Under the pieces are notes generated by a model. It saw nothing but the letters and a program-made list of their open reading frames with translations. It had not been told where the DNA came from and searched no databases. Of a DNA stretch of 64,000 nucleotides, positions 1-64,000 are shown in pieces. Positions within the stretch are counted from its first letter, which is position 1. Every line of letters starts with the position of its first letter. The DNA is taken from assembly GCA_964347035.1 (NCBI GenBank), contig CAYFXE010000002.1:17692-81691 (forward strand), given 5' to 3'. A program made the translations under genes and the position numbers. The stretch comes from an uncultured Eubacteriales bacterium (GTDB lineage Bacteria > Acidobacteriota > Aminicenantia > Aminicenantales > Aminicenantaceae).

Positions 1-1091
1 GCGGGATCGATCCACGCCCTCTCAGCCACGGGAAGATTGTCTCTTTCGAATCTCCTGAATCTCTACGTGTTCAGGTCGAATTACCGAACAGGGGCCTTCT
101 TTCGGGTATGGGCGTTCCATACGGAGTGACACTGATTGTCGGCGGTGGTTATCATGGGAAATCCACTCTGCTCAAGGCCTTGGAGAACGGGGTCTACAAT
201 CATATCCCGGGTGATGGCAGAGAGTTTGTAGTGACTAACCCGCGTGCTATCAAAATAAGAGCCGAAGACGGAAGACGGATAGAAAAGGTGGACATCTCGC
301 CTTTCATCAACAACCTTCCTTTCGGACAGGGAACCCAAGAATTTTCGACCGATGATGCCAGCGGGAGCACATCCCAAGCAGCAAACACTGTAGAAGCTCT
401 GGAGATAGGGGCCCAGGCGCTTCTCATCGACGAGGATACATCGGCCACCAATTTTATGATCAGGGATCACAGGATGCAGGAACTGGTCTCCAAAGACAGA
501 GAACCGATTACTCCTTTTATCGATAAGATTCGGCATCTTCACCGAGACTTTGGTGTATCTACGATTTTAGTCATCGGTGGTTCCGGGGATTATTTTGATG
601 TGGCCGACTATGTAATCTGTATGATTGAATACAAGCCTTATGATTTGACAAGTGAGGCCCAATCCATCGCAGATAAGTATAAGGCCGAACGCAAGCCCGA
701 AGGGGGAGAACACTTCGGGACGATTACGCACAGGATTCCCCAGTCGCGAAGCTTCGATCCTAGAAGAGGAAAGAGGATGGTCAAGATTTCTGCCAGGGGA
801 TTAAAGTCCATTTTATTCGGCAGACATCACATAGACTTGAGTGCAGTCGAGCAGTTAGTTGACTCGAGTCAAACAAAAGCAATAGGGGAAGCCATCTACT
901 ATGCTATGAGATACATGGATGGACGAAAGAACTTAGGAGATGTTATAGAGTCTGTTCTCGATGATATAGATAAAAAGGGGCTTGATGTGTTGAGCCCTGA
1001 ACCTGTGGGAGATTTTGCCCTGTTTAGGAGACTAGAACTGGCCGCAGCGATCAATCGTCTCCGGACTCTATATATCATTCAGGAGAAATAG
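1..1091 (+). CDS. ABC-class ATPase family protein (PF09818-like); 5' end lies outside the window
   Basis: The frame is open from base 3 with no stop. It carries the P-loop 'GGGYHGKST' and the 'LLIDEDTSATNFMIRD' and 'GGSGDYFDVAD' blocks typical of the 'predicted ATPase of the ABC class' family. Confidence 0.85.
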   Translation, partial: GIDPRPLSHGKIVSFESPESLRVQVELPNRGLLSGMGVPYGVTLIVGGGYHGKSTLLKALENGVYNHIPGDGREFVVTNPRAIKIRAEDGRRIEKVDISPFINNLPFGQGTQEFSTDDASGSTSQAANTVEALEIGAQALLIDEDTSATNFMIRDHRMQELVSKDREPITPFIDKIRHLHRDFGVSTILVIGGSGDYFDVADYVICMIEYKPYDLTSEAQSIADKYKAERKPEGGEHFGTITHRIPQSRSFDPRRGKRMVKISARGLKSILFGRHHIDLSAVEQLVDSSQTKAIGEAIYYAMRYMDGRKNLGDVIESVLDDIDKKGLDVLSPEPVGDFALFRRLELAAAINRLRTLYIIQEK

Positions 1092-1262
1092 CTGCTTTAT
1101 CGTCCTTTTTCCGACGTGGTTTGTGAAAAATATTCGTTACTATAAACTTTCAATTAACGGGTTGAATAAAAAAACAAACAATAAATTTTACTAAATCTAT
1201 AGGAAATATTATAATATTATTTTAGCAAAACCTCTTAAAAAGTACCCTAAAAGGAGGTTAAA

Positions 1263-1841
1263 ATGAAACTTTTAAGGGTAACAATTCTCATTCTGTTACT
1301 TTGTATAGTGGCCTCTGCAGATACAGAATACCTGGGCAACTATGTTTACTCTAATGATGACGAACTGATCAATATCGTTGCCGATGCCGTTTTGGCCGTC
1401 CGCAATATGGACAATCCCTACTTGATGTTTGTTCTGTACATGACTGTCGATGAGAATGTGAGTGCCACAGTCGAACGTAAAGATGTCGTTCTTGTTTATA
1501 AGGACAAGGAATACAAGATGCCCTCAGTAGAAGAATTGCGCAAGAACTACAGCGGGGATACCCGTGACATGAGGATTTACCAGAGTACGATTAAGTCTAC
1601 CCTGGCCTTGTCCCAAATTCGTTTTTACCGTTTCCCGCTGTTTCAAGATTTCTTCCCGACCAGAACTCAGGCTACAACAGCTGTCGATCAGGGCTCCATG
1701 ACCCAATTCATCGGGTTCCGAACCAAAGTCTATTTCAAGAATCCGGGGATCAAAGAAGGTGATATTGTCGTCATCAAGGTCAAGGATAAGAAAGATCCAG
1801 AAATCTACGGAGCTGTTGCAGTTCAGTTTAAGAAAGACTAA
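1263..1841 (+). CDS. secreted protein of unknown function
   Basis: A Shine-Dalgarno (SD) site AAGGAGG lies just upstream of the ATG. The N-terminus is a signal peptide, MKLLRVTILILLLCIVASA. No family was recognised. Confidence 0.6.
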   Translation: MKLLRVTILILLLCIVASADTEYLGNYVYSNDDELINIVADAVLAVRNMDNPYLMFVLYMTVDENVSATVERKDVVLVYKDKEYKMPSVEELRKNYSGDTRDMRIYQSTIKSTLALSQIRFYRFPLFQDFFPTRTQATTAVDQGSMTQFIGFRTKVYFKNPGIKEGDIVVIKVKDKKDPEIYGAVAVQFKKD

Positions 1842-1880
1842 GCCTAACGATAAACTTCAGGCGAGCCTGAGGCTCTCGGG

Positions 1881-2978
1881 TTAGGGATTCAGATCAGAAA
1901 CCTGAGCCATCGGGCTCTCCTTGTTTATTTCTTGGCTGTTGCTCTCGATCCGCTGTTTCTTCATCGGGGTGATCACCAACACAAAAGCCAGAGCCAAAAA
2001 AATAAGCGCCATCAGGGGGAAGACATACCAGGCCATCCTGCTTAATGAGGAATGTCTATCAGATCTGCTGAGTTTCGTCCTCCGGTCCTCCAACGGGGCC
2101 CCTACCAGGAGCATACCCAGTAGGGAAACAAAACAAGAAGAAAGGACTAAAGCCACGCCGTTCGCAACGTCCTCGATATTCCGTCCTGCAAACCCGAGAA
2201 GAACCTGGATGAATCCCATGAATGATCCTATCAATCCTGTCAGCGCAAAACTTAAAGTCCATGTTCTTCCGGATGAGGAATGATTTACGAACAGAACGAT
2301 GATGAGTGTTCCTCCCAGGACGACCAGAAGCGCGGGCCAATTTGCAATCCATTCCCAAGGTTTGAAGAGTGGGTAAGTGTTAGACAGGGAAGGTTTGATG
2401 ATTATCCATGAAACGACAGCGACAAAAAGGACGTATCCGATGATATGTTCGATCCGAAACGGTGATAGCGAATCATATGCCTGCGTTTTGTGAATGTCTT
2501 TTGTCTCCTCTCGCCGTTTGTCATTAAGCTCGATCGTTAATTTCCAGGCAGGTACCAGACAGATGACGGCCAGGATCATCCCGTAAACAGCGGGGATAAA
2601 AGAGATGGCCATGCGGGAGGCAGCGCCGGCTATCCCGCCTTGAGAGCTGGAGAGGGCCAAGACAAAATAGATGACACTTCCCACCACCCCCAGCATCCAA
2701 CCATTCCGGCTGGCGGATTCCCAGAAGAGTGTGGATTTTTGAATGTCCTTTTCAGAACCGGACACTCCAGCCGCATGTCTAAAAGCGGCTCCGATTTCAG
2801 GACCGGTAAAGCTCATCAAGACCGTGGCTACGACTCCTAAAAGGACAAAGATAAGACCATGTCCCTCCATAAAGTCGGCAAATCTTCCGGAGATGAGGAT
2901 AACCGCAATCAATAAGGCCACGATCAGTATTTTTCCCAAGATAACAAATAATCTTTTTTGATTTATTCGAGGTGACAT
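1881..2978 (-). CDS. polytopic membrane protein, possibly two MotA/TolQ/ExbB-like channel halves in tandem
   Basis: Multiple hydrophobic helices. Two internal segments ('AISFIPAVYGMILAVICLVPAWKL' and 'SCFVSLLGMLLVGAPLEDR') resemble the conserved C-terminal helix pair of MotA/ExbB proteins. The assignment is weak. Confidence 0.4.
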   Translation of the reverse strand: MSPRINQKRLFVILGKILIVALLIAVILISGRFADFMEGHGLIFVLLGVVATVLMSFTGPEIGAAFRHAAGVSGSEKDIQKSTLFWESASRNGWMLGVVGSVIYFVLALSSSQGGIAGAASRMAISFIPAVYGMILAVICLVPAWKLTIELNDKRREETKDIHKTQAYDSLSPFRIEHIIGYVLFVAVVSWIIIKPSLSNTYPLFKPWEWIANWPALLVVLGGTLIIVLFVNHSSSGRTWTLSFALTGLIGSFMGFIQVLLGFAGRNIEDVANGVALVLSSCFVSLLGMLLVGAPLEDRRTKLSRSDRHSSLSRMAWYVFPLMALIFLALAFVLVITPMKKQRIESNSQEINKESPMAQVSDLNP

Positions 2979-3011
2979 TCCTGCCTCCTTTCTAGTTTTG
3001 TTAATGGTTCT

Positions 3012-3914
3012 TCAAACACCCTGATCCTCCCTTAAGATTTTAGGGATCATGATTCGGGAAGACATGGGTTGATTCCAGTTAAAATGAGCCTGCATGACCA
3101 ATCGTCCTTTTTCGCCGGTTTTAATAGATTCTGAAAGAAATTTTTTGATCTTCAGGGGTAGGTAGGTGCTCAGGTCAACGGTCATCTCTAAAACAGCTTT
3201 TTCTTCCTGATTGGTGAAGATAATAAGGCCTCTTCCAGGCTTATCTGTCTGTTTTAACTGACTCAACTGCCATCTTCCGTACATGCTTTCTGCCAGTTCC
3301 TCGGGGGTCACCAGCCATAACACTGGCCTGAATGCCGCATCTGTGATTTTCCAGACACTCTCAGCTTTTTCTGCTGTGTTTTTGATGTGATCGACGATGA
3401 TAATCCTCGTCTCCGAGATCCAGAGTGTTTTGTTGATTTTGTCAGTCTGTTGTGCGTCTATTCTGGTCAGGTTGGGAGAGCGCCATCGGATAGAGTAAGA
3501 GAGAGGAAGGCCGTCTTCAGTCGGAATTTCCAGCTTACATACCATGGTTTCGGTATGGCGCACCCGATCCGTTACCGAGATAGATGTGTTAAGCACAGAG
3601 ACTGTATCAGCGAGGACACTGCGGTGTCCGGTGAGCTGCAGGGCCCCGCCTGAAACCAGCATCAGAACCGAGGCACCAGCTAGAATTTCTTTTCTGAATA
3701 CCCCGCCAAGCCAGGGCCATACTCTGGACTGTGAGAGATTCGTCCAGAGTAGTCTAAGATTCAAGCGTCGTGTCAGTTTAGACTCTTCGATCTCTTTCCT
3801 GAATCTGGAAATGTGTTCCTTCATCCTCTTTTCTAACTCTGGAGGAAGGTCATCTTTTAAGACGTGTTTGATCAAGTTATCTGTTTCTTGTTGATGGGAT
3901 GTTTCTTTTTTCAT
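3012..3914 (-). CDS. putative membrane-anchored anti-sigma partner of the upstream ECF sigma factor
   Basis: Its start overlaps the sigma-factor stop (ATGA at 3911-3914). It has a single TM helix ('ILAGASVLMLVSGGALQL') between a charged N-terminal segment and a large C-terminal domain. Confidence 0.45.
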   Translation of the reverse strand: MKKETSHQQETDNLIKHVLKDDLPPELEKRMKEHISRFRKEIEESKLTRRLNLRLLWTNLSQSRVWPWLGGVFRKEILAGASVLMLVSGGALQLTGHRSVLADTVSVLNTSISVTDRVRHTETMVCKLEIPTEDGLPLSYSIRWRSPNLTRIDAQQTDKINKTLWISETRIIIVDHIKNTAEKAESVWKITDAAFRPVLWLVTPEELAESMYGRWQLSQLKQTDKPGRGLIIFTNQEEKAVLEMTVDLSTYLPLKIKKFLSESIKTGEKGRLVMQAHFNWNQPMSSRIMIPKILREDQGV

Positions 3915-4528
3915 TCGGATGCCTCCTGTGAAGGAGTTGATAATAAATGAGCGAGCCGCTGGCTCAAGCGCTTTCGCCCCCTTGCCACATGGATTCTTGC
4001 TGTTATTTCACTGCAGTTCATCGCCTGGGCGATAACGTCATAAGGCAGCTCTTGGACAATCCTCATCAGCACAGCCACAGCCTGTTGCCTCGGAAGCTTG
4101 CTTATAGCGTTGAGGATTTCATGTTTCATTTCCTTTCCTTCCAAATCTTGGTAAAAAGTTTCTTCGGATGACGGTGAGAATTTTTGAATGAATACTGGGT
4201 CCTTAAACTTTTGAGATCTCCTGGTCTTTCTCAGAGAATCGTACGCGGCATTCAAGCAAATTTTTAAGATCAAAGCCTGAGGATGCGGGTGGCGTTGGAT
4301 TCGTTCCAACTTCTTCCAGATGATGGTGAGGGCCTCTTGCAGAGTATCCTCAGCCATTTGCGGATGGCGCACAACTCGCCATATGGTGCGCATCATTTGG
4401 GATTCTACGGGGACTATCAACTGTTCATAGACTGTTGTTTTGCTCGTCACATGGAACTCCAGTTGACATTCTCGAAGAAGTGTTGTGTTAAGTGGTCTAT
4501 CATTTGAAGGGACTACAGTAAAATACAT
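3911..4528 (-). CDS. ECF-type sigma-70 family RNA polymerase sigma factor
   Basis: Region 2 reads 'AEDTLQEALTIIWKKL' and region 4 HTH reads 'LPYDVIAQAMNCSEITARIHVARGRKRL'. The true start may be the GTG at 4450, which has GGAG 7 nt upstream. Confidence 0.8.
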   Translation of the reverse strand: MYFTVVPSNDRPLNTTLLRECQLEFHVTSKTTVYEQLIVPVESQMMRTIWRVVRHPQMAEDTLQEALTIIWKKLERIQRHPHPQALILKICLNAAYDSLRKTRRSQKFKDPVFIQKFSPSSEETFYQDLEGKEMKHEILNAISKLPRQQAVAVLMRIVQELPYDVIAQAMNCSEITARIHVARGRKRLSQRLAHLLSTPSQEASE

Positions 4529-4576
4529 TTTTCGTCATATTAGTAACCGTTCCAAGAGACAGAATTGTTTACGTCT

Positions 4577-4659
4577 AATTGGGGTCAGACCTTCATAACT
4601 TTCATAATTGAATATGGAACTTTACATAACTATAAAAGTTATGAAGGCCTGACCCAATT
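4577..4659. repeat. ~82-bp hairpin (REP/MITE-like) element, copy 1
   Basis: Sequence AATTGGGGTCAGACCTTCATAACTT...AAGTTATGAAGGCCTGACCCAATT, with ~21-nt inverted arms. It is near-identical to the copy at 5267-5348. Confidence 0.85.
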
Positions 4660-4758
4660 TTGACACAAAAAACCGAAAGGAGTAAACAAGGATCATATCG
4701 TGAACGGTTACAGTTATGGATATACAGCAAAATGTCCTACTCGTATTTGGAGGTCAAA

Positions 4759-5259
4759 ATGAGAAAAAAAATGTCTATTTTCCTGTCGGTGGCTTTATTT
4801 TTATTTTTATCATGCCAGACAAAAGCAACAACAGACATAGGACAAATTGAGACGAAGATCCAAATGGCGACTAAATACCTTCTTGGCCCAGCCGGACCCG
4901 GAGAAGACGCTAAGGAAGGGTTTAAGTTGCTCGTGGCAGCGATCGAGATGGCTTCTTTAGAGGCGGAATTTCCGTCAGAGTTCAGAGAGAAAATATCAGA
5001 GGCTCGAGGGCTTTTCGAGTCAAACTCTATCTTCGATCAAAAAGGCATCGATCTACTCAACGAGTCTTATTTTTTAGTGAACGACGGGGTGGGATTTCAG
5101 ATGCCAGAGAGTATATCCAGCATCGAACAGGCTGTAGAGTATGCCCGTCAACAAATCGATTCGGCTCGGGAGAATCTCAAGAAAGGAGAGGTCGGTGAAT
5201 GCGCCCGCGGCCTTCTCGAGGTCGCTCTGATAGTCGTGACCCCGATGATTCAGAAATAA
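4759..5259 (+). CDS. small lipoprotein of unknown function
   Basis: GGAGG lies 5 nt upstream of the ATG at 4759. Signal peptide with lipobox 'LFLSC'. The longer ORF-track start at 4660 would run through the repeat element. Confidence 0.6.
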   Translation: MRKKMSIFLSVALFLFLSCQTKATTDIGQIETKIQMATKYLLGPAGPGEDAKEGFKLLVAAIEMASLEAEFPSEFREKISEARGLFESNSIFDQKGIDLLNESYFLVNDGVGFQMPESISSIEQAVEYARQQIDSARENLKKGEVGECARGLLEVALIVVTPMIQK

Positions 5260-5266
5260 TTGGAAT

Positions 5267-5348
5267 AATTGGGGTCAGACCTTCATAACTTTCATAATTG
5301 AATATGAAACTCTATATAAATATAAAAGTTATGAAGGTCTGACCCCAA
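5267..5348. repeat. ~82-bp hairpin (REP/MITE-like) element, copy 2
   Basis: It has the same termini and orientation as 4577-4659 and lies between convergent genes. Confidence 0.85.
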
Positions 5349-5363
5349 CTGTAACTGGTATAT

Positions 5364-8300
5364 TTATTTCTTCTTCTTGGAGACGCGGTCGATGGGTGCT
5401 GGACGCGGCATGTGTTTAACAGGATACTTTTCGAGAAGCTTCAAGGCTTCCGTGACGGCGCGCTCGAGCTGTGGGTCCTGCCCCTTTATAACTAAAGCCG
5501 GAGTCATCTCGACATCGATATCAGGGGGAACGCCCTCATTCTCAACGGCCCACTTGCCTTCGATGCTGTAGAAAGCGAGATTGGGGGAAGAGATGAACCC
5601 GCCGTCGATGAGAATGACGCCACCATGATGGCCGACCAGGCCACCCCAGGTCCTCTTGCCGATCAACGGACCGATCTTCCTGAACCGGAAGTAATAGGGG
5701 AGAGCATCGCCTCCAGAGCCGGCATATTCGTTTATCAGCATTACCTTGGGACCGAAGATCTGAGCCATCGGGGTGGTAAACTCCTGCCCATCACGGGTGG
5801 CAAAGTAGTTCATCAGAGGCCGGGCCATCAAATCAACGAAGTAATCGGCCGCATATCCTCCACCGTTAAACCTTTCATCGATAACCGCTCCCTGCTTGTT
5901 CTGCTGGGCGAAATAATAGCGGTTGAAATACACATAGCCGGTCCCGGCTGTATTCGGGAGGTAGACATAGGCCAGCTTTCCGCCAGACATTTTGTCGACT
6001 TTGCGGCGGTTGTTCTCCACCCAAGCTCGGGCTCTCAACTGCATTTCGCTTCGGGCAGGTACGACTGTGATGAGTCGTGATCCTTCCCTGGTCGGCTTGT
6101 CGTTAACTCGGATTGATGTCTGTTTTCCGGCTGTACCTTCGAAGAGCTCATAGAAGTTTGTCGGCGGCTTGAGTTCGAGTCCGTTCACTTCCAGGATATA
6201 ATCTCCTTCTGATACCTTCAATCCGGGAGCAGTCAGAGGTGCCCGTAGCTCAGGATTCCAATTCTCACCCGTATATATTCTCTTGATCCTGTAATACTCA
6301 TTCTCAATGACGTAATCGGCACCGAGCAGACCGACAGGAACAGACTCAACTCTCGGCAACACTCCGCCTCCGGCGCCAGAATGACCGATGGTCAGCTCAC
6401 CGATGAGGTTACGCAGGATGTAACTTAAATCTGACCGGTGAGCCACATGGTCGAGGAATGGTTCGTACTTTTTGTACACCGCTTCCCAGTCTGCCCCGTG
6501 CATCTGGGCGTCATACAGAAAATCGCGGTTAATCCGCCAAGCCTCACGGTAGATTTGCTTCCATTCAGCGACCGGGTCCACTTTTGCCTTGAGATCAGCT
6601 GTCTTTAGCTTCCCGTCTCCGACTTTGGCCTTGCCTTTAGTATCGACGATTCCGTAAGTATCCCGAGCCCTATACAGAAGCTTATTCCCATCGGCAGAAA
6701 TCGAATAACCGTTGATTCCGGACATGAAGGGCTTGGATTCTCTCTCTTTCAGGTCGTACCAGTGAAGGGAAAGTCCTCTTTGATTGGGTATGCTTTCAGC
6801 ATAGAAGAAAATCCCCTCTGTGGCTGCCTTCAACTGGCTGTAATTCCTCAGAGGGATGTCGACGGCGAGGATGCGCTGGTCGATTCCTTCCAGGTCGATA
6901 ACCACTGTGGGTTCTTCTGTTTTTTCTTTATCCTTTTCTTTCTCTTTTTCTTTCCCTTTATCTTTTGGCTCTTTTTCTTCTTTTTTCTCTTCTTTCTTGT
7001 CCTTTTCCTCATCGCTTTCAGGAAGCAGCGGAGAAGGATCTTTGGCATTGAGGGTGATTAAGTAAATACCATAGGTGTATGGACGTTCTATGGATGACAT
7101 GTCCAACCAGCCAGTGCTTAGAGCATAATTAGTACTGGCCAGGAAATAAAGATACTTTCCTCCCTTATCAAAGGCCGGAGAGATGGCATCGGAGAGTCCA
7201 TTGGTAACCTGGTAGGATTCTGCTTTTTCAAGAGAATAGAAGAAAATGGCGTGCAGATGGTTTTTCAGACGCTTGGAATAGACGATCCATTTCGAGTCGG
7301 GTGACCAGATGTGATCGAGCGAACGATAAGGATGATCATACGTGTCCTTGTCAATTTTATTCGCCTTTCCAGTAGCCACATCGATATACCAGAGATTGAG
7401 GCGCTTGTCGGCGAAGGCTATCTTTTTCGAATCAGGAGACCAAACAGGTTGATAGTAGAAGGAGGGGTTCTCTAAAGAAATGCGTTTCGGTGCTTTAACG
7501 CCTTTCTGATCGACAATCATCAATCCGTATTCATCACCTTGGTCAGAAAACCAGGCGATTTTTTGCCCATCGGGCGACCAAGATGGAAAGCGATCGTTAG
7601 TCCCAGAGGTCTTGGTCAAGTTGCGGTAATCTCCTTTTTTAGCCGGGACAGTATAAATATCACCTCTCGCCTCAAAAACAGCTCTGACCCCCGTGGGCGA
7701 TATGTCTCCGCTGAATATCAGGCGGGAGACGTCTGCAAAATGGACCCTCCGTCCTGGAAGGTCGCCCTTGATTTCCACCTGAAGCTTGGTTGTCTTACTG
7801 GTTTCAGGGTCGAAAAGATGAAGGTAACCAGCCTGTTCGTACACCACAGCATTCCCCCCTGCGCTGGCCCTCTTGATGTCGAAATCCTCGTGAAACGTGA
7901 GCTGCTTCACGTCTTTGGTCTTCGTGTCGTAAGAAAAGAGGTTCATCGTATGGTTGCGGTCAGAGATGAAATAGACCTTATCCCCCATCCACATAGGATC
8001 AGTATCGTTGCTGTTGTCGCGGGGAATTTTTTCGAGTTCAAAGTCGTCAAGATCGATTAGCCATACGGCCGATGTCGTCCCTCCTCTGTAATGCCGCCAG
8101 GCGCCGAAGACTTCCACGACTCGGACATAGGCCAGACGCTGACCATCAGGCGAATAGGCTCCTTTATAGGCCATCGGCAATGCTAGAGGCTCGGGCATGC
8201 CGCCTTCGGTGGAAATTGTCCATAATCTGGTGAAAGGCACAGGAGCTGTGTCCCTTGTAGAGGCGAACAGAATGCGCTTTCCATCAGGCGTCCAGCCTCT

Positions 8301-8639
8301 GACCATGTCGGGAGATGGATGGTAAGTCAGACGCTTGGGTTCGCCTCCGTCGGTAGAGACGACAAAAACATCGACGTTTCCGTCGTACTGACCCGAAAAG
8401 GCTATGTGCCGACCGTCGGGTGAAAACACAGGACTAGCCTCAGTTCCGATATGGGTGGTGAGCCTTCTGGCATCACCTCCGGATCGTGAGACTATCCAGA
8501 GATCGTTGGCGTACACAAAAGCCACCAGGTCTTTGCTCACAGCCGGTTCACGAAGCAAACGAGCCTCTTCGGCAAAGGCTGGATGAGCTAGTAATACCAA
8601 CACCAGGATAAAAATTAGAAAAAGATCTTTTTTAGGCAT
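5364..8639 (-). CDS. tricorn-like periplasmic protease (beta-propellers + PDZ + S41 peptidase core)
   Basis: Signal peptide, then 'DLWIVSRSGGDARRLT' and repeated 'SPDG' TolB-like blades. A PDZ-like 'GDYILEVNG' follows, then the C-terminal S41 blocks 'NGGGYAADYF' and 'YAGSGGDALP'. Confidence 0.85.
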   Translation of the reverse strand: MPKKDLFLIFILVLVLLAHPAFAEEARLLREPAVSKDLVAFVYANDLWIVSRSGGDARRLTTHIGTEASPVFSPDGRHIAFSGQYDGNVDVFVVSTDGGEPKRLTYHPSPDMVRGWTPDGKRILFASTRDTAPVPFTRLWTISTEGGMPEPLALPMAYKGAYSPDGQRLAYVRVVEVFGAWRHYRGGTTSAVWLIDLDDFELEKIPRDNSNDTDPMWMGDKVYFISDRNHTMNLFSYDTKTKDVKQLTFHEDFDIKRASAGGNAVVYEQAGYLHLFDPETSKTTKLQVEIKGDLPGRRVHFADVSRLIFSGDISPTGVRAVFEARGDIYTVPAKKGDYRNLTKTSGTNDRFPSWSPDGQKIAWFSDQGDEYGLMIVDQKGVKAPKRISLENPSFYYQPVWSPDSKKIAFADKRLNLWYIDVATGKANKIDKDTYDHPYRSLDHIWSPDSKWIVYSKRLKNHLHAIFFYSLEKAESYQVTNGLSDAISPAFDKGGKYLYFLASTNYALSTGWLDMSSIERPYTYGIYLITLNAKDPSPLLPESDEEKDKKEEKKEEKEPKDKGKEKEKEKDKEKTEEPTVVIDLEGIDQRILAVDIPLRNYSQLKAATEGIFFYAESIPNQRGLSLHWYDLKERESKPFMSGINGYSISADGNKLLYRARDTYGIVDTKGKAKVGDGKLKTADLKAKVDPVAEWKQIYREAWRINRDFLYDAQMHGADWEAVYKKYEPFLDHVAHRSDLSYILRNLIGELTIGHSGAGGGVLPRVESVPVGLLGADYVIENEYYRIKRIYTGENWNPELRAPLTAPGLKVSEGDYILEVNGLELKPPTNFYELFEGTAGKQTSIRVNDKPTREGSRLITVVPARSEMQLRARAWVENNRRKVDKMSGGKLAYVYLPNTAGTGYVYFNRYYFAQQNKQGAVIDERFNGGGYAADYFVDLMARPLMNYFATRDGQEFTTPMAQIFGPKVMLINEYAGSGGDALPYYFRFRKIGPLIGKRTWGGLVGHHGGVILIDGGFISSPNLAFYSIEGKWAVENEGVPPDIDVEMTPALVIKGQDPQLERAVTEALKLLEKYPVKHMPRPAPIDRVSKKKK

Positions 8640-8854
8640 GATGCTCTCCCTTGATTGAATTTCTCTTGAGTTGAGATAATCACTTTTTCATGATGGAGAA
8701 TAAAATATCATAGTAGAATACGTGGTTTAATACAAAAGTTTTTATATATATAAAAAAAGGGGCTATCTTGGACAGAGACAGCAACCAAGAAATTGTTGAT
8801 CTATTCAAGGAGTTCGCTTTTCTATTCGAGATTTTCGCTTTGTGTCTTTCTCCT

Positions 8855-8905
8855 GTCATTCCTGCGGAAGCAGGAATCCAGCCTGTCCCTGCACAAGCAG
8901 GGATC
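8855..8905. repeat. GTCATTCCTGCG-type short hairpin repeats (2 units)
   Basis: GTCATTCCTGCGGAAGCAGGAATCCAG followed by CCTGTCCCTGCACAAGCAGGGATC. The same family occurs at 22394, 31891 and 46424. Confidence 0.8.
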
Positions 8906-8914
8906 TAATACCTC

Positions 8915-10450
8915 TTAATTTCGTCCCTCAATATCTTTCTCCATATATCGAAGCCATTTCGCCATAAGCTCCTTGTTCAGATCCAGCGGTGGTTTGGCGT
9001 CCTCAGGAAGAAAAGGTTTGTACGGATGCTCAACAGAATAAGCTTCAAACTCATCCCGCAGTTTCTTAAGCTCTTTCGGCTTGGTCATCAAATCGATGGC
9101 TGAGGCCGCCATTGCCTTGGCTCCGGCGTTTAACCCTTTCCAAGCCGTTGAACCGTAGTTGCAGGCGACTGAAGACCAGTGGTGCCCGATAGCCCCCGGA
9201 ACCTGGCCGGGAAACCTTATCGTGGCTGTAGGGGCGATCAGAGTGACATCACCAACATCCGAAGACCCTCCTCCGACAAAAAATTGGCCCCTATCCCTGA
9301 GTTCTCTAACCTTTTTCGGCATACCTGTCTCTTCACGGCCGAGTTCCTTCTGCAAGGCCTTGGCAAAGGCCTGCTCTTCCTCTGTCCATTCGGGCATCCC
9401 GACGAGTTCGATGTTTTTCTGGAAAAGCTCTGCCGCCGCCTTGTTGGCATGCCGCTGGTGGACAGCCGCTAGAATCCTGGCTTCTGATAACTCCGTGTCA
9501 GAGGCGAGAGCGCCGGCCTTTGCGCAGTTGAGAACCCTCTCATACATTTCCTCAATTCTCTCGTCGCTGTTCCGGACAAAATACCAGACGCTGGCTTTAT
9601 CCGGGACAACATTGGGGGCTTCGCCTCCCCCGACGATGACGTAGTGCAAACGGTAAGTGTAGAACAGATGCTCACGGAGATAATTCGTGGCCACATTCAT
9701 GATGTCGACAGCATCGAGAGCGCTCCGGCCCCCCCAAGGGGATGCCCCGTGGGCGGTCCTTCCCTTGAATGTAAAGATGACAGAATACAGGGCGTTACCG
9801 CCTACGCCGTAGCTGGTGCCGAAACCGCTGCTGCTGTGGTTGTCGATAACTGCGTCCACATCATCGAACAGTCCGGCCCGGATCATGTAGGGACGGCTGA
9901 CAAGGGTCTCCTCAGCCGGCGAACCAAAAATTTTGACGGTTCCCTGGAAGCCGTGCTTGTCCATGGCTTGTTTGATGGCGATCGCTGCTGCTGAAGCGGC
10001 CGTACACATAGTGTTGTGACCGCAGCCGTGACCTGGAGCTCCGTCGACGATCGGATCCTGCACGGAAACCCGTCCCTTTTGAGAGAGCATCGGCAAAGCA
10101 TCATATTCACCAAGAATACCGATAACAGGCTTTCCTGAACCGTAACTGGCCACAAAACAAGTGGGCATTCCTGCCGCTCCCCGTTCGACAGTAAATCCAG
10201 CTTCTTCGAGTGTGTCAGCCAGAAGCTTGGATGATTTGAATTCCTGCATCCCCAATTCGGCGTACGACCAGATGGTATCGGAAATCTTCCCGAATTTCTC
10301 GACAACCTCAGGTTGGCTCAGCCAATCCAGCACGAACTTCTTCTCTTTTGAGATTTTTTCCTTTGCCAGACCAGATGAGCTGACGAGGAACAGCAAGAAA
10401 AAGACACAGCATAGGGAGCAGGCCCTCTGTTTAAATTTTCGTGGTGTCAT
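8915..10450 (-). CDS. secreted M20-family amidohydrolase/peptidase (AbgB-like)
   Basis: Signal peptide; 'GHGCGHN' metal-binding motif; overall M20D-type layout. Confidence 0.8.
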   Translation of the reverse strand: MTPRKFKQRACSLCCVFFLLFLVSSSGLAKEKISKEKKFVLDWLSQPEVVEKFGKISDTIWSYAELGMQEFKSSKLLADTLEEAGFTVERGAAGMPTCFVASYGSGKPVIGILGEYDALPMLSQKGRVSVQDPIVDGAPGHGCGHNTMCTAASAAAIAIKQAMDKHGFQGTVKIFGSPAEETLVSRPYMIRAGLFDDVDAVIDNHSSSGFGTSYGVGGNALYSVIFTFKGRTAHGASPWGGRSALDAVDIMNVATNYLREHLFYTYRLHYVIVGGGEAPNVVPDKASVWYFVRNSDERIEEMYERVLNCAKAGALASDTELSEARILAAVHQRHANKAAAELFQKNIELVGMPEWTEEEQAFAKALQKELGREETGMPKKVRELRDRGQFFVGGGSSDVGDVTLIAPTATIRFPGQVPGAIGHHWSSVACNYGSTAWKGLNAGAKAMAASAIDLMTKPKELKKLRDEFEAYSVEHPYKPFLPEDAKPPLDLNKELMAKWLRYMEKDIEGRN

Positions 10451-10671
10451 TCTTCCTCCTACCTTCTTAAAGTTTATGTTTTCGATTCTTCAGTCTATTG
10501 TCTGGTTTTAATCTGTCAAGAGGAAAGTAGGCAGGTCATCGACCTTTCTGTTTGGTTAGTGCCCTATCTGTCAAGGATTTCATCCTATTAGCTGCAACTG
10601 AAACGGAGCTGTTTTCGTATATAATAAATAGAATCTTTAGTGTGCATCAAATGTTTTAGGGAGGAATCTAA

Positions 10672-12237
10672 ATGAATCGAAAACATTCCTCGATTATTAC
10701 CTTGACTATCGGGCTGCTTATCTTTTTGACATCATGCGCCAAAGAAGAAAGCATCCCAGAGATAGAGATAGCGAACAGGGAATCCATCTTGGACAGAGTG
10801 GTTTATATTGAACCAGAACTCATCACAGAAATCCCTCATGTCGACCGCTGGTGTGACCGGTTGAAACTGAAGAAACACCGGATCAACGTGGGAGATGCGG
10901 AATTGTATGTGGAAGAAGAGGGTAAAGGGTCACCACTTATCCTTATTAACGGTGGGCCGGGCGGAACCCATCACTATTTTCATCCCTGGTTTTCATATGC
11001 CAAAAAGTACGCACGCGTTATCTATTATGACCAGCGAGGATGCGGCCTGTCGGACTTTAAGCCAGGAAAAGAGGGGTACTCGGTCCATCAAGCCGTCGAA
11101 GATTTAGATGCGATCCGAAAAGCCTTAGATATAGAGAAGTGGGTATTGCTGGGATATTCTTACGGCGGATTTCTTGCCCAGTTCTACACCGTCAATCATC
11201 CCGAGAATGTGGCGGGATTAATCTTGTTGGGAGCATCAACAGGAATGCATGTCGATACGGGCACTTCCCGTCAGAGACAATTCATGGCGGAAGAAGAAGG
11301 AGCCAGATTGAAAGAAATTCGTGGGGAACTGCAGCAGTTGTCCAAAGAAAAGGACTTGCCGCGAGAAAAATACATGCAACTGCTGCTGTACAACAATTTT
11401 CTGAACGGCGATTGGAAACGCCAAAACTTCTATAAACCTTCACCAGAACGTTTGTCACAGTTTGCTCTGTACGAGTGGGTTCACGACCTGGATTTCAACG
11501 GCATAATGAACCGCAGCAAGGGGAGGATCGATCTGACAGGAGCTTTCGGAGGCAATCCGATTCCGACTCTTATCTTGGAAGGGAAGTGGGATTTGACCTG
11601 GGGTGAAGAAAAACCGCAGATCTTTAAAGGAAATCATCCGAATGCGCAAATGGTCGTGTTCGAGAATTCAGGACATGGGATATACGATGAGGAGCCTGAA
11701 AAATTCTTCGCTGTGCTCAAGGACTTTATCAAAAATTTGCCGGCCGTCTCGGAAGACGAGATTTTGGCTTACAAATCTACTCTTAAGACCTGGGAAAAGG
11801 AAAGACAGACTTCCCCAGATAGAATCCTAGGGTCTTTTGGTTGGGGATGGAGTTCCAGCCAGAAGATAGCAAAAAGATACTCGAAGAAATGGCTCGAGAT
11901 GTTCGACCAACTTAGGAGTTTTCTAAGGACCGGTTTTGCTCTTTACGATTTGGAAAACTATGAGGAAGCCTTGTTTGTCTTCGAAAAGATGCAATCGACT
12001 GCTGTAGATCAGGAGGAAAAGACTCACGAAGCCTTAGCCTTGATCTGGCAGGGACACATGCTTGACCTTCTGGGAAGACGGGAAGCTGCCCTGAAGCGAT
12101 ACAGCCAGGCCGCAGACATGAATCTCGAGCATACCTGGATGCACGGCCAGTATGGATTAAAGTATTCGCTGAGTCCTTATGCCAGGAAACGGATGAAAAC
12201 ACCCTTTAAGCGCATCGACAACCGCGACCCGGATTGA
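10672..12237 (+). CDS. alpha/beta-hydrolase lipoprotein, prolyl-aminopeptidase-like (S33), with TPR-like C-terminal extension
   Basis: Lipobox 'LTSC'; oxyanion 'GGPGG'; 'YDQRGCGLS'; nucleophile elbow 'GYSYGG'. The C-terminal ~130 aa are helical and TPR-like. Confidence 0.75.
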   Translation: MNRKHSSIITLTIGLLIFLTSCAKEESIPEIEIANRESILDRVVYIEPELITEIPHVDRWCDRLKLKKHRINVGDAELYVEEEGKGSPLILINGGPGGTHHYFHPWFSYAKKYARVIYYDQRGCGLSDFKPGKEGYSVHQAVEDLDAIRKALDIEKWVLLGYSYGGFLAQFYTVNHPENVAGLILLGASTGMHVDTGTSRQRQFMAEEEGARLKEIRGELQQLSKEKDLPREKYMQLLLYNNFLNGDWKRQNFYKPSPERLSQFALYEWVHDLDFNGIMNRSKGRIDLTGAFGGNPIPTLILEGKWDLTWGEEKPQIFKGNHPNAQMVVFENSGHGIYDEEPEKFFAVLKDFIKNLPAVSEDEILAYKSTLKTWEKERQTSPDRILGSFGWGWSSSQKIAKRYSKKWLEMFDQLRSFLRTGFALYDLENYEEALFVFEKMQSTAVDQEEKTHEALALIWQGHMLDLLGRREAALKRYSQAADMNLEHTWMHGQYGLKYSLSPYARKRMKTPFKRIDNRDPD

Positions 12238-12267
12238 TTGGGTTTTTATAGATTTTCGCACCAAACT

Positions 12268-12288
12268 GGGGTCAGACTTTGAAAACTT
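12268..12288. repeat. solo left arm of the GGGGTCAGAC hairpin element
   Basis: GGGGTCAGACTTTGAAAACTT matches GGGGTCAGACCTTCATAACTT at 18 of 21 positions. No inverted partner follows. Confidence 0.5.
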
Positions 12289-12325
12289 GAGTTTTTTTAT
12301 TTTGATGCATCAGGCCCGCTGGAGG

Positions 12326-12871
12326 CTAGTATTTTTTGAAAAAGAACAGAGTAGACGCCGAAAAGATCAAAACGGCAGCAAAAAGATAGAAAGGCATTAG
12401 CAGAGTAACATTCAAGATTTCTTTTTCTAAAAAAGGAGAAATTACAAAACCTATTACTAATATCATTCCGGCCATTGTTACGGCAGCCCCTTTCGTCATA
12501 TCATAATTTTGCTTTTCGTCATAAATATCAGAAGTTTTCTTACCTATCATGATCATTCCACAATAAATCCAGATGAGGACGTATGGTGTAATGATCAGTT
12601 TCCATAGAAATGATTTGACAACTTCTGAAGGCCAAATGAAAACAGCAAGCATACCAAGAATACCTGTGAATAATCCTAAAACATTTGTGACCGTATAAAT
12701 ATTCTGGTTAATTTTGAGATGCTTGGAATATTTTGTCCTTGGTAGAATAAACAACAAAATCAATGCAAAAACTAAAATAATGAATAAGTTCAATCCAATT
12801 TTAGATTTACCTTCTTCTCCCTGTTCCTGGGTATAAGAATTTCTTTTTGGTGCCCGTGCCGAATCCCTCAT
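12326..12871 (-). CDS. integral membrane protein, unknown function
   Basis: About five hydrophobic helices; no family recognised; start uncertain. Confidence 0.5.
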   Translation of the reverse strand: MRDSARAPKRNSYTQEQGEEGKSKIGLNLFIILVFALILLFILPRTKYSKHLKINQNIYTVTNVLGLFTGILGMLAVFIWPSEVVKSFLWKLIITPYVLIWIYCGMIMIGKKTSDIYDEKQNYDMTKGAAVTMAGMILVIGFVISPFLEKEILNVTLLMPFYLFAAVLIFSASTLFFFKKY

Positions 12872-13536
12872 GTTTTATCTAAATCTCCACCCACTGACGT
12901 TCTGGAATGACCATATCACAAGAAGAAAGGTGAGTGGCTAATTTGGGGGACGGACCGTAGAAATTATTTTTAAATCAATAAGTTAGCCTTACTTTTCTGC
13001 AGATATAGGAGCTTAAATGAAGCTTTTTTAGGGGAAAATGAAATACTTATCTTTGGAATTCAAAAGTCTATAGTGATTCAATTTTTCCCCTGATATTGAA
13101 GGTATAAGGCCCTTATTCTGTGGAAAACTAGGACTATTTCCTTGAAAATATGTCAGTTGCCGAGGCCCGTTCCATAATTTTCTCCTTCAGCCCATTTCCT
13201 CTTGACATAAAAATTTCTCTCGTGATATATGCTTATGGAAGAAAGGTGGATCCCTAAAGTCAAGAGGAATAAGCAATCATCTATGAGAACGCCCTGTTTG
13301 ATGCATGCTGTTCTCCTCATTCCAACTCTTCATTTATCTGATAAAAAGCACTTTTTGAGACGATTCCTGGGGATGTTGTCTTAAAAGTGTTTCTCTGAAA
13401 AGTATTGAGATGAACAATTTGCCTAATAATACTTCTCACAATTTTCCTAAAAAGAATTTTCATCGAATTTATAAATCCCTATCAGAAAGAATCAATCCAA
13501 AGGTAGCACCATAAATATGGAGAAAAGGAGCATAGA

Positions 13537-15261
13537 ATGAAACAAAAGCGTCATATCATTCTTATATTTTTATTAATAAGTCTACTTACCCTCCAGACTT
13601 TTGCTGAAGAAAAAATCTATAAAGCAACACGAGCTGAGGATTCCAAGTCGGCCTTTGTGGGAGGGTCAGCATGTTGCAATTGTCTGTGTGATACCGAGGG
13701 CAAGCTGCCAGCAGATTTCCCCCCCACAAACGTCCATTCTGTGACCTTTTATCTTCTCGGCAGCCGTTCGAGCAGCGTCTTCGACAAGATTAAAGTTGGC
13801 CCGACCAAACTCAGACTCATCCTGGGGAATTCTCAATCTGTTGCCCTAACCGCGGCTTGGCCATCTGAAGTCATAGATCCAGTCAAACACAAATGGTATG
13901 TAACATTCATTTTCGATCCACCGGTTCAAGTGGGTCCAGAGACAGAATGGAAGCTCCTGGATGGTGACGGTACCTGGAAAAGCGCAGCCATCGCTCATAC
14001 CAGCGATAAACCCTCGGGTGGATTGCCTGGAAAATTCATAACGAAAAACTGCCAGTATGCCAGAACAGAGAACCACTGGTACTCCGTTAAGTTCGATTTT
14101 GCCGCTGCAGAACCAGTTCCCTCAAAGGGATTGAATATTGTCAAGAAAGGTCCTCTTGAATTTTTAATCCTATTGAACGGGAAAGAAATTTACTCTGCTC
14201 CTATGTTTGATGTCAGCATCATTAAATCTTTCAAAGCTATCGATGGTTTTAACGTGGATGTTCTCGTGGAAAATGCTGGCGGGAACATCTGTCAAACTTA
14301 CTCCTGTCGGATCATCAGCTGGCGGCCTGATGGTAAATATAAAGTTTCAGACAAGTTTGGAAATTGCCAGGGCCCAAAAATAAGTCAGGAAGGCAATAAA
14401 ATCTATCTCGCTTTCGAAAGTTATACGATGAGACACTCTGGGATAACTGCCCCGGCTGAAACCTGGGTTTACGAAAACGGCATTTTAAGTCAAGTGGCCC
14501 TTCCTGGGTTGTATCCAAGGCCTGTCCTCCAGAGTCCCCAGAAAAATGCAGTTTTGCCCCAGGGGAATAATTCCGAGTGTCCTCGAGGCTATATCTGGAA
14601 TTTCAGCTGGACTATCCCCAATCCCCAAAACGTCAAGCTTTACCAAATCCGCATCACCAGACCGTGGTTAAAAGACCCCGTTTTAGAAGATACTGTGAAA
14701 GACTCAAAGTATGTCTGGGACTCCTGCAACCCCATTGATGATGAGGATCTCGAGAGGTGGCGGTGGCAGGTCCGGGCTTTTTACAACGATGGGAAATGGA
14801 GTGAATGGAGCGATAGTAATGATTTCAACGTGGCTCTCCTGGATATCTCGGTTCCGCTAGATTTCAGTTTCGTCACGTCAAAGAAGTGTATGATGTGCCA
14901 CAAAGGCGCCAAAAAAGGCGAAGTTTTTGAAAAATGGGAAAAAGGCCCCCACGCCAAAGCCTTTGAAAACCTGATAGCCAAAGGCGAAGACAAGAACCCC
15001 ATCTGCCTGGCATGCCATACCACTGGATACGACGGCAGCGTCTTTAAGGAAGAAGGTGTTGGATGCGAAGCCTGCCACGGACCTGGATCCGATTACAAAA
15101 AAATGAGCGTCATGAAAAACAAGGAAGAAGCCATTGAATTGGGATTAATCGTGCCCTCTGAAGCAGTGTGTAAAAAATGCCACAACGAAAAAAGCCCCGC
15201 CTTCAAAGGGTTCAATTTCGCGGAATTTTTCAAAAAAATTGATCATACGTTCAGGAAATAA
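13537..15261 (+). CDS. secreted fusion protein: unknown N-terminal domains + C-terminal tetraheme cytochrome c (c554-like)
   Basis: Signal peptide. Four CXXCH motifs sit in the last ~130 aa (CMMCH, CLACH, CEACH, CKKCH), with the 'CLACHTTG...GVGCEACHGPGS' pattern of the cytochrome c554 family. Confidence 0.75.
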   Translation: MKQKRHIILIFLLISLLTLQTFAEEKIYKATRAEDSKSAFVGGSACCNCLCDTEGKLPADFPPTNVHSVTFYLLGSRSSSVFDKIKVGPTKLRLILGNSQSVALTAAWPSEVIDPVKHKWYVTFIFDPPVQVGPETEWKLLDGDGTWKSAAIAHTSDKPSGGLPGKFITKNCQYARTENHWYSVKFDFAAAEPVPSKGLNIVKKGPLEFLILLNGKEIYSAPMFDVSIIKSFKAIDGFNVDVLVENAGGNICQTYSCRIISWRPDGKYKVSDKFGNCQGPKISQEGNKIYLAFESYTMRHSGITAPAETWVYENGILSQVALPGLYPRPVLQSPQKNAVLPQGNNSECPRGYIWNFSWTIPNPQNVKLYQIRITRPWLKDPVLEDTVKDSKYVWDSCNPIDDEDLERWRWQVRAFYNDGKWSEWSDSNDFNVALLDISVPLDFSFVTSKKCMMCHKGAKKGEVFEKWEKGPHAKAFENLIAKGEDKNPICLACHTTGYDGSVFKEEGVGCEACHGPGSDYKKMSVMKNKEEAIELGLIVPSEAVCKKCHNEKSPAFKGFNFAEFFKKIDHTFRK

Positions 15262-15434
15262 CTAAATTTCTTATTTTTAGAAGGTTTTAAGGCCAGAAGC
15301 ATCGAGGGAACAAACCTGCCTTTTTCAATAGAAATAATGGTCTGGCGAATCACTCCAACGGATTTAGCTAAAGCCTCTTGTGTCATATAGTCATGCTCAA
15401 ATCTGAGTCGTTTTAAATTATTTCTCAATTTCAC
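15243..15434 (-). CDS. short XRE-family helix-turn-helix regulator (C-terminus atypical)
   Basis: 'LRNNLKRLRFEHDYMTQEALAKSVGVIRQTIISIEKGRFVPS' is a classic HTH_3 core. The last 13 aa are non-conserved and overlap the cytochrome gene by 19 nt. Confidence 0.6.
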   Translation of the reverse strand: MKLRNNLKRLRFEHDYMTQEALAKSVGVIRQTIISIEKGRFVPSMLLALKPSKNKKFSYFLNV

Positions 15435-15497
15435 ATCTGCCTCCTGTTTTCATGTGGATAATTTAGCATACAACCTGATAAAGAATCTTTTAGATAA

Positions 15498-15710
15498 TCA
15501 CCGATCTTTCTTTCCCCCCGGAAGTGGGAGAGAATATGAAAAAGCCCACCAAATTATCTTCCATAATAGGCTCTTCTTATATGATTGGGGGAGGAGGGAG
15601 CGCGGAGCCGGCTTTCCGCACCTTTCCCTATGAGTATTAGAATAAAAGCCATAATAATGGACCATGACTTGATCTTTATCGGGAATGTGGGAAGTTACTC
15701 TAGCTATCAA
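15498..15710 (-). pseudogene. C-terminal relic of an IS91-family (Y2/HUH rolling-circle) transposase
   Basis: 'LIARVTSHIPDKDQVMVHYYGFYSN' fits the conserved 'H[IV]xPKGxxxxRYYG[FL]xxN' block of IS91-type transposases. An in-frame stop lies immediately upstream, and none of the remaining ~300 aa is present. Confidence 0.6.
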
Positions 15711-16429
15711 CTCCAGACTTGTCCCTGATTTAGTCAGGGGTCATCTATCTGCTTCTCTTTGTCTTGTTAATCCTCATAATGATAACTCACCTCCTTCCTG
15801 CACTGAATAGAAGAGCAGCTTCAAAGACAGTAGAGGTCGTATCATGTATTTGCCGACTCTCTTTCTTTATTTATAGCGCTGTTTTTGTCAGGTTAAATTG
15901 CTGCGTATAAGCAGGCTGGAATGAGAGGTTCTGATTGTTTTGACAGCAGTCGTTTTGGCTGTAATGCCGGTAGAGATAATTATCGTTTCCTTTCCTTTCG
16001 CCTGTTGCTCCATGGGTTCGTAAAAATACCACCGGATTCGCTTATACTATTAGGGCATCCTAATATGGCGGTGTTTCGTATCTATGCGCTAAGAAACATT
16101 GTTGGTTCAAATACAGCGGTAGTTTTGCCTTATACAATGGCCCGCGAAAAATGATACAATGGTGCCAGACCCAGAAAGCATTGGATTATATCAATACCCG
16201 TTATGACGTCAACGTCGTTGCGAAACGGGCTCAGACAACCGGTTTAGACTATATAATTCTGCCAGGAGACATGTCGAATGTACCAGGATGGAAATCAATT
16301 GCTAAGGGGCAATAATGGACTGTGTACGCGCCAAACTAAAACTGAGCCAAAATAAAGTATGTATTGAAGTTGAAAAATAATTTCAAATTTATGTGCGTTT
16401 TCTATGCTTAACTTTGTGAGGAGTGTACG

Positions 16430-17020
16430 ATGCTTTCAAAGATACTTAACTTTGTTTTTCTTCCCCTTCGTCTTGCTTGTTCGCACGATTTTATAAATAA
16501 ACTGGGGCTTCATTCTATTCGTGACGAGCGGTGTAACCATGTTATGGAAAACTGTAAGGGACGTTTGCTCGATATTGGATGTGGCAATAACCAGCTGGTA
16601 AAAAAGTATGGCCATGAAAGTATCGGAGTAGATGTGTATGATTTCGGAGGAGATGCTGTTATTGTAGACGATGCCTCGAAGCTTCCATTTGACGATGGGG
16701 CCTTTGATACCGTCACTTTTATTGCCAGCCTAAATCATATACCAAACCGTAAAGAAGTTCTAACAGAAGCACACCGGGTATTATCAGAGCATGGAAAAGT
16801 TATACTGACAATGCTGTCGCCGATTATCGGAACCATTCGCCATAAAATGGCGTGGTGGGATGAAGACCAGGGCAAGAGGGAAATAAAGGAAGGTGAAGAA
16901 TTGGGGCTGTCACATGACTATATCGTTTCTCTCCTTGAAAGCCAGGGATTCAGCCTTGTGAAAAAGAAGAGAATTATATGTTGTCTGAATAATATATATG
17001 TTTTTGAGAAGACGAATTAG
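16430..17020 (+). CDS. class I SAM-dependent methyltransferase (Methyltransf_11-like)
   Basis: Motif I 'LLDIGCGNN'; 'FDDGAFDTVTFIASLNHI'; 'VLSEHGKVILT'. Confidence 0.8.
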   Translation: MLSKILNFVFLPLRLACSHDFINKLGLHSIRDERCNHVMENCKGRLLDIGCGNNQLVKKYGHESIGVDVYDFGGDAVIVDDASKLPFDDGAFDTVTFIASLNHIPNRKEVLTEAHRVLSEHGKVILTMLSPIIGTIRHKMAWWDEDQGKREIKEGEELGLSHDYIVSLLESQGFSLVKKKRIICCLNNIYVFEKTN

Positions 17021-17071
17021 AAATCAATTTATGTTCTGACAACACTCTGCTGGTTTTAGTAACATCCGGAT

Positions 17072-18019
17072 ATGAAATTTGTACACTTGAAAAAAAAATG
17101 GTTATGGCACTTGATAGGCCCTGTAGTTGTAATAGTTGCCTTTTCGTGGGCAGGGCCAGCAAAGGTCTGGGAGGTGTTATCCAAAGCCGAGCCGAAGTTC
17201 CTTGCCGCAGCTATCGTGTTGACGATACCAATCGCTTTAATCAAAGGAATCCGCTGGCGAATTCTGCTCGGAAACTATGATATTAAGCTTGGCTTCGCTG
17301 ACAGCACAAGCATGTATGCGACCGGGATGGTATTTTCTGCGGTTACACCCGGAAGGGTCGGTGACCTGGTCAAAATTGCTATCCTGATAAAAAGAGGATT
17401 CAGCGTCGCAAAAGCGATAGCCTGTAGCATATTGGACAGGCTGTATGATGTCGGTGCGGTTCTGCTTGCCGGGTATGGAGGAATGTGGTATTTTTCCGGT
17501 CAGTTCGCATCACAACTGCGGATTATTAACATCTGCGGCGTGGCAGTAATGGCTGCCGCTGCCGTCTTTGTCGCCAGGCAGCATCTAATAAAAAAATTGG
17601 CTATAAAGCTTATTCCCAGCCAGTATCATTTGGCTGCAAGAAAATCATGGAATGAAATAACAGAAGGATTTTGGAAAGATAAGCTTGGCCGAAACTTCCT
17701 GGTAGTGACCTGGACAATCTTATTCTGGTTGATACAATTCTCTGCGATTTATCTATGTGGTTTGGCAGTGGGACTTAACGCCCCGTTCATTTATACATGT
17801 GCCTGTGCAGCGGTAGCGACAGTGCTGTCATTGCTGCCGATAACGGTTGCAGGTGTCGGGACTCGTGACGCTGTGTTCATATTGTTATTAGGCCAAATCG
17901 GAATAAGCCGCCAGCAAAGCCTTGCGTTTTCAGCTTTGGTTTTGACTGTATTCCTGCTCAACTGTGTAATTTTTTATCTAATATCCGTAATTTTCAAACC
18001 AAAACGAAACCTTAGTTGA
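17072..18019 (+). CDS. flippase-like / lysylphosphatidylglycerol-synthase TM-domain (UPF0104) membrane protein
   Basis: The N-terminal pattern '...AEPKFLAAAIVLTIPIALIKGIRWRILL' and ~8 TM helices are typical of this family. Confidence 0.7.
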   Translation: MKFVHLKKKWLWHLIGPVVVIVAFSWAGPAKVWEVLSKAEPKFLAAAIVLTIPIALIKGIRWRILLGNYDIKLGFADSTSMYATGMVFSAVTPGRVGDLVKIAILIKRGFSVAKAIACSILDRLYDVGAVLLAGYGGMWYFSGQFASQLRIINICGVAVMAAAAVFVARQHLIKKLAIKLIPSQYHLAARKSWNEITEGFWKDKLGRNFLVVTWTILFWLIQFSAIYLCGLAVGLNAPFIYTCACAAVATVLSLLPITVAGVGTRDAVFILLLGQIGISRQQSLAFSALVLTVFLLNCVIFYLISVIFKPKRNLS

Positions 18020-18044
18020 CTAATTACGGACAATGCTGTTTGAG

Positions 18045-18410
18045 TCAGAAATCATATACGGCGTTATGCCCCCTTAATTCATTTCCCTCTCTAGTTAATC
18101 CCTGGTGGCCGGGGATGTATTGACATTTATAACGCTTGCCCAACTGGTCTATAAGAGACGCCAGTTCTTTTGCTGAAGGAATCCAATAGTATGGGTACTT
18201 GCCGCTTTCGGAACGAGCTTGAACCTCTCCAATAGCCTGGGCGGATGTCCTTAGCAGGCAATGAGATATCGATATCTGGCTCGGGTTCCTGGAGCTGGGA
18301 TCAGAGTTAAAGCGACGAATGCAGACCCGAGCAAAAACAGCGAGACACGATACGCCGACAGAGGGAAGAAGTCGTAAAATAAAAAAGATAAAAGTAAGGA
18401 CTGTCCCCAT
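18045..18410 (-). CDS. hypothetical protein (one N-terminal helix + small soluble domain)
   Basis: ORF only. It could be the tail of a degraded larger membrane protein. Confidence 0.3.
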   Translation of the reverse strand: MGTVLTFIFFILRLLPSVGVSCLAVFARVCIRRFNSDPSSRNPSQISISHCLLRTSAQAIGEVQARSESGKYPYYWIPSAKELASLIDQLGKRYKCQYIPGHQGLTREGNELRGHNAVYDF

Positions 18411-18521
18411 ATGAAATTCATTTTCGCGTAAAGATTTTCTCCTTCGAGGGAAGACTTCGCCTTGTCCGACCTGCTCCTTTATATTATTATGATCTCAAAT
18501 TCTTGAGGGAGGTAACATGAT

Positions 18522-19482
18522 ATGAATGTCTATCGCTGTCCTGTATGCGGTTATCTCCAAATAGGGGAGATAAATTTTCATTTCTGTCCGGTCTGTAAAA
18601 CGCCAGCAGAACGTTTCGGTGAAGATCCCACTTATGAGCACTTTGCTCACTGGGATGCCAAATCTCGAATGATGATCGAATACATGGCTGAGACCGGTCA
18701 TTATTATCTTGAGGGGAAAGGGACCACCCGCAAGTTCCTGAACATGGATGATCTGCTGTTTATGGCAGGTCAAGTTGCTAATCCACCTCTATTAGATGAC
18801 AAGCCGGTGAGCACACAAGTCATCTTAGGGAAAACCACTGCTCAGCCGATAATATTAAAAACTCCCATATTGAATGCGGGCATGTCCTTTGGAGCTTTAA
18901 GCCGAGAGGCAAAGATGGCTTTGGCCAAGGCATCGTCTATGGTTGGAGGTATCGCAAACACTGGTGAAGGGGGGATGTTGGATGAAGAAAGAGAGCTGGC
19001 GGAGAGGATCACCTTGCAGTATGCCTCGGGCCGATTTGGAGTTGATGATCGGCCTCCCCCTGGTGTATTCACTCCCGAGAGTGGCCGATTATATTGATAA
19101 GAGCGGACTGAAGGACCGGGTGACTCTAATCGCCACTGGTGGACTCCGTCACTCGGCTGATGTGGCCAAGGCACTGGCTTTAGGGGCCGAAGCTGTTTAT
19201 ATGGCGGGAGCTTTGAAAATAGCCTTGGGCTGCAAGTATATTCGTGAGTGTCATCTCGGTACCTGCCCCTACGGCATTGCCACGCAAACCAAGAAGCTCA
19301 GAAAGCGACTCAACGTGGATAAGGCTGCCAAAAGGGTCTCTAATTTTATCCAAGCAGCGACCCATGACATCGAGACCATTGCCCGGATTTGCGGTAAGGA
19401 TGATATCCACGAGCTGAGTCGAGACGATTTGAAAGCCATCAACCCCGAGTTATCCAGGATTACGGGCGTGGCCCTGGCTTAA
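18522..19482 (+). pseudogene. rubredoxin-fused FMN-dependent glutamate-synthase-related (GltB domain 2-like) gene with internal deletion and frameshift
   Basis: ORF 18522-19097 gives a CPxCG...CPxC zinc ribbon and the family N-terminal half up to 'QYASGRFGV'. ORF 18943-19482, in another frame, gives the family C-terminal end ('LIATGGLRHSADVAKALALGAEAV...CHLGTCPYGIATQ'). The central FMN/substrate region is absent. The junction is at ~19040-19050. Confidence 0.7.
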
Positions 19483-19560
19483 GGAGGAAGACATGAATCC
19501 ACTCATAAATTCTATTCTGGGTTTGATATTTCTGGTTGCTGGGGCGAAGGCGCAGCGATT

Positions 19561-20358
19561 ATGATTCATCTTAAAGGCAGTGCCAAAGACAGGATGCATG
19601 GTAAGTTTCTGGTCTGGGTCCATCGCCTCCTTGGTTATCTCTTCGTGCTCGTCTATGTGTTTATGGTCTATACCATGATTACCAGGCTCAGCAGCTATCA
19701 AGAGGAGTTATCCCCGAGGGGAATTCTTCATGTGGTCTTCGCATTGACGTTAATGCCTTTACTTGCTGTGAAGATCGTGATTGCTCGTAAGTACAGCCTG
19801 TTGACATCGCGTCTGTTCTTTGTTGGATTTTCGATCTTCCTTATGGCCTTCCTGTTGAATGCCATCAGCGCTGGTCATTATTTTCTGTATAGAGGTGCCA
19901 TTCGCTTCGTAGCTATTACCTCCCTGGATAGAGTCACCATGGATGAAGATATCGGCCGTCAGCTTGTGATGAAGAAATGTGCCAAGTGCCATACGCTGGA
20001 GCGGATTTTCCGGTCATTCAAGGATGAAGAAGGCTGGACGAGAACCGTCAATCGCATGGCTTTAATAGATGCTCCGAATATCCGGAGTTATGATGCCAAA
20101 CAGATTATTTTCTTTTTGCTGAAGCAGCAGGAAAAACGGACTAGCGAGGATCTAGCTATGGTAGAAGAAGAGATAGGTAAGACCTTGGTCGATAAGAAAT
20201 GTTCCTTTTGCCACAATCTAGAACGTGTCTACCAGGCAAGAAAAAGCGAGGATGAGTGGAGAGTAACTGTTGAAAGGATGATAAGAAACTCAAAAAATCC
20301 TGACTTTTTGACAGAAAAAGAAACTGAAGAAGTCGTCAAGTATCTTGCTTCCCGATAG
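19561..20358 (+). CDS. membrane-anchored di-heme c-type cytochrome-like protein
   Basis: About four TM helices, then two repeats of 'KKCxxCHxLERxxxxxxxEExWxxTVxRM' (CAKCH, CSFCH). These resemble the heme module of quinohemoprotein amine dehydrogenase-type cytochromes. Confidence 0.6.
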   Translation: MIHLKGSAKDRMHGKFLVWVHRLLGYLFVLVYVFMVYTMITRLSSYQEELSPRGILHVVFALTLMPLLAVKIVIARKYSLLTSRLFFVGFSIFLMAFLLNAISAGHYFLYRGAIRFVAITSLDRVTMDEDIGRQLVMKKCAKCHTLERIFRSFKDEEGWTRTVNRMALIDAPNIRSYDAKQIIFFLLKQQEKRTSEDLAMVEEEIGKTLVDKKCSFCHNLERVYQARKSEDEWRVTVERMIRNSKNPDFLTEKETEEVVKYLASR

Positions 20359-20471
20359 AAATACAGATTGCGACTCATTATTTTAAAATTAAGACATTAG
20401 TCGGGAATAAATCTGACACTTTAAACGTCTAAACAATAGGAAATAAAAATGCCTAATAAAAGGATACTCAG

Positions 20472-21002
20472 ATGAAAAAAAATTTGATGTTTTCGGTTAT
20501 CGTTTCGGTTGCCGTGCTTTTTACAGCCAGCAGCTTGGCTCAGTCGTTTCAAGGTATGAGAATAGGTCATCGAGGTCATAAGATGATGAGACAGGCCCCG
20601 GGCAGAATCCTGATGGTTCTAAAAGCCAAGCAGAAAGAACTCAACATCACCGATGATCAGATCGAAAAGATAAAAAATCTGGTAGATACTTCAGAAGAGA
20701 AGATGGTCGAAATGCAGAATGCCAACAATCTCATTCAATTAGAACTGAAGAAGCTGTTACAGGATAGGGATAACTTAGATTATGACAAAATAAAAGCTAC
20801 CCTATCGAAGGCATCTGGCAACAGGCATGACATGTTTATCCAAAGGCTGAAAGTCAGAGAAGAGATTAACAACATCCTCACCCCCGAGCAGCGGGATGCG
20901 CTCAAAGAAATGGGGAAAGACCGAATGAGAAGCAGAAGATTTTACCCAAGAGGAGAGAGATTCCAGTGTTTTCGTAGATTTCGTGAACCCGTGAAGAAAT
21001 AA
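20472..21002 (+). CDS. periplasmic Spy/CpxP-family (LTxxQ) chaperone-like protein
   Basis: Signal peptide plus two LTxxQ-type motifs ('ITDDQIEKIKNL', 'LTPEQRDALKEM'). Confidence 0.7.
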   Translation: MKKNLMFSVIVSVAVLFTASSLAQSFQGMRIGHRGHKMMRQAPGRILMVLKAKQKELNITDDQIEKIKNLVDTSEEKMVEMQNANNLIQLELKKLLQDRDNLDYDKIKATLSKASGNRHDMFIQRLKVREEINNILTPEQRDALKEMGKDRMRSRRFYPRGERFQCFRRFREPVKK

Positions 21003-21021
21003 GTCTCATATCCCAACAAGC

Positions 21022-21063
21022 AGGATCAATCTCGGAGCAAATATCTGAGATTGATCCTTTTTT
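21022..21063 (+). terminator. rho-independent terminator
   Basis: 12-bp stem AGGATCAATCTC/GAGATTGATCCT followed by TTTTTT. Confidence 0.75.
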
Positions 21064-21138
21064 GTAGGATTTTATTCCCGCCTAAAGCCTAAAGAAAGCC
21101 ACAGACGATTCTTGAAAATTGAAAATGGGGAGAAAAAA

Positions 21139-21987
21139 ATGAACAAGACGTTCAAAGCACGCAAAAAGATTTTCATGCTCCGATCTCTTATTAATCTATT
21201 TATCCTATTCTTTTTTATCTTTTTTTTGGCCGGATGCGGGACTGTAGAGCTCGACAGCCAATGGAAGGAACGGGAGATCATAATCGACGGGAAAAGTTCT
21301 GATTGGCTGGGATCCCTTTACTTTTTTGAGGATGAAGACATATCCGTCGGATTCCTGAATGATGAGAGCGATCTGTATGTCTGTTTGATTGCAGCCGAAC
21401 CGACCATCCTAGCCCAAATCATGATGCAGGGATTCACGGCTTGGTTCGAACCAGCAGGAGGAAAAGAAAAGACTCTTGGGATAAGGTTTCCCCTCGGAAG
21501 ACAAGCCAGGGGAGACAGAGACATGGATATCAGGATGAGAGATAGAGAACAGGATCCACAAGAGTTTCAAGAACGCTTCCTGCAGTCTCAGGCCGATCTT
21601 GAAATCATCGGACCAGGAGAGGACAAAAGGATAAAGATACAGATTGAAGAGGTTAAAGGGATTGATATCAAGGTCGATGTCTCGGGTGGAATGCTTGTCT
21701 ACGAGCTGAAGGTTCCTTTCAGATCAAGCGAACAGTATCCATATGCCATCGGTGCCCGACCAGGAGAGGGGATTAACGTAGGATTGGAAATCCCAAAAAT
21801 GGACAGGAATGCCATGAGAAACAGAATGGGCGGAAGAGGATCAGGTGGTATGGGGAGACCTGGCGGCGGCATGGGCGGAATGGGTGGAGGACGAGGAGGT
21901 ATGGGGATGGGCAGCGGCCGAAGACCACGAATGCCCAATGGTTTAAATGTCTGGGTATCTCTTAAGCTGGCTGCTGCCACAAACTGA
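21139..21987 (+). CDS. lipoprotein with Gly/Met/Arg-rich C-terminal tail
   Basis: GGGGAG SD site; lipobox 'LAGC'; C-terminal 'GGRGSGGMGRPGGGMGGMGGGRGGMGMGSGRRPRMP'. Confidence 0.6.
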   Translation: MNKTFKARKKIFMLRSLINLFILFFFIFFLAGCGTVELDSQWKEREIIIDGKSSDWLGSLYFFEDEDISVGFLNDESDLYVCLIAAEPTILAQIMMQGFTAWFEPAGGKEKTLGIRFPLGRQARGDRDMDIRMRDREQDPQEFQERFLQSQADLEIIGPGEDKRIKIQIEEVKGIDIKVDVSGGMLVYELKVPFRSSEQYPYAIGARPGEGINVGLEIPKMDRNAMRNRMGGRGSGGMGRPGGGMGGMGGGRGGMGMGSGRRPRMPNGLNVWVSLKLAAATN

Positions 21988-22000
21988 AAATAGAGGTAAA

Positions 22001-22372
22001 CTAGTCATCTTCGAGTTTTTCGATCTGTATTTTTTCTGCCTTTGCCTGACGAAGCACAGTCGCATCTTCCTCGACTCTGCCGAAAGGAATAACAGTGCTT
22101 GCTGCCCTGGGCCGTTCATCCAGGGAGGCAGGGGTTTTTCCGTAGAAAATGCAAAAAGCATTTCCTGGCGGCCAGTAGGCTAATTCACCGACCTCCATGA
22201 TTTCACGGCCCTCTTCTATATCCATATGAACAGGTATAGAAAAATAAATCTCATCTCCCCAGACGTTATAGGGCAGATCAAAAGGAAGAGCATCATAGAT
22301 TCTTCTGGCCGTCTCGTTGTCTTCAAGGATAGCGTTTAATAATATGTCTCCAACTTTTATCTTGATTTTCAT
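22001..22372 (-). CDS. cyclophilin-like fold protein (PF04126-like)
   Basis: 'NETARRIYDALPF...WGDEIYF...GELAYWPPGNAFCIFYG' matches the conserved pattern of the cyclophilin-like family. Confidence 0.7.
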   Translation of the reverse strand: MKIKIKVGDILLNAILEDNETARRIYDALPFDLPYNVWGDEIYFSIPVHMDIEEGREIMEVGELAYWPPGNAFCIFYGKTPASLDERPRAASTVIPFGRVEEDATVLRQAKAEKIQIEKLEDD

Positions 22373-22393
22373 TTGATCATCACCTTTCGATAT

Positions 22394-22565
22394 GTCATTC
22401 CTGCACCTGCCTACGCAGGGACAAACTCTGGTAGGAATCTAGATCTGGTACCTCGTCATTCCTGCGAAAGCAAGAATCCAGGCTTGTTCCCGCGAAAGCG
22501 GGAATCCAGAGATAACAAAGATTCTTATCCGGATAGCCCTGGATTCCCGTTTCCACGGGAATGAC
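22394..22565. repeat. cluster of GTCATTCC(T/C)GCG-type hairpin repeats (about 5 units, mixed orientation)
   Basis: GTCATTCCTGCGAAAGCAAGAATCCAGGCTTGTTCCCGCGAAAGCGGGAATCCAG...GGATTCCCGTTTCCACGGGAATGAC. Confidence 0.85.
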
Positions 22566-22610
22566 ATAGAAGATTTTAATACATTTTTTTTGTGCCTACC
22601 AAAGATAAAT

Positions 22611-23960
22611 TTACACAAGGCTTGCCACGGCATGGACAGCCTCATCGATTTCCTCCATCGTGTTGTAAACATGGGGGCAAAGCCGGATCTCAGCTAGATC
22701 ACCACCAAAAACAGCACAACCTATGTTGTATTTATGATAAAGGGTATTCAGGGCTTTGCTCAGGTCTATACCTGGCGCATGGAAAACGACGACTCCGCCG
22801 CTGAGTTCTGGATCGAGAGGTGTGCGAAACTTTATGTCTGGAATTCTTTTTTTGAGATTCGTCTTTAAAGCAGTAGCCAGGAAACGGATCCTGGCTTCGA
22901 TACGGTTTTTGCCGATTGCGTTATGGAACTCAACAGTCTTTCTCATGGCCGCAATTCTTGAATCATCTCTCTGGCCGAGGGTTTCGAACTTTTGAGCGCC
23001 TTTCTCGATAACTTTGGGATAGCCAACACCGACAATTGTCGGCCATAAATCTGCGATCCTTTCTTTTCGTACATAAAGAATCCCGACTTCCTTCGGCCCG
23101 AAGAACCACTTGTGAGAGCTTCCTGTGTAAAAGTCACAGCCGATACTATGAAGGTTAACAACCTGCGATCCGAATGTCTGGGCGCCATCGATGTGGGTTA
23201 AAACGTCATGATCTCGGGCCATCGTGCATATCGCTTCTGCCGGAAGAGCAATACCTGAAATGTTTGAAACATGGGAGAAACACATCAGTTTCGTTCGGTC
23301 AGTCATGGCCTCTTTGAAAGGCCTTATGAGTTCATCATCACTTTCAAAAATCTCGGGTGATTTTACCCGTTTGACTGTAAACCCATACCTCTCAGCTCGA
23401 ACATCCCAGGCGACATTCGCTGTTGGATGATTCTCATCCCAGATAATCACCTCATCCCCCTGTTTGAAGGTCAGGCCGTTTATGACGATGTTGTTGCCCT
23501 CACTCGTATTCCTGACGATCGCAATCTCTTCAGAGCTTGCTCCTAAATAATCTGCCAGGGCCAGACGCGCATTTTCACGTAAATCTGCGAACTTTCTCCG
23601 GTTAATCGAGGAGGGATCAGCATCGATGTCACGCGTGAGTTCGAACACCATCTGTTGAACCGGATAAGGGGAGGGGCAGAGGTTGGCTGCGTTCAGCATG
23701 ATCAGGCCTTTCCGGATTGGAAAATTTTCCTTGACGAGCTTCCAGAATTTTTCCTGGCCTAAATCCCCAACAGACATCCCACCTGCCGTATTTTTCAAAG
23801 AGTCAAAAGAGACCTTACGTTCACCGAAGACAGCGGATGGTATTACAGCGGCCGCTGCCGCGCCACCGAGGAGTCTTTTCATGAATTGCCTGCGGGGCAG
23901 ACCTTGAACATCTTCCGGAAAATTCTGGATTATCTGTTTTTGATTATCATTTCCTTTCAT
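22611..23960 (-). CDS. Tat-signal-bearing class V aminotransferase-fold PLP enzyme
   Basis: Twin-arginine motif 'LPRRQFMKRLLGGAAAAAVIPSAVFG'. PLP-lysine context 'SSHKWFFGPKEVG'. Overall class-V fold pattern. Confidence 0.8.
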   Translation of the reverse strand: MKGNDNQKQIIQNFPEDVQGLPRRQFMKRLLGGAAAAAVIPSAVFGERKVSFDSLKNTAGGMSVGDLGQEKFWKLVKENFPIRKGLIMLNAANLCPSPYPVQQMVFELTRDIDADPSSINRRKFADLRENARLALADYLGASSEEIAIVRNTSEGNNIVINGLTFKQGDEVIIWDENHPTANVAWDVRAERYGFTVKRVKSPEIFESDDELIRPFKEAMTDRTKLMCFSHVSNISGIALPAEAICTMARDHDVLTHIDGAQTFGSQVVNLHSIGCDFYTGSSHKWFFGPKEVGILYVRKERIADLWPTIVGVGYPKVIEKGAQKFETLGQRDDSRIAAMRKTVEFHNAIGKNRIEARIRFLATALKTNLKKRIPDIKFRTPLDPELSGGVVVFHAPGIDLSKALNTLYHKYNIGCAVFGGDLAEIRLCPHVYNTMEEIDEAVHAVASLV

Positions 23961-23973
23961 GTGATCTTTCCTT

Positions 23974-25284
23974 TTATATGTTTCGTTTGGTTTTAAAATA
24001 AAAGTAAATCGGAAGGGCTATGAGTATCAATACCAGTCCAGCCCAGGCATGGACGGGCTTTTCGATAAGAGCGTTGACCACAAACAGAATGGTGATGGTG
24101 ATAAAGATCAGAGGAACCACGGGATAACCCAGGGTTTTATAGGGCCGGGGAAGGTCTGGATATTTGCGCCGGAATATAAAAATCCCCACAGCGGTTAATC
24201 CGAAAAAAATCCAGTCGGTAAACACCACATAGGTGATTAAATCCTCGAAGGTTCCCCAGAAAAGAAGAAGCACAACAGCCCAGGCTGACTGAACCAGAAT
24301 GGCATTGACCGGTGTGCGAAAGCGGGGATGAATCCAGGCTAATTTTTTAAAAAAAAGCCCATCTCTGGCCATAGCGTAATAGATTCGGGGAGCAGAAAGG
24401 GTATATATTCCCAAGGTCCCGAAGGTGGAAATGGCAATAAGCAGAGCGACGAGTACTCCCCCGAAAGGAAGGATGGTCGAAACAGCATCAGCGGCCAGAC
24501 TTCGAGAAGTAGCGACCTCATCCACTGGCAGCAGAAAAAGATAGGCAAGATTGGTAAAAAGGTAGACAACGGCCACAACCAAGGCTCCGATAATCATAGC
24601 CCGAGGGATCATCCGGCGAGCATCCCGTGCTTCTCCGGCGACAAAGGAGGCATGCTGCCATCCGCCGTAAGACCATAAAACTCCGATGAGGGCCAGACCA
24701 AAGGCAGAGATGAGATTATCTACGGATGCTGCGCCACTGGTATCAAAAAAAGAAAATTCTGCCCGCCTGAAAATGATGCCGATGACAATGACAGCCGCTA
24801 TCCCCAGAAGCTTCAGCCCGGTAAACACGTTTGTAAAAATTTCTGCGGCTTTGACTCGCAGAATATTCACAACGGTCACAAAAACAAGAGCGACTATGGC
24901 GGTGATCTTGATACCGGTTTCGCTTAGAGGGAAAATAAACGCCAGATAATAGGCACAGGCTATGCTTAGGGCAGCATTAGCACCAGACGTGATAACCACC
25001 AAATAGACCCAGCCGTAAAGAAAACCAAAAAGATCCCCATAGGCCTCTTTGAGGTAAACATATACCCCTCCTGCCTGGGGAAACATGGCTCCCAGCTCGG
25101 CAAAGGTCAGGGCACCCGTAAGAGTGATGACTCCCCCTAATCCCCACACCAGCAAAATCAAAAGCGGGGCAGGGAGGTGTCCAGCGATCTGGGAGGGAGT
25201 TAAAAAAATACCGGAACCGATACAGGATCCTATGGCCACCATGGTCAGGCCGTAAAGACTCAGTTCCTTCTTTAATTCAACCAT
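23974..25284 (-). CDS. APC-superfamily amino acid permease
   Basis: About 12 TM helices and the N-terminal 'LTMVAIGSCIGSGIF' signature. The likely start is the Met at 25284; the ORF-track start at 25401 adds 39 non-conserved residues. Confidence 0.8.
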   Translation of the reverse strand: MVELKKELSLYGLTMVAIGSCIGSGIFLTPSQIAGHLPAPLLILLVWGLGGVITLTGALTFAELGAMFPQAGGVYVYLKEAYGDLFGFLYGWVYLVVITSGANAALSIACAYYLAFIFPLSETGIKITAIVALVFVTVVNILRVKAAEIFTNVFTGLKLLGIAAVIVIGIIFRRAEFSFFDTSGAASVDNLISAFGLALIGVLWSYGGWQHASFVAGEARDARRMIPRAMIIGALVVAVVYLFTNLAYLFLLPVDEVATSRSLAADAVSTILPFGGVLVALLIAISTFGTLGIYTLSAPRIYYAMARDGLFFKKLAWIHPRFRTPVNAILVQSAWAVVLLLFWGTFEDLITYVVFTDWIFFGLTAVGIFIFRRKYPDLPRPYKTLGYPVVPLIFITITILFVVNALIEKPVHAWAGLVLILIALPIYFYFKTKRNI

Positions 25285-25409
25285 TAACTTAAATTGTTCA
25301 TCAAAGCGGCTTTCTGTACGCACCTCAATTATAAAGAGAATTTCTCTTCTGACATCCTGCGATGAACATATCAAATACAAAACAGGGAGGTCAACGGCCA
25401 AAAGTCAAA

Positions 25410-25502
25410 AGGGGTCGCGTCTCAACATTTGACATTCGCTGAGAAAATCTAGTTTCTTGTGAACTCTAAATAAGAAATGTCAAATGTTGAGACGCGACCC
25501 CT
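25410..25502. repeat. 93-bp perfect-arm hairpin element
   Basis: AGGGGTCGCGTCTCAACATTTGACATT (25410-25436) is the exact reverse complement of 25476-25502. Its termini GGGGTC...GACCCC match those of the 4577/5267 elements. Confidence 0.85.
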
Positions 25503-25510
25503 TACTGCGC

Positions 25511-25867
25511 TTATTGGCGGAGGCGATAATGATGATAGAAACAATAGGCCTGGATCAAATTCACACCGATAACAATGGCATAGGATAGAGGTTTGTTTTT
25601 TTTGTAAAGTTTGCTCGTTCCCCAGACTAAAACGGTATTAATCGCCAGGTCAATTCCAATTGTAAGCGGAATATTGTTAATGTAACTGGCAACAATCGGA
25701 TTTCCTTCTCTTGCACCATGATTCCAAATAGCGTCGTAGGTAAGAACCGTATCCAAATTTATTGACATAACAGCACTGTATTGGAGTGATTTAAAAATGG
25801 TATCATTCGCGGGCAGGGGGCTGACCAAACAAAAAATTGAAATAGCTGCGATTAAGATCTTCTTCAT
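25511..25867 (-). CDS. small secreted/membrane protein (possibly DUF5658-like)
   Basis: Signal peptide; 'REGNPIV' motif followed by two hydrophobic helices. Confidence 0.4.
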   Translation of the reverse strand: MKKILIAAISIFCLVSPLPANDTIFKSLQYSAVMSINLDTVLTYDAIWNHGAREGNPIVASYINNIPLTIGIDLAINTVLVWGTSKLYKKNKPLSYAIVIGVNLIQAYCFYHHYRLRQ

Positions 25868-25992
25868 TCTTTATATCCAGAGAAATATAGGATTGTCCGA
25901 AAAGGCAGGAAGGCACAATCACCTTTAGGGATGATTTAAGGGGGGATTTTTTACCTGAGGTTTTGATGAGTTGTTAAAACCATCAATGTAAA

Positions 25993-26026
25993 AGAGGCCA
26001 GAGCGACGAGGGTTGCTCTAGCCTCT
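25993..26026 (-). terminator. probable terminator of the ECF operon
   Basis: 12-bp stem AGAGGCCAGAGC/GCTCTAGCCTCT with one mismatch, followed on the minus strand by TTTT. Confidence 0.5.
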
Positions 26027-26200
26027 TACTAAGGTGGGAAGGGAGGGGGAAAATATTGTCTTCACACCTATTAGACAAAGGAATGATTATTCTTATTGCA
26101 TGATTTGAAATAATAAGCGAAAAGCGTGGTTTTCAATCCACACAGTTCAACCAAGGATGCTCGGAGTTGTCTTTGGCTGGGAGGATGAGTCTAAGGGCAA

Positions 26201-26632
26201 TTATCGTCGCTTATCTTTCGGCGGCTTCTTCTTCGGAGGAGGTTTAAAGGGAGGCCCCTTCTGGAATCGTCTGAATCTTCGCAGAGGGTCAGGCAGTCTT
26301 CTCATGAGGCGATTTTTTTGTTCGGGAGTCAGTATAAGGTCCAATTCTTTCTGCAGTGATTCAAATTCCTCTTGCATGTCTTTTCGAGAATTTTCTCGAA
26401 GTTCCATCATGCGCTCAGCATGTTTATTTAAAATCTGTCTGATGAGTTTTCTCTGCTTTTGACCTGGCTCGATTATATTTTCGAAGTTAGTGATCATGAA
26501 GTCTGGTGATCGCCAGGAAAAGGCCCGGTTAATCCGGCGCTGTAAAAGGGCTCTGTTAAGCATGGCCCCGATAACGATCCCTAATGCCAATGTTATGATG
26601 ATAATCAGAGCTGTCTTGGCTTTTATGTTCAT
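26201..26632 (-). CDS. membrane-anchored Spy/CpxP-like (LTxxQ) protein
   Basis: GGAG SD site before the ATG at 26632; one TM helix; 'LILTPEQKNRLMRRL'; basic/Pro-rich tail. Confidence 0.5.
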   Translation of the reverse strand: MNIKAKTALIIIITLALGIVIGAMLNRALLQRRINRAFSWRSPDFMITNFENIIEPGQKQRKLIRQILNKHAERMMELRENSRKDMQEEFESLQKELDLILTPEQKNRLMRRLPDPLRRFRRFQKGPPFKPPPKKKPPKDKRR

Positions 26633-26645
26633 TTTTTTATCTCCA

Positions 26646-27083
26646 TTAAAATAAAGGAAGATCACGAATTTCTTCTACTGTTGTATCAGCCGCATAAAAT
26701 ATCTCTTCTGAGGAGATGTTCTCGCCTATTCTCAGGTTGTAGAGGATCAAAGCGATCAAAATGACCGCTCCAGCGATGGCGAATCGGCGAAACATAGCTT
26801 TGAGTGTTTCGTAAAACTTTTCCAGACCGTTTTTTTCACTAAGGGAGTCTATCCTCTGCATCACTCTCTCGGCAAAATATGGCTTGAATGATTGTGCGGC
26901 GCTTTCAGATAGTGCCTGACGCTGCTCCTTGATTTTAGCTCCTTCCAGACGGAGTTCCTCAGAGTCTTTAAGTGCCTTTTCCAAAAGGTTTTGCTCTTTT
27001 TCGCTCAGGTCGTCATCGAGAGAGCGATAAAGAAGCTCAAAGATTTTTTTATCCCGTTTTTTTCTTTTATTTTCCATGTTCAT
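26646..27083 (-). CDS. putative anti-sigma factor (C-terminal TM helix)
   Basis: ATGA overlap with the sigma gene. Helical cytoplasmic part plus the TM helix 'FAIAGAVILIALILYNL'. Confidence 0.5.
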   Translation of the reverse strand: MNMENKRKKRDKKIFELLYRSLDDDLSEKEQNLLEKALKDSEELRLEGAKIKEQRQALSESAAQSFKPYFAERVMQRIDSLSEKNGLEKFYETLKAMFRRFAIAGAVILIALILYNLRIGENISSEEIFYAADTTVEEIRDLPLF

Positions 27084-27622
27084 CCCCCGAAAGATGGTTT
27101 TAAGATCTCCCTGAGTTTCATCTGAGCTCTGGCCAGACGAGAGAGGATAGTTCCGACAGGTAGATTGAGTATCTGGGCTGTTTCCTCGGTGGAATAGCCG
27201 TCGATCAGTCGCAGCACCAGAACTGTCCGGAACTTATGATCGAGTTTTTGAAGGGCCTGGTGGACTATCTGTTTCGTTTCCTTTTGATTCCTAGGGTTAT
27301 TCGTATCAGGAATATTTTCTGTTGTATCATCCGTTTTTGAAAAAAAGAATTTTCGGCAGCGCTGGCGACGTCGGATTTCATTGATAGACAGATTGATGGC
27401 AATACGGGTCAGGTATGTGCCCACACTGGATTCTCCTCTGAATTTATCTAGCGATTGATAAAAACGGATGAAAGTTTCCTGTCCGATGTCTTCAGCTTCT
27501 TGACAATGTCCTAACATTCCAATCACCGTGGCTGCCACTCGAGCCTCATATTTTTTTACGAGTTCTTTGAATGCTTCCTGATTTCCACGTCGGGCCTCGT
27601 TGATTAATTCCTGATCGCTCAG
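27080..27622 (-). CDS. ECF-type sigma-70 family sigma factor, probably with a CTG start
   Basis: The conserved N-terminus 'LSDQELINEARRGNQEAFKELVKKYEARV' is encoded upstream of the ORF-track GTG at 27538. GGGGAGG lies 5 nt before the CTG at 27622. No ATG, GTG or TTG is in frame before the upstream stop. Confidence 0.75.
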   Translation of the reverse strand: MSDQELINEARRGNQEAFKELVKKYEARVAATVIGMLGHCQEAEDIGQETFIRFYQSLDKFRGESSVGTYLTRIAINLSINEIRRRQRCRKFFFSKTDDTTENIPDTNNPRNQKETKQIVHQALQKLDHKFRTVLVLRLIDGYSTEETAQILNLPVGTILSRLARAQMKLREILKPSFGG

Positions 27623-27905
27623 TTTTTCCTCCCCTAAACAGCAACTGTCCTATTTTCTTGTTGTCTCCTTCAGGCCTTTCCTACTTTCTTAGACAATGTT
27701 TTCAATCGATTTATTCCAAGAGATTATAGAACATACATTTGACACAAGACAAGAAACGAGGAGAGCAAAACATCTCTATTCCGAAGGCCTTTTATTTTTT
27801 CGAAAGGAAGAAAATCAGAACCTTGACCGTCCAATTAATATGAAAAGAAAACAGAAAAAGAGGATTGTCCCCGTTTTCGAGCAAGGAGTAGAATAGGAGA
27901 AAGAC

Positions 27906-28568
27906 ATGATAATAAAAATTGGACTCACTCTCCTGTTGATATCTTTGTGTTTTGGGATGCCTTTTTTGGCCCCTGGATTTTTTCCGCAGGCTGATACGAC
28001 AGAACGTCTCGATGAAAAGGTCAAAAATTTTCTAGAGAACCACAGATACAGATGGAGAAATATGAATGTTTCCGAAGAAGATGGGAAGGTTCTGTATGAT
28101 CTTGTCATCAAAAACAACTACACAAAAGCCCTTGAAATAGGCACCTCGACCGGCCATTCGGCGATCTGGATTGCCTGGGCGCTCAGCAAAACTGGGGGGA
28201 AGTTGATTACAATCGAAATAAACGAATGGCGGTACAGACAGGCGCTGGAAAATTTTGAAGCAGCCGGACTGTCCGACTACATCGATGCCAGGTTGGCCGA
28301 TGCCCATGAACTCGTTCCGAAATTGGAAGGACCTTTCGATTTTGTTTTTTGTGATGCTGATAAGAATTGGTACAAGAATTACCTGATAGCCGTGTATCCA
28401 AAGCTTGAGGTCGGTGGGTGTTATACAGCGCATAACGTCCGGGGAGGAAGGAGGTGGGGAATCGGAGAATTCCTAGATTATCTGGACAGCCTTCCTGACA
28501 TGGAAACCACGATAGCTGAGTCAAGCTGGTCAGGCATCTCGATCAGCTATAAAAAAGCCGAAAAGTAG
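27906..28568 (+). CDS. class I O-methyltransferase (caffeoyl-CoA OMT-like) with N-terminal signal/anchor
   Basis: 'ALEIGTSTGHSAIW', 'GGKLITIE' and 'FDFVFCDADKNWY' are typical of the Methyltransf_3/24 family. The N-terminus is hydrophobic. Confidence 0.75.
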   Translation: MIIKIGLTLLLISLCFGMPFLAPGFFPQADTTERLDEKVKNFLENHRYRWRNMNVSEEDGKVLYDLVIKNNYTKALEIGTSTGHSAIWIAWALSKTGGKLITIEINEWRYRQALENFEAAGLSDYIDARLADAHELVPKLEGPFDFVFCDADKNWYKNYLIAVYPKLEVGGCYTAHNVRGGRRWGIGEFLDYLDSLPDMETTIAESSWSGISISYKKAEK

Positions 28569-28610
28569 AAATAAAGCAAAATCAGACAAATCCATTAAAA
28601 TAAAAGCACG

Positions 28611-29165
28611 ATGAAAAAGGAAAATTCAGGAAGAAAATACTTAGTCGGCTGTTGCGGGTTATATTGCGGTTTGTGTACAAAGTTCCAGTCAAAAGCAAGG
28701 AGTCGGTGTGTGGGCTGTAAGCGTGGCGAACAGCATTCATGGTGCAGCATTTGGAATTGTTGTGTGAAAAAACGAGGATATGAAACTTGTGCTGAATGTC
28801 CGGATATTTTCCTCTGTAACATTTTTACGAGAAGAAAAGTTCACGAGTGGATTCCAGCCGCTGAGAACTTTCGTTTCATTAAAGAAAATGGCCTAGAAAT
28901 CTGGCTCAAAGAACAGGAGGAAAGGCAAGCTTTGGCTAAGAAATTACTCAAGGATTACAATGAGGGACGATCCATGCGCTTTTATTGTCATGCCTGCACA
29001 TTAATGCCAACAGATTTAATCCATAAGGCAATAAAAGAATCCGAGAAACTGATGGACCAAGAGAGAGTGGATAAATCTGATCTAAAAGAAAAGGCTAAGT
29101 TGGTAAAGACGATCATAAAAGAATTGGCCTTAAAAGAAGGAATCGACTTAAGTTATCCCTCTTAG
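28611..29165 (+). CDS. DUF3795-like Cys-rich protein
   Basis: 'CGLYCGLC...CVGCK...WCSIWNCC...CAECP' cysteine pattern. Confidence 0.65.
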   Translation: MKKENSGRKYLVGCCGLYCGLCTKFQSKARSRCVGCKRGEQHSWCSIWNCCVKKRGYETCAECPDIFLCNIFTRRKVHEWIPAAENFRFIKENGLEIWLKEQEERQALAKKLLKDYNEGRSMRFYCHACTLMPTDLIHKAIKESEKLMDQERVDKSDLKEKAKLVKTIIKELALKEGIDLSYPS

Positions 29166-29178
29166 TTGAGAGATAATC

Positions 29179-29712
29179 ATGAGGGTTAAAGGAGACGAAG
29201 TGGTTCTGCGGCCTATGAAGCCCGAGGAAGTCGATCTCATTCATGAATGGGCCAATAATCCGGACGTCATGCCCTTCTGGTACGGAAAGAAAAAAACATT
29301 TGACCAAATCAAAGAGGACTGGAAGCCTCATTATTTTTCAGACGAGGATTCCTATTCCGGAAGGTGTTTTGCTATCGAAGTCGATAAAAAACCGATCGGC
29401 ATGATCAGTCACAACAAGATCGACAGAGACAACAAAAGCACGGATATCGATATCGTCATCGGGAAAAAAGAACACTGGGGAAAGGGATACGGGACAGATG
29501 CCCTGAGCGTATTCATCAGCTTCCTTTTCGAGACGTTCAACCTCAACAGGATATGGCTGGCCGCTTATGTTTATAATCGACGCGCTATCAAAGCTTACCA
29601 GAAAGTCGGCTTCAAAAAGGAAGGTATCCTGCGTGAGGATGCCTTGATTGACGGAGAATTCGTCGATTCTGTCCTTTTCGCTATCCTACGCAAAGACATC
29701 ACAAAGTCATAA
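29179..29712 (+). CDS. GNAT-family N-acetyltransferase (RimJ/RimL-like)
   Basis: 'IHEWANNPDV', 'WGKGYGTDA' and 'YNRRAIKAYQKVGFKKEG' motifs. Confidence 0.8.
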   Translation: MRVKGDEVVLRPMKPEEVDLIHEWANNPDVMPFWYGKKKTFDQIKEDWKPHYFSDEDSYSGRCFAIEVDKKPIGMISHNKIDRDNKSTDIDIVIGKKEHWGKGYGTDALSVFISFLFETFNLNRIWLAAYVYNRRAIKAYQKVGFKKEGILREDALIDGEFVDSVLFAILRKDITKS

Positions 29713-29866
29713 GCTTCTCATCCTTATAAGTCCAATCGCAAATACATTAGTATTGATACAAATAGATACAATAAGCTCAATTTTCCACAGAAGAGTTCGA
29801 TCCACCACATGTATAATCAACTGTTATGATTAAAATTATAGACACCAAAAAAAATCAATTTTTTGC

Positions 29867-29895
29867 TTGACAGCTTTCTGGATGTTATGTATTAT
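29867..29895 (+). promoter_or_regulatory. sigma-70-type promoter of the GntR gene
   Basis: TTGACA, a 17-nt spacer, then TATTAT. The short palindrome TATTG-TAG-CAATA (29895-29907) follows immediately. Confidence 0.6.
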
Positions 29896-29923
29896 ATTGT
29901 AGCAATACAAAAGGAGCAGTCGG

Positions 29924-30286
29924 ATGCTTAAGATAAATTTCAGTTCTCCCATCCCCCTCTATGAGCAGCTCGTGAATGAAATCAAGAGGATGATCGATAA
30001 TGGAGAGATCAAAACGGGAGAAGCCCTTCCTCCTGTAAGACGTTTGGCTTCGCAGCTTGACATTGCTGTGAATACAGTGGCCAGAGCTTATCAAGAGTTG
30101 AGAAAACTGGAATTGATAGGGGGAAGCAGAAGGAAGGGAAGTATTGTTCAAAAAAACATCTTTGAAGTATCAGATGACTATACCAAAATTTTCAAAGAAA
30201 CCATTCTGAAGCTTATCCAAAAAGGGATGGACAGAACGCAAATCGAAGCCATCTTTAAAAAGAACTTAAGTCAGATTTTTGATTAA
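29924..30286 (+). CDS. short GntR-family transcriptional regulator (YhcF-like)
   Basis: 'PLYEQLVNEIKRMIDNGEIKTGEALPPVRRLASQLDIAVNTVARAYQEL' is a winged HTH. Confidence 0.85.
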   Translation: MLKINFSSPIPLYEQLVNEIKRMIDNGEIKTGEALPPVRRLASQLDIAVNTVARAYQELRKLELIGGSRRKGSIVQKNIFEVSDDYTKIFKETILKLIQKGMDRTQIEAIFKKNLSQIFD

Positions 30287-30298
30287 TCAGGAGGCATC

Positions 30299-31069
30299 AT
30301 GGTGAGTATGTATTTTGTGTATTTGTTACTGGGCCTGACAGGGTTTCTGTGGATCTGTTTGCTCATAGTAACACTCTATCAAACAAACACATCTATACTG
30401 AGAAAAAAGGGATACGATGAGGAGTATATTGCGTTCTTAAAGGAAGATAGTAAAGAACGGAATCTGGGGATCGCGGTCGCTGTCCCTCTTATCCTCGTTT
30501 TTTCGGGCTTTGTGGTCTGGCTAATATTTGGTGAATTGTCTTCCATGAAGCATCTGTTTCTCTTAGTCGTCATTTGGTTTTTGTGTATCATTCCGTTCCC
30601 GATCCTAGATGCGAAAAAGACAAAACATAAACTTAAAGAACTGGCGATGAAAACCAAGTCGGACATTGTGGTGGATTTAAACTACGCTATTCTTCACCTT
30701 GTATTCAGACCTTCGTGGGAATTAGCAGCCGCTCTTCTTTACATTTTATACTTTGCTTTATTTTTTCGCTGGTTCCATCCGGCTGTGGTCCACTTCGTGC
30801 TTCTTTGGATATTTTATGCCACTGCGAGATCAGGGAAATATTTGATCAAACCTTCACTGAGAGACAGCTATCTGTATAATTTCTTCTTTATGGTTATCAA
30901 TCACATTTTGCTCATTTTTCAGGCTATTTGGCATATGGTCTTAAGGCAGGCTCTTATGGGCTGGCAGCACTATGTATTTGGCGTTCTATTGATTGTCATT
31001 CTGCTGGGAAAATTAATATATTATTTATCTAATTTTCCTAGATTCAAAAGGAAACTGACCTATTCCTGA
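30299..31069 (+). CDS. integral membrane protein, unknown function
   Basis: Six or more TM helices. It starts 12 nt after the GntR stop. Confidence 0.55.
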   Translation: MVSMYFVYLLLGLTGFLWICLLIVTLYQTNTSILRKKGYDEEYIAFLKEDSKERNLGIAVAVPLILVFSGFVVWLIFGELSSMKHLFLLVVIWFLCIIPFPILDAKKTKHKLKELAMKTKSDIVVDLNYAILHLVFRPSWELAAALLYILYFALFFRWFHPAVVHFVLLWIFYATARSGKYLIKPSLRDSYLYNFFFMVINHILLIFQAIWHMVLRQALMGWQHYVFGVLLIVILLGKLIYYLSNFPRFKRKLTYS

Positions 31070-31198
31070 TAATAAAACGAAAACATAGGCCTTCATTACA
31101 CCTATCCTTAATTCGTTTGTTCTCGTATCACGGATTTGGAAATGCTTACGAGATGATAGTGTTGATTCCAGATAAAGATTCATGTAAGTTAGATTTCT

Positions 31199-31813
31199 AT
31201 GTCTGAGAATATCTTCAAGATCGTTTACGTCATCGGCTTTGTAGCAGGATCTGTCATCCGGAATTCATGCGTATCTCGGGTTCCCCGCTGGTGGAAGAAG
31301 AAGCAGAACCTTGTCCAAGAAAAAGAGAGTGCACTGGATAAGTTAATCATGATTCCGGTTTTTCTGGGGATGGTTGTCATTCCGATTCTGTATTTGGTTA
31401 CATCCTGGCTGGACGCTGTCGATTATCACTTGCCAAATTGGGCCGGATTCGTGGCCGGTGGATTTGGAGTGGTATTTTTTGCTCTTGCCTTGTGGTTTCT
31501 TTGGCGATCCCACTTTGACCTCGGGCATAACTTTTCACCGGAACTCAAGATTAAGGAAAACCATGATCTCGTCACCAGTGGTGTGTATGCTCATATCCGG
31601 CATCCGATGTACTTGGCTCACTTCCTCTGGGCGATTGGTCAAGCCCTGCTTCTCCAGAACTGGATCGCGGGCTGGGCTTTTCTGGTGGCTTTCTTTCCCG
31701 TTTATCTACAGCGTTATCAGAAGGAAGAAAAGATGTTGAGCGACCAATTCGGTGAGGAGTACCGTGCATACATCCGTCGTACCGGTCGTATCCTTCCACG
31801 TTTTCGAAGATAA
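31199..31813 (+). CDS. isoprenylcysteine carboxyl methyltransferase (ICMT/PEMT)-family membrane methyltransferase
   Basis: 'VTSGVYAHIRHPMY' and 'QKEEKMLSDQFGEEYRAYIRRTGR'. Confidence 0.8.
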   Translation: MSENIFKIVYVIGFVAGSVIRNSCVSRVPRWWKKKQNLVQEKESALDKLIMIPVFLGMVVIPILYLVTSWLDAVDYHLPNWAGFVAGGFGVVFFALALWFLWRSHFDLGHNFSPELKIKENHDLVTSGVYAHIRHPMYLAHFLWAIGQALLLQNWIAGWAFLVAFFPVYLQRYQKEEKMLSDQFGEEYRAYIRRTGRILPRFRR

Positions 31814-31890
31814 ACCATCTATCGATTAATGATCTGCCCTCGCCTGTTCCTATGTTTTTGAAAAAGGGGGGCTTGTTCGCTTTTTTTTAT

Positions 31891-31928
31891 CTGGATTCCC
31901 ACTTTCGTGGGAACAAGCCTGGATTCCC
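31891..31928. repeat. GGAATCC hairpin repeat unit (reverse orientation)
   Basis: CTGGATTCCCACTTTCGTGGGAACAAGCCTGGATTCCC is the reverse complement of the unit type seen at 22474-22508. Confidence 0.75.
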
Positions 31929-32063
31929 ATTGTTTTGATTTTCTCTGGTGAGGCGTCTAAAATTCATACACTATAGCCAGAGAGAACATTTTTATTTTTT
32001 TTGGATTAATTTTAAATTACTGAAATTATTAAAAATATATCGATTTTAGAATAAATTCCGATC

Positions 32064-32079
32064 TGGCATCTTTTTTGCA
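32064..32079 (+). promoter_or_regulatory. sigma-54 (-24/-12) promoter motif
   Basis: TGGCATCTTTTTTGCA. The GG (32065-66) and GC (32077-78) are exactly 12 nt apart. It lies 46 nt upstream of the 32125 ORF. Confidence 0.65.
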
Positions 32080-32124
32080 TGGTCAAAAGTGGTGAGGGAA
32101 AATGGGATCAACAGGGACTGAAGG

Positions 32125-32994
32125 TTGACATATCAAAAAAAATACAAAGGATTGAACGTCAGTGAACTTAAGGTTAGCGTTTTGTTGGCTATCCTCATCT
32201 TGGTTCTCTCCGCTGCTACAAATTCTTGTTTATCGTTTAAATTTCTCAGGTCTATATCTAGGGAAGATTATTTCAGCCAACCCCGGAATGATCCGTATGT
32301 CCTGGAATTAAGAGAAGGGACATCCGAACTTCTTTATTACGGCGCTTTTCATAAGGTCGACCTGGAACACCCTCAGTTCATGGATATCGAGGAGAGGTGG
32401 AAAAAATTTCAACCAACAGTTGCTTTCTGCGAGGGCATTATCTGGCCATTGGAAAAATCACGTAAAGAGGCCATTCGTAAACACGGCGAACAAGGACTCC
32501 TAAGATTTTTAGCCTCTCGTGATAACATCCCCATGAAATGTCTCGATCCTCCTCTGTATCGTCAGGCGGAGTATCTCAGAAGACGTTTCATTCCCAGCCA
32601 CATCAAAATTTACTTTATCTTGCGACAGGCTGCTATTAACCGGATGTTAAGAAGAGATATTGATGATTTAAGATATGTCGGTCGATTACTGAGAAGTTTT
32701 AAGGGGGTAAGTGGGTACGATTGCCCCCCGAATTCATTAGTTGATTTTGAATTTCTTGTCTCTAAGGTTTTTCCCGATCTTAGTGACTGGAGGATGATTT
32801 CTCCTTCTTTCTTTCATTCAGTGGAGCAAGGAAAATTCCTGGCCAAAATTCATCGCCAGCTGAATGAATTCCGAGATGATATCATGATTCGCAATATTAT
32901 GAACGCCTTGAAAAAAGGTGAGAGAGTTTTTGCATTGGTTGGGCGAAGTCATGTGGTGATGCAGGAACAGACCTTACGCACCGTGCTTAAATAA
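32125..32994 (+). CDS. hypothetical exported protein (weak TraB/Tiki/ChaN-like resemblance)
   Basis: TTG start on the track; the start is uncertain. Hydrophobic N-terminus. 'GAFH...CEG' and C-terminal 'LVGRSHV' recall the GxxH motifs of the Tiki/TraB superfamily. Confidence 0.4.
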   Translation: MTYQKKYKGLNVSELKVSVLLAILILVLSAATNSCLSFKFLRSISREDYFSQPRNDPYVLELREGTSELLYYGAFHKVDLEHPQFMDIEERWKKFQPTVAFCEGIIWPLEKSRKEAIRKHGEQGLLRFLASRDNIPMKCLDPPLYRQAEYLRRRFIPSHIKIYFILRQAAINRMLRRDIDDLRYVGRLLRSFKGVSGYDCPPNSLVDFEFLVSKVFPDLSDWRMISPSFFHSVEQGKFLAKIHRQLNEFRDDIMIRNIMNALKKGERVFALVGRSHVVMQEQTLRTVLK

Positions 32995-33185
32995 ATCAAA
33001 TAAGGTGTTCTTTTCCGTCTTTTTTAGCTCATTTCTCTTGATAATCACCCTCAAAAATCGTATCTTCATGTGATGACAGATTTCTCTCAATTGCGTATAT
33101 TCTGAGTGAGGAAAAAAACAAAATGATAAATAATCAAAGATTCCATGATTTCTTAAAACCATGTTGAATCTCTTGGGGGGAAGCC

Positions 33186-33995
33186 ATGAGTTCAAAAAGA
33201 CTATTAAATATGAGGGTGAGCGCAGGGAATCTGATGAAATACCTGGTTTTCCCGGCAGTGGGGATTTTAATCCTCTCGTCTTTTCTATTCCCACAGGAAT
33301 TGACCGGCGAAGAAATCATCCAGAAAGTCAACGACTTATACAACCCAGAGACGAGCTATGCCAAATCCAAGATGACGATCGTTACCACTTCTGGCCAAAA
33401 GAGGACTTTTCTATCTGAATCGTGGAGTATGAACAAGGGCGAGAAGAATCTTGTCCGCTATCTGGAGCCAAAAAGGGTCAAGGGACAGGCCGTCTTGATG
33501 CTCAACAACGCCGATGATATCTGGATGTTTTTCCCTCGGACGCAACGGGTGCGCAAGCTCGCTACCCATGCTAAAAAGCAGAAAATGCAGGGAAGCGATT
33601 TTTCGTACGAGGACATGGGAAGCGGCGATGCCTTCATCCAAGATTTTACATCTCGAAGGCTCGAGGACGAAGAAATGGAAGGATATGACTGTTACAAGCT
33701 TGAACTCACCCGAGTGGCGGACAGTGATCTTTCTTACTCGAGGCTCATCATCTGGGTCATCAAAGACAACTTTGTGCCGGTGGTCATTGATTATTACGAT
33801 GAGGATGATCCGGACCGATGGCTGAAGAGGCTGGTCGGGAGTGATATCCGGACTATCGATGGCATCCCGACGGCGATGAAGATCGTCATGTCTAACCAAG
33901 AGGATAACACCCAGACCGAAATGGAGATCGTGGAAATTAAATACAACATCGAGTTGAGCGCAGATATGTTTACCGAAAGGAGATTGAAAAAGTGA
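33186..33995 (+). CDS. LolA-like outer-membrane lipoprotein-sorting family protein
   Basis: '...LVRYLEPKRVKGQAVLMLNNADDIWMFFPRTQRVRKL...GSDFSYEDMG' is typical of the LolA_like family. The start may be the Met at 33234. Confidence 0.7.
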   Translation: MSSKRLLNMRVSAGNLMKYLVFPAVGILILSSFLFPQELTGEEIIQKVNDLYNPETSYAKSKMTIVTTSGQKRTFLSESWSMNKGEKNLVRYLEPKRVKGQAVLMLNNADDIWMFFPRTQRVRKLATHAKKQKMQGSDFSYEDMGSGDAFIQDFTSRRLEDEEMEGYDCYKLELTRVADSDLSYSRLIIWVIKDNFVPVVIDYYDEDDPDRWLKRLVGSDIRTIDGIPTAMKIVMSNQEDNTQTEMEIVEIKYNIELSADMFTERRLKK

Positions 33996-35182
33996 AGAGA
34001 TGGATTCTGGCAATAGTGATTTTTTCTTTTTGTTTTTCGCCTCTCGCTGCCCAGCTTGAGTTGGATCTTTTCGGATATTTCGAGTCTCAAATCTCAGGGG
34101 CTAAGATCAGAGGGAATTTCTACCAGCTTTACACCAATAAGCTGCGGGTGGACCTGAAATCTGCTCTCTCGGATAACATTACGTTTGCGGCCAATTTTGA
34201 TTACATCACCTATCACGGCAAGACCGAATGGAACATACTGGAATTCCTATCCCCCAGCATCACGTCGTCTATTCCGACCAGTATGCAGCCCTTTTATGTC
34301 CTCAATTTTTCTAACCGGAATTTTCTCGACAACGCTTATATCAAATTTTCTTCCGAGTATTTTGACCTCACGGTCGGGAAACAACAGATTTCTCTGGGCA
34401 CTGGGTATGTCTGGAACCCGACCGATGTCTTCAACATCAAGGATCTCCTCGACCCCACCTACGAACAACCCGGCCACAACGCCATCCGCCTGGACGTTCC
34501 GTTGGGGACGATATACACTTTCACGGCCCTGTACTCGCCCGATGATACCTGGAAGGAATCGGGCAAGCTGGTCCAGTTCAAAGGAAGAATTTCTCATTTT
34601 GATTATGCTTTTATCGTGATAGAGAAGGCCTGGCGCTTCCACGATTACACACGATTTAACTTACTCGAGATGAATTTTTTGGAATTACCCGAGAAACGGC
34701 AGCTGTTTGGAGGAAACACGGCTGGGGAACTCCTCGGCCTAGGAGTTTGGGTCGAGTATGCCTATAACAAAATGGAACTTTCAAAGGACTTCTACGAACT
34801 TGTGATCGGGACAGATTACACCTTTGATTTCCAGACCTACGTGATGGTCGAATACTACCGGAATACCTTGGGGAAAACAGATTATGAACAATATACGATC
34901 AATGATTGGATGCGGTTGTTTGCCCAAGAACAGAAGGCCGTTTCCCGCGACCAAGTCTATGCGTTTGTTCAGCATCCTGTGACGGACTTGATGAATTTGG
35001 GAATATCGAGCGTCTACAGCATTTCAGATAACAGCATTGCCTTGATACCTACCCTGAATTACTCCCTCTCGGACAATGTGGATGTTTTCGCCTACTTGAA
35101 TTTTAACTTCGGCAAGGAAGGGAAAGTTTTTGCCAGGAGTATGAGTGATGGGGGGTTGCTCCGAGTTCGCGTTTATTTCTAA
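33992..35182 (+). CDS. putative outer-membrane beta-barrel protein
   Basis: GTGA overlap with the upstream gene; signal peptide; alternating amphipathic pattern; terminal '...RVRVYF'. Confidence 0.55.
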   Translation: MKRWILAIVIFSFCFSPLAAQLELDLFGYFESQISGAKIRGNFYQLYTNKLRVDLKSALSDNITFAANFDYITYHGKTEWNILEFLSPSITSSIPTSMQPFYVLNFSNRNFLDNAYIKFSSEYFDLTVGKQQISLGTGYVWNPTDVFNIKDLLDPTYEQPGHNAIRLDVPLGTIYTFTALYSPDDTWKESGKLVQFKGRISHFDYAFIVIEKAWRFHDYTRFNLLEMNFLELPEKRQLFGGNTAGELLGLGVWVEYAYNKMELSKDFYELVIGTDYTFDFQTYVMVEYYRNTLGKTDYEQYTINDWMRLFAQEQKAVSRDQVYAFVQHPVTDLMNLGISSVYSISDNSIALIPTLNYSLSDNVDVFAYLNFNFGKEGKVFARSMSDGGLLRVRVYF

Positions 35183-35207
35183 TCGGTGGAGATGAAGGAG
35201 AAGAAAA

Positions 35208-38045
35208 ATGAGAGAAAAGATCCTGAAAAAATTAGCTAGCTGGCATGCCTCTCATCCATGGAGGATGCTGATTGTTGTGTTACTTCTTACTGTTTTCTTC
35301 AGTGCTTTTGCTGCTCAATACAGAGTGACCATGCAGTGGTCGGACCTGCTGCCAACCGGAGATAAGAGGACGGTTCAATTCAACAAAATTATCGATGAGT
35401 TTGTCTCCTCGACGAGCCTCGTCGTGCTGGTCCAAGGGGAGGAGGAACGGATCAAAGAATTCGCAGATGTTCTTGCCCCTCGTATCCTCGAGGCCAGAGA
35501 TTCCAGTAAGAACACCTCCCTCCAGAAAAAAATCGGCAAAAACCAGGAAAAAATAGAGAAGCTTAAGGTTAAAGGAAAGGAAGAATCAAAAATAGCCGAA
35601 CTCCAATCCGAGATCAGAGAACTTCAGTCTCAGATAGATAAGCAAATGTTTCAGCGCGTGGATTACAAAACCCCAGTTGAATTCCTGAGAAACCATGGGC
35701 TGATGCTTGTCAAAGAAGAGGATTTAAAAAACGTCAAGGACATATTCATGGATCCCAACCTGGATGCTCTGTTAGTCAACATCAACAACTCGATGGAGAA
35801 GGAGTATGTGGGCCAGGAGGAGTCGATCTCGACCCGGGAGAAGGAGGACGGAGCCTTTGTCTTCTTGGATGGCATCCAGAACCTGGTTCTCACCCTGCAA
35901 AAGGTGGTTCGAGGGGAAGAGGTTGCCGAAAAGGAAGTTATATCGGCCGGAGATAAGCTTCTTTTAGGCGAGCCCTATTTTATGTCCTACGACAAGAAGG
36001 CGCTCATCCTCAACGCCATTCCTAACTTTTCTATCGTCGATCAGTATCTTCTGGTTTATGCTACAGACACAGTCGGGGAAATTGTCGATGAGCTTTTGAG
36101 GGATTATCCGGATGTGGAAGCTGGCTTAACAGGCACAATCGCTGTTGAACGAGACGAGAATGTCTATGTCAATAAAAGCTTGGGCTCTACGACAGTCATT
36201 GCCCTGATATCCATCCTGGTTCTTCTCATGTTGTCTTTCAGGATGTGGGTGGCTCCTATCCTGGCTTTATCCAACCTCATGCTGGGCTTGGTCTGGGCCT
36301 TAGGGGCGGCCTTGTTGGTCGTTGGCCAGCTGAACTTGATGACGGTCATGATGGCTGTCATCCTTCTCGGGCTGGGTGTCGATTTTTCGATTCATATGAT
36401 ATCAGGATTCACCGAATGGCGGGCAGCCGGAGACAATATCGCTCAGGCTATGGAGAAGACATTCATCAAGAGTGGAAAGGGAATCCTGACTGGAGGTGTG
36501 ACCACGGCCTTTGCCTTCATGGCTTTGATCATCTGTCGCTCCCGCGGCCTTAAGGAAATGGGCATTGTCACTGGAACAGGCCTGCTGGCCATCCTGCTGG
36601 CCACGTTCCTGTTTCTCCCAGTTTTATTGGTGTTCAGGGAACGTCGCATCGACAAAAAGATTGGCACTGGAGCCAAAAAATTTGTCCGTCGGGATATCAG
36701 TTTTCGGTTTCTCGGCCGGACCTGCCAATGGTTGGGTAAGCACTATGTTTTTGCTATTATCGCTTCCATCTTGATCAGCGCTTTCATGGTTTGGTCAGCC
36801 CTCAAGATCACCTTCGACCATAATTACTTGAACATGGAACCCAAAGGATTGACCTCGATTGCGCTGCAAGATGTCATCATGGAGAAGTTCGATTTGAGCA
36901 TGGACTACGCCATGGTTTTGACGGATGATGTTGAAGAGAGCCGGAATCTGTCAGAGAAATTCCGCGATCTTGGTTCTGTCGCCGTCACCGAGGATATATC
37001 GGCTTTTCTGCCCTCTACGGAACAGCAGGAGCGAAGAATTCCGCATCTCCTCGAGATTCGCCAGAGTATCCAATCTGGCTCTAACAGATCAGATGTGCTT
37101 CCTGAGGTACTGCCTGGTCTGCGCCAAGAAATCGAACGGTTAGAGATGAACATCATAGAAATGCAGGACATGGCTTATCTAGGGGGGCATGACAAGGTAG
37201 ACAATAAATGCAAAGAGATTGTGGGCGATCCGGATAATCCCGATTCCAGGAATATCATCCAGGAATTGCTGGAGTTGATGAACACAGATGTTGCTTTGTT
37301 GACAGCCGGCCTCTCTCGGTTCCAACAGCATTTTGCTCCTCATTTCCAGGAATCAGTGGTTAAGATGTGCTCGGTCGAGCCGGTAAACCTAGAGGATCTC
37401 CCGGACAACATCCTGGACCGGTACAGCAACAGAACCAGAGATCAATTCTTGATTACGGTTTTACCTGCAGGCCATATATGGCAAGATGCGAAATTTCTCG
37501 ACCGGTTTGTGGATGACCTGGAGCGGGTGAGTGACAAGGCCACCGGGATGCCTCCTGTTTTCCTCGCTCTGATCCGCATCATCGCTCAGGACGGCCAAAA
37601 CGCGGCTCTGTTGACCCTGGCCGTTGTCTTCCTTCTCCTGTGCGTGGATTTTATGAGCCCTCGGAAGGCCTTGTTAGCCATGATTCCGCTTGCCCTCGGA
37701 ATGTTCTGGATGGTCGGGTTGATGTACCTGACTGGTATGCAACTGACGATGATGAATGTCATGGCCCTTCCTATTATCATAGGTATCGGTATTGACGACG
37801 GCGTGCACATCATCCATCGCTGGAAACATGAAGGGAAGGGAAAAATCCGGACGGTTTTTTCCAGCACAGGGAAAGCGATCTTTCTCACCTCGTTAACAAC
37901 CATGTTAGCCTTTGGATCGCTGGTCTTCTCTGTTTTTAGAGGGTTTGGTCACCTCGGAGGAGCCATGTTCCTGGGTGTGGGTGCCTGCTTCCTGACCACG
38001 GTCATCATCCTCCCAGGATTTATCGGCATGATCGAAAAGAAATAG
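35208..38045 (+). CDS. MMPL/RND-superfamily transporter (HpnN-like architecture)
   Basis: Two 6-TM bundles ('LLGLGVDFSIHM', 'IIGIGIDDGVHIIHRW') separated by large periplasmic domains, plus a Lys/Glu coiled-coil insert near the N-terminus. Confidence 0.8.
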   Translation: MREKILKKLASWHASHPWRMLIVVLLLTVFFSAFAAQYRVTMQWSDLLPTGDKRTVQFNKIIDEFVSSTSLVVLVQGEEERIKEFADVLAPRILEARDSSKNTSLQKKIGKNQEKIEKLKVKGKEESKIAELQSEIRELQSQIDKQMFQRVDYKTPVEFLRNHGLMLVKEEDLKNVKDIFMDPNLDALLVNINNSMEKEYVGQEESISTREKEDGAFVFLDGIQNLVLTLQKVVRGEEVAEKEVISAGDKLLLGEPYFMSYDKKALILNAIPNFSIVDQYLLVYATDTVGEIVDELLRDYPDVEAGLTGTIAVERDENVYVNKSLGSTTVIALISILVLLMLSFRMWVAPILALSNLMLGLVWALGAALLVVGQLNLMTVMMAVILLGLGVDFSIHMISGFTEWRAAGDNIAQAMEKTFIKSGKGILTGGVTTAFAFMALIICRSRGLKEMGIVTGTGLLAILLATFLFLPVLLVFRERRIDKKIGTGAKKFVRRDISFRFLGRTCQWLGKHYVFAIIASILISAFMVWSALKITFDHNYLNMEPKGLTSIALQDVIMEKFDLSMDYAMVLTDDVEESRNLSEKFRDLGSVAVTEDISAFLPSTEQQERRIPHLLEIRQSIQSGSNRSDVLPEVLPGLRQEIERLEMNIIEMQDMAYLGGHDKVDNKCKEIVGDPDNPDSRNIIQELLELMNTDVALLTAGLSRFQQHFAPHFQESVVKMCSVEPVNLEDLPDNILDRYSNRTRDQFLITVLPAGHIWQDAKFLDRFVDDLERVSDKATGMPPVFLALIRIIAQDGQNAALLTLAVVFLLLCVDFMSPRKALLAMIPLALGMFWMVGLMYLTGMQLTMMNVMALPIIIGIGIDDGVHIIHRWKHEGKGKIRTVFSSTGKAIFLTSLTTMLAFGSLVFSVFRGFGHLGGAMFLGVGACFLTTVIILPGFIGMIEKK

Positions 38046-38187
38046 TAAAACAGTCAACAATTTCCAGTTTTCAGTTAAAAATAAGATTTTTTTCTGATTA
38101 CTGGCAACTGTTGACTGACAACTGTCAACTGAATCCTGATTGACCGAATTCGATGTCTGTGGTATATGAAAAAATAGGAAAACATCG

Positions 38188-40059
38188 ATGGCGCACATTG
38201 TATTGAAGCAACTTGACTCCCAAGTCAGAAGCTTTGCTCTCGCTAAAGAAGTGACGACCATAGGGAGAAGCTTGGCCAATGACATCACCATCATAGATCC
38301 CTTCGTCTCTCGCGTCCACGCTAAAATCATTGAAAAGGAAGGGGGCTATGAGATTCTCGATCTGGGCGCCAAGCATGCCGTCGAAGTCAACGGTAAGATC
38401 ATCTCCCGCCAACGTCTTAAAGAAGGCGATAAGATAACACTAGGGAGCTCTCTGCTGATCTTCCAGTCTGAAGATGTCTGTGCGGCTAAAGACGTGACCT
38501 TTCTTACCAACGAAGAAATGTCAGAGGAGTCTGTAGAAGTAGCTTCCTTCGATTCGAAGAAGACCGTTCCTTTCTCCATCGAGGATGTGGATGTCAAGGA
38601 TTTCGTCACCCTCCACAAGGATCATCAAAGACTGATGCTACTTTATCAATTCGGCGGGATAATCAACATATACCTCGAAGATATCCATCATCTTCTTGAA
38701 GAAATTTTAAGCGCTGTCTTCAAGACCCTGGATGCAGAAAGAGGCTTCATTGCCCTCGTGGATGAAGGAACCGGAGAGTTGACCTGCGAGCTCGTTCGAG
38801 ATAGTTCATCTGGTATGACACCGGAAAGACTCGAGGTTAGCAAGACGATCATCCATAAAGTGCAGAGGGAGGGGCTCGCCATCCTGACGATGAATGCCCT
38901 GAAGGACAGCCAGTTCGAGAAAGCAAAGAGCATCCAAGAATACAGCATCAGGTCAGCCATATGTGCTCCCCTCCTGTTCCGGGGAGAAGTTCTCGGTATT
39001 GTCTACTTAGACAATCGGGCTTCAGCCGGAGTTTTTTCAGAGGAGGATCTCAAGTTTTTGACGGCCATTTGCCATCAGGCGGGGATTGCCATGGGGAATG
39101 CTCATCTTCACAGACAGGTGGTTCAAGAGAACATCCGGCTGGAAAATGCGCTGAGACCAAAATTCGAGATTTTGGGTGAATCGGCGAAGATGAAAAAGGT
39201 CTTCAGCACCATGAAAAAAGTCTCTCCCTCGGATATCACTGTGCTTATCCAGGGGCAGACCGGGACCGGAAAAGAAATCGTGGCCAAAGCGATCCACACT
39301 CTTTCTCCGCGAGCTAAAAATCCTTTCGTGGCGGTTAACTGTGCAGCCATTCCGAGAGAGTTGATCGAAAGCGAACTTTTCGGCCATGAGAAGGGGGCCT
39401 TCACCGGAGCCATCAGCACTCGTCTGGGGAAGTTCCAGATAGCCCATGGTGGAACCATTTTTCTCGACGAAATCGGTGACATGAGTCTGGAGACGCAGGC
39501 TAAAGTTCTGCGGACATTGGAAGAAAAGGAATTCCAGCGGATCGGCGGGACAAAGACCTTTCAGGTGGATGTGAGGGTTATTGCCGCTACGAACAAGGAT
39601 CTGGCGAAGGAAGTCGAAAAGAGAAAATTTCGAGAGGATCTGTATTATCGATTAAATGTGGTCTCCATCGACCTCCCCGCCTTGCGGGACAGGAAAAAGG
39701 ACATCATTCCCTTAGCAGAGCATTTTGCTGGTGAGGGAGTAAAGATTTCCCCTCAAGCGAAGAAACTGCTGCTGTCCTACGAATGGCCCGGCAACGTGAG
39801 GGAATTGAAAAACAATATAGAGAGGGCCGTCGTTATGGGAGATGGGAAAGTCATCCAGCCTGAGGATCTTCCCCATAACCTTAGAACTGGCGGAAAGATT
39901 ATCCCTTCTCCTCTAGAGTCGCTCGAGCAGTTGGAAGAAGACCATATCATCCGGGTTCTGCGACAAACAGGTTGGAATAAGAGTGATGCGTCCAGGGTAC
40001 TCGGGATCACCCGTCAGACCCTGGATAACAAAATCGAGAAATACAAAATAAAAAAGTAG
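38188..40059 (+). CDS. sigma-54-dependent transcriptional activator with FHA + GAF + AAA+ + Fis-type HTH domains
   Basis: FHA: 'TTIGRSLANDITIIDPFVSRVHAKI'. GAF region. Walker A 'GQTGTGKE'. Sigma-54 contact loop 'GAFTGA'. C-terminal 'RVLGITRQTLDNKIEKY'. Confidence 0.9.
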   Translation: MAHIVLKQLDSQVRSFALAKEVTTIGRSLANDITIIDPFVSRVHAKIIEKEGGYEILDLGAKHAVEVNGKIISRQRLKEGDKITLGSSLLIFQSEDVCAAKDVTFLTNEEMSEESVEVASFDSKKTVPFSIEDVDVKDFVTLHKDHQRLMLLYQFGGIINIYLEDIHHLLEEILSAVFKTLDAERGFIALVDEGTGELTCELVRDSSSGMTPERLEVSKTIIHKVQREGLAILTMNALKDSQFEKAKSIQEYSIRSAICAPLLFRGEVLGIVYLDNRASAGVFSEEDLKFLTAICHQAGIAMGNAHLHRQVVQENIRLENALRPKFEILGESAKMKKVFSTMKKVSPSDITVLIQGQTGTGKEIVAKAIHTLSPRAKNPFVAVNCAAIPRELIESELFGHEKGAFTGAISTRLGKFQIAHGGTIFLDEIGDMSLETQAKVLRTLEEKEFQRIGGTKTFQVDVRVIAATNKDLAKEVEKRKFREDLYYRLNVVSIDLPALRDRKKDIIPLAEHFAGEGVKISPQAKKLLLSYEWPGNVRELKNNIERAVVMGDGKVIQPEDLPHNLRTGGKIIPSPLESLEQLEEDHIIRVLRQTGWNKSDASRVLGITRQTLDNKIEKYKIKK

Positions 40060-40085
40060 AATCAAGAATTTTCCCCTGTTATTCT

Positions 40086-40110
40086 GAATGAAAATTAGAC
40101 AAAATCATTC
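40086..40110 (+). promoter_or_regulatory. distal conserved upstream motif (candidate activator site)
   Basis: GAATGAAAATTAGACAAAATCATTC is near-identical to GAATGAAATTTAGACAAATTC at 46700-46720. TTAGACA lies 152 nt upstream of the promoter GG. Confidence 0.55.
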
Positions 40111-40178
40111 ATCGTAGCCTTATTTCCTTTAATTATAATAATATACACTCAATTTGTCTCCTATTTTACCCCAATTAT

Positions 40179-40195
40179 GTCTAAATATTAGACAG
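40179..40195. promoter_or_regulatory. proximal palindromic upstream motif (candidate activator site)
   Basis: TGTCTAA-ATA-TTAGACA. TTAGACA lies 58 nt upstream of the promoter GG. Confidence 0.6.
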
Positions 40196-40245
40196 ATTTT
40201 TTTTATTTTAGCCTGATTTCCTGGGGAAACTGGGGATATAGGTCT

Positions 40246-40261
40246 TGGCACAAAAAATGCA
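40246..40261 (+). promoter_or_regulatory. sigma-54 (-24/-12) promoter motif
   Basis: TGGCACAAAAAATGCA, with GG and GC spaced 12 nt apart. It lies 81 nt upstream of the 40342 ATG. Confidence 0.75.
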
Positions 40262-40341
40262 CATTGGATATTGTTTGAACGTTATTACTATGTTTACTGA
40301 TAAATTAGGCATTTTATTTCAATTAAAAGAAGAGGTGTGCT

Positions 40342-40821
40342 ATGCATAAAAAGACATTTATTCTTTTTTGTGCAGCTTTGCTCATACCCTCGTTGATTTA
40401 CGCCCAGCCTGAAGAGACAGGACATATCAAAGGTGTCGTAATTAATCCTGAAGGAAAGCCTCTGCCAGGTGTGACGGTTATCCTGGAGTCTTCTGCTATC
40501 GTTGTCCCCTCATTGGAAACAATAACCGACGAGAACGGTTTGTATAGTTTTGCTTCGCTTCCGCCCGGCGAGTATGAGTTGATTTATTCTCAACCGCATA
40601 GGGAAAAAGTCATACAAAGCGGCATACAGCTTTCGGCAGGAATGACGGTGACCATCGATGTCAACATGACCTGGAGAGCGACAGAAGAATCCATCTTCGT
40701 CAAGGCAAAAGCGCCGACCATCCACATAAAAACCACGAAGGGTGTGATGTCGTTGAGCATTGAATTCCTCCAGTCGCTTTCTTTTTTCCTGAATCTTGTT
40801 TCGAATATGCCCCATGACTAG
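40342..40821 (+). CDS. stand-alone signal peptide + CarboxypepD_reg-like domain; truncated paralog of the N-terminus of the next gene (possible gene fragment)
   Basis: It aligns residue-for-residue with aa 1-~150 of the 40971 product ('EGKPLPGVTVILESSAIVVPSLETITDENG' vs 'EGEPLPGVTVILKSPAIVVPSLETITNESG'). It then terminates where the plug domain would start. Confidence 0.6.
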   Translation: MHKKTFILFCAALLIPSLIYAQPEETGHIKGVVINPEGKPLPGVTVILESSAIVVPSLETITDENGLYSFASLPPGEYELIYSQPHREKVIQSGIQLSAGMTVTIDVNMTWRATEESIFVKAKAPTIHIKTTKGVMSLSIEFLQSLSFFLNLVSNMPHD

Positions 40822-40875
40822 GCGGGATTTCTGTATTTAAGATGGATTTTTCGGAAAATCGGAGGATGTAAGGCT

Positions 40876-40891
40876 TGCCACGAAAAATGCG
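40876..40891 (+). promoter_or_regulatory. degenerate copy of the sigma-54 promoter (-24 GG changed to GC)
   Basis: TGCCACGAAAAATGCG sits at the position homologous to 40246-40261 within the duplicated unit. Confidence 0.35.
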
Positions 40892-40970
40892 AGTTTTATG
40901 TTATCCAAATACCGTGGATACATTTACACATAAAAGAGGCATTTTTTGAAACCAAAAAAGGAGGTGTTTT

Positions 40971-43805
40971 ATGCTTAGAAAAATTTCTATTCTATTCTGT
41001 GCGGTTTTACTGATTCCCGCGCTTATTCATGCCCAAGCTGGACAGACAGGAGCCATCAGCGGAACGGTTCTCACTCCTGAAGGAGAGCCTCTGCCCGGTG
41101 TGACGGTTATCCTGAAATCCCCCGCTATTGTAGTGCCTTCGCTCGAAACAATCACCAACGAGAGCGGCATGTATCGTTTTGTCTCGCTTTCTCCTGGTGA
41201 ATACGAGTTGACCTATTCTCTACCTGGAGTGGAAAGAGTGGTCCGACGTGGTATTCAGGTCTCAGTAGGAATGACGGTGACCCTCGATGTCAACATGACC
41301 TTGAGGACGACCGATGAATACATCGTCGTCGAAGGTCAAGCGCCGACCATTGACAAGATGAACACGAAAGGTGTGACCTCGTTGAATGTTGAATTCCTCC
41401 AGTCGATCCCGTCTGCCCGTCAATTGAATGATTATTTCAACATGGCTCCTGGGGTCACAGGCAGTGTTGCCCATGGAAGCTCGACCAAAGAGAATTCCTA
41501 CAACCTGGACGGAGTGAACATCGCTGATCCAGATACAGGGACCCAACTTGTCTTCTTTGGGATGGATGTTATGGAGGAGATCTCCATCCAGAGTGGTGGT
41601 CTTTCGGCTGAATACGGAAGTGTCAAGGGCGCTGTGATCAACGTCATTTCCAAATCAGGAGGAAATACTTACCACGGATCGGCCAGCTTCTATTACAACC
41701 ACGAGAAGCTCCAATCCGATAACACAGAAGGAACAGGAGTCGAGGGAACGAGTGGTAACCAGTGGGAGTACGAACCCGTGCTCACTTTCGGAGGCCCACT
41801 ACTCAGGGATAAGCTCTGGTTTTTCACCAACATGAGCTTCTGGAGATCCTCTTACTTTATCAACGGCTATCCAGCCGATGAACCTGACAACCCTATTGCC
41901 ATCAAAGAGATGAGACCTTATCCTTACCTCAAATTCACCTTCCAACCCAACCAGGCCAATAAATTCGTCGTTTCCTACAACTACTCCGACAGGAGATTAG
42001 ACCACAGATTTGCTGCTTGGAACCAGACAGAAGGTGTTACAGCCATCCAGAAAGGACCTGCCCATGTTTTCAATTTCCACTGGAACAGACAATTCAATGC
42101 GAACCTGTTTACGGAATTTAAAGTGGCTGTTATAAGAAGCAACCTGATATTCAAAGGAAAAGACCCTAACCAGGGATACAGGCTAGATGTCGAGACTGGG
42201 ATCTGGAGCGGGTCCTATTTCAGGGCCCTGGATGAGAATCCGCGTAACCGCTATCAGTTCAACGCCAACGCCACGGCCTTTGTCGATGACCTGGCCGGTT
42301 CACACGAGTTGAAGATCGGCGGCGAACTTCAGTTGGGAAGGACAGGTTGGAAAATCGACTTCAGCCGAGATCCTCAGACCGGATTAAGCTATATGATCGA
42401 TTTCCCGGAGTATTTTGAACAATTCGGCCTCTATAATTATGGCTATTACATCGTTGACTTCGAGAGGAAAGAAGGATTCAACAATGTCGGTCTGTATGTC
42501 AACGATGCCTGGTCCCCCACAAAATGGCTGACCGTGAACTTAGGAGCCAGGTTCGAGTACAACGCCACCATCTGGCCGCCGCAGATGGAGGAGGAAGGTC
42601 CTCAGGAGTTCATGGGTTTATCCTACAACCGGTCGATCACCGAGACGATGACGCCGATGAAATGGGTCAACCTCGTGCCAAGGCTGGGTATCATCATCGA
42701 TCCCTTCAAGAAAGGATCCACCCTTATTAAGGCTTCCTACGGCCGGTACATCCAGCCGAACATCACCGAATGGGTTAACCTCGGACATCCGAACGGATGG
42801 TTTTATTATGCGCAACGGTATGACTGGGAAGGCAACCTTGTTGGTGATCCTTATGCTATCAATCTCCCTGGTGGCCAGACGGTAGGATATCCAGGCTACA
42901 ACAACGGTAAACTCAAAGCCCCTTATGTGGACGAAGTCACCGTCGGGATTGAGAGGGAACTTTTCGAGAACTGGTCTTTAGGCCTCCGCTACATCAAAAA
43001 GTGGGATCGGAATCTCATCGAGAATGTGGATGCGGCTCAACTGGATATGGATGCCCTTCTGAATGATGGCGAACTCGTCTGGACCAACTGGGAACTCGTG
43101 ACAGCCATCGATCCTTACGATGACAAGGAAGTGACCTTCTGGGATTGGATCAATCCATATCTCCCTAACGAGGTTTACATCATCAATCCTCCAGGAGCAG
43201 AGAGGGATTATGATGGCCTGGAGTTCAAGCTGAGTAAACGGTACAGCGCCGGCTGGCAGGTCCATCTGACCTATGTCTACCAGAAATCCACGGGATTGAT
43301 CCCGACTGCCGATTCCCAATCCGGACAAGAAGCCAACGGTATGAGAGGTACATCCGGTCTTTATGAAAATCCCAATGCCCACTATAACGCCGAAGGGCGC
43401 TTTCCGAGAGAAAGACGTCACATGCTGAAGCTCCACGGTTTGGTGAAAGGGCCTCTGGGCATCAATCTTTCCGGATATTTTTCGGTGATGAGCGGCCGCC
43501 GGTACACGAGAAGAGTCTCCAGTGCTGGACTCGGCCTTAACTTGTACACAGATGTTGTGACCTTTGCCGAGCCATTAGGGGGTCAAGGATATCCGACTTT
43601 AACCAACCTGGATTTGAGATTGGAAAAAGAATTTCGCATCAAAGGCGTAAGACTGAGTGTCTTCGGTGATGCGTTCAACGTTTTTAACGACAACGCTGTG
43701 ACAGTAGTTCGGACGATCTCCAACAGAACGAGTTACGAATTCAAAGAGCCGAGAACAATCGTACCTCCGCGCATATTCCAACTCGGAGCCAAGATCGAGT
43801 TTTAA
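40971..43805 (+). CDS. CarboxypepD_reg-domain TonB-dependent-receptor-like outer-membrane protein (paralog 1)
   Basis: Signal peptide; N-terminal carboxypeptidase-regulatory-like beta-sandwich; plug-like 'ENSYNLDGVNIADP'; long beta-barrel region; C-terminal 'QLGAKIEF'. Confidence 0.8.
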   Translation: MLRKISILFCAVLLIPALIHAQAGQTGAISGTVLTPEGEPLPGVTVILKSPAIVVPSLETITNESGMYRFVSLSPGEYELTYSLPGVERVVRRGIQVSVGMTVTLDVNMTLRTTDEYIVVEGQAPTIDKMNTKGVTSLNVEFLQSIPSARQLNDYFNMAPGVTGSVAHGSSTKENSYNLDGVNIADPDTGTQLVFFGMDVMEEISIQSGGLSAEYGSVKGAVINVISKSGGNTYHGSASFYYNHEKLQSDNTEGTGVEGTSGNQWEYEPVLTFGGPLLRDKLWFFTNMSFWRSSYFINGYPADEPDNPIAIKEMRPYPYLKFTFQPNQANKFVVSYNYSDRRLDHRFAAWNQTEGVTAIQKGPAHVFNFHWNRQFNANLFTEFKVAVIRSNLIFKGKDPNQGYRLDVETGIWSGSYFRALDENPRNRYQFNANATAFVDDLAGSHELKIGGELQLGRTGWKIDFSRDPQTGLSYMIDFPEYFEQFGLYNYGYYIVDFERKEGFNNVGLYVNDAWSPTKWLTVNLGARFEYNATIWPPQMEEEGPQEFMGLSYNRSITETMTPMKWVNLVPRLGIIIDPFKKGSTLIKASYGRYIQPNITEWVNLGHPNGWFYYAQRYDWEGNLVGDPYAINLPGGQTVGYPGYNNGKLKAPYVDEVTVGIERELFENWSLGLRYIKKWDRNLIENVDAAQLDMDALLNDGELVWTNWELVTAIDPYDDKEVTFWDWINPYLPNEVYIINPPGAERDYDGLEFKLSKRYSAGWQVHLTYVYQKSTGLIPTADSQSGQEANGMRGTSGLYENPNAHYNAEGRFPRERRHMLKLHGLVKGPLGINLSGYFSVMSGRRYTRRVSSAGLGLNLYTDVVTFAEPLGGQGYPTLTNLDLRLEKEFRIKGVRLSVFGDAFNVFNDNAVTVVRTISNRTSYEFKEPRTIVPPRIFQLGAKIEF

Positions 43806-43830
43806 GGGCTAGTAAAACTCGGTCGGAAAA

Positions 43831-43861
43831 GGGAGGCTCTTTTGAGTCTCCCTTTTTTTTT
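43831..43861 (+). terminator. rho-independent terminator
   Basis: GGGAGGCTC-TTTT-GAGTCTCCC followed by a T9 run. Confidence 0.75.
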
Positions 43862-43885
43862 GATAGAATACCGGTTGATAAGTTA

Positions 43886-46360
43886 ATGAAAAAAAGACTT
43901 TGTTATCAGACTTTTATTTCTCTTACTGTTATCATTGCGCTTATTATGTTTGATGGCTGTCAGAAGGAAACAGAGACCTTCAGGATCACTGGAGAAACAG
44001 ATTACAATCTCCTCATCATAACTTTGGACACGACCCGGGCGGATCGAATCGGCGCTTATGGGTATGTGAAAGCAGAGACCCCTTATATTGACAGCCTTGC
44101 TCAATCCGGAATACTGTTTAAGAATTGTTATGCTTCTGTGCCTCTAACTCTTCCCTCACACGTGACTCTTTTTACCGGCAGAGAGCCGATCGCCCATGGA
44201 GTCCGGAACAACGGCACATATGTCTTAAGACAGGAAGAAAATACCCTGGCTGAAGCCATGCAGGGCCTGGGCTACAAGACTTTTGCCGTCATTGCCTCCT
44301 TCACTCTTCACTCGAAATTCGGGTTGAGCCAGGGGTTCGAGGTGTATGACGACTCTCTCGACTTCAACATAGCTGCTAACAACATAAGAACGGAAATCAG
44401 AGCAGATAAAGTGTATGCCAAGTTTAGAAGCTGGTTCGAGAAAAACCATGGTCAGAAATTTTTTTCCTGGGTTCACTTCTACGACCCGCACAGCCCCTAC
44501 GACCCTCCTCCTGAATATAAGTCAAGGTTCAGTGACGATCATTATGATGGGGAAATCGCCTATATGGATGGGTTCGTCGGCCGAATCATCCAAGACCTGA
44601 AGTCCAAAGGAATTCTGGATAAAACGTTGATCATCGTTGCCGGGGATCATGGTGAGGCCTTCGGAGAGCATAAAGAATACGGGCACGGTATTTTCTGCTA
44701 CGAAGAAAGTCTCAAAGTCCCGCTAATTGTCAGTAATCAAGTGATATTTAAGGAAGAGAACAGAGTGATTTCCCAAAGGGTTAAATTAGCAGACATCATG
44801 CCGACAGTGCTCGAGCTGTTTGGATCGGACACGCCTCAAAATATCCAGGGAGAAAGCCTAGCGCCGCTCCTGTTTAGAGGAGAGGGAAGTCATGAGACTC
44901 AGATTTATGTAGAAAGCCTGTTCGGGAAAGAAGACATGGGGTGGGCTCCCCTGACAGGAATGATTCTAGGCGATCATAAATACATCTCGCTGCCGACTCC
45001 TGAATTGTATGATTTAGCGAGCGACTCTGAGGAGAGGACTAATCTTTTTGAAGTGAAGACGGCTCTCGCCAAAGAAATCGATGAAAGACTGAGTCAGTAT
45101 ATTCAAGTCCAGGCAGAATCCGGAACCGGGACTCGAAGGTCGCTGACAGCAGCGGATAGAGAAAGATTGGAGTCCCTGGGCTACGTCTCTCCTTTTTCCG
45201 AAAAGTCAAAAAGAGAAATAGACCCTAAAAACGGAATCGATCTGTTGAATGATGTCCTTGCCGTCAAGGAGCTCATTGATGAGGGAAATCTAGAGGAGGC
45301 CAAAAAGAAGCTGCCCGATCTCCTGGAATCGGAAAAAGGAGTCGGGATCCCTCCGTTTTACGATAACCTAATCAACATGTACCGAGATCAGGGGGACATG
45401 GACAAGGCGATTCAGATCTTGGAAAAAGCCGTCCAACAGTTTCCGGCGAAAAAAAGATTCCGGGTCAACCTGGCCCTGTTCTATCTTGAGGCAGGCAAAG
45501 TTCAGGAGGCCGAAAGGCTGAGCTTAGCTATAGTCGACGAATATCCCGATGTTGCCCAAGCCCACAGCCTCCTCGCCTTGATATATAAAGGAAAGGGGGA
45601 GCTCGAAAAGGCTGTTTCTTATTATCTGAAGGCAAGGGAGATTGAGCCCGCCAATGTCTTGCTCAACCTGAATCTGGCCGAGGTAGAGTTAGAAAGAGGA
45701 ACTCGGCTCAAAGCTGTCGAGCTGCTTGATTCACTCGTCCAAAACGATGTGCTGATGGAAGAACCCGACAGCTCGAAAGTGAGGATTCGGCTGGGGGTTT
45801 TATTGGCGAGAGGAGGCGAGTATGAGCGGGCCATCGATCTCTTCTTAAAAATCATTGGAAATAACAATGCTGATGCCGAGGTCTGGACTCATCTAGGTCT
45901 ATCCTACTTCAACAAGGGAGATCTCGAAAAAGCCCAGGTTGCCTACGACGAGGCTCTGAAGTTGGACAGCAAAAATGCCTTGGCTCTGAGCAGTTTGGGA
46001 ACACTCAATCTTTCTTTATTCAGGGCCGAGAAAAACAGAGAATACTATAATCAGGCCCTTAACTTCTACCAGAGAGCCATCGAGACCGACCCGAATCTGG
46101 CCTCTGCTCACAACGGGATTGCTGTTGCCTACAGGTTTGCTAACAAGAATGAGTTGGCCGTTTCTCACTGGAAGAAAGCCATCGAAGCGAAGCCGGACTT
46201 TACCAACGCCTACATCAACCTTGGTATAACGTTGATTAACTTGAGACAAAAAGAAAAAGCTCTCGAGTACCTCCACCGCTGCCAGGAGAAATACTTCTCC
46301 CGTATGAACCGTGAAGATCAAAAACAACTCCTTGAATTAATCGCCGAAGCCAAGAACTAG
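43886..46360 (+). CDS. sulfatase-like (alkaline-phosphatase superfamily) enzyme fused to a long C-terminal TPR array (paralog 1)
   Basis: 'LLIITLDTTRADRIG', 'PLTLPSHVTLFTGR' and 'VAGDHGEAFGEH'. About 8 or more TPR-like repeats in the C-terminal half. Confidence 0.8.
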   Translation: MKKRLCYQTFISLTVIIALIMFDGCQKETETFRITGETDYNLLIITLDTTRADRIGAYGYVKAETPYIDSLAQSGILFKNCYASVPLTLPSHVTLFTGREPIAHGVRNNGTYVLRQEENTLAEAMQGLGYKTFAVIASFTLHSKFGLSQGFEVYDDSLDFNIAANNIRTEIRADKVYAKFRSWFEKNHGQKFFSWVHFYDPHSPYDPPPEYKSRFSDDHYDGEIAYMDGFVGRIIQDLKSKGILDKTLIIVAGDHGEAFGEHKEYGHGIFCYEESLKVPLIVSNQVIFKEENRVISQRVKLADIMPTVLELFGSDTPQNIQGESLAPLLFRGEGSHETQIYVESLFGKEDMGWAPLTGMILGDHKYISLPTPELYDLASDSEERTNLFEVKTALAKEIDERLSQYIQVQAESGTGTRRSLTAADRERLESLGYVSPFSEKSKREIDPKNGIDLLNDVLAVKELIDEGNLEEAKKKLPDLLESEKGVGIPPFYDNLINMYRDQGDMDKAIQILEKAVQQFPAKKRFRVNLALFYLEAGKVQEAERLSLAIVDEYPDVAQAHSLLALIYKGKGELEKAVSYYLKAREIEPANVLLNLNLAEVELERGTRLKAVELLDSLVQNDVLMEEPDSSKVRIRLGVLLARGGEYERAIDLFLKIIGNNNADAEVWTHLGLSYFNKGDLEKAQVAYDEALKLDSKNALALSSLGTLNLSLFRAEKNREYYNQALNFYQRAIETDPNLASAHNGIAVAYRFANKNELAVSHWKKAIEAKPDFTNAYINLGITLINLRQKEKALEYLHRCQEKYFSRMNREDQKQLLELIAEAKN

Positions 46361-46423
46361 TTTCCTCTTAATTCAAATTAATCCCGCATTTGGTTTTAGA
46401 GAATATCATTCCCTCTCCATTCT

Positions 46424-46655
46424 GTCATTCCTGCGAAGCTTGTGCCTGCGTAGGCAGGAAACCTTACCTTCGTCATTCCTGCGTAAGCAGGAAACCAGGC
46501 TTGTCCGCGTGAAGACAGGAATTCAATTTTTTTTCACGTTGAGAGGAGACTGGATTCCCGCTTTCGCGGGAATGACAGAGAGGCGCGGGAATGACCTGAG
46601 ATAAGACTAGATTCCCCCTACCTGCCTGCACGATTCCAGGCTTCGAAGGGATGAT
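46424..46655. repeat. cluster of GTCATTCCTGCG / GGAATGAC hairpin repeats (about 6 units, mixed orientation)
   Basis: GTCATTCCTGCGAAGC..., CGTCATTCCTGCGTAAGCAGGAAACCAGGCTTGTCC..., GGATTCCCGCTTTCGCGGGAATGAC, GCGGGAATGAC. Confidence 0.85.
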
Positions 46656-46699
46656 ATACGCTCGTGTCTGTATTTTGAGCAAATTTCATGCGATTTAAT

Positions 46700-46720
46700 G
46701 AATGAAATTTAGACAAATTC
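46700..46720 (+). promoter_or_regulatory. distal conserved upstream motif
   Basis: GAATGAAATTTAGACAAATTC. TTAGACA lies 154 nt upstream of the promoter GG, compared with 152 nt at the 40246 promoter. Confidence 0.55.
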
Positions 46721-46796
46721 CTTCGTATATTGATTATTCCAAATAATTTCAGTAACTTAGAGTCTTTTCATCCCTTCTTTTTGCTGGGTTATGTAT

Positions 46797-46813
46797 AAAA
46801 AATAGACAAATCC
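46797..46813 (+). promoter_or_regulatory. proximal upstream half-site
   Basis: AAAAAATAGACAAATCC. ATAGACA lies 61 nt upstream of the promoter GG. Confidence 0.45.
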
Positions 46814-46861
46814 CTCCTTCAGTATCTGTATTCCCCTGAGGAAACCCTCTATGATCACGGT

Positions 46862-46877
46862 TGGCATAATTTTTGCT
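46862..46877 (+). promoter_or_regulatory. sigma-54 (-24/-12) promoter motif
   Basis: TGGCATAATTTTTGCT, with GG and GC spaced 12 nt apart. Confidence 0.75.
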
Positions 46878-47094
46878 CAATAGAGGTCGATGTTCATGTT
46901 CCAGCGGAGAAGTATCAAACCAGATTTATTGCAGGTGTTCGAACCCAAAGAAACAGGACACAAGAGAAAAAAAAAGAAAAAGAAGAGAAAGGAGGTGAAT
47001 ATGAAAAAGGACAAAAAAAATAGGTGAGCCAAAAAGAGGAGTATATATCAATGACTTATTCAAAAAATTCTCATTACCAAGAAAGGAGGAAAAA

Positions 47095-50040
47095 TTGAAG
47101 AAAGCTATACTTTTGATCATTGTTCTAATCCTGTTTCTCTTCCTGTCATGGGATTTCGTTGCTGCTCAGGAGTTTGGTTCTATTAAAGGCGTTGTGAAGG
47201 ATGCTGACGAAGCCCCTCTTCTTGGTGTGACGGTGACTCTAACCGGGTCTAAGATTGCGACGATGACCGACATCACTTCAGAAGGAGGACATTTTCGGTT
47301 TTTGAAACTCCCTGTGGCCAGTGACTATACACTCAAGATCCAGCTACCTGGGTTTAAAACCATCACGAGAGAGAAACTAAGAGTATCTTTCGCGAAAGAC
47401 GTCATCCTGAACATCACGATGGAGATGGCCGAGATCATGGAGGAGATCACAGTTATCGGAGAAGCTCCTGTCATCGATACCAAGAGGGCCGAGGTTGGAG
47501 TGAACGTCACTCAAGAAATGCTCATGCAGCTTCCCACAGCCAGGAATCCCTGGGTGATGATGGATGTCATTCCGGGTATGCTGGTGGATAAATCCGATGT
47601 CGGAGGAAATGAAGCCGGGCAACAGTCGACGTATTACGGCCATGGCACTGATATGGATGACAGCACCTGGAGTGTCGATGGCGCGAACATCACGGATAAT
47701 TCTGCCCTTGGGTCTGCACCCGCCTATCTCAACCTGGCCAGCTACGAGCAAGTTCAGGTCAACTACGGAAACAACGACATCAAGTCTCAGACGGGCGGTG
47801 TCCAGATCAACCTCGTCAGCAAACGGGGTGGTAACAGGTACTCGGGGACGTTTTATCTGGATGTCGAGAGGAACGCCTGGCAGTCAGATAACGTTTCAGA
47901 AGAACTGAAGGATATCGGTTACACTGCAGCTGGAATCAACCGCCTTTATCTCTACGGCGCCAATTTCGGTGGACCAATCATCAGAGATAAAGCCTGGTTC
48001 TATGCTTCATGGGGAATCCAGGATATAGACGGTTTGACTCTGGCAGGAACATCGGACAAGACCTGGCTGGCCTCTGGCTATGCCCGGTTGGATTTTCAGT
48101 TCACTCCCACCACGCGGGCCAATTTCTTTGTCGAGTATGACAACAAGCAAAAATGGAACAGGCCATGGATCGGTGCCACTTTGCAGAGTTCTGAAACTAT
48201 GTGGAACCAGACGGGACCTAACTATCTTTGGAAAGGAGAGGTGGACCAGATCTTCGGAAACCTGCTGCTCAACACAAAATTCATCTATACAAATGGAGGG
48301 TTCGCCTTGGCCCCCGTTAACCCGCATACCTCTGATGGTTCTGGCGATTACATGGTTTGGGAATATTACCCGACCTTTTACATGACCGGAAACACTATCA
48401 GCGTTGATACGGACAGAAACCAGAAAAATCTCAACCTCAATGGTATCTATTTCGCCGAGAATCTCCTGGGCGCTGAGCATGAATTCAAGTTTGGGGTGGA
48501 TTATGTGAGCGCCACGACCTACTCCCTGACTGCGTTTGAAAGCGATGTCTGGCTTGCTGACTATGGACCTGATGATAGTCTCCCCTCTGGAAAATGGATG
48601 GAGGCATGGCTGGTCAGAGATTACATCGTAAATTATTACTTCCAGCGGTTTTCTGCCTTTCTCCAGGATACGATCACCTTAGGTCGCCTCACCCTGAACC
48701 TTGGAGCCAGGTATGACCGGGAACTATCGAAAGTGAAAGATCTCGAAATCCCGGCCAACATGCTGTTTCCCGAATTCATGCCCGCCGTGAGCCTGGATGA
48801 GTTTGATCCTGGAATCGCCTGGAATGTCATTTCCCCAAGAATCAGTTTGACTTACGACCTGTTCGGCAACGGGAAGGATGTCATTAAACTGGCTGTAGCT
48901 CGTTACGGGACTCAATCTGGAAACAACATCGCTGATTTTATCAACCCCGTGGGCTGGACCGAGGTCGATCTGCTCTGGCAGGACTTAAACGCCGATAGCC
49001 GTATTACCTCAGATGAACTCTTCGGGTATGATTGGGATACAGGGGAGTTGAGAGATCGCAACAATCCTGATTTCTGGCTGTTTTACGACGGCCTCGATCC
49101 TAATGACCCGACATCCATCAAAGCCTTGAACCAGTTTGATCCGGATTACAATACCCCGCTGCTGGATGAGCTCACTCTCTCTTACGAAAAAGAACTTCTT
49201 CCTGACCTCGCTACCCGAGTCGAGTTTTTCTACAAGAAAAGGCACCACCAGGACTGGATCAGGAAAATGGAAATCGACGGAACACTCGAGACCGAAGATA
49301 ACTATTATGTCGCCGGTCATGACGAAACCACAGGTTACGACTACTACGGCCGTGATGAATTCTTTCCTTACAGGTACATGACAAATCATGACAAAGCCTT
49401 TGACCGCTACCTGGCTGGACAGCTGGTTGTCAGCAAGAGGCTGTCTAACAAATGGATGTTGAACGGCTCGTTCACCTGGTCTGACTGGAGAAGATACTAC
49501 AAGGGTGAATACCTCGGAGTTATGGACTATGAAATGATAGCCGAAGAGATGGAAGTCGGATTAAACAACGAGGAATATTTCGACGGCGGAGTGGTGGCTG
49601 TGGAAAGCTCCGGTTCCGGAGTAGAAAATGTCTGGCCCAATTCCAGATGGCAGTTCAAACTCTCTGGCCTCTATCAGTTACCCTATGGATTCAACGTCAG
49701 CGGTGTTTTTGCAGCTCGTGAGGGATACGTCAGGGCCACCCATGTTATGATTCAGGTTCCAGGAATAGGGCAGGAAGAGATCTACGGAAATCCCGATGGC
49801 AGTCAAGGAAAATTCGGAGACCAGCGGCTGCCCAATCATTATGTGCTCAACCTGAGGTTGGAGAAATCCTTCAGGATTTCCGACACTTCAACTGTCGCTG
49901 TCGCTGCTGATGCCTTCAACGTGTTAAACTCGGCTCATCCCTTACAGCAAGAGAATCGCATCACCGCCGATACGTTCGGACAGAGTTTGTTACTCCTCAG
50001 CCCGAGAGTCTTCAGATTCGGAATACGGTTCAGCTTCTAA
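47095..50040 (+). CDS. CarboxypepD_reg-domain TonB-dependent-receptor-like outer-membrane protein (paralog 2)
   Basis: TTG start with AAAGGAGG 5 nt upstream; signal peptide; 'GSIKGVVKDADEAPLLGVTVTL'; plug-like 'STWSVDGANITDN'; C-terminal 'RFGIRFSF'. Confidence 0.8.
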   Translation: MKKAILLIIVLILFLFLSWDFVAAQEFGSIKGVVKDADEAPLLGVTVTLTGSKIATMTDITSEGGHFRFLKLPVASDYTLKIQLPGFKTITREKLRVSFAKDVILNITMEMAEIMEEITVIGEAPVIDTKRAEVGVNVTQEMLMQLPTARNPWVMMDVIPGMLVDKSDVGGNEAGQQSTYYGHGTDMDDSTWSVDGANITDNSALGSAPAYLNLASYEQVQVNYGNNDIKSQTGGVQINLVSKRGGNRYSGTFYLDVERNAWQSDNVSEELKDIGYTAAGINRLYLYGANFGGPIIRDKAWFYASWGIQDIDGLTLAGTSDKTWLASGYARLDFQFTPTTRANFFVEYDNKQKWNRPWIGATLQSSETMWNQTGPNYLWKGEVDQIFGNLLLNTKFIYTNGGFALAPVNPHTSDGSGDYMVWEYYPTFYMTGNTISVDTDRNQKNLNLNGIYFAENLLGAEHEFKFGVDYVSATTYSLTAFESDVWLADYGPDDSLPSGKWMEAWLVRDYIVNYYFQRFSAFLQDTITLGRLTLNLGARYDRELSKVKDLEIPANMLFPEFMPAVSLDEFDPGIAWNVISPRISLTYDLFGNGKDVIKLAVARYGTQSGNNIADFINPVGWTEVDLLWQDLNADSRITSDELFGYDWDTGELRDRNNPDFWLFYDGLDPNDPTSIKALNQFDPDYNTPLLDELTLSYEKELLPDLATRVEFFYKKRHHQDWIRKMEIDGTLETEDNYYVAGHDETTGYDYYGRDEFFPYRYMTNHDKAFDRYLAGQLVVSKRLSNKWMLNGSFTWSDWRRYYKGEYLGVMDYEMIAEEMEVGLNNEEYFDGGVVAVESSGSGVENVWPNSRWQFKLSGLYQLPYGFNVSGVFAAREGYVRATHVMIQVPGIGQEEIYGNPDGSQGKFGDQRLPNHYVLNLRLEKSFRISDTSTVAVAADAFNVLNSAHPLQQENRITADTFGQSLLLLSPRVFRFGIRFSF

Positions 50041-50066
50041 GCTGATTTTACTCCATTCATCCCGGG

Positions 50067-50099
50067 CCCCTTCCGCTTCGGCGGAAGGGGCTTTTTTTT
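50067..50099 (+). terminator. rho-independent terminator
   Basis: CCCCTTCCGC-TTCG-GCGGAAGGGG followed by a T8 run. Confidence 0.85.
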
Positions 50100-50153
50100 G
50101 GCCTGTATCGATGCTAAAATTTGGATGTTCTGAGTGAGAAAGTAAATTTTAAA

Positions 50154-52280
50154 ATGAGAAGAAATTTTCGATTTCCTGTTCTGTTTATCATCTTGATTGT
50201 TTTCTTGGTTTCTGTTCTTGGATTCTCGAAGACAGATGTCAAAAAATCAAAGTACAATTTATTGATAATCACCATCGATACCTTAAGGCCGGATAGACTG
50301 AGCTGTTACAACACAAAAAATGTTGAGACACCGAACATCGATAAGATTGCCCAGAGAGGAGTTCTGTTTACCAAGGCCTTTGCCCATACGCCGACAACCC
50401 TGCCTTCGCATACCAACATTCTCCTCGGGACAACGCCTCTTTATCATGGGATCCACGACAACTCGAATTTTATCGTCGACGAGGAATTCCTGACCTTAGC
50501 CGAACATTTAAAAAGTCATGGTTACGCCACTGCAGCCTTCGTTGGAGCCTTCCCGCTGGATTCGAGGTTCGGTTTGACCCAGGGCTTTGACGTTTACGAT
50601 GACAATTACGGAAGCAAGAGCCATCAGGAATTTTCTTATGTAGAGAGGAGAGCCGAAGTCGTTATCGACAAAGCCTTAGATTGGATACAGGAGAGGCAGA
50701 ATCCCTGGTTTCTGTGGGTTCACTGCTTCGATCCTCACCAGCGGTACGATCCTCCAGAGCCTTTCAAAAGTCAATTTCGAGGCCGCGCCTATGACGGAGA
50801 AGTGGCCTATGTGGACCATGCCTTAGGGCGATTGTTCGGCCTCCTTCAAGAAAAAGAGCATATGGATGAAACACTGATCATTTTCACTGCCGACCATGGC
50901 GAAGCTTTAGGGGAGCACGGGGAAAAGACACACGGGTATTTTGCCTACAACGCAACGATATGGGTTCCTCTGATTGTGTATTATCCGGGCCTCACACCAG
51001 GTCATGTCCATCAACCCGTCTGTCATGCGGATATTTTCCCCACGGTCTGTGATATCCTGGGATTAGAAAAACCTTCCTTTCTCCATGGACTCTCTCTTTT
51101 ACCCTTGATGGAAGGGAAAAAACTGGACAGCAGGATGATTTATTTCGAATCTCTGTATCCTTATTACACCCGAAGCTGGGCACCGCTCCGGGGTTTTATC
51201 CAGAGTAACGAAAAATACATCGACTCTCCGATCCCTGAATTATATAACCTGGAAGAAGACTTTGATGAGCATGAAAACCTTGCTCAAACAAAAACCCTAA
51301 GTCAGTACAGCAAGAGACTTTCAAGATTAATCGAGGAACAGGTATATGCTGATAAAAAAAAGACCACGAAACGAGTCGATCGAGAGGCCCTCGAGAAGCT
51401 TAAGAGTCTGGGCTACGTTTCTGGTACCCAAAGCCCCCCAAAAAAAAGCTTCACTGAGAAGGATGACCTGAAAACCCTTCTTCCTTATCAAAACAAATTG
51501 ATGGAGGCCATGCGGGCCTATGACGGCGCTCGTTTTGAAGAAAGTATATCCATCTTAAAAAACATCATTAAGGAAAGAAAAGATCTCTCTCAAGCCTACT
51601 CTCATCTGGCCACAGTCTATAAAGAACAAAGAAGATTACAAGAGGCGATGGACATTCTCGAGCAAGGATTGGAAAACAATCCAGAGAGCTACAGGATCAT
51701 CGAAACCTACGGGATCATACTCACTGAAGCCGGAGAGTATGATCGGGCACTCGAGATCCTCCAGGATGGTTTGAAGTACATTGATTATGATCCTGAGATA
51801 TGGAATTATCTGGGAGTGGCCTACTGGAAAAAGGGAGACTTCCAGAATGCCCATGAGGCCTTCCAGAAGGTTCTGGCATTGGACGACAACTACTCCATCG
51901 TTTTTAATAATCTTGGGTCTCTGTATCTATCTCAGTCTTTAAAAACTAGAAATGTCGATGATCTAAGACAGGCCATCCGGAATTTTAAGAAAGCCATAGA
52001 ACTCGATCCCGGGTATGCAGAGGCGTACAATGGCTTAGGAAGTGCTTACGGAAATGCTGGGAATTTGGAGGCAGCGATTCAAAGTTGGGAAAGAGCCCTA
52101 GAACTCAAGCCGGATTATGATTTTCCACTTTATAATCTCGGGCTTTCCTATTTAAGCAAAGGGAACAAAAGCAGAGCTTTGGGCTATTTCGACAGATATA
52201 AAGCAAAGCATTACCAAAGGCTTTCCTCTGAAGAGAAGAAAAAACTCGACGACCTCATCCAGAGATGTCAGGATAGATAA
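50154..52280 (+). CDS. sulfatase-like enzyme fused to C-terminal TPR array (paralog 2)
   Basis: The likely ATG is at 50154, giving signal peptide MRRNFRFPVLFIILIVFLVSVLG. Motifs 'LLIITIDTLRPDRL', 'PTTLPSHTNILLGT' and 'TADHGEALGEHGE', plus TPR repeats. Confidence 0.8.
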   Translation: MRRNFRFPVLFIILIVFLVSVLGFSKTDVKKSKYNLLIITIDTLRPDRLSCYNTKNVETPNIDKIAQRGVLFTKAFAHTPTTLPSHTNILLGTTPLYHGIHDNSNFIVDEEFLTLAEHLKSHGYATAAFVGAFPLDSRFGLTQGFDVYDDNYGSKSHQEFSYVERRAEVVIDKALDWIQERQNPWFLWVHCFDPHQRYDPPEPFKSQFRGRAYDGEVAYVDHALGRLFGLLQEKEHMDETLIIFTADHGEALGEHGEKTHGYFAYNATIWVPLIVYYPGLTPGHVHQPVCHADIFPTVCDILGLEKPSFLHGLSLLPLMEGKKLDSRMIYFESLYPYYTRSWAPLRGFIQSNEKYIDSPIPELYNLEEDFDEHENLAQTKTLSQYSKRLSRLIEEQVYADKKKTTKRVDREALEKLKSLGYVSGTQSPPKKSFTEKDDLKTLLPYQNKLMEAMRAYDGARFEESISILKNIIKERKDLSQAYSHLATVYKEQRRLQEAMDILEQGLENNPESYRIIETYGIILTEAGEYDRALEILQDGLKYIDYDPEIWNYLGVAYWKKGDFQNAHEAFQKVLALDDNYSIVFNNLGSLYLSQSLKTRNVDDLRQAIRNFKKAIELDPGYAEAYNGLGSAYGNAGNLEAAIQSWERALELKPDYDFPLYNLGLSYLSKGNKSRALGYFDRYKAKHYQRLSSEEKKKLDDLIQRCQDR

Positions 52281-52301
52281 ATATTCAACAGGGATAGGAT
52301 C

Positions 52302-54386
52302 ATGAAGATTTATAAATGGATATGTTGTTTTTTTATTATTCTTCTTTTTATCCGGCCGATTTACCCTGCAGAAAAGATGAAAGAAGAAGGTCTTTCCGAA
52401 AAGTACAGAGAATGGCTTAAAGTAACGAGTTACATCATCCTTCCCCAGGAAAAAGATGTTTTTTTGCAGCTTGCTTCAGATAGAGACAGGGATCTCTTCA
52501 TCCAGGCCTTCTGGCGCCACCGGGATCCTACTCCAGGAACGCCTCAGAATGAATACAAACAGGAGCATTTGAAACGTTTCGCCTACGCGAATGCCTATTA
52601 TAAGCGAGGAACTCCCCGCGAGGGATGGATGACCGATATGGGAAAAATACATATCATCCTCGGGCCTCCTTCGAGCATCGAGAGGTTTGACAGCGAGGCA
52701 GGTATCCATCCTTGTCAAGTGTGGTATTATTATGGAGACAAGACAAAGGGACTTCCTACTTATTTTGCCATCATTTTCTTTCAACGAGGAGGAGCTGGAG
52801 AATATAAACTGTACAACCCCACTACTGACGGCCCTGGCAGTCTTTTGATCGGAGGGTATGGGCGGGGTGTGGCGGATTACCGAGCGGTATACCAGAAGAT
52901 CAAGGAACTCGCTCCGAGTTTGGCCGGAGTGGCCATCTCGATGATCCCTGGTCAGATCCCCCCTGATTATCAACCCACTCCCAGGAATAACATCATCTTG
53001 GCCAATATTTTTGAGTCCCCGAAAAAGGAGTTAACTCCAACCTATGCCACTCACTTCTTGAACTATAGAGGGATCGTCAGTACCGAGTATTTGACCAATT
53101 ACATCGAGAGCTTCGGTCTTGTGGCTTTGACTCGAGATCCTGTTCTGGATATGAATTTTGTTCATTTCTCCATCAATCCCAAAAGCTTTTCTGCTGATTA
53201 CTTTGAGCCCAAAGATCAGTATTTCTGTAATTTTCAGCTCAACGTCAGTGTTAGGCACGATCAGGAAGTGATCTTTCAGTATTCGAAGGATTTTCCTTTC
53301 TATTTCGAACCTTCCGCTATGGAGAGGATAAAAGGAAAAGGAATTTCCATCCAGGATTCTTTCCCTCTGATCGAAGGAAAGTACAGGTTGATTGTTCTCA
53401 TTCAAAATTCCGTGGGCAAAGAATTCAGTGTTTTCGAAAAAGATGTTAATGTTCCAGAGTCAACGGGATTACCCGGGATAATCAGTCCTGTTCTCGGCTT
53501 CAAAGCTGAGCAACAAAGAGATCCTCTGCACATGCCTTTCAAAGTTGCAGAAACAAAAATACTCGTTGACCCGGAAAATACGATTTCTCCATCTGAAGAA
53601 GTGGTTCTGTTATTTAATCTCGTCAACATATCAGATGAGATGAGGGAATCAGGAAAGATCAGGATTCTCGTCAACGGCCTTGGTCACAGGGACCCGATAA
53701 AAAAATCTTTTACCCTCGAACTGAAAACATACCCCTCTAAAAAAACTCTGGTCATCACCCACTCCATCCCGGCTAGAGAGTTTTCCCCGGATTACTATGA
53801 GATGAGTTTAATCCTTGAAGACGGTGAAGGAAATACAATCGACGAGAAAAAAACACAATTTATCCTTTCTTCCCAAGCAGAGGTTCCTCACCCCGTTACC
53901 CTGGCCAAGTCATTCCCTGTATCAAACAACTTTTTGTATTCTTATTCTTTTGCCTACCAATATGACAAAGTGAAAAACTTCCAGAGCGCAGAGGAATATT
54001 ATGAAGATGCTTACAGGCTGAAACCCGATTACAACAGGGGAATTGTTGAATATTCGAACTTCCTGCTTAAGATAAGAAAATTCGAGAAAAGCCTGGATTT
54101 TATCGAAAAAGTCAGCGACGATGAGGAAATGAAATTTCAGTATCACCTGGTAAAAGGGAAAGCTTTACTTGGAATGGAAAAGTATCAAGAGGCTATAGAA
54201 TCATTGCTCGAGGGGAATAAAATCTACAACAGCGATGTTGGACTCCTAAACTCTCTTGGTCTATGTTACTACAAAATCGGCAGAAAAGAAGAAGCCTTGG
54301 ATGTCCTCAAAGCTTCCCTTCGGTTAAATGCCAATCAGAAGGATATCAAAAAGCTCATCGATGACATCGAGAAAAACCACGATTAA
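52302..54386 (+). CDS. GWxTD-domain protein with C-terminal TPR repeats
   Basis: Signal peptide; 'REGWMTDMGKIHIILGPP' is the GWxTD signature; TPR-like C-terminus. It starts 22 nt after the sulfatase-like gene. Confidence 0.75.
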   Translation: MKIYKWICCFFIILLFIRPIYPAEKMKEEGLSEKYREWLKVTSYIILPQEKDVFLQLASDRDRDLFIQAFWRHRDPTPGTPQNEYKQEHLKRFAYANAYYKRGTPREGWMTDMGKIHIILGPPSSIERFDSEAGIHPCQVWYYYGDKTKGLPTYFAIIFFQRGGAGEYKLYNPTTDGPGSLLIGGYGRGVADYRAVYQKIKELAPSLAGVAISMIPGQIPPDYQPTPRNNIILANIFESPKKELTPTYATHFLNYRGIVSTEYLTNYIESFGLVALTRDPVLDMNFVHFSINPKSFSADYFEPKDQYFCNFQLNVSVRHDQEVIFQYSKDFPFYFEPSAMERIKGKGISIQDSFPLIEGKYRLIVLIQNSVGKEFSVFEKDVNVPESTGLPGIISPVLGFKAEQQRDPLHMPFKVAETKILVDPENTISPSEEVVLLFNLVNISDEMRESGKIRILVNGLGHRDPIKKSFTLELKTYPSKKTLVITHSIPAREFSPDYYEMSLILEDGEGNTIDEKKTQFILSSQAEVPHPVTLAKSFPVSNNFLYSYSFAYQYDKVKNFQSAEEYYEDAYRLKPDYNRGIVEYSNFLLKIRKFEKSLDFIEKVSDDEEMKFQYHLVKGKALLGMEKYQEAIESLLEGNKIYNSDVGLLNSLGLCYYKIGRKEEALDVLKASLRLNANQKDIKKLIDDIEKNHD

Positions 54387-54387
54387 T

Positions 54388-54414
54388 CGTCTAATTTGTT
54401 AAAAAATTAGACAC
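54388..54414. promoter_or_regulatory. inverted-repeat upstream motif (candidate activator site)
   Basis: CGTCTAAT-N11-ATTAGACAC. TTAGACA lies 59 nt upstream of the promoter GG. Confidence 0.55.
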
Positions 54415-54464
54415 TTTTCCGGCAAATAATTCCCGATTTTCTTCATTACCCCGAGAATATCGCT

Positions 54465-54480
54465 TGGCATGTATTTTGCT
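54465..54480 (+). promoter_or_regulatory. sigma-54 (-24/-12) promoter motif
   Basis: TGGCATGTATTTTGCT, with GG and GC spaced 12 nt apart. Confidence 0.75.
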
Positions 54481-54615
54481 AAATAAAGAGTGAGGAACTC
54501 TATAAAGAAAATGCTGAGCATCTATTCGAAGCCAGTGATGGATATATTGTCAAAGATATACAGCAGAAACAAATTGTAATAGGAGATCACATGATGTCCG
54601 TATGGAGGAAGAAAA

Positions 54616-55299
54616 ATGCAGGATGACGTCAAAGAGGTTTTAAACATCATTAGGGAAAGGATTAAAAATGATCCGACGAATTCGAAGATGGTCTGTACCT
54701 ACGGCATCCTGCTCATTGAAGTTGGGCATTATGATGCGGCTGTGGAGATTCTGCGAGAGGGCTTGACGTACAAACAGGATGATGCAGAATTGTGGAGTTA
54801 TTTGGGATTGGCTTACTGGCGGAAGGATGATCAAAAAAATGCGATCACCTCTTACCAGAAAGCCATTCTTTTAAACAAGCATTACCCAGTTGTTTTTTTT
54901 AATCTAGCGTCTCTTTATCTTTCCCGATACGTCGAGTCGAAAAACGAAGTCTATTTCAAAAACTCCGTTAAAAATTTTAAGAAGGCGATCGAACTCGATC
55001 CCTGCTATGCTTCAGCCTACAATGGTTTGGGAACTGCGTATGTCAAAGCAAACAATATCGAAGCGGCCATCAATTGTTGGGAAAAGACTATCAAGATCAA
55101 ACCTGAGTTCTCATCTGCCGTTTATAATCTAGCTCTCGCTTATCTGGCCAAAGGGAATAGCACCAAGGCTTTGAAGTTCTTTAACAAGTACAAGAAGAAT
55201 CACTATGAACATCTGACTCAGGGAGAAAAAGACCAGTTCGATGCTTTGATCAAGAAATGCCAGAACAACAGGAAAAGAGGTGACACCGCCTACGGATAA
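54616..55299 (+). CDS. stand-alone TPR protein, paralogous to the C-terminal TPR module of the sulfatase-like proteins
   Basis: 'FKKAIELDPCYASAYNGLGTAY...AAINCWEKTIKIKPEF...YNLALAYLAKGN' vs 'FKKAIELDPGYAEAYNGLGSAY...AAIQSWERALELKPDY...YNLGLSYLSKGN' in the 50154 product. GGAGG SD site; no signal peptide. Confidence 0.75.
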   Translation: MQDDVKEVLNIIRERIKNDPTNSKMVCTYGILLIEVGHYDAAVEILREGLTYKQDDAELWSYLGLAYWRKDDQKNAITSYQKAILLNKHYPVVFFNLASLYLSRYVESKNEVYFKNSVKNFKKAIELDPCYASAYNGLGTAYVKANNIEAAINCWEKTIKIKPEFSSAVYNLALAYLAKGNSTKALKFFNKYKKNHYEHLTQGEKDQFDALIKKCQNNRKRGDTAYG

Positions 55300-55406
55300 G
55301 ACATTCATGACCGTGATTGGAACAGTGCAATCGAGAAAGATGAACAAGAAGTAACGGAGGAAAGGCTATAAAGGGAGGCCTCAAAAAATTTAAAAAGGAG
55401 GGATGA

Positions 55407-55469
55407 ATGAAGAAGATGATCCTCCTCATCTTGCTTCTCATCCTGCTGTTCTTATCTTTAGGAATTTAA
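55407..55469 (+). CDS. candidate 20-aa hydrophobic micro-protein
   Basis: AAAGGAGGG lies 4 nt upstream of the ATG. The product is MKKMILLILLLILLFLSLGI. It was not in the ORF track because it is under 60 aa. Confidence 0.3.
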   Translation: MKKMILLILLLILLFLSLGI

Positions 55470-55544
55470 TCGAACAGCAGGTGTCATTAGGGGATTAGAT
55501 AATGCTCCCCTGAGTATTATCTGAGCTATTTGGAGTGGCCGTCT

Positions 55545-56084
55545 CTAATTCTTTAGTTCCTGGCCGCAGTGGGGGCAGCACCGCCAGGTGCTCTCCACCG
55601 GCTTGTCGCACTCAGGGCAAACAGCCTGAAGCTTAGTCCCGCAATGAGGACAAAACGTAAAGCCCATCTCGACAGGGTTTTGGCAGTTCGGACAGGGTTG
55701 TGTCACTTGGACTGTTTTGGGTGCGGATATCGTGTCAGCCCGGACAATCAGATAAATCAATAATCCTATCAGATTGCCGATAAAGACAAGCAGTGCCCAC
55801 AACACACCGTTCATGCCTCGGCGCTCGGCATCCCGGTAAACCCAGACAATCACAAAAATCCAGAGGACGAGCAGCGCCAGCGTCACCACCCGGAGCGGAT
55901 TAAAATGGATAAGCCCCATTGGACCTATATGGATGGACCGAATGTCCGGCGTCCGGACGGCATGCCAGACACTGGGGAATATACCTAAAGGCGAGAGGAT
56001 AAAAGGTGTCATTTGCAGGACAATTAACAAGATAAGGACGACCAGCAGAATAAGCCCGACTGTTTTTGCGGTTGAAGTCGCCAT
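55545..56084 (-). CDS. membrane protein with C-terminal double zinc-ribbon
   Basis: Three TM helices, including a 'WVYRDAERRGMNGVLWALLVF' PLD-nuclease-N-like segment. C-terminal 'CPNC...CPHC...CPEC...CPHC'. Confidence 0.65.
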   Translation of the reverse strand: MATSTAKTVGLILLVVLILLIVLQMTPFILSPLGIFPSVWHAVRTPDIRSIHIGPMGLIHFNPLRVVTLALLVLWIFVIVWVYRDAERRGMNGVLWALLVFIGNLIGLLIYLIVRADTISAPKTVQVTQPCPNCQNPVEMGFTFCPHCGTKLQAVCPECDKPVESTWRCCPHCGQELKN

Positions 56085-56155
56085 GTCATACCTCCTATTC
56101 CATGCCAGGATCCGATCCCGAGCACGGCATTGAAAATCTCGGCACTGTTGCCTGA

Positions 56156-56647
56156 TTAAGTCATGTTTAAATAGTGGCTTCTCCCTCGGAATTTCCTGAG
56201 AATAAGCGGTGAAAAAAAGAGCATCACCGCATTCTGGATCATAAGCGATAGAGTTACTATTGCTTGTAATGAGAGGATCTCTTCTGCGGCCAGCTCCTTC
56301 AGTAAAGGCAGTATCAGTATCACAGTTAGGACAACGAGAGATACTAAGGCCAGCCAGATATACGCAGGAATGGATGTGGCCTTGATTCGACTGATAAACC
56401 CTTTCTCATTCGGATAAGGAGTCTTTATGGCGGTGTGACACATGAGTTGAGTTCGATGTATCAACTCTTCAGAGGGAACAGGAGCTTTTGTCTCCTGAAG
56501 AAAAAGCCGGATTTTTTTCAGATCCTCTTCGAAACAGGCACAATCTTCACATTGGGCAACATGCTTCTCAACCAGGGACAACCTGTCTTCCTCCAGGGTT
56601 TCATCTGATAAGTCGATAAGCCATCGTTGGATGTCTTTACACTTCAT
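56156..56647 (-). CDS. zf-HC2-type anti-sigma factor
   Basis: N-terminal 'C...H...C..C' motif ('EKHVAQCEDCACFEED') plus two TM helices. ATGA overlap with the sigma gene. Confidence 0.75.
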   Translation of the reverse strand: MKCKDIQRWLIDLSDETLEEDRLSLVEKHVAQCEDCACFEEDLKKIRLFLQETKAPVPSEELIHRTQLMCHTAIKTPYPNEKGFISRIKATSIPAYIWLALVSLVVLTVILILPLLKELAAEEILSLQAIVTLSLMIQNAVMLFFSPLILRKFRGRSHYLNMT

Positions 56648-57270
56648 GTTGTCCTCTCTTCCAGGGAATAGGGTTTGGGTTTATAGGCGGAAAGATCTCG
56701 TTGGAGCCCTTTCACTGCCCGGTACATCAAGGATTTGACCGTCCCTATCGGTATCTTGAGCATCTCGCTGATTTCTGTTTGTTTGAACCCCTCGATTTCC
56801 TTGAGAACAAAAATGAGACGTTGGCGTTCGGGAAGTTGGGTTAGGGCTTTTGATAGAGCCATACTCAAATCTTTCTGATCCTCCGCTTTAGAATTTTTGC
56901 ATACCTTTTTTCCCGTCGATACAGATACTATGTTTTCTCCTTGCTTGAAAGCTTTGTATTTTTGGAGGAGGAATAGCCGCCTGATCCTTTTCTTCCGAAG
57001 AGCATCGCGATGCAGGTTGGCGGCTATGGTCAAGATCCAGGATATGAATGTACTTTCTTTCGAGATTTTCGGAAAATTTTTTACCACTCGCAACCATGTC
57101 TCCTGAAAAAGATCTTCTGCCTCCCCTCTGTTTTGTGTCAGATAATATGCAAAACGGAAGACTGCGGTTTTGTGTTCATCGTACAGGGCATCGAATTCGG
57201 CGGAGCTAAGAGAATCTGTTTTCTGGACAGAATTTCCAATCTCAGCCTTCAACACATTCTCCATTCGCAT
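56644..57270 (-). CDS. ECF-type sigma-70 family sigma factor
   Basis: Region 2 reads 'AEDLFQETWLRVVKNF' and region 4 reads 'GFKQTEISEMLKIPIGTVKSLMYRAVKGL'. Confidence 0.85.
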   Translation of the reverse strand: MRMENVLKAEIGNSVQKTDSLSSAEFDALYDEHKTAVFRFAYYLTQNRGEAEDLFQETWLRVVKNFPKISKESTFISWILTIAANLHRDALRKKRIRRLFLLQKYKAFKQGENIVSVSTGKKVCKNSKAEDQKDLSMALSKALTQLPERQRLIFVLKEIEGFKQTEISEMLKIPIGTVKSLMYRAVKGLQRDLSAYKPKPYSLEERTT

Positions 57271-57480
57271 CCAGTTTCATTAGATAGGACGTTTGAGACA
57301 GGAAATAGTTTTGGTCAAAAAAAATTCTGTTAATTCCTTCAATTTCATGATTTTGAAAAAAGCAATGATTTTTAGTTTCGATCACTCCAATTATAAAAAA
57401 ATGATGACGAAGATCAAACCAGAAGAAATGAGATTTAATTCACCAGATTGGACATTGATGGGAAGAAGGTTAGATGGGAA

Positions 57481-57501
57481 ATTGTCTAATTTTTAGACAA
57501 T
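57481..57501. promoter_or_regulatory. perfect palindromic upstream motif (candidate activator/regulator site)
   Basis: ATTGTCTAA-TTT-TTAGACAAT. It lies in the divergent region between the ECF sigma gene and the third receptor-like gene, 101 nt upstream of the promoter GG. Confidence 0.6.
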
Positions 57502-57592
57502 TTTCCGTAAATAATGAGCCAAGTTTTAAATAAATCCTCCTGTCCTTTCTCTATCCCCCTGAAAAGAAAAGAGTTAATTTATCTCATCATCT

Positions 57593-57608
57593 TGGTACAT
57601 AAATTGCA
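57593..57608 (+). promoter_or_regulatory. sigma-54 (-24/-12) promoter motif
   Basis: TGGTACATAAATTGCA, with GG and GC spaced 12 nt apart. It lies 295 nt upstream of the 57903 ATG. Confidence 0.65.
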
Positions 57609-57902
57609 TATAAATGCATTTGTATAAATCATGCTTTAGAGGAGAGGCGGGCTGAAACATACACAACAGCCCTGATCTTTATCATTTGAGGTACCAAATT
57701 TTATGATCTGGATAATCAAGACGAAAAAAGGAGGTGTCGAAAGGAATATTGATTCAAACAAATGGTCTCAAGGTTTGGAATACAAGGCTTGATTTTGTCC
57801 TTGATTCCAGGGTACAGGTCTAAAGGTTCTACTCTGCACAGTCGTGTAGAGTGGGAAGGCCACGACTCCCGAAGATTCGGGAGAAGGGGGAAATGAAAGC
57901 AC

Positions 57903-60900
57903 ATGAGAAAAAACTTCATTGGAATTTTTGTTATGTTGTCCATCTTTTTTATCTCCGCAAACATGCTGTCTGCGCAGTCGCGAACCGGAACCCTGAAGGT
58001 TATCGTCGTCGATGATACGGGCAACGTTGTCCCAGGCGTTTCGCTCGTACTCACAAGTCCTGTCATGATGGGTGAAAAGACGCTGATCACCGATCCCTCC
58101 GGCGGAGCCCTGTTCATCAATCTGACTCCGGGAACGTATGAACTCAAATCCAGCATCCCGGGATTTCAGGAGAAGGTATCCCAGAATATCAGCATATCAT
58201 TGGATAAACAGACTCTTCTCCAGGTAGAGATAAAGCCGGCAGTAATACAGGAATCGGTGACCGTAACGGCTGAAGTTCCCGCTGTAGACCCTACAAAATC
58301 GGTTATTGCCGAACATGTGAGGCATGAGACGGTCGAGTCCCTTCCGATCGCTCGCGACTTCGTCAGCTATTTGCAATTGGCTCTTGGGGTAAACATGGTC
58401 CCCAACTCTCAGGGACGAGATATGCCGCAGGATCCAGCTGGAAAGGGTGGACAGAACTATAATGACCGAGGCCTCCAGGGAGCGGACTCCGTCACAGGAG
58501 GAGGCAAGAGAGGGTCTCGTGATAATCTCTATTTCCTTGATGGTATGAACATCACAGGATTATCTTCTCAGACGGCCCTGATGAAATTCAACAACGAAGT
58601 CATCCAGGAACAGGAGTTAATGACCTCTGGTGTTCCGGCAGAATACGGAGGTGGAAAGGGTATTGTGGGAAACATCGTCACCAAATCCGGAGGGAATAGG
58701 CTTTCGGGTTCGGCGAACTTTTATGTGCAACCCAAAGGATTTTTCTTGCCGTTCGGAGGAAACGAATACGATAAGGCGGATAAACCCGATACTCTCATTA
58801 ATGAATCAACCATGCTAGAAGGGTACAAAGACAACGCCTATGACACAGCTGCGACTCTGGGTGGACCAGTCATTAGGGACAAATTTTGGTTCTTCTTGTC
58901 AGGCCAGTACAGAAAAAATTCGGACACGTTCGCTCTTTCGGAATCTGCTTCTTCAACCAGGGAAGAGGCGGATTATTCTCAGAAACGGGTAGGATTTTTT
59001 GGAAAAGTCACTTTTAGACCGACAGGCAACGATTCACTAACTCTTATGTACTTCCTCGACACCTTTGATATTCTTGGAGAGAGAGACACAAACACTATCA
59101 AAATCCGACAGAGATCCCGAGAATACGACTACAATGTCTTCAGCGGCTATTACCAGAGAGTCTTAGCAAACAACATGATCTTCGATATTCGTTTTGGACG
59201 TTACATCAGGAAATATTTACTAGCCCCTCGTTTTACAGATGAAGGCACCCCCGATACTGTTTATTACCTGCCGGGCTCATACCCATCCATCGAGAATTAC
59301 ACCTTTGGCGGCTACAAAAACGGTTATGATGAAAAAAACACCAGAGATCAATTCAGCGGTTCACTCGAGTGGTATCTCAGTAATCACCGGGTCAAGTTGG
59401 GGTTAATGTACTCGAATGAAAATGACAAAGACGACAGACACTTTTATTATGGCGAGCAACGTAATTCTGTAGATTTTGACCTAGCTGGGGTGACGCTCGG
59501 AGAGCTGCTTGATGCGGGAATTTGGCCTGAGAGCGAAATGAATGAGCGGTTGATTCCCCGTTTGAACAACAATTGGGATTCGACTTCTGAGGCCTTTGAT
59601 TTGAATAATGATGGAGTCGTGACTCGGGAAGAGCTGGAGAAAGCCACCTTTTCGGACTTCAACGAGAGAGGCCTGAATTTCATGAGAAGCTTGGACGCAA
59701 AAACAGGGCCGAACAAAGTTCGTGCAGCGCGTTACATGGGATACCTGATGGATGACTGGAGAATTAGCGACTATTTCACTCTCAATGCCGGAGCTCGAAT
59801 TGAAAAACACAATTATTATACCTCTGAAGGTGATGTCATCCTCAAGATGCCCTTTAGGATTTTGCCTCGAGTCGGTTTGGTCTGGAATATCGGTGCGAGA
59901 GGAACACACAAATTGACGGCTTTCTATGGGCAGTTTTCCGATCCCATAGACTTTTCCATGGTTCATTTCGCAGGAAACATTTCAGGACGCGTTCAGCATG
60001 AACAGATCTGGCTCAACGGAGACTGGTATACTTTTCGAGTTCGAGGATCGGCCGAGCACAGAGATGCTGTTTGGACTCCGAATACCAGGGATGCTCTATC
60101 CCATGAATTCTCCTTGACACATGAGATCGATTTGGGTGAGCAGCTTGTCGTCTCCAGTCAGGTTTATTACCGGATGGACCGAAGAGTCATCGAAGATTAC
60201 GACCTCTTCACGTATGTAGAAAATTACGAAGGCGATCCCGTTTGGGGACATCTGGATCTTTCTTTCGAGGATTTTGGATATCCATCCTCCGGCCCGCCTG
60301 GAGAGGCCAACTACTTCCTTTCCAACCTTATCGGCGCCAAAAGAAATACGGTAGGCTTCGATTTTGAAGTATCTAAGCGCTTTGAAAATGGTTCTTTCGT
60401 AGCGGGTCAGTATTCGTTCAAACGAGCAAGAGGAAACAGTCAATCTGATTCAGACGCCGATCTCCAGGGGGATTTCATTGGGCTCGACCCCAGAAATGAC
60501 TGGATGTATGGACCCACTCCCGGAACCATTCCCCATAAGATCAAAGTCTTCGGAACCTACAGAACTCCATTTGGCTTGGATATTGGAGCCCTGTTCTACT
60601 GGAACTCTGGATTGATTTTCACAGAATCCTATGATTTCTATCCCGGTCTCTACAGCATCTATTACAATTGGCCGTTGAACGAAGAAGAAACTCTGTTTGC
60701 CAAGACAGGACAGGAAAAGGCACCTGGTTATTACCAGATCGACCTGAAGTTCAATTACACGTTAAGGCTTGTAGAGAGGGCATCTCTCCAGCTCTTCTGT
60801 GATATTTACAACCTCACCAACCATCAGCAGCCCATTGATCTCCAGTATGCACGAAATGATCAACAGTGGGATTACAAGGATACCGTCGAGATCCTGATGC

Positions 60901-60938
60901 CCATGAGGTTTTATGTAGGAGCCAGAATAAGATTCTGA
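57903..60938 (+). CDS. CarboxypepD_reg-domain TonB-dependent-receptor-like outer-membrane protein (paralog 3)
   Basis: Signal peptide; 'GTLKVIVVDDTGNVVPGVSLVL'; plug-like 'NLYFLDGMNITG'; C-terminal 'YVGARIRF'. Confidence 0.8.
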   Translation: MRKNFIGIFVMLSIFFISANMLSAQSRTGTLKVIVVDDTGNVVPGVSLVLTSPVMMGEKTLITDPSGGALFINLTPGTYELKSSIPGFQEKVSQNISISLDKQTLLQVEIKPAVIQESVTVTAEVPAVDPTKSVIAEHVRHETVESLPIARDFVSYLQLALGVNMVPNSQGRDMPQDPAGKGGQNYNDRGLQGADSVTGGGKRGSRDNLYFLDGMNITGLSSQTALMKFNNEVIQEQELMTSGVPAEYGGGKGIVGNIVTKSGGNRLSGSANFYVQPKGFFLPFGGNEYDKADKPDTLINESTMLEGYKDNAYDTAATLGGPVIRDKFWFFLSGQYRKNSDTFALSESASSTREEADYSQKRVGFFGKVTFRPTGNDSLTLMYFLDTFDILGERDTNTIKIRQRSREYDYNVFSGYYQRVLANNMIFDIRFGRYIRKYLLAPRFTDEGTPDTVYYLPGSYPSIENYTFGGYKNGYDEKNTRDQFSGSLEWYLSNHRVKLGLMYSNENDKDDRHFYYGEQRNSVDFDLAGVTLGELLDAGIWPESEMNERLIPRLNNNWDSTSEAFDLNNDGVVTREELEKATFSDFNERGLNFMRSLDAKTGPNKVRAARYMGYLMDDWRISDYFTLNAGARIEKHNYYTSEGDVILKMPFRILPRVGLVWNIGARGTHKLTAFYGQFSDPIDFSMVHFAGNISGRVQHEQIWLNGDWYTFRVRGSAEHRDAVWTPNTRDALSHEFSLTHEIDLGEQLVVSSQVYYRMDRRVIEDYDLFTYVENYEGDPVWGHLDLSFEDFGYPSSGPPGEANYFLSNLIGAKRNTVGFDFEVSKRFENGSFVAGQYSFKRARGNSQSDSDADLQGDFIGLDPRNDWMYGPTPGTIPHKIKVFGTYRTPFGLDIGALFYWNSGLIFTESYDFYPGLYSIYYNWPLNEEETLFAKTGQEKAPGYYQIDLKFNYTLRLVERASLQLFCDIYNLTNHQQPIDLQYARNDQQWDYKDTVEILMPMRFYVGARIRF

Positions 60939-60956
60939 TTCGTTGATCATCGATGA

Positions 60957-60992
60957 GGGGGCTGGCACAGCGTGAAGTGTCAGCCCCTTTTT
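60957..60992 (+). terminator. rho-independent terminator
   Basis: Stem GGGGCTGGCAC/GTGTCAGCCCC with one mismatch, followed by TTTTT. Confidence 0.65.
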
Positions 60993-61299
60993 AAATTCTC
61001 AGAAATATTCTCCTCTCTCCTCGGTAGCTATCAGGAATTCGTGCTGCCCATAGCTCTCATCTGGCCTCCTCACCGGGGGCACGGCAACGGATTTACTTCC
61101 TTTAACCTTGAGAATAATCCCAACCCAAGCTTATCCCCGCCCAGCCAATGGAAGGGACAGAGATATCTTCATCGATGATTACAAGTGGCGAGGAGTCTGT
61201 TTATCTCTTGCACTTCATGACCTTATGGGCTTTGTGGCAACTCTTTTGTTTTCTGAGGATTCTTTCATAATAGCGGAATAACACCCGATAGATGTGGAG

Positions 61300-62685
61300 C
61301 TAGAATCTCAAAGTAAAAACAGTTTCGATGTTAGGCTCGGAATGAACACCGATCGTTCCATGGTGCAAACGCATAATTTGTCTGGACAGACTGAGTCCGA
61401 TACCCGAACCGCCTTCTTTGGTGGAAAAAAAGGGAACAAATATCTTCTCTATGTTATCAGAGGATATTCCGGGGCCGTTGTCTTTAACTTGGATGATAAT
61501 CCTGCCTCTTCCATCTAAATTGGCCTCCAAATCGATCCTGCTGTTTTTCTGTTTGGTGAGGGCATGCAGGGAATTAAGAAGGAGGTTTATCAGGACTTGT
61601 TCGATAAGTTCAGGGTCGGCTGTCAATTCTAGGCTCTGCGGCTCAACGTTCATTACAAAGTGAATGCTTTTTTCCTTGATGTCGGTTTGCATGAGCTTCT
61701 CGACTCGAGCAAAGAGTTCTTTGATCGGAAAAATTTGGAAATTGGGCTTTTGAACCAGAGTCAGATTTCTGTAGGCGTCTACAAAATGCAGTAATCCCTG
61801 GCTCCGCTTCTGGATTGTTTGGGCTGCGTGGTGGATATCGGTTAGGGCTTCGCTGTCCACTTTTTTTTCAGGAAGAGGGGGATTATAACTTTCCTTGATC
61901 AATTCATTAATCGTCGTTGCGAGGGAGGATATAGGGGTGATCGAGTTCATGATCTCATGGGTGAGGACCCGGATGAGCTTCTGCCAGGCCTCAATCTCTT
62001 GTTCTTCCAATTCACTTTGAATATCCTGTATGGATACCAAGGAAAATGTTTGCCCCCGGAGCTTAAACTCAGTCGCGTAAAGGGACAGGTGGAGGGGTTC
62101 GTTTTCAAGCTCGACCTTGATCAGAGCTCTATCTCTTGGTTTCAGGTTGAGTAGGGTTTCGACCAGAGGTATGCTCGTCGATTCGAGAGATCGAATATTC
62201 TTGAGCTGGGGAACTTTCAACAGGCGTTTCGCTGCTGTGTTAATGAGTTCCACATCACCGCTGGGTTTAAAGGCAATCAGACCGATACCCACATGCTGGA
62301 CGACAGTTTGCAGGTATCGATAATGTTCTTCTTTCTCAGCTCTTGTCTTTCGAAAGGCATTCATAACATCCGTGAAAGCCATTTTCAGAGCAGAAAACGA
62401 TGCGCCTCGCTTATCATCCTTAAAGGATTGAGAAAAATCGCTGTACTTGATGGATTGAAAAAGACGGGTCAGATCCCGGTTAGTTTTTTCAACATAATTG
62501 ATGAGCGAGTAGATTTGATAGATGATCAAGATGCCAATGATAAAGAGCGCGGCATACAGAGCTGTCCGAAAGAGGAAATAGAAAAAGGCGCAGATGGTTG
62601 CTCCTAAAAGGAGTATGCGTATAATACAGTTGACTCGAAATCGCTTAAAGACCATATTTTTCCAGTCTCCGGTATAATGACGCAC
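61300..62685 (-). CDS. sensor histidine kinase (two adjacent TM helices, PAS-like region, HisKA + HATPase_c)
   Basis: H-box 'LTHEIMNSITPI'; G-boxes 'VKDNGPGI' and 'GGSGIGLSLSRQI'. The start may be the Met at 62655. It overlaps the regulator gene. Confidence 0.85.
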   Translation of the reverse strand: MRHYTGDWKNMVFKRFRVNCIIRILLLGATICAFFYFLFRTALYAALFIIGILIIYQIYSLINYVEKTNRDLTRLFQSIKYSDFSQSFKDDKRGASFSALKMAFTDVMNAFRKTRAEKEEHYRYLQTVVQHVGIGLIAFKPSGDVELINTAAKRLLKVPQLKNIRSLESTSIPLVETLLNLKPRDRALIKVELENEPLHLSLYATEFKLRGQTFSLVSIQDIQSELEEQEIEAWQKLIRVLTHEIMNSITPISSLATTINELIKESYNPPLPEKKVDSEALTDIHHAAQTIQKRSQGLLHFVDAYRNLTLVQKPNFQIFPIKELFARVEKLMQTDIKEKSIHFVMNVEPQSLELTADPELIEQVLINLLLNSLHALTKQKNSRIDLEANLDGRGRIIIQVKDNGPGISSDNIEKIFVPFFSTKEGGSGIGLSLSRQIMRLHHGTIGVHSEPNIETVFTLRF

Positions 62686-64000
62686 GGCTAAGGCCTAACT
62701 CCCTGGCGGCGAGAGTGATGTTTCCCCCATGTTTGTCAATAGCTCTGTGGATGATTAATTTTTCCATTTCTTCCAAGTTGTAATCATCAAAAACGAGAGC
62801 ATCCCCTTTCGACTTCTGAGCAGGGAAGAAGAAATCAGAAGGCTGGAGCACTCGTGTTTCACTCATGATGATGGCTCGTTCAATAGCATGCTGCAGCTCT
62901 CTAACGTTGCCGGGCCAATTATATTTTTCCAGTCTTTTCATAGTGGAAGGGCTCATCCTCTTCAAGGGTTTATGATATTTTTTGCTGTAAATTCTGAGGA
63001 AGTGATCCACGAGGATGGGGATATCTTGCGTTCGTTTCCGAAGCGGTGGCAGTTGAATTTCTACGGTGTTAACTCGGTAGAGAAGATCTTGGCGAAACTC
63101 GTTTTTGGCCACCATGTCATGGATAGACATATTGGTCGCGCAGATAAGGCGGACGTCAATCGGAATAGGTTTATTGGATCCGAGTCGAATGACCTTCCGA
63201 TTTTCTATGACAGTCAGCAGTTTTGCCTGAAGAGTTAGGGGAAGGTTGCCGATTTCATCGAGAAAGAGTGTTCCTCCAGAGGCAATCTCGAAACGCCCAG
63301 CCCGGTCCTCTCTAGCATCAGTGAAAGCACCCTTCACATGGCCGAAGAGTTCACTCTCAAAAAGAGTCTCACTCAGTGCTCCCATATCCACGCTGATAAA
63401 GACTTCCTCAGCCCGAGATGATTGACGATGGAGCTCTCTGGCCACCAATTCCTTTCCTGTGCCATTTTCTCCTAATATGAGCACATTGGCATCGGTTTTA
63501 GCGACTTTTTGGATGGCCAAAAAGACGTTCTGCATGGCTGGACTCTGTCCTATAAAATCGTGATAAGGTTGATCAAGGTCCGCGCTCAACTGTTTCTGTC
63601 TTGAGAGGTGGCTGGCTTCAACCCGGGATTTCCTCAGGTTCATGGCGGCAGAAAGAGTTGCGATAAGCCTTTGGTTCTGCCAGGGCTTGAGGATGAAATC
63701 TGTGGCACCTTCTTTTATGGCCCGAACAGCCATTTCCACGTCTCCGTAGGCAGTGATCAAGACGACAACAGCCGAGGGGTCTATTTCGAGAATTGTATTC
63801 AGCCAGTCAAAACCTTCTTGGCCACTGGTGGCGCCCTTAGCGAAATTCATATCTAGGAAGATGACATCGTAGGTTTCGTTCTTGAGCAGGGAAGGGATGG
63901 CATCCGGCTTATTTTCTGTGTGAACCTGGGCCACATGTTTTTTTAGTAGGAGGCGTAAAGCCTGAAGGATATCTTCATCATCATCGACGACGAGGATTTT
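62645..64000 (-). CDS. NtrC-family sigma-54-dependent response regulator; first few codons lie outside the window
   Basis: The frame is open to base 64000 ('[15 protein letters not shown]...'). Receiver Asp in 'VIFLDMNF'. Walker A 'GENGTGKE'. The loop is 'GAFTDA', a variant of GAFTGA. Fis-type HTH '[17 protein letters not shown]'. Confidence 0.9.

Follow-up and report, generated by a model that had tools for sequence, protein, structure and literature searches.

The Oar protein of Myxococcus xanthus is needed to move the protease PopC across the outer membrane, and its architecture, composed of a signal peptide, a CarboxypepD_reg N-terminal extension, a plug with a TonB-box-like motif, and a large barrel, is that of 28% of all TonB-dependent transporters, mostly importers such as SusC (PMC6434023). 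In the SusC/SusD loci of Bacteroidota, a CarboxypepD_reg-like TonB-dependent transporter gene is followed by the gene of a helical-repeat envelope (lipo)protein, hydrolases are encoded in the locus, the module is multiplied into paralogous copies, and control is exerted by hybrid two-component or ECF systems. The FusA/FusC and YddB/PqqL systems import large substrates (iron proteins) that are processed by a periplasmic M16 protease encoded nearby. Type I sulfatases, phosphonate monoester hydrolases, and nucleotide pyrophosphatase-phosphodiesterases have a fold in common, and for the GWxTD family (TIGR04514 / PF20094) we know of no described function.

Gene Content of the Locus

The window analyzed here (the whole stretch of 64,000 nucleotides, from an uncultured Aminicenantes bacterium) contains, between 40.3 and 60.9 kb, three distantly paralogous Oar-type TonB-dependent transporter genes (T1, T2, and T3). 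Two of them head a shortened version of a five-gene module found throughout the lineage: T1 and T2 are followed by the "sulfatase"+TPR genes S1 and S2, and S2 is followed by the GWxTD+TPR gene G:

40342..40821, + strand: 159-aa ORF, truncated tandem duplicate of the T1 N-terminus with signal peptide and CarboxypepD_reg (identity comparison)
40971..43805, + strand: T1, Oar-type TonB-dependent transporter (Pfam, AlphaFold2)
43886..46360, + strand: S1, lipoprotein-type alkaline-phosphatase-superfamily enzyme with C-terminal TPR (Sulfatase PF00884; T-L-P-S-H nucleophile motif)
47095..50040, + strand: T2, Oar-type TonB-dependent transporter (Pfam)
50154..52280, + strand: S2, S1 paralog with T-T-L-P-S-H motif and shorter TPR domain (Sulfatase PF00884; alternative TTG start at 50121)
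52302..54386, + strand: G, secreted GWxTD domain, two beta-sandwich domains, and C-terminal TPR, the "long GWxTD" protein (TIGR04514)
54616..55299, + strand: 227-aa TPR protein without signal peptide (Pfam; 47% identity to the S2 C-terminal TPR domain)
57903..60938, + strand: T3, Oar-type TonB-dependent transporter without S or G partner (Pfam)

Gene calls and Pfam searches agreed with the coordinates and domains first claimed for the three outer-membrane proteins, S1, S2, and G, and with the close packing described in the sequence-only reading, which placed S genes within about 80 nt behind two T genes (80 nt for T1-S1, 80 or 113 nt for T2-S2) and G tightly behind S2 (21 nt). The same reading had called the genes reiterated cassettes; they are indeed paralogous, but the copies are ancient rather than recent repeats, with 24-32% identity (24-27% among T1, T2, and T3; 32% between S1 and S2). 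The ORF at 40342 shares 65% amino acid identity with T1 residues 1-146, and its DNA is 74% identical to the T1 5' end across 484 nt at an offset of 630 nt. The relative L001 has no counterpart of this ORF and has an ortholog of the 227-aa TPR protein at 54616, which is a member of the set and constitutes a fourth sigma-54 unit (listed below as unit 3). Domain searches of the surroundings also bore out that the cluster has neither a SusD-like gene nor an ABC importer nor a complete Ton system beside it, the sole Ton candidate in the window being a weak MotA/ExbB-like ORF 40 kb away. The lack of an adjacent Ton system counts against reading the cluster as an uptake module.

Transporters

Each of the three T proteins (944-1011 aa, similar in size to Oar) possesses CarboxypepD_reg and OMP_b-brl_4/TonB_dep_Rec barrel domains (Pfam), and a C-terminal Phe and TonB-box-like motifs are present in all three; in T1, the N-terminal extension is followed by the TonB-box-like DEYIVVEG, the plug, the barrel, and the terminal Phe. 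This is the architecture of Oar, signal peptide included; however, the sequence similarity is at the family level (Pfam) only, a PopC-like cargo is absent, no dedicated Ton cluster adjoins the T genes, and these are under sigma-54 control, with S and GWxTD genes downstream. A structure prediction of barrel and plug, suggested in the earlier reading, gave for T1 a plugged TonB-dependent transporter (AlphaFold2, pLDDT 83.3). The best solved-structure matches of this model are without exception TonB-dependent importers, headed by FusA (4zgv, E 2e-35) and YddB (6ofr, E 2e-34), with target TM-scores of 0.66-0.70. The proposed logic is that of the Fus and YddB/PqqL systems, in which a large substrate is taken in and a dedicated periplasmic enzyme encoded close by processes it. 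Unlike in those systems, the partner here is an alkaline-phosphatase-superfamily enzyme fused to TPR, together with GWxTD proteins, and no FusB-like TonB is adjacent. As in SusC/SusD loci, the transporter gene has the gene of a helical-repeat envelope (lipo)protein directly behind it, hydrolases are encoded in the locus, and the module exists in paralogous copies. The locus differs from SusC/SusD loci in that the SusD family domain and glycoside hydrolases are absent, control is by sigma-54, and TIGR04056 matches T2 with 30 bits against a 368-bit cut-off, in the N-terminal domain only.

S Enzymes and GWxTD Proteins

S has the overall fold of these enzymes; its best solved-structure sequence match is the choline-sulfatase 7oz8 (E 1e-35), and S retains the metal ligands of the alkaline-phosphatase superfamily (Asp and Asp-His; D48 and D254-H255, invariant) and its signature x-x-P-x-x-x-x-x-x-T-G-x-x-P-x-x-H-G, with a C-terminal TPR domain of about 350 residues in addition. 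In contrast to type I sulfatases, S has T-L-P-S-H (Thr, sometimes Ser, then His) in place of C/S-x-P-x-R, and the sulfate-binding Lys/His of GKWHLG are lost; among 120 homologs, 105 have Thr or Ser as the nucleophile within a [TS]-L-P-[AS]-H motif. In this motif, S resembles the T-x-P-x-H of the phosphodiesterase family. With Thr replacing the formylglycine Cys/Ser and His replacing Arg, the S proteins are not canonical sulfatases. The earlier reading had speculated on phosphorylated or sulfated polymers as substrates of these "sulfatase-like" enzymes; the loss of both the formylglycine motif and the sulfate-binding residues makes sulfated substrates unlikely, and phosphoester chemistry is the better fit. 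Homologs of S number more than 7000, with many S paralogs per cluster, and only about 20% of the S homologs have a lipobox, so that the anchoring of S varies.

G scores 101 bits against TIGR04514 (cut-off 28), well above the domain cut-off, and in it the GWxTD domain is combined with two beta-sandwich domains and TPR. The long GWxTD protein is 53-65% identical among its best 120 homologs once the closest relatives (85-99%) are set aside. A further protein, P0474, joins a GWxTD domain to the C-terminal domain of TonB and to an M56 domain of the BlaR1 type, which puts the GWxTD domain in the periplasm, close to TonB-dependent transporters. AlphaFold2 modeled the GWxTD domain itself poorly, and a fold search returned generic matches only; this, and the variable anchoring of S, were counted against an uptake role. 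In the literature searched, no mention of GWxTD was found, in keeping with the earlier statement that no described system is known to have this composition, and the linkage of T, S, and GWxTD genes, a set which recurs across the lineage, was previously undescribed.

Sigma-54 Promoters and Terminators

The window was scanned for TTGGCAY-N5-TTGCW with at most one mismatch, giving five matches against 1.18 expected (32063, 40245, 46861, 54464, and 57592), all on the + strand, intergenic, and upstream of + strand genes. The palindrome TGTCTA-N5-TAGACA also has five matches in the window (1.64 expected), four of them followed by a sigma-54 motif at a distance of 68-110 nt. The regulatory features are as follows:

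38188..40059, + strand: sigma-54 enhancer-binding protein, FHA-GAF-AAA+ with GAFTGA-HTH_8, candidate regulon activator (Pfam)
40178..40194, + strand: palindrome TGTCTAAATATTAGACA, candidate upstream activator site, 68 nt before -24 (spacing kept in L001)
40245..40261, + strand: sigma-54 -24/-12 motif TTGGCACAAAAAATGCA, unit 1 (motif scan)
40875..40891, + strand: degenerate sigma-54 promoter duplicate, TTGCCAC...ATGCG, -24 GG lost (motif and duplication comparison)
43826..43861, + strand: intrinsic terminator after T1
46792..46808, + strand: palindrome TGTATAAAAAATAGACA, candidate upstream activator site, 70 nt before -24
46861..46877, + strand: sigma-54 motif TTGGCATAATTTTTGCT, unit 2 (motif scan)
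50064..50093, + strand: intrinsic terminator after T2, 13-bp stem, T8
54397..54413, + strand: imperfect palindrome ...TAGACA, 68 nt before -24
54464..54480, + strand: sigma-54 motif TTGGCATGTATTTTGCT, unit 3 (motif scan; identical motif in L001)
57483..57499, + strand: perfect palindrome TGTCTAATTTTTAGACA, 110 nt before -24
57592..57608, + strand: sigma-54 motif TTGGTACATAAATTGCA, unit 4 (motif scan)
60957..60992, + strand: intrinsic terminator after T3
61300..63934, - strand: histidine kinase and NtrC-type sigma-54 response regulator, possible alternative or additional regulator (domain search)

In L001 (S1 identity 84%), the spacing of sigma-54 motif and palindrome is kept while the intergenic DNA around them has diverged; the counterpart of TGTATAAAAAATAGACA is TGTCTAAAAATTAGACA, likewise 70 nt before -24. 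The earlier claim that each T gene sits behind a sigma-54 motif was confirmed, and each also has the palindrome; the intact promoter of T1 lies upstream of the ORF at 40342, and the nearer copy at 40875, judged by its degenerate motif, is probably dead. Sigma-54 control of the T genes as a class is strongly supported across genomes, with TGGCAY-N5-TTGCW found elsewhere in sense orientation upstream of 46 of 54 T genes, in antisense in 0/54, and downstream in 1/62, and with no sigma-54 motif of their own at any of 118 S genes or 27 G genes. The enhancer-binding protein encoded at 38188 (GAFTGA at residue 403) is the most likely candidate for the activator predicted to bind the palindromes, and its orthologs in L001 and L090 lie directly upstream of T with the same palindrome. 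Kinase/regulator pairs similar to that at 61300 were found upstream of GWxTD clusters in L074 and other loci.

The strong terminators claimed for the T genes were located behind all three, and elsewhere a GC-rich hairpin with a T-run lies behind 30 of 31 T genes, those with and those without an S gene downstream. Shine-Dalgarno sites are perfect for T genes and poor for S and G; together with the conserved strong terminator between T and S, this indicates that the "cassette" is not a simple operon. The same terminator makes a 1:1 stoichiometry of transporter and partner unlikely, unlike in SusC/SusD, and, as it weakens the case for co-transcription, it counts against an uptake module.

Conservation in Other Genomes

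The sequence-only reading had named the lack of co-localization in other genomes as a refuting test, which the finding survived. T, S, and GWxTD genes were found to co-occur in the same order in many genomes and metagenome contigs of Aminicenantes, a lineage in which the module is near-ubiquitous. Among 49 S-anchored genome loci of at least 15 kb each, T was present in 32, a GWxTD gene in 25, and both in 23; among 38 G-anchored metagenome loci of at least 12 kb each, T was present in 31, S in 29, and both in 24, arranged as T-S-G-G. Most often the module reads T, CarboxypepD_reg-TPR, S, short GWxTD, and long GWxTD, an arrangement of which annotated examples exist, and a co-directional S directly follows 18 of 38 T genes. 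Pairings between T and S subfamilies are reshuffled, T2-type transporters having either S1-like or S2-like partners; this speaks against a tight one-to-one complex.

Proposed Function and Alternatives

We tentatively favor, as a possible rather than an established explanation, that the region is a sigma-54 regulon built around Oar-type transporters and acting as an uptake-plus-periplasmic-processing module. The enhancer-binding protein would bind TGTCTA-N5-TAGACA about 70-110 nt upstream of the -24/-12 element and turn on the T genes, whose perfect Shine-Dalgarno sites and strong terminators suggest that T is made in large amounts, with S and G probably made at a low level through terminator read-through or weak sigma-70 promoters. 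T, whose direction of transport and substrate we infer, would import a bulky substrate powered by TonB, and S, as a metallo-enzyme with a Thr nucleophile and phosphoester-type rather than sulfatase chemistry, would process it in the periplasm, assisted by GWxTD proteins; the TPR domains may keep the accessory proteins at the transporter in a putative physical complex. Against this uptake reading, neither an inner-membrane permease nor an ABC importer was conserved beside the module in the relatives examined, so that no onward route for the substrate is visible.

That missing importer is consistent with a role of the genes in envelope biogenesis or remodeling, an unlikely alternative in which T is an outer-membrane component, S a transferase or hydrolase acting on an envelope polymer or lipid in the manner of its Thr/Ser-nucleophile relatives LtaS, EptA, OpgB, BcsG, and YejM/LapC, and the TPR proteins form, together with the barrel, the scaffold of an assembly across the periplasm, as in BcsC, PgaA, and AlgK/AlgE. 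The Thr nucleophile shared with PF00884 phospho-transferases, weak NCBIfam matches of S to LapC/YejM and EptA, and TPR domains on three module members are consistent with it, as is the near-ubiquity of the module in Aminicenantes; the long GWxTD protein is highly conserved, and two distant genomes have the module next to MltG/RuvX/Ddl, both of which point to envelope housekeeping more than to a variable nutrient system. However, S lacks the multi-spanning membrane domain by which LtaS, EptA, OpgB, and BcsG reach lipid donors and its nearest relatives in sequence are soluble S1 sulfatases and phosphonate monoester hydrolases rather than LtaS or EptA, the T1 model is that of a plugged TonB-dependent transporter and not of a 16-18-strand export porin, and no glycosyltransferase or polymer synthase was found within the window. 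The abundance of S paralogs and homologs suggests, moreover, substrate diversification.

The role of Oar in PopC secretion (PMC6434023) raises the distinctly unlikely alternative that T exports Sec-delivered S and/or GWxTD proteins to the cell surface, with S degrading external polymers there, for which the Oar architecture of T, the signal peptides or lipoboxes on S and G, and the candidate cargo gene directly 3' of the transporter gene could be cited. This architecture is nevertheless non-diagnostic, given its frequency among importers, popC has not been reported adjacent to oar, and the structural matches of T1 are all to importers; T often stands alone, as T3 does (elsewhere, S is missing directly downstream of 18 of 38 T genes), and the GWxTD-TonB_C fusion indicates a periplasmic location of the GWxTD domain. 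It is very improbable that the genes are not functionally coupled at all, T being abundant sigma-54-driven nutrient transporters in separate transcription units with S and G nearby by lineage-specific synteny. The terminators present irrespective of S, the lack of sigma-54 motifs at S and G, the reassortment of subfamilies, and the partnerless T3 agree with such independence, but T occurs in most G-anchored loci, mostly upstream and co-directional, and order and orientation are kept across relatives with S identities of 32-55% in unrelated flanking contexts. In addition, the distance matrix of T is correlated with that of S (r = 0.58, reached by 0/5000 permutations, with shared phylogeny contributing), and the roughly 80-150 nt between T and S offer little space for independent regulation.

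Gene Content and Conservation of the Neighbourhood

ORF listing and Pfam/NCBIfam scans recovered every gene named in the sequence-only reading of the cluster. The names carried by homologs in their source records assign the organism to Candidatus Aminicenantes (phylum Acidobacteriota). The genes of the cluster and its flanks are listed below in window coordinates.

Genes of the cluster and its flanks
38188-40059, +, sigma-54 enhancer-binding protein (FHA-GAF-AAA+, GAFTGA-HTH), directly upstream of the cluster
40971-43805, +, T1, 944 aa; signal peptide, CarboxypepD_reg, OMP_b-brl_4/TonB-dependent-receptor barrel
43886-46360, +, S1, Pfam Sulfatase (PF00884) and long TPR domain
47095-50040, +, T2, 981 aa; signal peptide, CarboxypepD_reg, OMP_b-brl_4/TonB-dependent-receptor barrel
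50121 or 50154 to 52280, +, S2, Pfam Sulfatase (PF00884) and long TPR domain
52302-54386, +, G, GWxTD domain (TIGR04514) and C-terminal TPRs
54616-55299, +, TPR protein, 227 aa, directly downstream of the cluster
55545-57270, -, operon of ECF sigma factor, zf-HC2 anti-sigma factor and membrane double-zinc-ribbon protein, between the TPR gene and T3
57903-60938, +, T3, 1011 aa; signal peptide, CarboxypepD_reg, OMP_b-brl_4/TonB-dependent-receptor barrel
61300-63934, -, histidine kinase and NtrC-type sigma-54 response regulator, convergent with T3

The association of transporter (T), sulfatase-fold (S) and GWxTD (G) genes, on which the earlier interpretation depended, recurs in other genomes. One genome per species was scanned with an S alignment. 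The 78 loci found were then annotated using phmmer, the queries being T, the catalytic domain of S, the N-terminal region of G and the activator. In the 49 loci that reached 15 kb, T was found in 32, G in 25, at least two S genes in 29 and T together with G in 23, while 10 contained none of these; a co-directional S gene directly follows 18 of 38 T genes. A second survey, anchored on G in metagenome contigs, yielded 38 loci that were 12 kb or longer, with T in 31, S in 29 and both in 24. The genes in these loci nearly always run T, S, short G and long G on a single strand, with a gap of ~1 kb between T and S. Annotated neighbourhoods showed that the gap holds a gene for a CarboxypepD_reg-TPR protein of ~308 aa, and the canonical module therefore has five genes.

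Genes of the canonical module, in order
1, T, ~980 aa
2, CarboxypepD_reg-TPR, ~308 aa
3, S, ~710 aa
4, short GWxTD, ~305 aa
5, long GWxTD-TPR, ~690 aa

In these terms, T2-S2-G is a reduced form of the five-gene module, T1-S1 consists of only two of its genes and T3 is a transporter without partners. Two modules stand in tandem in one genome, and the T1/S1-type pair recurs with wholly different flanks, its S and T proteins being 55% and 71% identical to those of the window. The distance matrices of T and S correlate, yet their subfamilies reassort, and strict T-S co-evolution was for this reason set aside as proof of a complex. Two distant Aminicenantes genomes carry the same block after the module (L003, 12574-21431; L164, 12087-16462), comprising a ~350-aa unknown protein, YceG/MltG, RuvX, D-Ala-D-Ala ligase and a 23S_rRNA_IVP protein.

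The description of the cluster as reiterated cassettes was not upheld. The paralogs are ancient, with 24-27% identity among T1, T2 and T3 and 32% between S1 and S2, and identities of merely 24-32% rule out recent tandem reiteration. The sole comparatively recent duplication is a tandem one of 630 nt (40234-41405; copies 74% identical in DNA), which spans the T1 promoter and 5' end and is absent from the related locus L001. The ORF at 40342-40821 (159 aa) does not encode a CarboxypepD_reg protein in its own right and is a truncated duplicate of the N-terminal part of T1 (65% amino acid identity). The promoter was copied too: the copy adjacent to T1 (40875) reads TGCCAC, has lost the -24 GG and is probably dead, and the intact T1 promoter sits ahead of the 159-aa fragment.

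The 227-aa TPR protein shares 47% identity with the C-terminal domain of S2 and has no signal peptide. Its gene is preceded by a separate sigma-54 promoter and palindrome, both kept in L001, and the protein may represent a cytoplasmic paralog of a periplasmic docking domain. Equivalence to the CarboxypepD_reg-TPR protein was rejected, as the likeness (24%) is generic TPR similarity and the S2 C-terminus is closer. The zinc-ribbon and anti-sigma genes of the 55545-57270 operon are found also in L001.

Sigma-54 Promoters, Terminators and Translation Signals

The motif TTGGCAY-N5-TTGCW (at most one mismatch) occurs five times in the window against 1.18 expected, each time on the + strand, in intergenic DNA and ahead of + genes (32063, 40245, 46861, 54464 and 57592). 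The palindrome TGTCTA-N5-TAGACA, a candidate upstream activator site, also occurs five times (1.64 expected), and four of these copies lie upstream of the motifs at 40245, 46861, 54464 and 57592, by 68, 70, 68 and 110 nt, respectively. In L001, whose S1 ortholog is 84% identical, motif and palindrome are retained at the same 68-70 nt spacing and the flanking intergenic DNA has diverged. Another related locus, L090, contains TGTCTAAAAATTAGACG and TTGGCACGTCTTTTGCT, and the gene directly ahead of its T-S-G cluster encodes an ortholog of the FHA-GAF activator; other lineages carry TCCAA-N4-TTGGA-type palindromes in place of TGTCTA-N5-TAGACA. Because palindrome and activator ortholog co-occur, in two to three lineages only, the protein encoded at 38188 is the best candidate for binding the palindrome. 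At the motif level, the features of a sigma-54 regulon are thus present, namely -24 GG/-12 GC promoters, an upstream palindrome and an AAA+ activator with GAFTGA; no rpoN gene was found in the window. The histidine kinase/NtrC-type pair at 61300-63934 is a further candidate for regulating the T genes; comparable pairs are seen upstream of GWxTD clusters in several other Aminicenantes loci (e.g., L074, 300-3892). The motif at 32063, with no convincing palindrome upstream, precedes an operon within 32063-38045, directly upstream of the activator gene, that encodes a 289-aa protein and LolA-like/TP_0789-like (33186), 396-aa porin-like (33992) and MMPL/RND transporter (35208) proteins, with the same synteny in L001.

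Sigma-54 control of the transporters, first proposed from three genes, was strongly supported by other genomes. Of 54 T genes there, 46 have the strict motif TGGCAY-N5-TTGCW upstream in sense and 0 have it on the opposite strand of those regions; the 350 nt downstream of T contain it in 1 of 62 cases. No motif of their own was found for 118 S genes or for 27 G genes. The strong terminator reported behind T1, T2 and T3 was seen after all three as a GC-rich hairpin with T-run, and a strong terminator within ~75 nt of the stop codon follows 30 of 31 T genes, whether or not S comes next. Given these motif and terminator counts across genomes, a predicted dependence on sigma-54 and a hard stop to transcription are traits of the T family. 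GGAGG Shine-Dalgarno sequences are present at the T genes and the 227-aa TPR gene and absent at S1, S2 and G. The accessory S and G genes would be expressed via read-through or weak promoters, and their products are probably sub-stoichiometric. The T2 leader, which runs for ~230 nt from the sigma-54 promoter to the start of T2, contains at 46988-47027 a perfect Shine-Dalgarno followed by an A-rich 8-codon mini-ORF, MKKDKKNR*, which may be a leader peptide or translational element; similar mini-ORFs occur in two relatives (L001, ~13040-13090; L090, 4530-4575).

The Transporters

The T barrel matched Pfam OMP_b-brl_4 (145 bits) and TonB_dep_Rec_b-barrel (33 bits, cut-off 27), and the Pfam Plug match by itself was under its cut-off. 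The AlphaFold2 model of T1 (30 homologs, mean pLDDT 83.3, pTM 0.77) aligns over ~850-950 columns with solved TonB-dependent transporters (E down to 2e-35). The top solved-structure matches all belong to this class, the ferredoxin importer FusA (4zgv, E 2e-35) and YddB (6ofr) being first; sequence searches of solved structures with T1 and G returned TPR or noise only. The model places T1 among the plug-closed beta-barrel TonB-dependent transporters. The CarboxypepD_reg N-terminal extension (PF13620; E 7e-17, 9e-14 and 1e-10 for T1, T2 and T3), the TonB-box-like motifs between this extension and the plug (DEYIVVEG, EEITVIGE, ESVTVTAE) and a C-terminal Phe complete an architecture equal to that of the Oar subclass. 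A SusC/SusD locus was rejected, since T2 scored 30 bits against a cut-off of 368 (TIGR04056) over residues 30-150 only, T1 and T3 gave no match, and no SusD Pfam family matched S or G, in line with the absence of a SusD-like gene noted before. Neither TonB nor ExbD was found in the window, where just a weak MotA/ExbB-like ORF (1881-2978) was detected, and it likewise proved correct that neither a Ton system nor an ABC importer adjoins the cluster; in neighbourhoods elsewhere, no inner-membrane importer is conserved beside the module.

The Sulfatase-Fold Enzymes

S belongs to a family of more than 7000 detected homologs and is closest in sequence to soluble S1 sulfatases and phosphonate monoester hydrolases. 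The "sulfatase-like" label held for the PF00884 fold and the TPR domain and failed for the formylglycine active site. In alignments with 7oz8 and 7p24, S has Thr where formylglycine would be and His in place of the Arg (T-L-P-S-H), and the GKWHL(G) region reads ASFTL; a canonical formylglycine sulfatase was rejected, as both C/S-x-P-x-R and the sulfate-binding Lys/His are absent. To our knowledge, Thr is not maturable to formylglycine, given the specificity of FGE and anSME, and S is therefore not a canonical sulfatase. The motif [TS]LP[AS]H is present in 105 of 120 homologs. Across 16 diverse homologs, little or no variation occurs at the metal ligands D48 and D254-H255 or at the predicted nucleophile [T/S]88. 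PF01663 (Phosphodiest) matches across the nucleophile region with 58 bits, and nucleotide pyrophosphatase/phosphodiesterases are similar in having a Thr nucleophile followed by His. At the residue level, S is accordingly placed among predicted Thr-nucleophile hydrolases/transferases of the alkaline phosphatase superfamily (NPP, LtaS, EptA type), and phosphoester chemistry would be the better guess. Lipoboxes are found in the S1 orthologs and in only ~20% of the S family.

The GWxTD Proteins

G scored 101.6 bits against TIGR04514 (TIGR04514/PF20094 family; cut-off 28), with G108, W109, T111 and D112 invariant in 26 homologs, and full-length homologs of 53-65% identity occur across the whole class. 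Its AlphaFold2 model (mean pLDDT 74.6) is confident for two beta-sandwich domains and the TPR and falls below 50 for the GWxTD domain; the fold search yielded nothing beyond TPR matches and generic hits to tandem beta-sandwich proteins (transglutaminase barrels, RbmA), with TM-scores no higher than 0.13. When the N-terminal 246 residues were searched exhaustively, 7112 clusters at 50% identity were returned. Among the best 150 of these are fusions of GWxTD with a Peptidase_M56 membrane domain (P0441) and with both a BlaR1-type M56 and a TonB C-terminal domain (P0474). The latter fusion places GWxTD in the periplasm, alongside TonB-dependent transporters, and the M56/TonB_C fusions suggest a trans-envelope signalling or energy-coupling context.

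Proposed Function and Significance

The best-supported reading of the module, which we hold tentatively, is uptake plus periplasmic processing. An activator bound at the palindrome would drive sigma-54 transcription of T, which would bring in a bulky substrate powered by TonB; S would then process it in the periplasm, helped by GWxTD proteins and tethered by TPR domains. The nearest functional analogies are FusA/FusC and YddB/PqqL, and more loosely polysaccharide-utilisation loci. Several observations count against uptake and processing: neither an inner-membrane importer nor a Ton system is nearby, G is highly conserved and the module near-ubiquitous, two genomes show the MltG/RuvX/Ddl synteny, and the T and S subfamilies reassort. 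Envelope remodelling appears unlikely. The Oar subclass accounts for 28% of all TonB-dependent transporters, predominates in Bacteroidetes and includes the M. xanthus Oar protein needed for PopC secretion (PMC6434023); an Oar-like export of S or G by the transporters is on balance less probable still. Mere co-location of the genes, considered with the order and single strand found in the G-anchored loci, is improbable. A more speculative proposal, which we regard as doubtful, is that the five proteins, under their lineage-wide sigma-54 programme, form a new class of machine built around the TonB-dependent transporter. TPR-bearing proteins of the periplasm would dock on the Oar-type barrel, and the whole would serve either as the Aminicenantes counterpart of a polysaccharide-utilisation locus for phosphoester-linked polymers or as an Oar-like means of bringing S to the surface. 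Among the docked proteins would be an enzyme with a Thr nucleophile, derived from the sulfatase fold, and a GWxTD domain of the kind fused in other proteins to a TonB C-terminal domain.

In the searchable literature on GWxTD, on TonB or sulfatases of Aminicenantes, on TonB and FHA in connection with sigma-54 and on Oar in Acidobacteria, only the Oar/PopC paper was relevant and none dealt with GWxTD or the gene combination, which agrees with the earlier remark that no described system of this composition was known. The superfamilies of the parts are known, as is the general logic of a transporter with accessory proteins of the envelope; we know of no earlier description of the composition, of a lineage-wide design combining sigma-54 and terminators, or of the re-tooled sulfatase fold. 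Aminicenantes are abundant uncultured bacteria of sediment and subsurface, and we know of essentially no account of their envelope physiology. Few of their gene sets are as conserved or as multiplied as this module, and it offers a first genomic context for the GWxTD and sulfatase-fold S families. Predicted sigma-54 control with a recognisable activator site here covers a whole family of TonB-dependent transporters, and the module provides a concrete test case for whether Oar-type transporters import or export. Caution is also due with "arylsulfatase" labels in these genomes, which do not equate to sulfate-ester metabolism.

Other Features of the Window

An Rfam scan of the 38-64 kb part of the window gave no known RNA family. 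A tricorn-like protease (PD40/PDZ/S41, 1091 aa; 5364-8639, -) and a multihaem cytochrome with c554/MtrC-like motifs (13537-15261, +) lie upstream and have no relation to the module. The overlapping ORFs 18522-19097 and 18943-19482, with a rubredoxin-like domain and a partial glutamate-synthase domain, may be a frameshifted or split gene. The REP-like palindromic repeat TCATTCCYGCG-N3-GCRGGAA clusters in intergenic DNA (10 matches against 0.13 expected) at 8856-8879, 22456-22564, ~31880-31920 and 46440-46575. Several copies lie in the spacer between S1 and T2, and the equivalent spacer of L001 is filled with the same kind of repeat.
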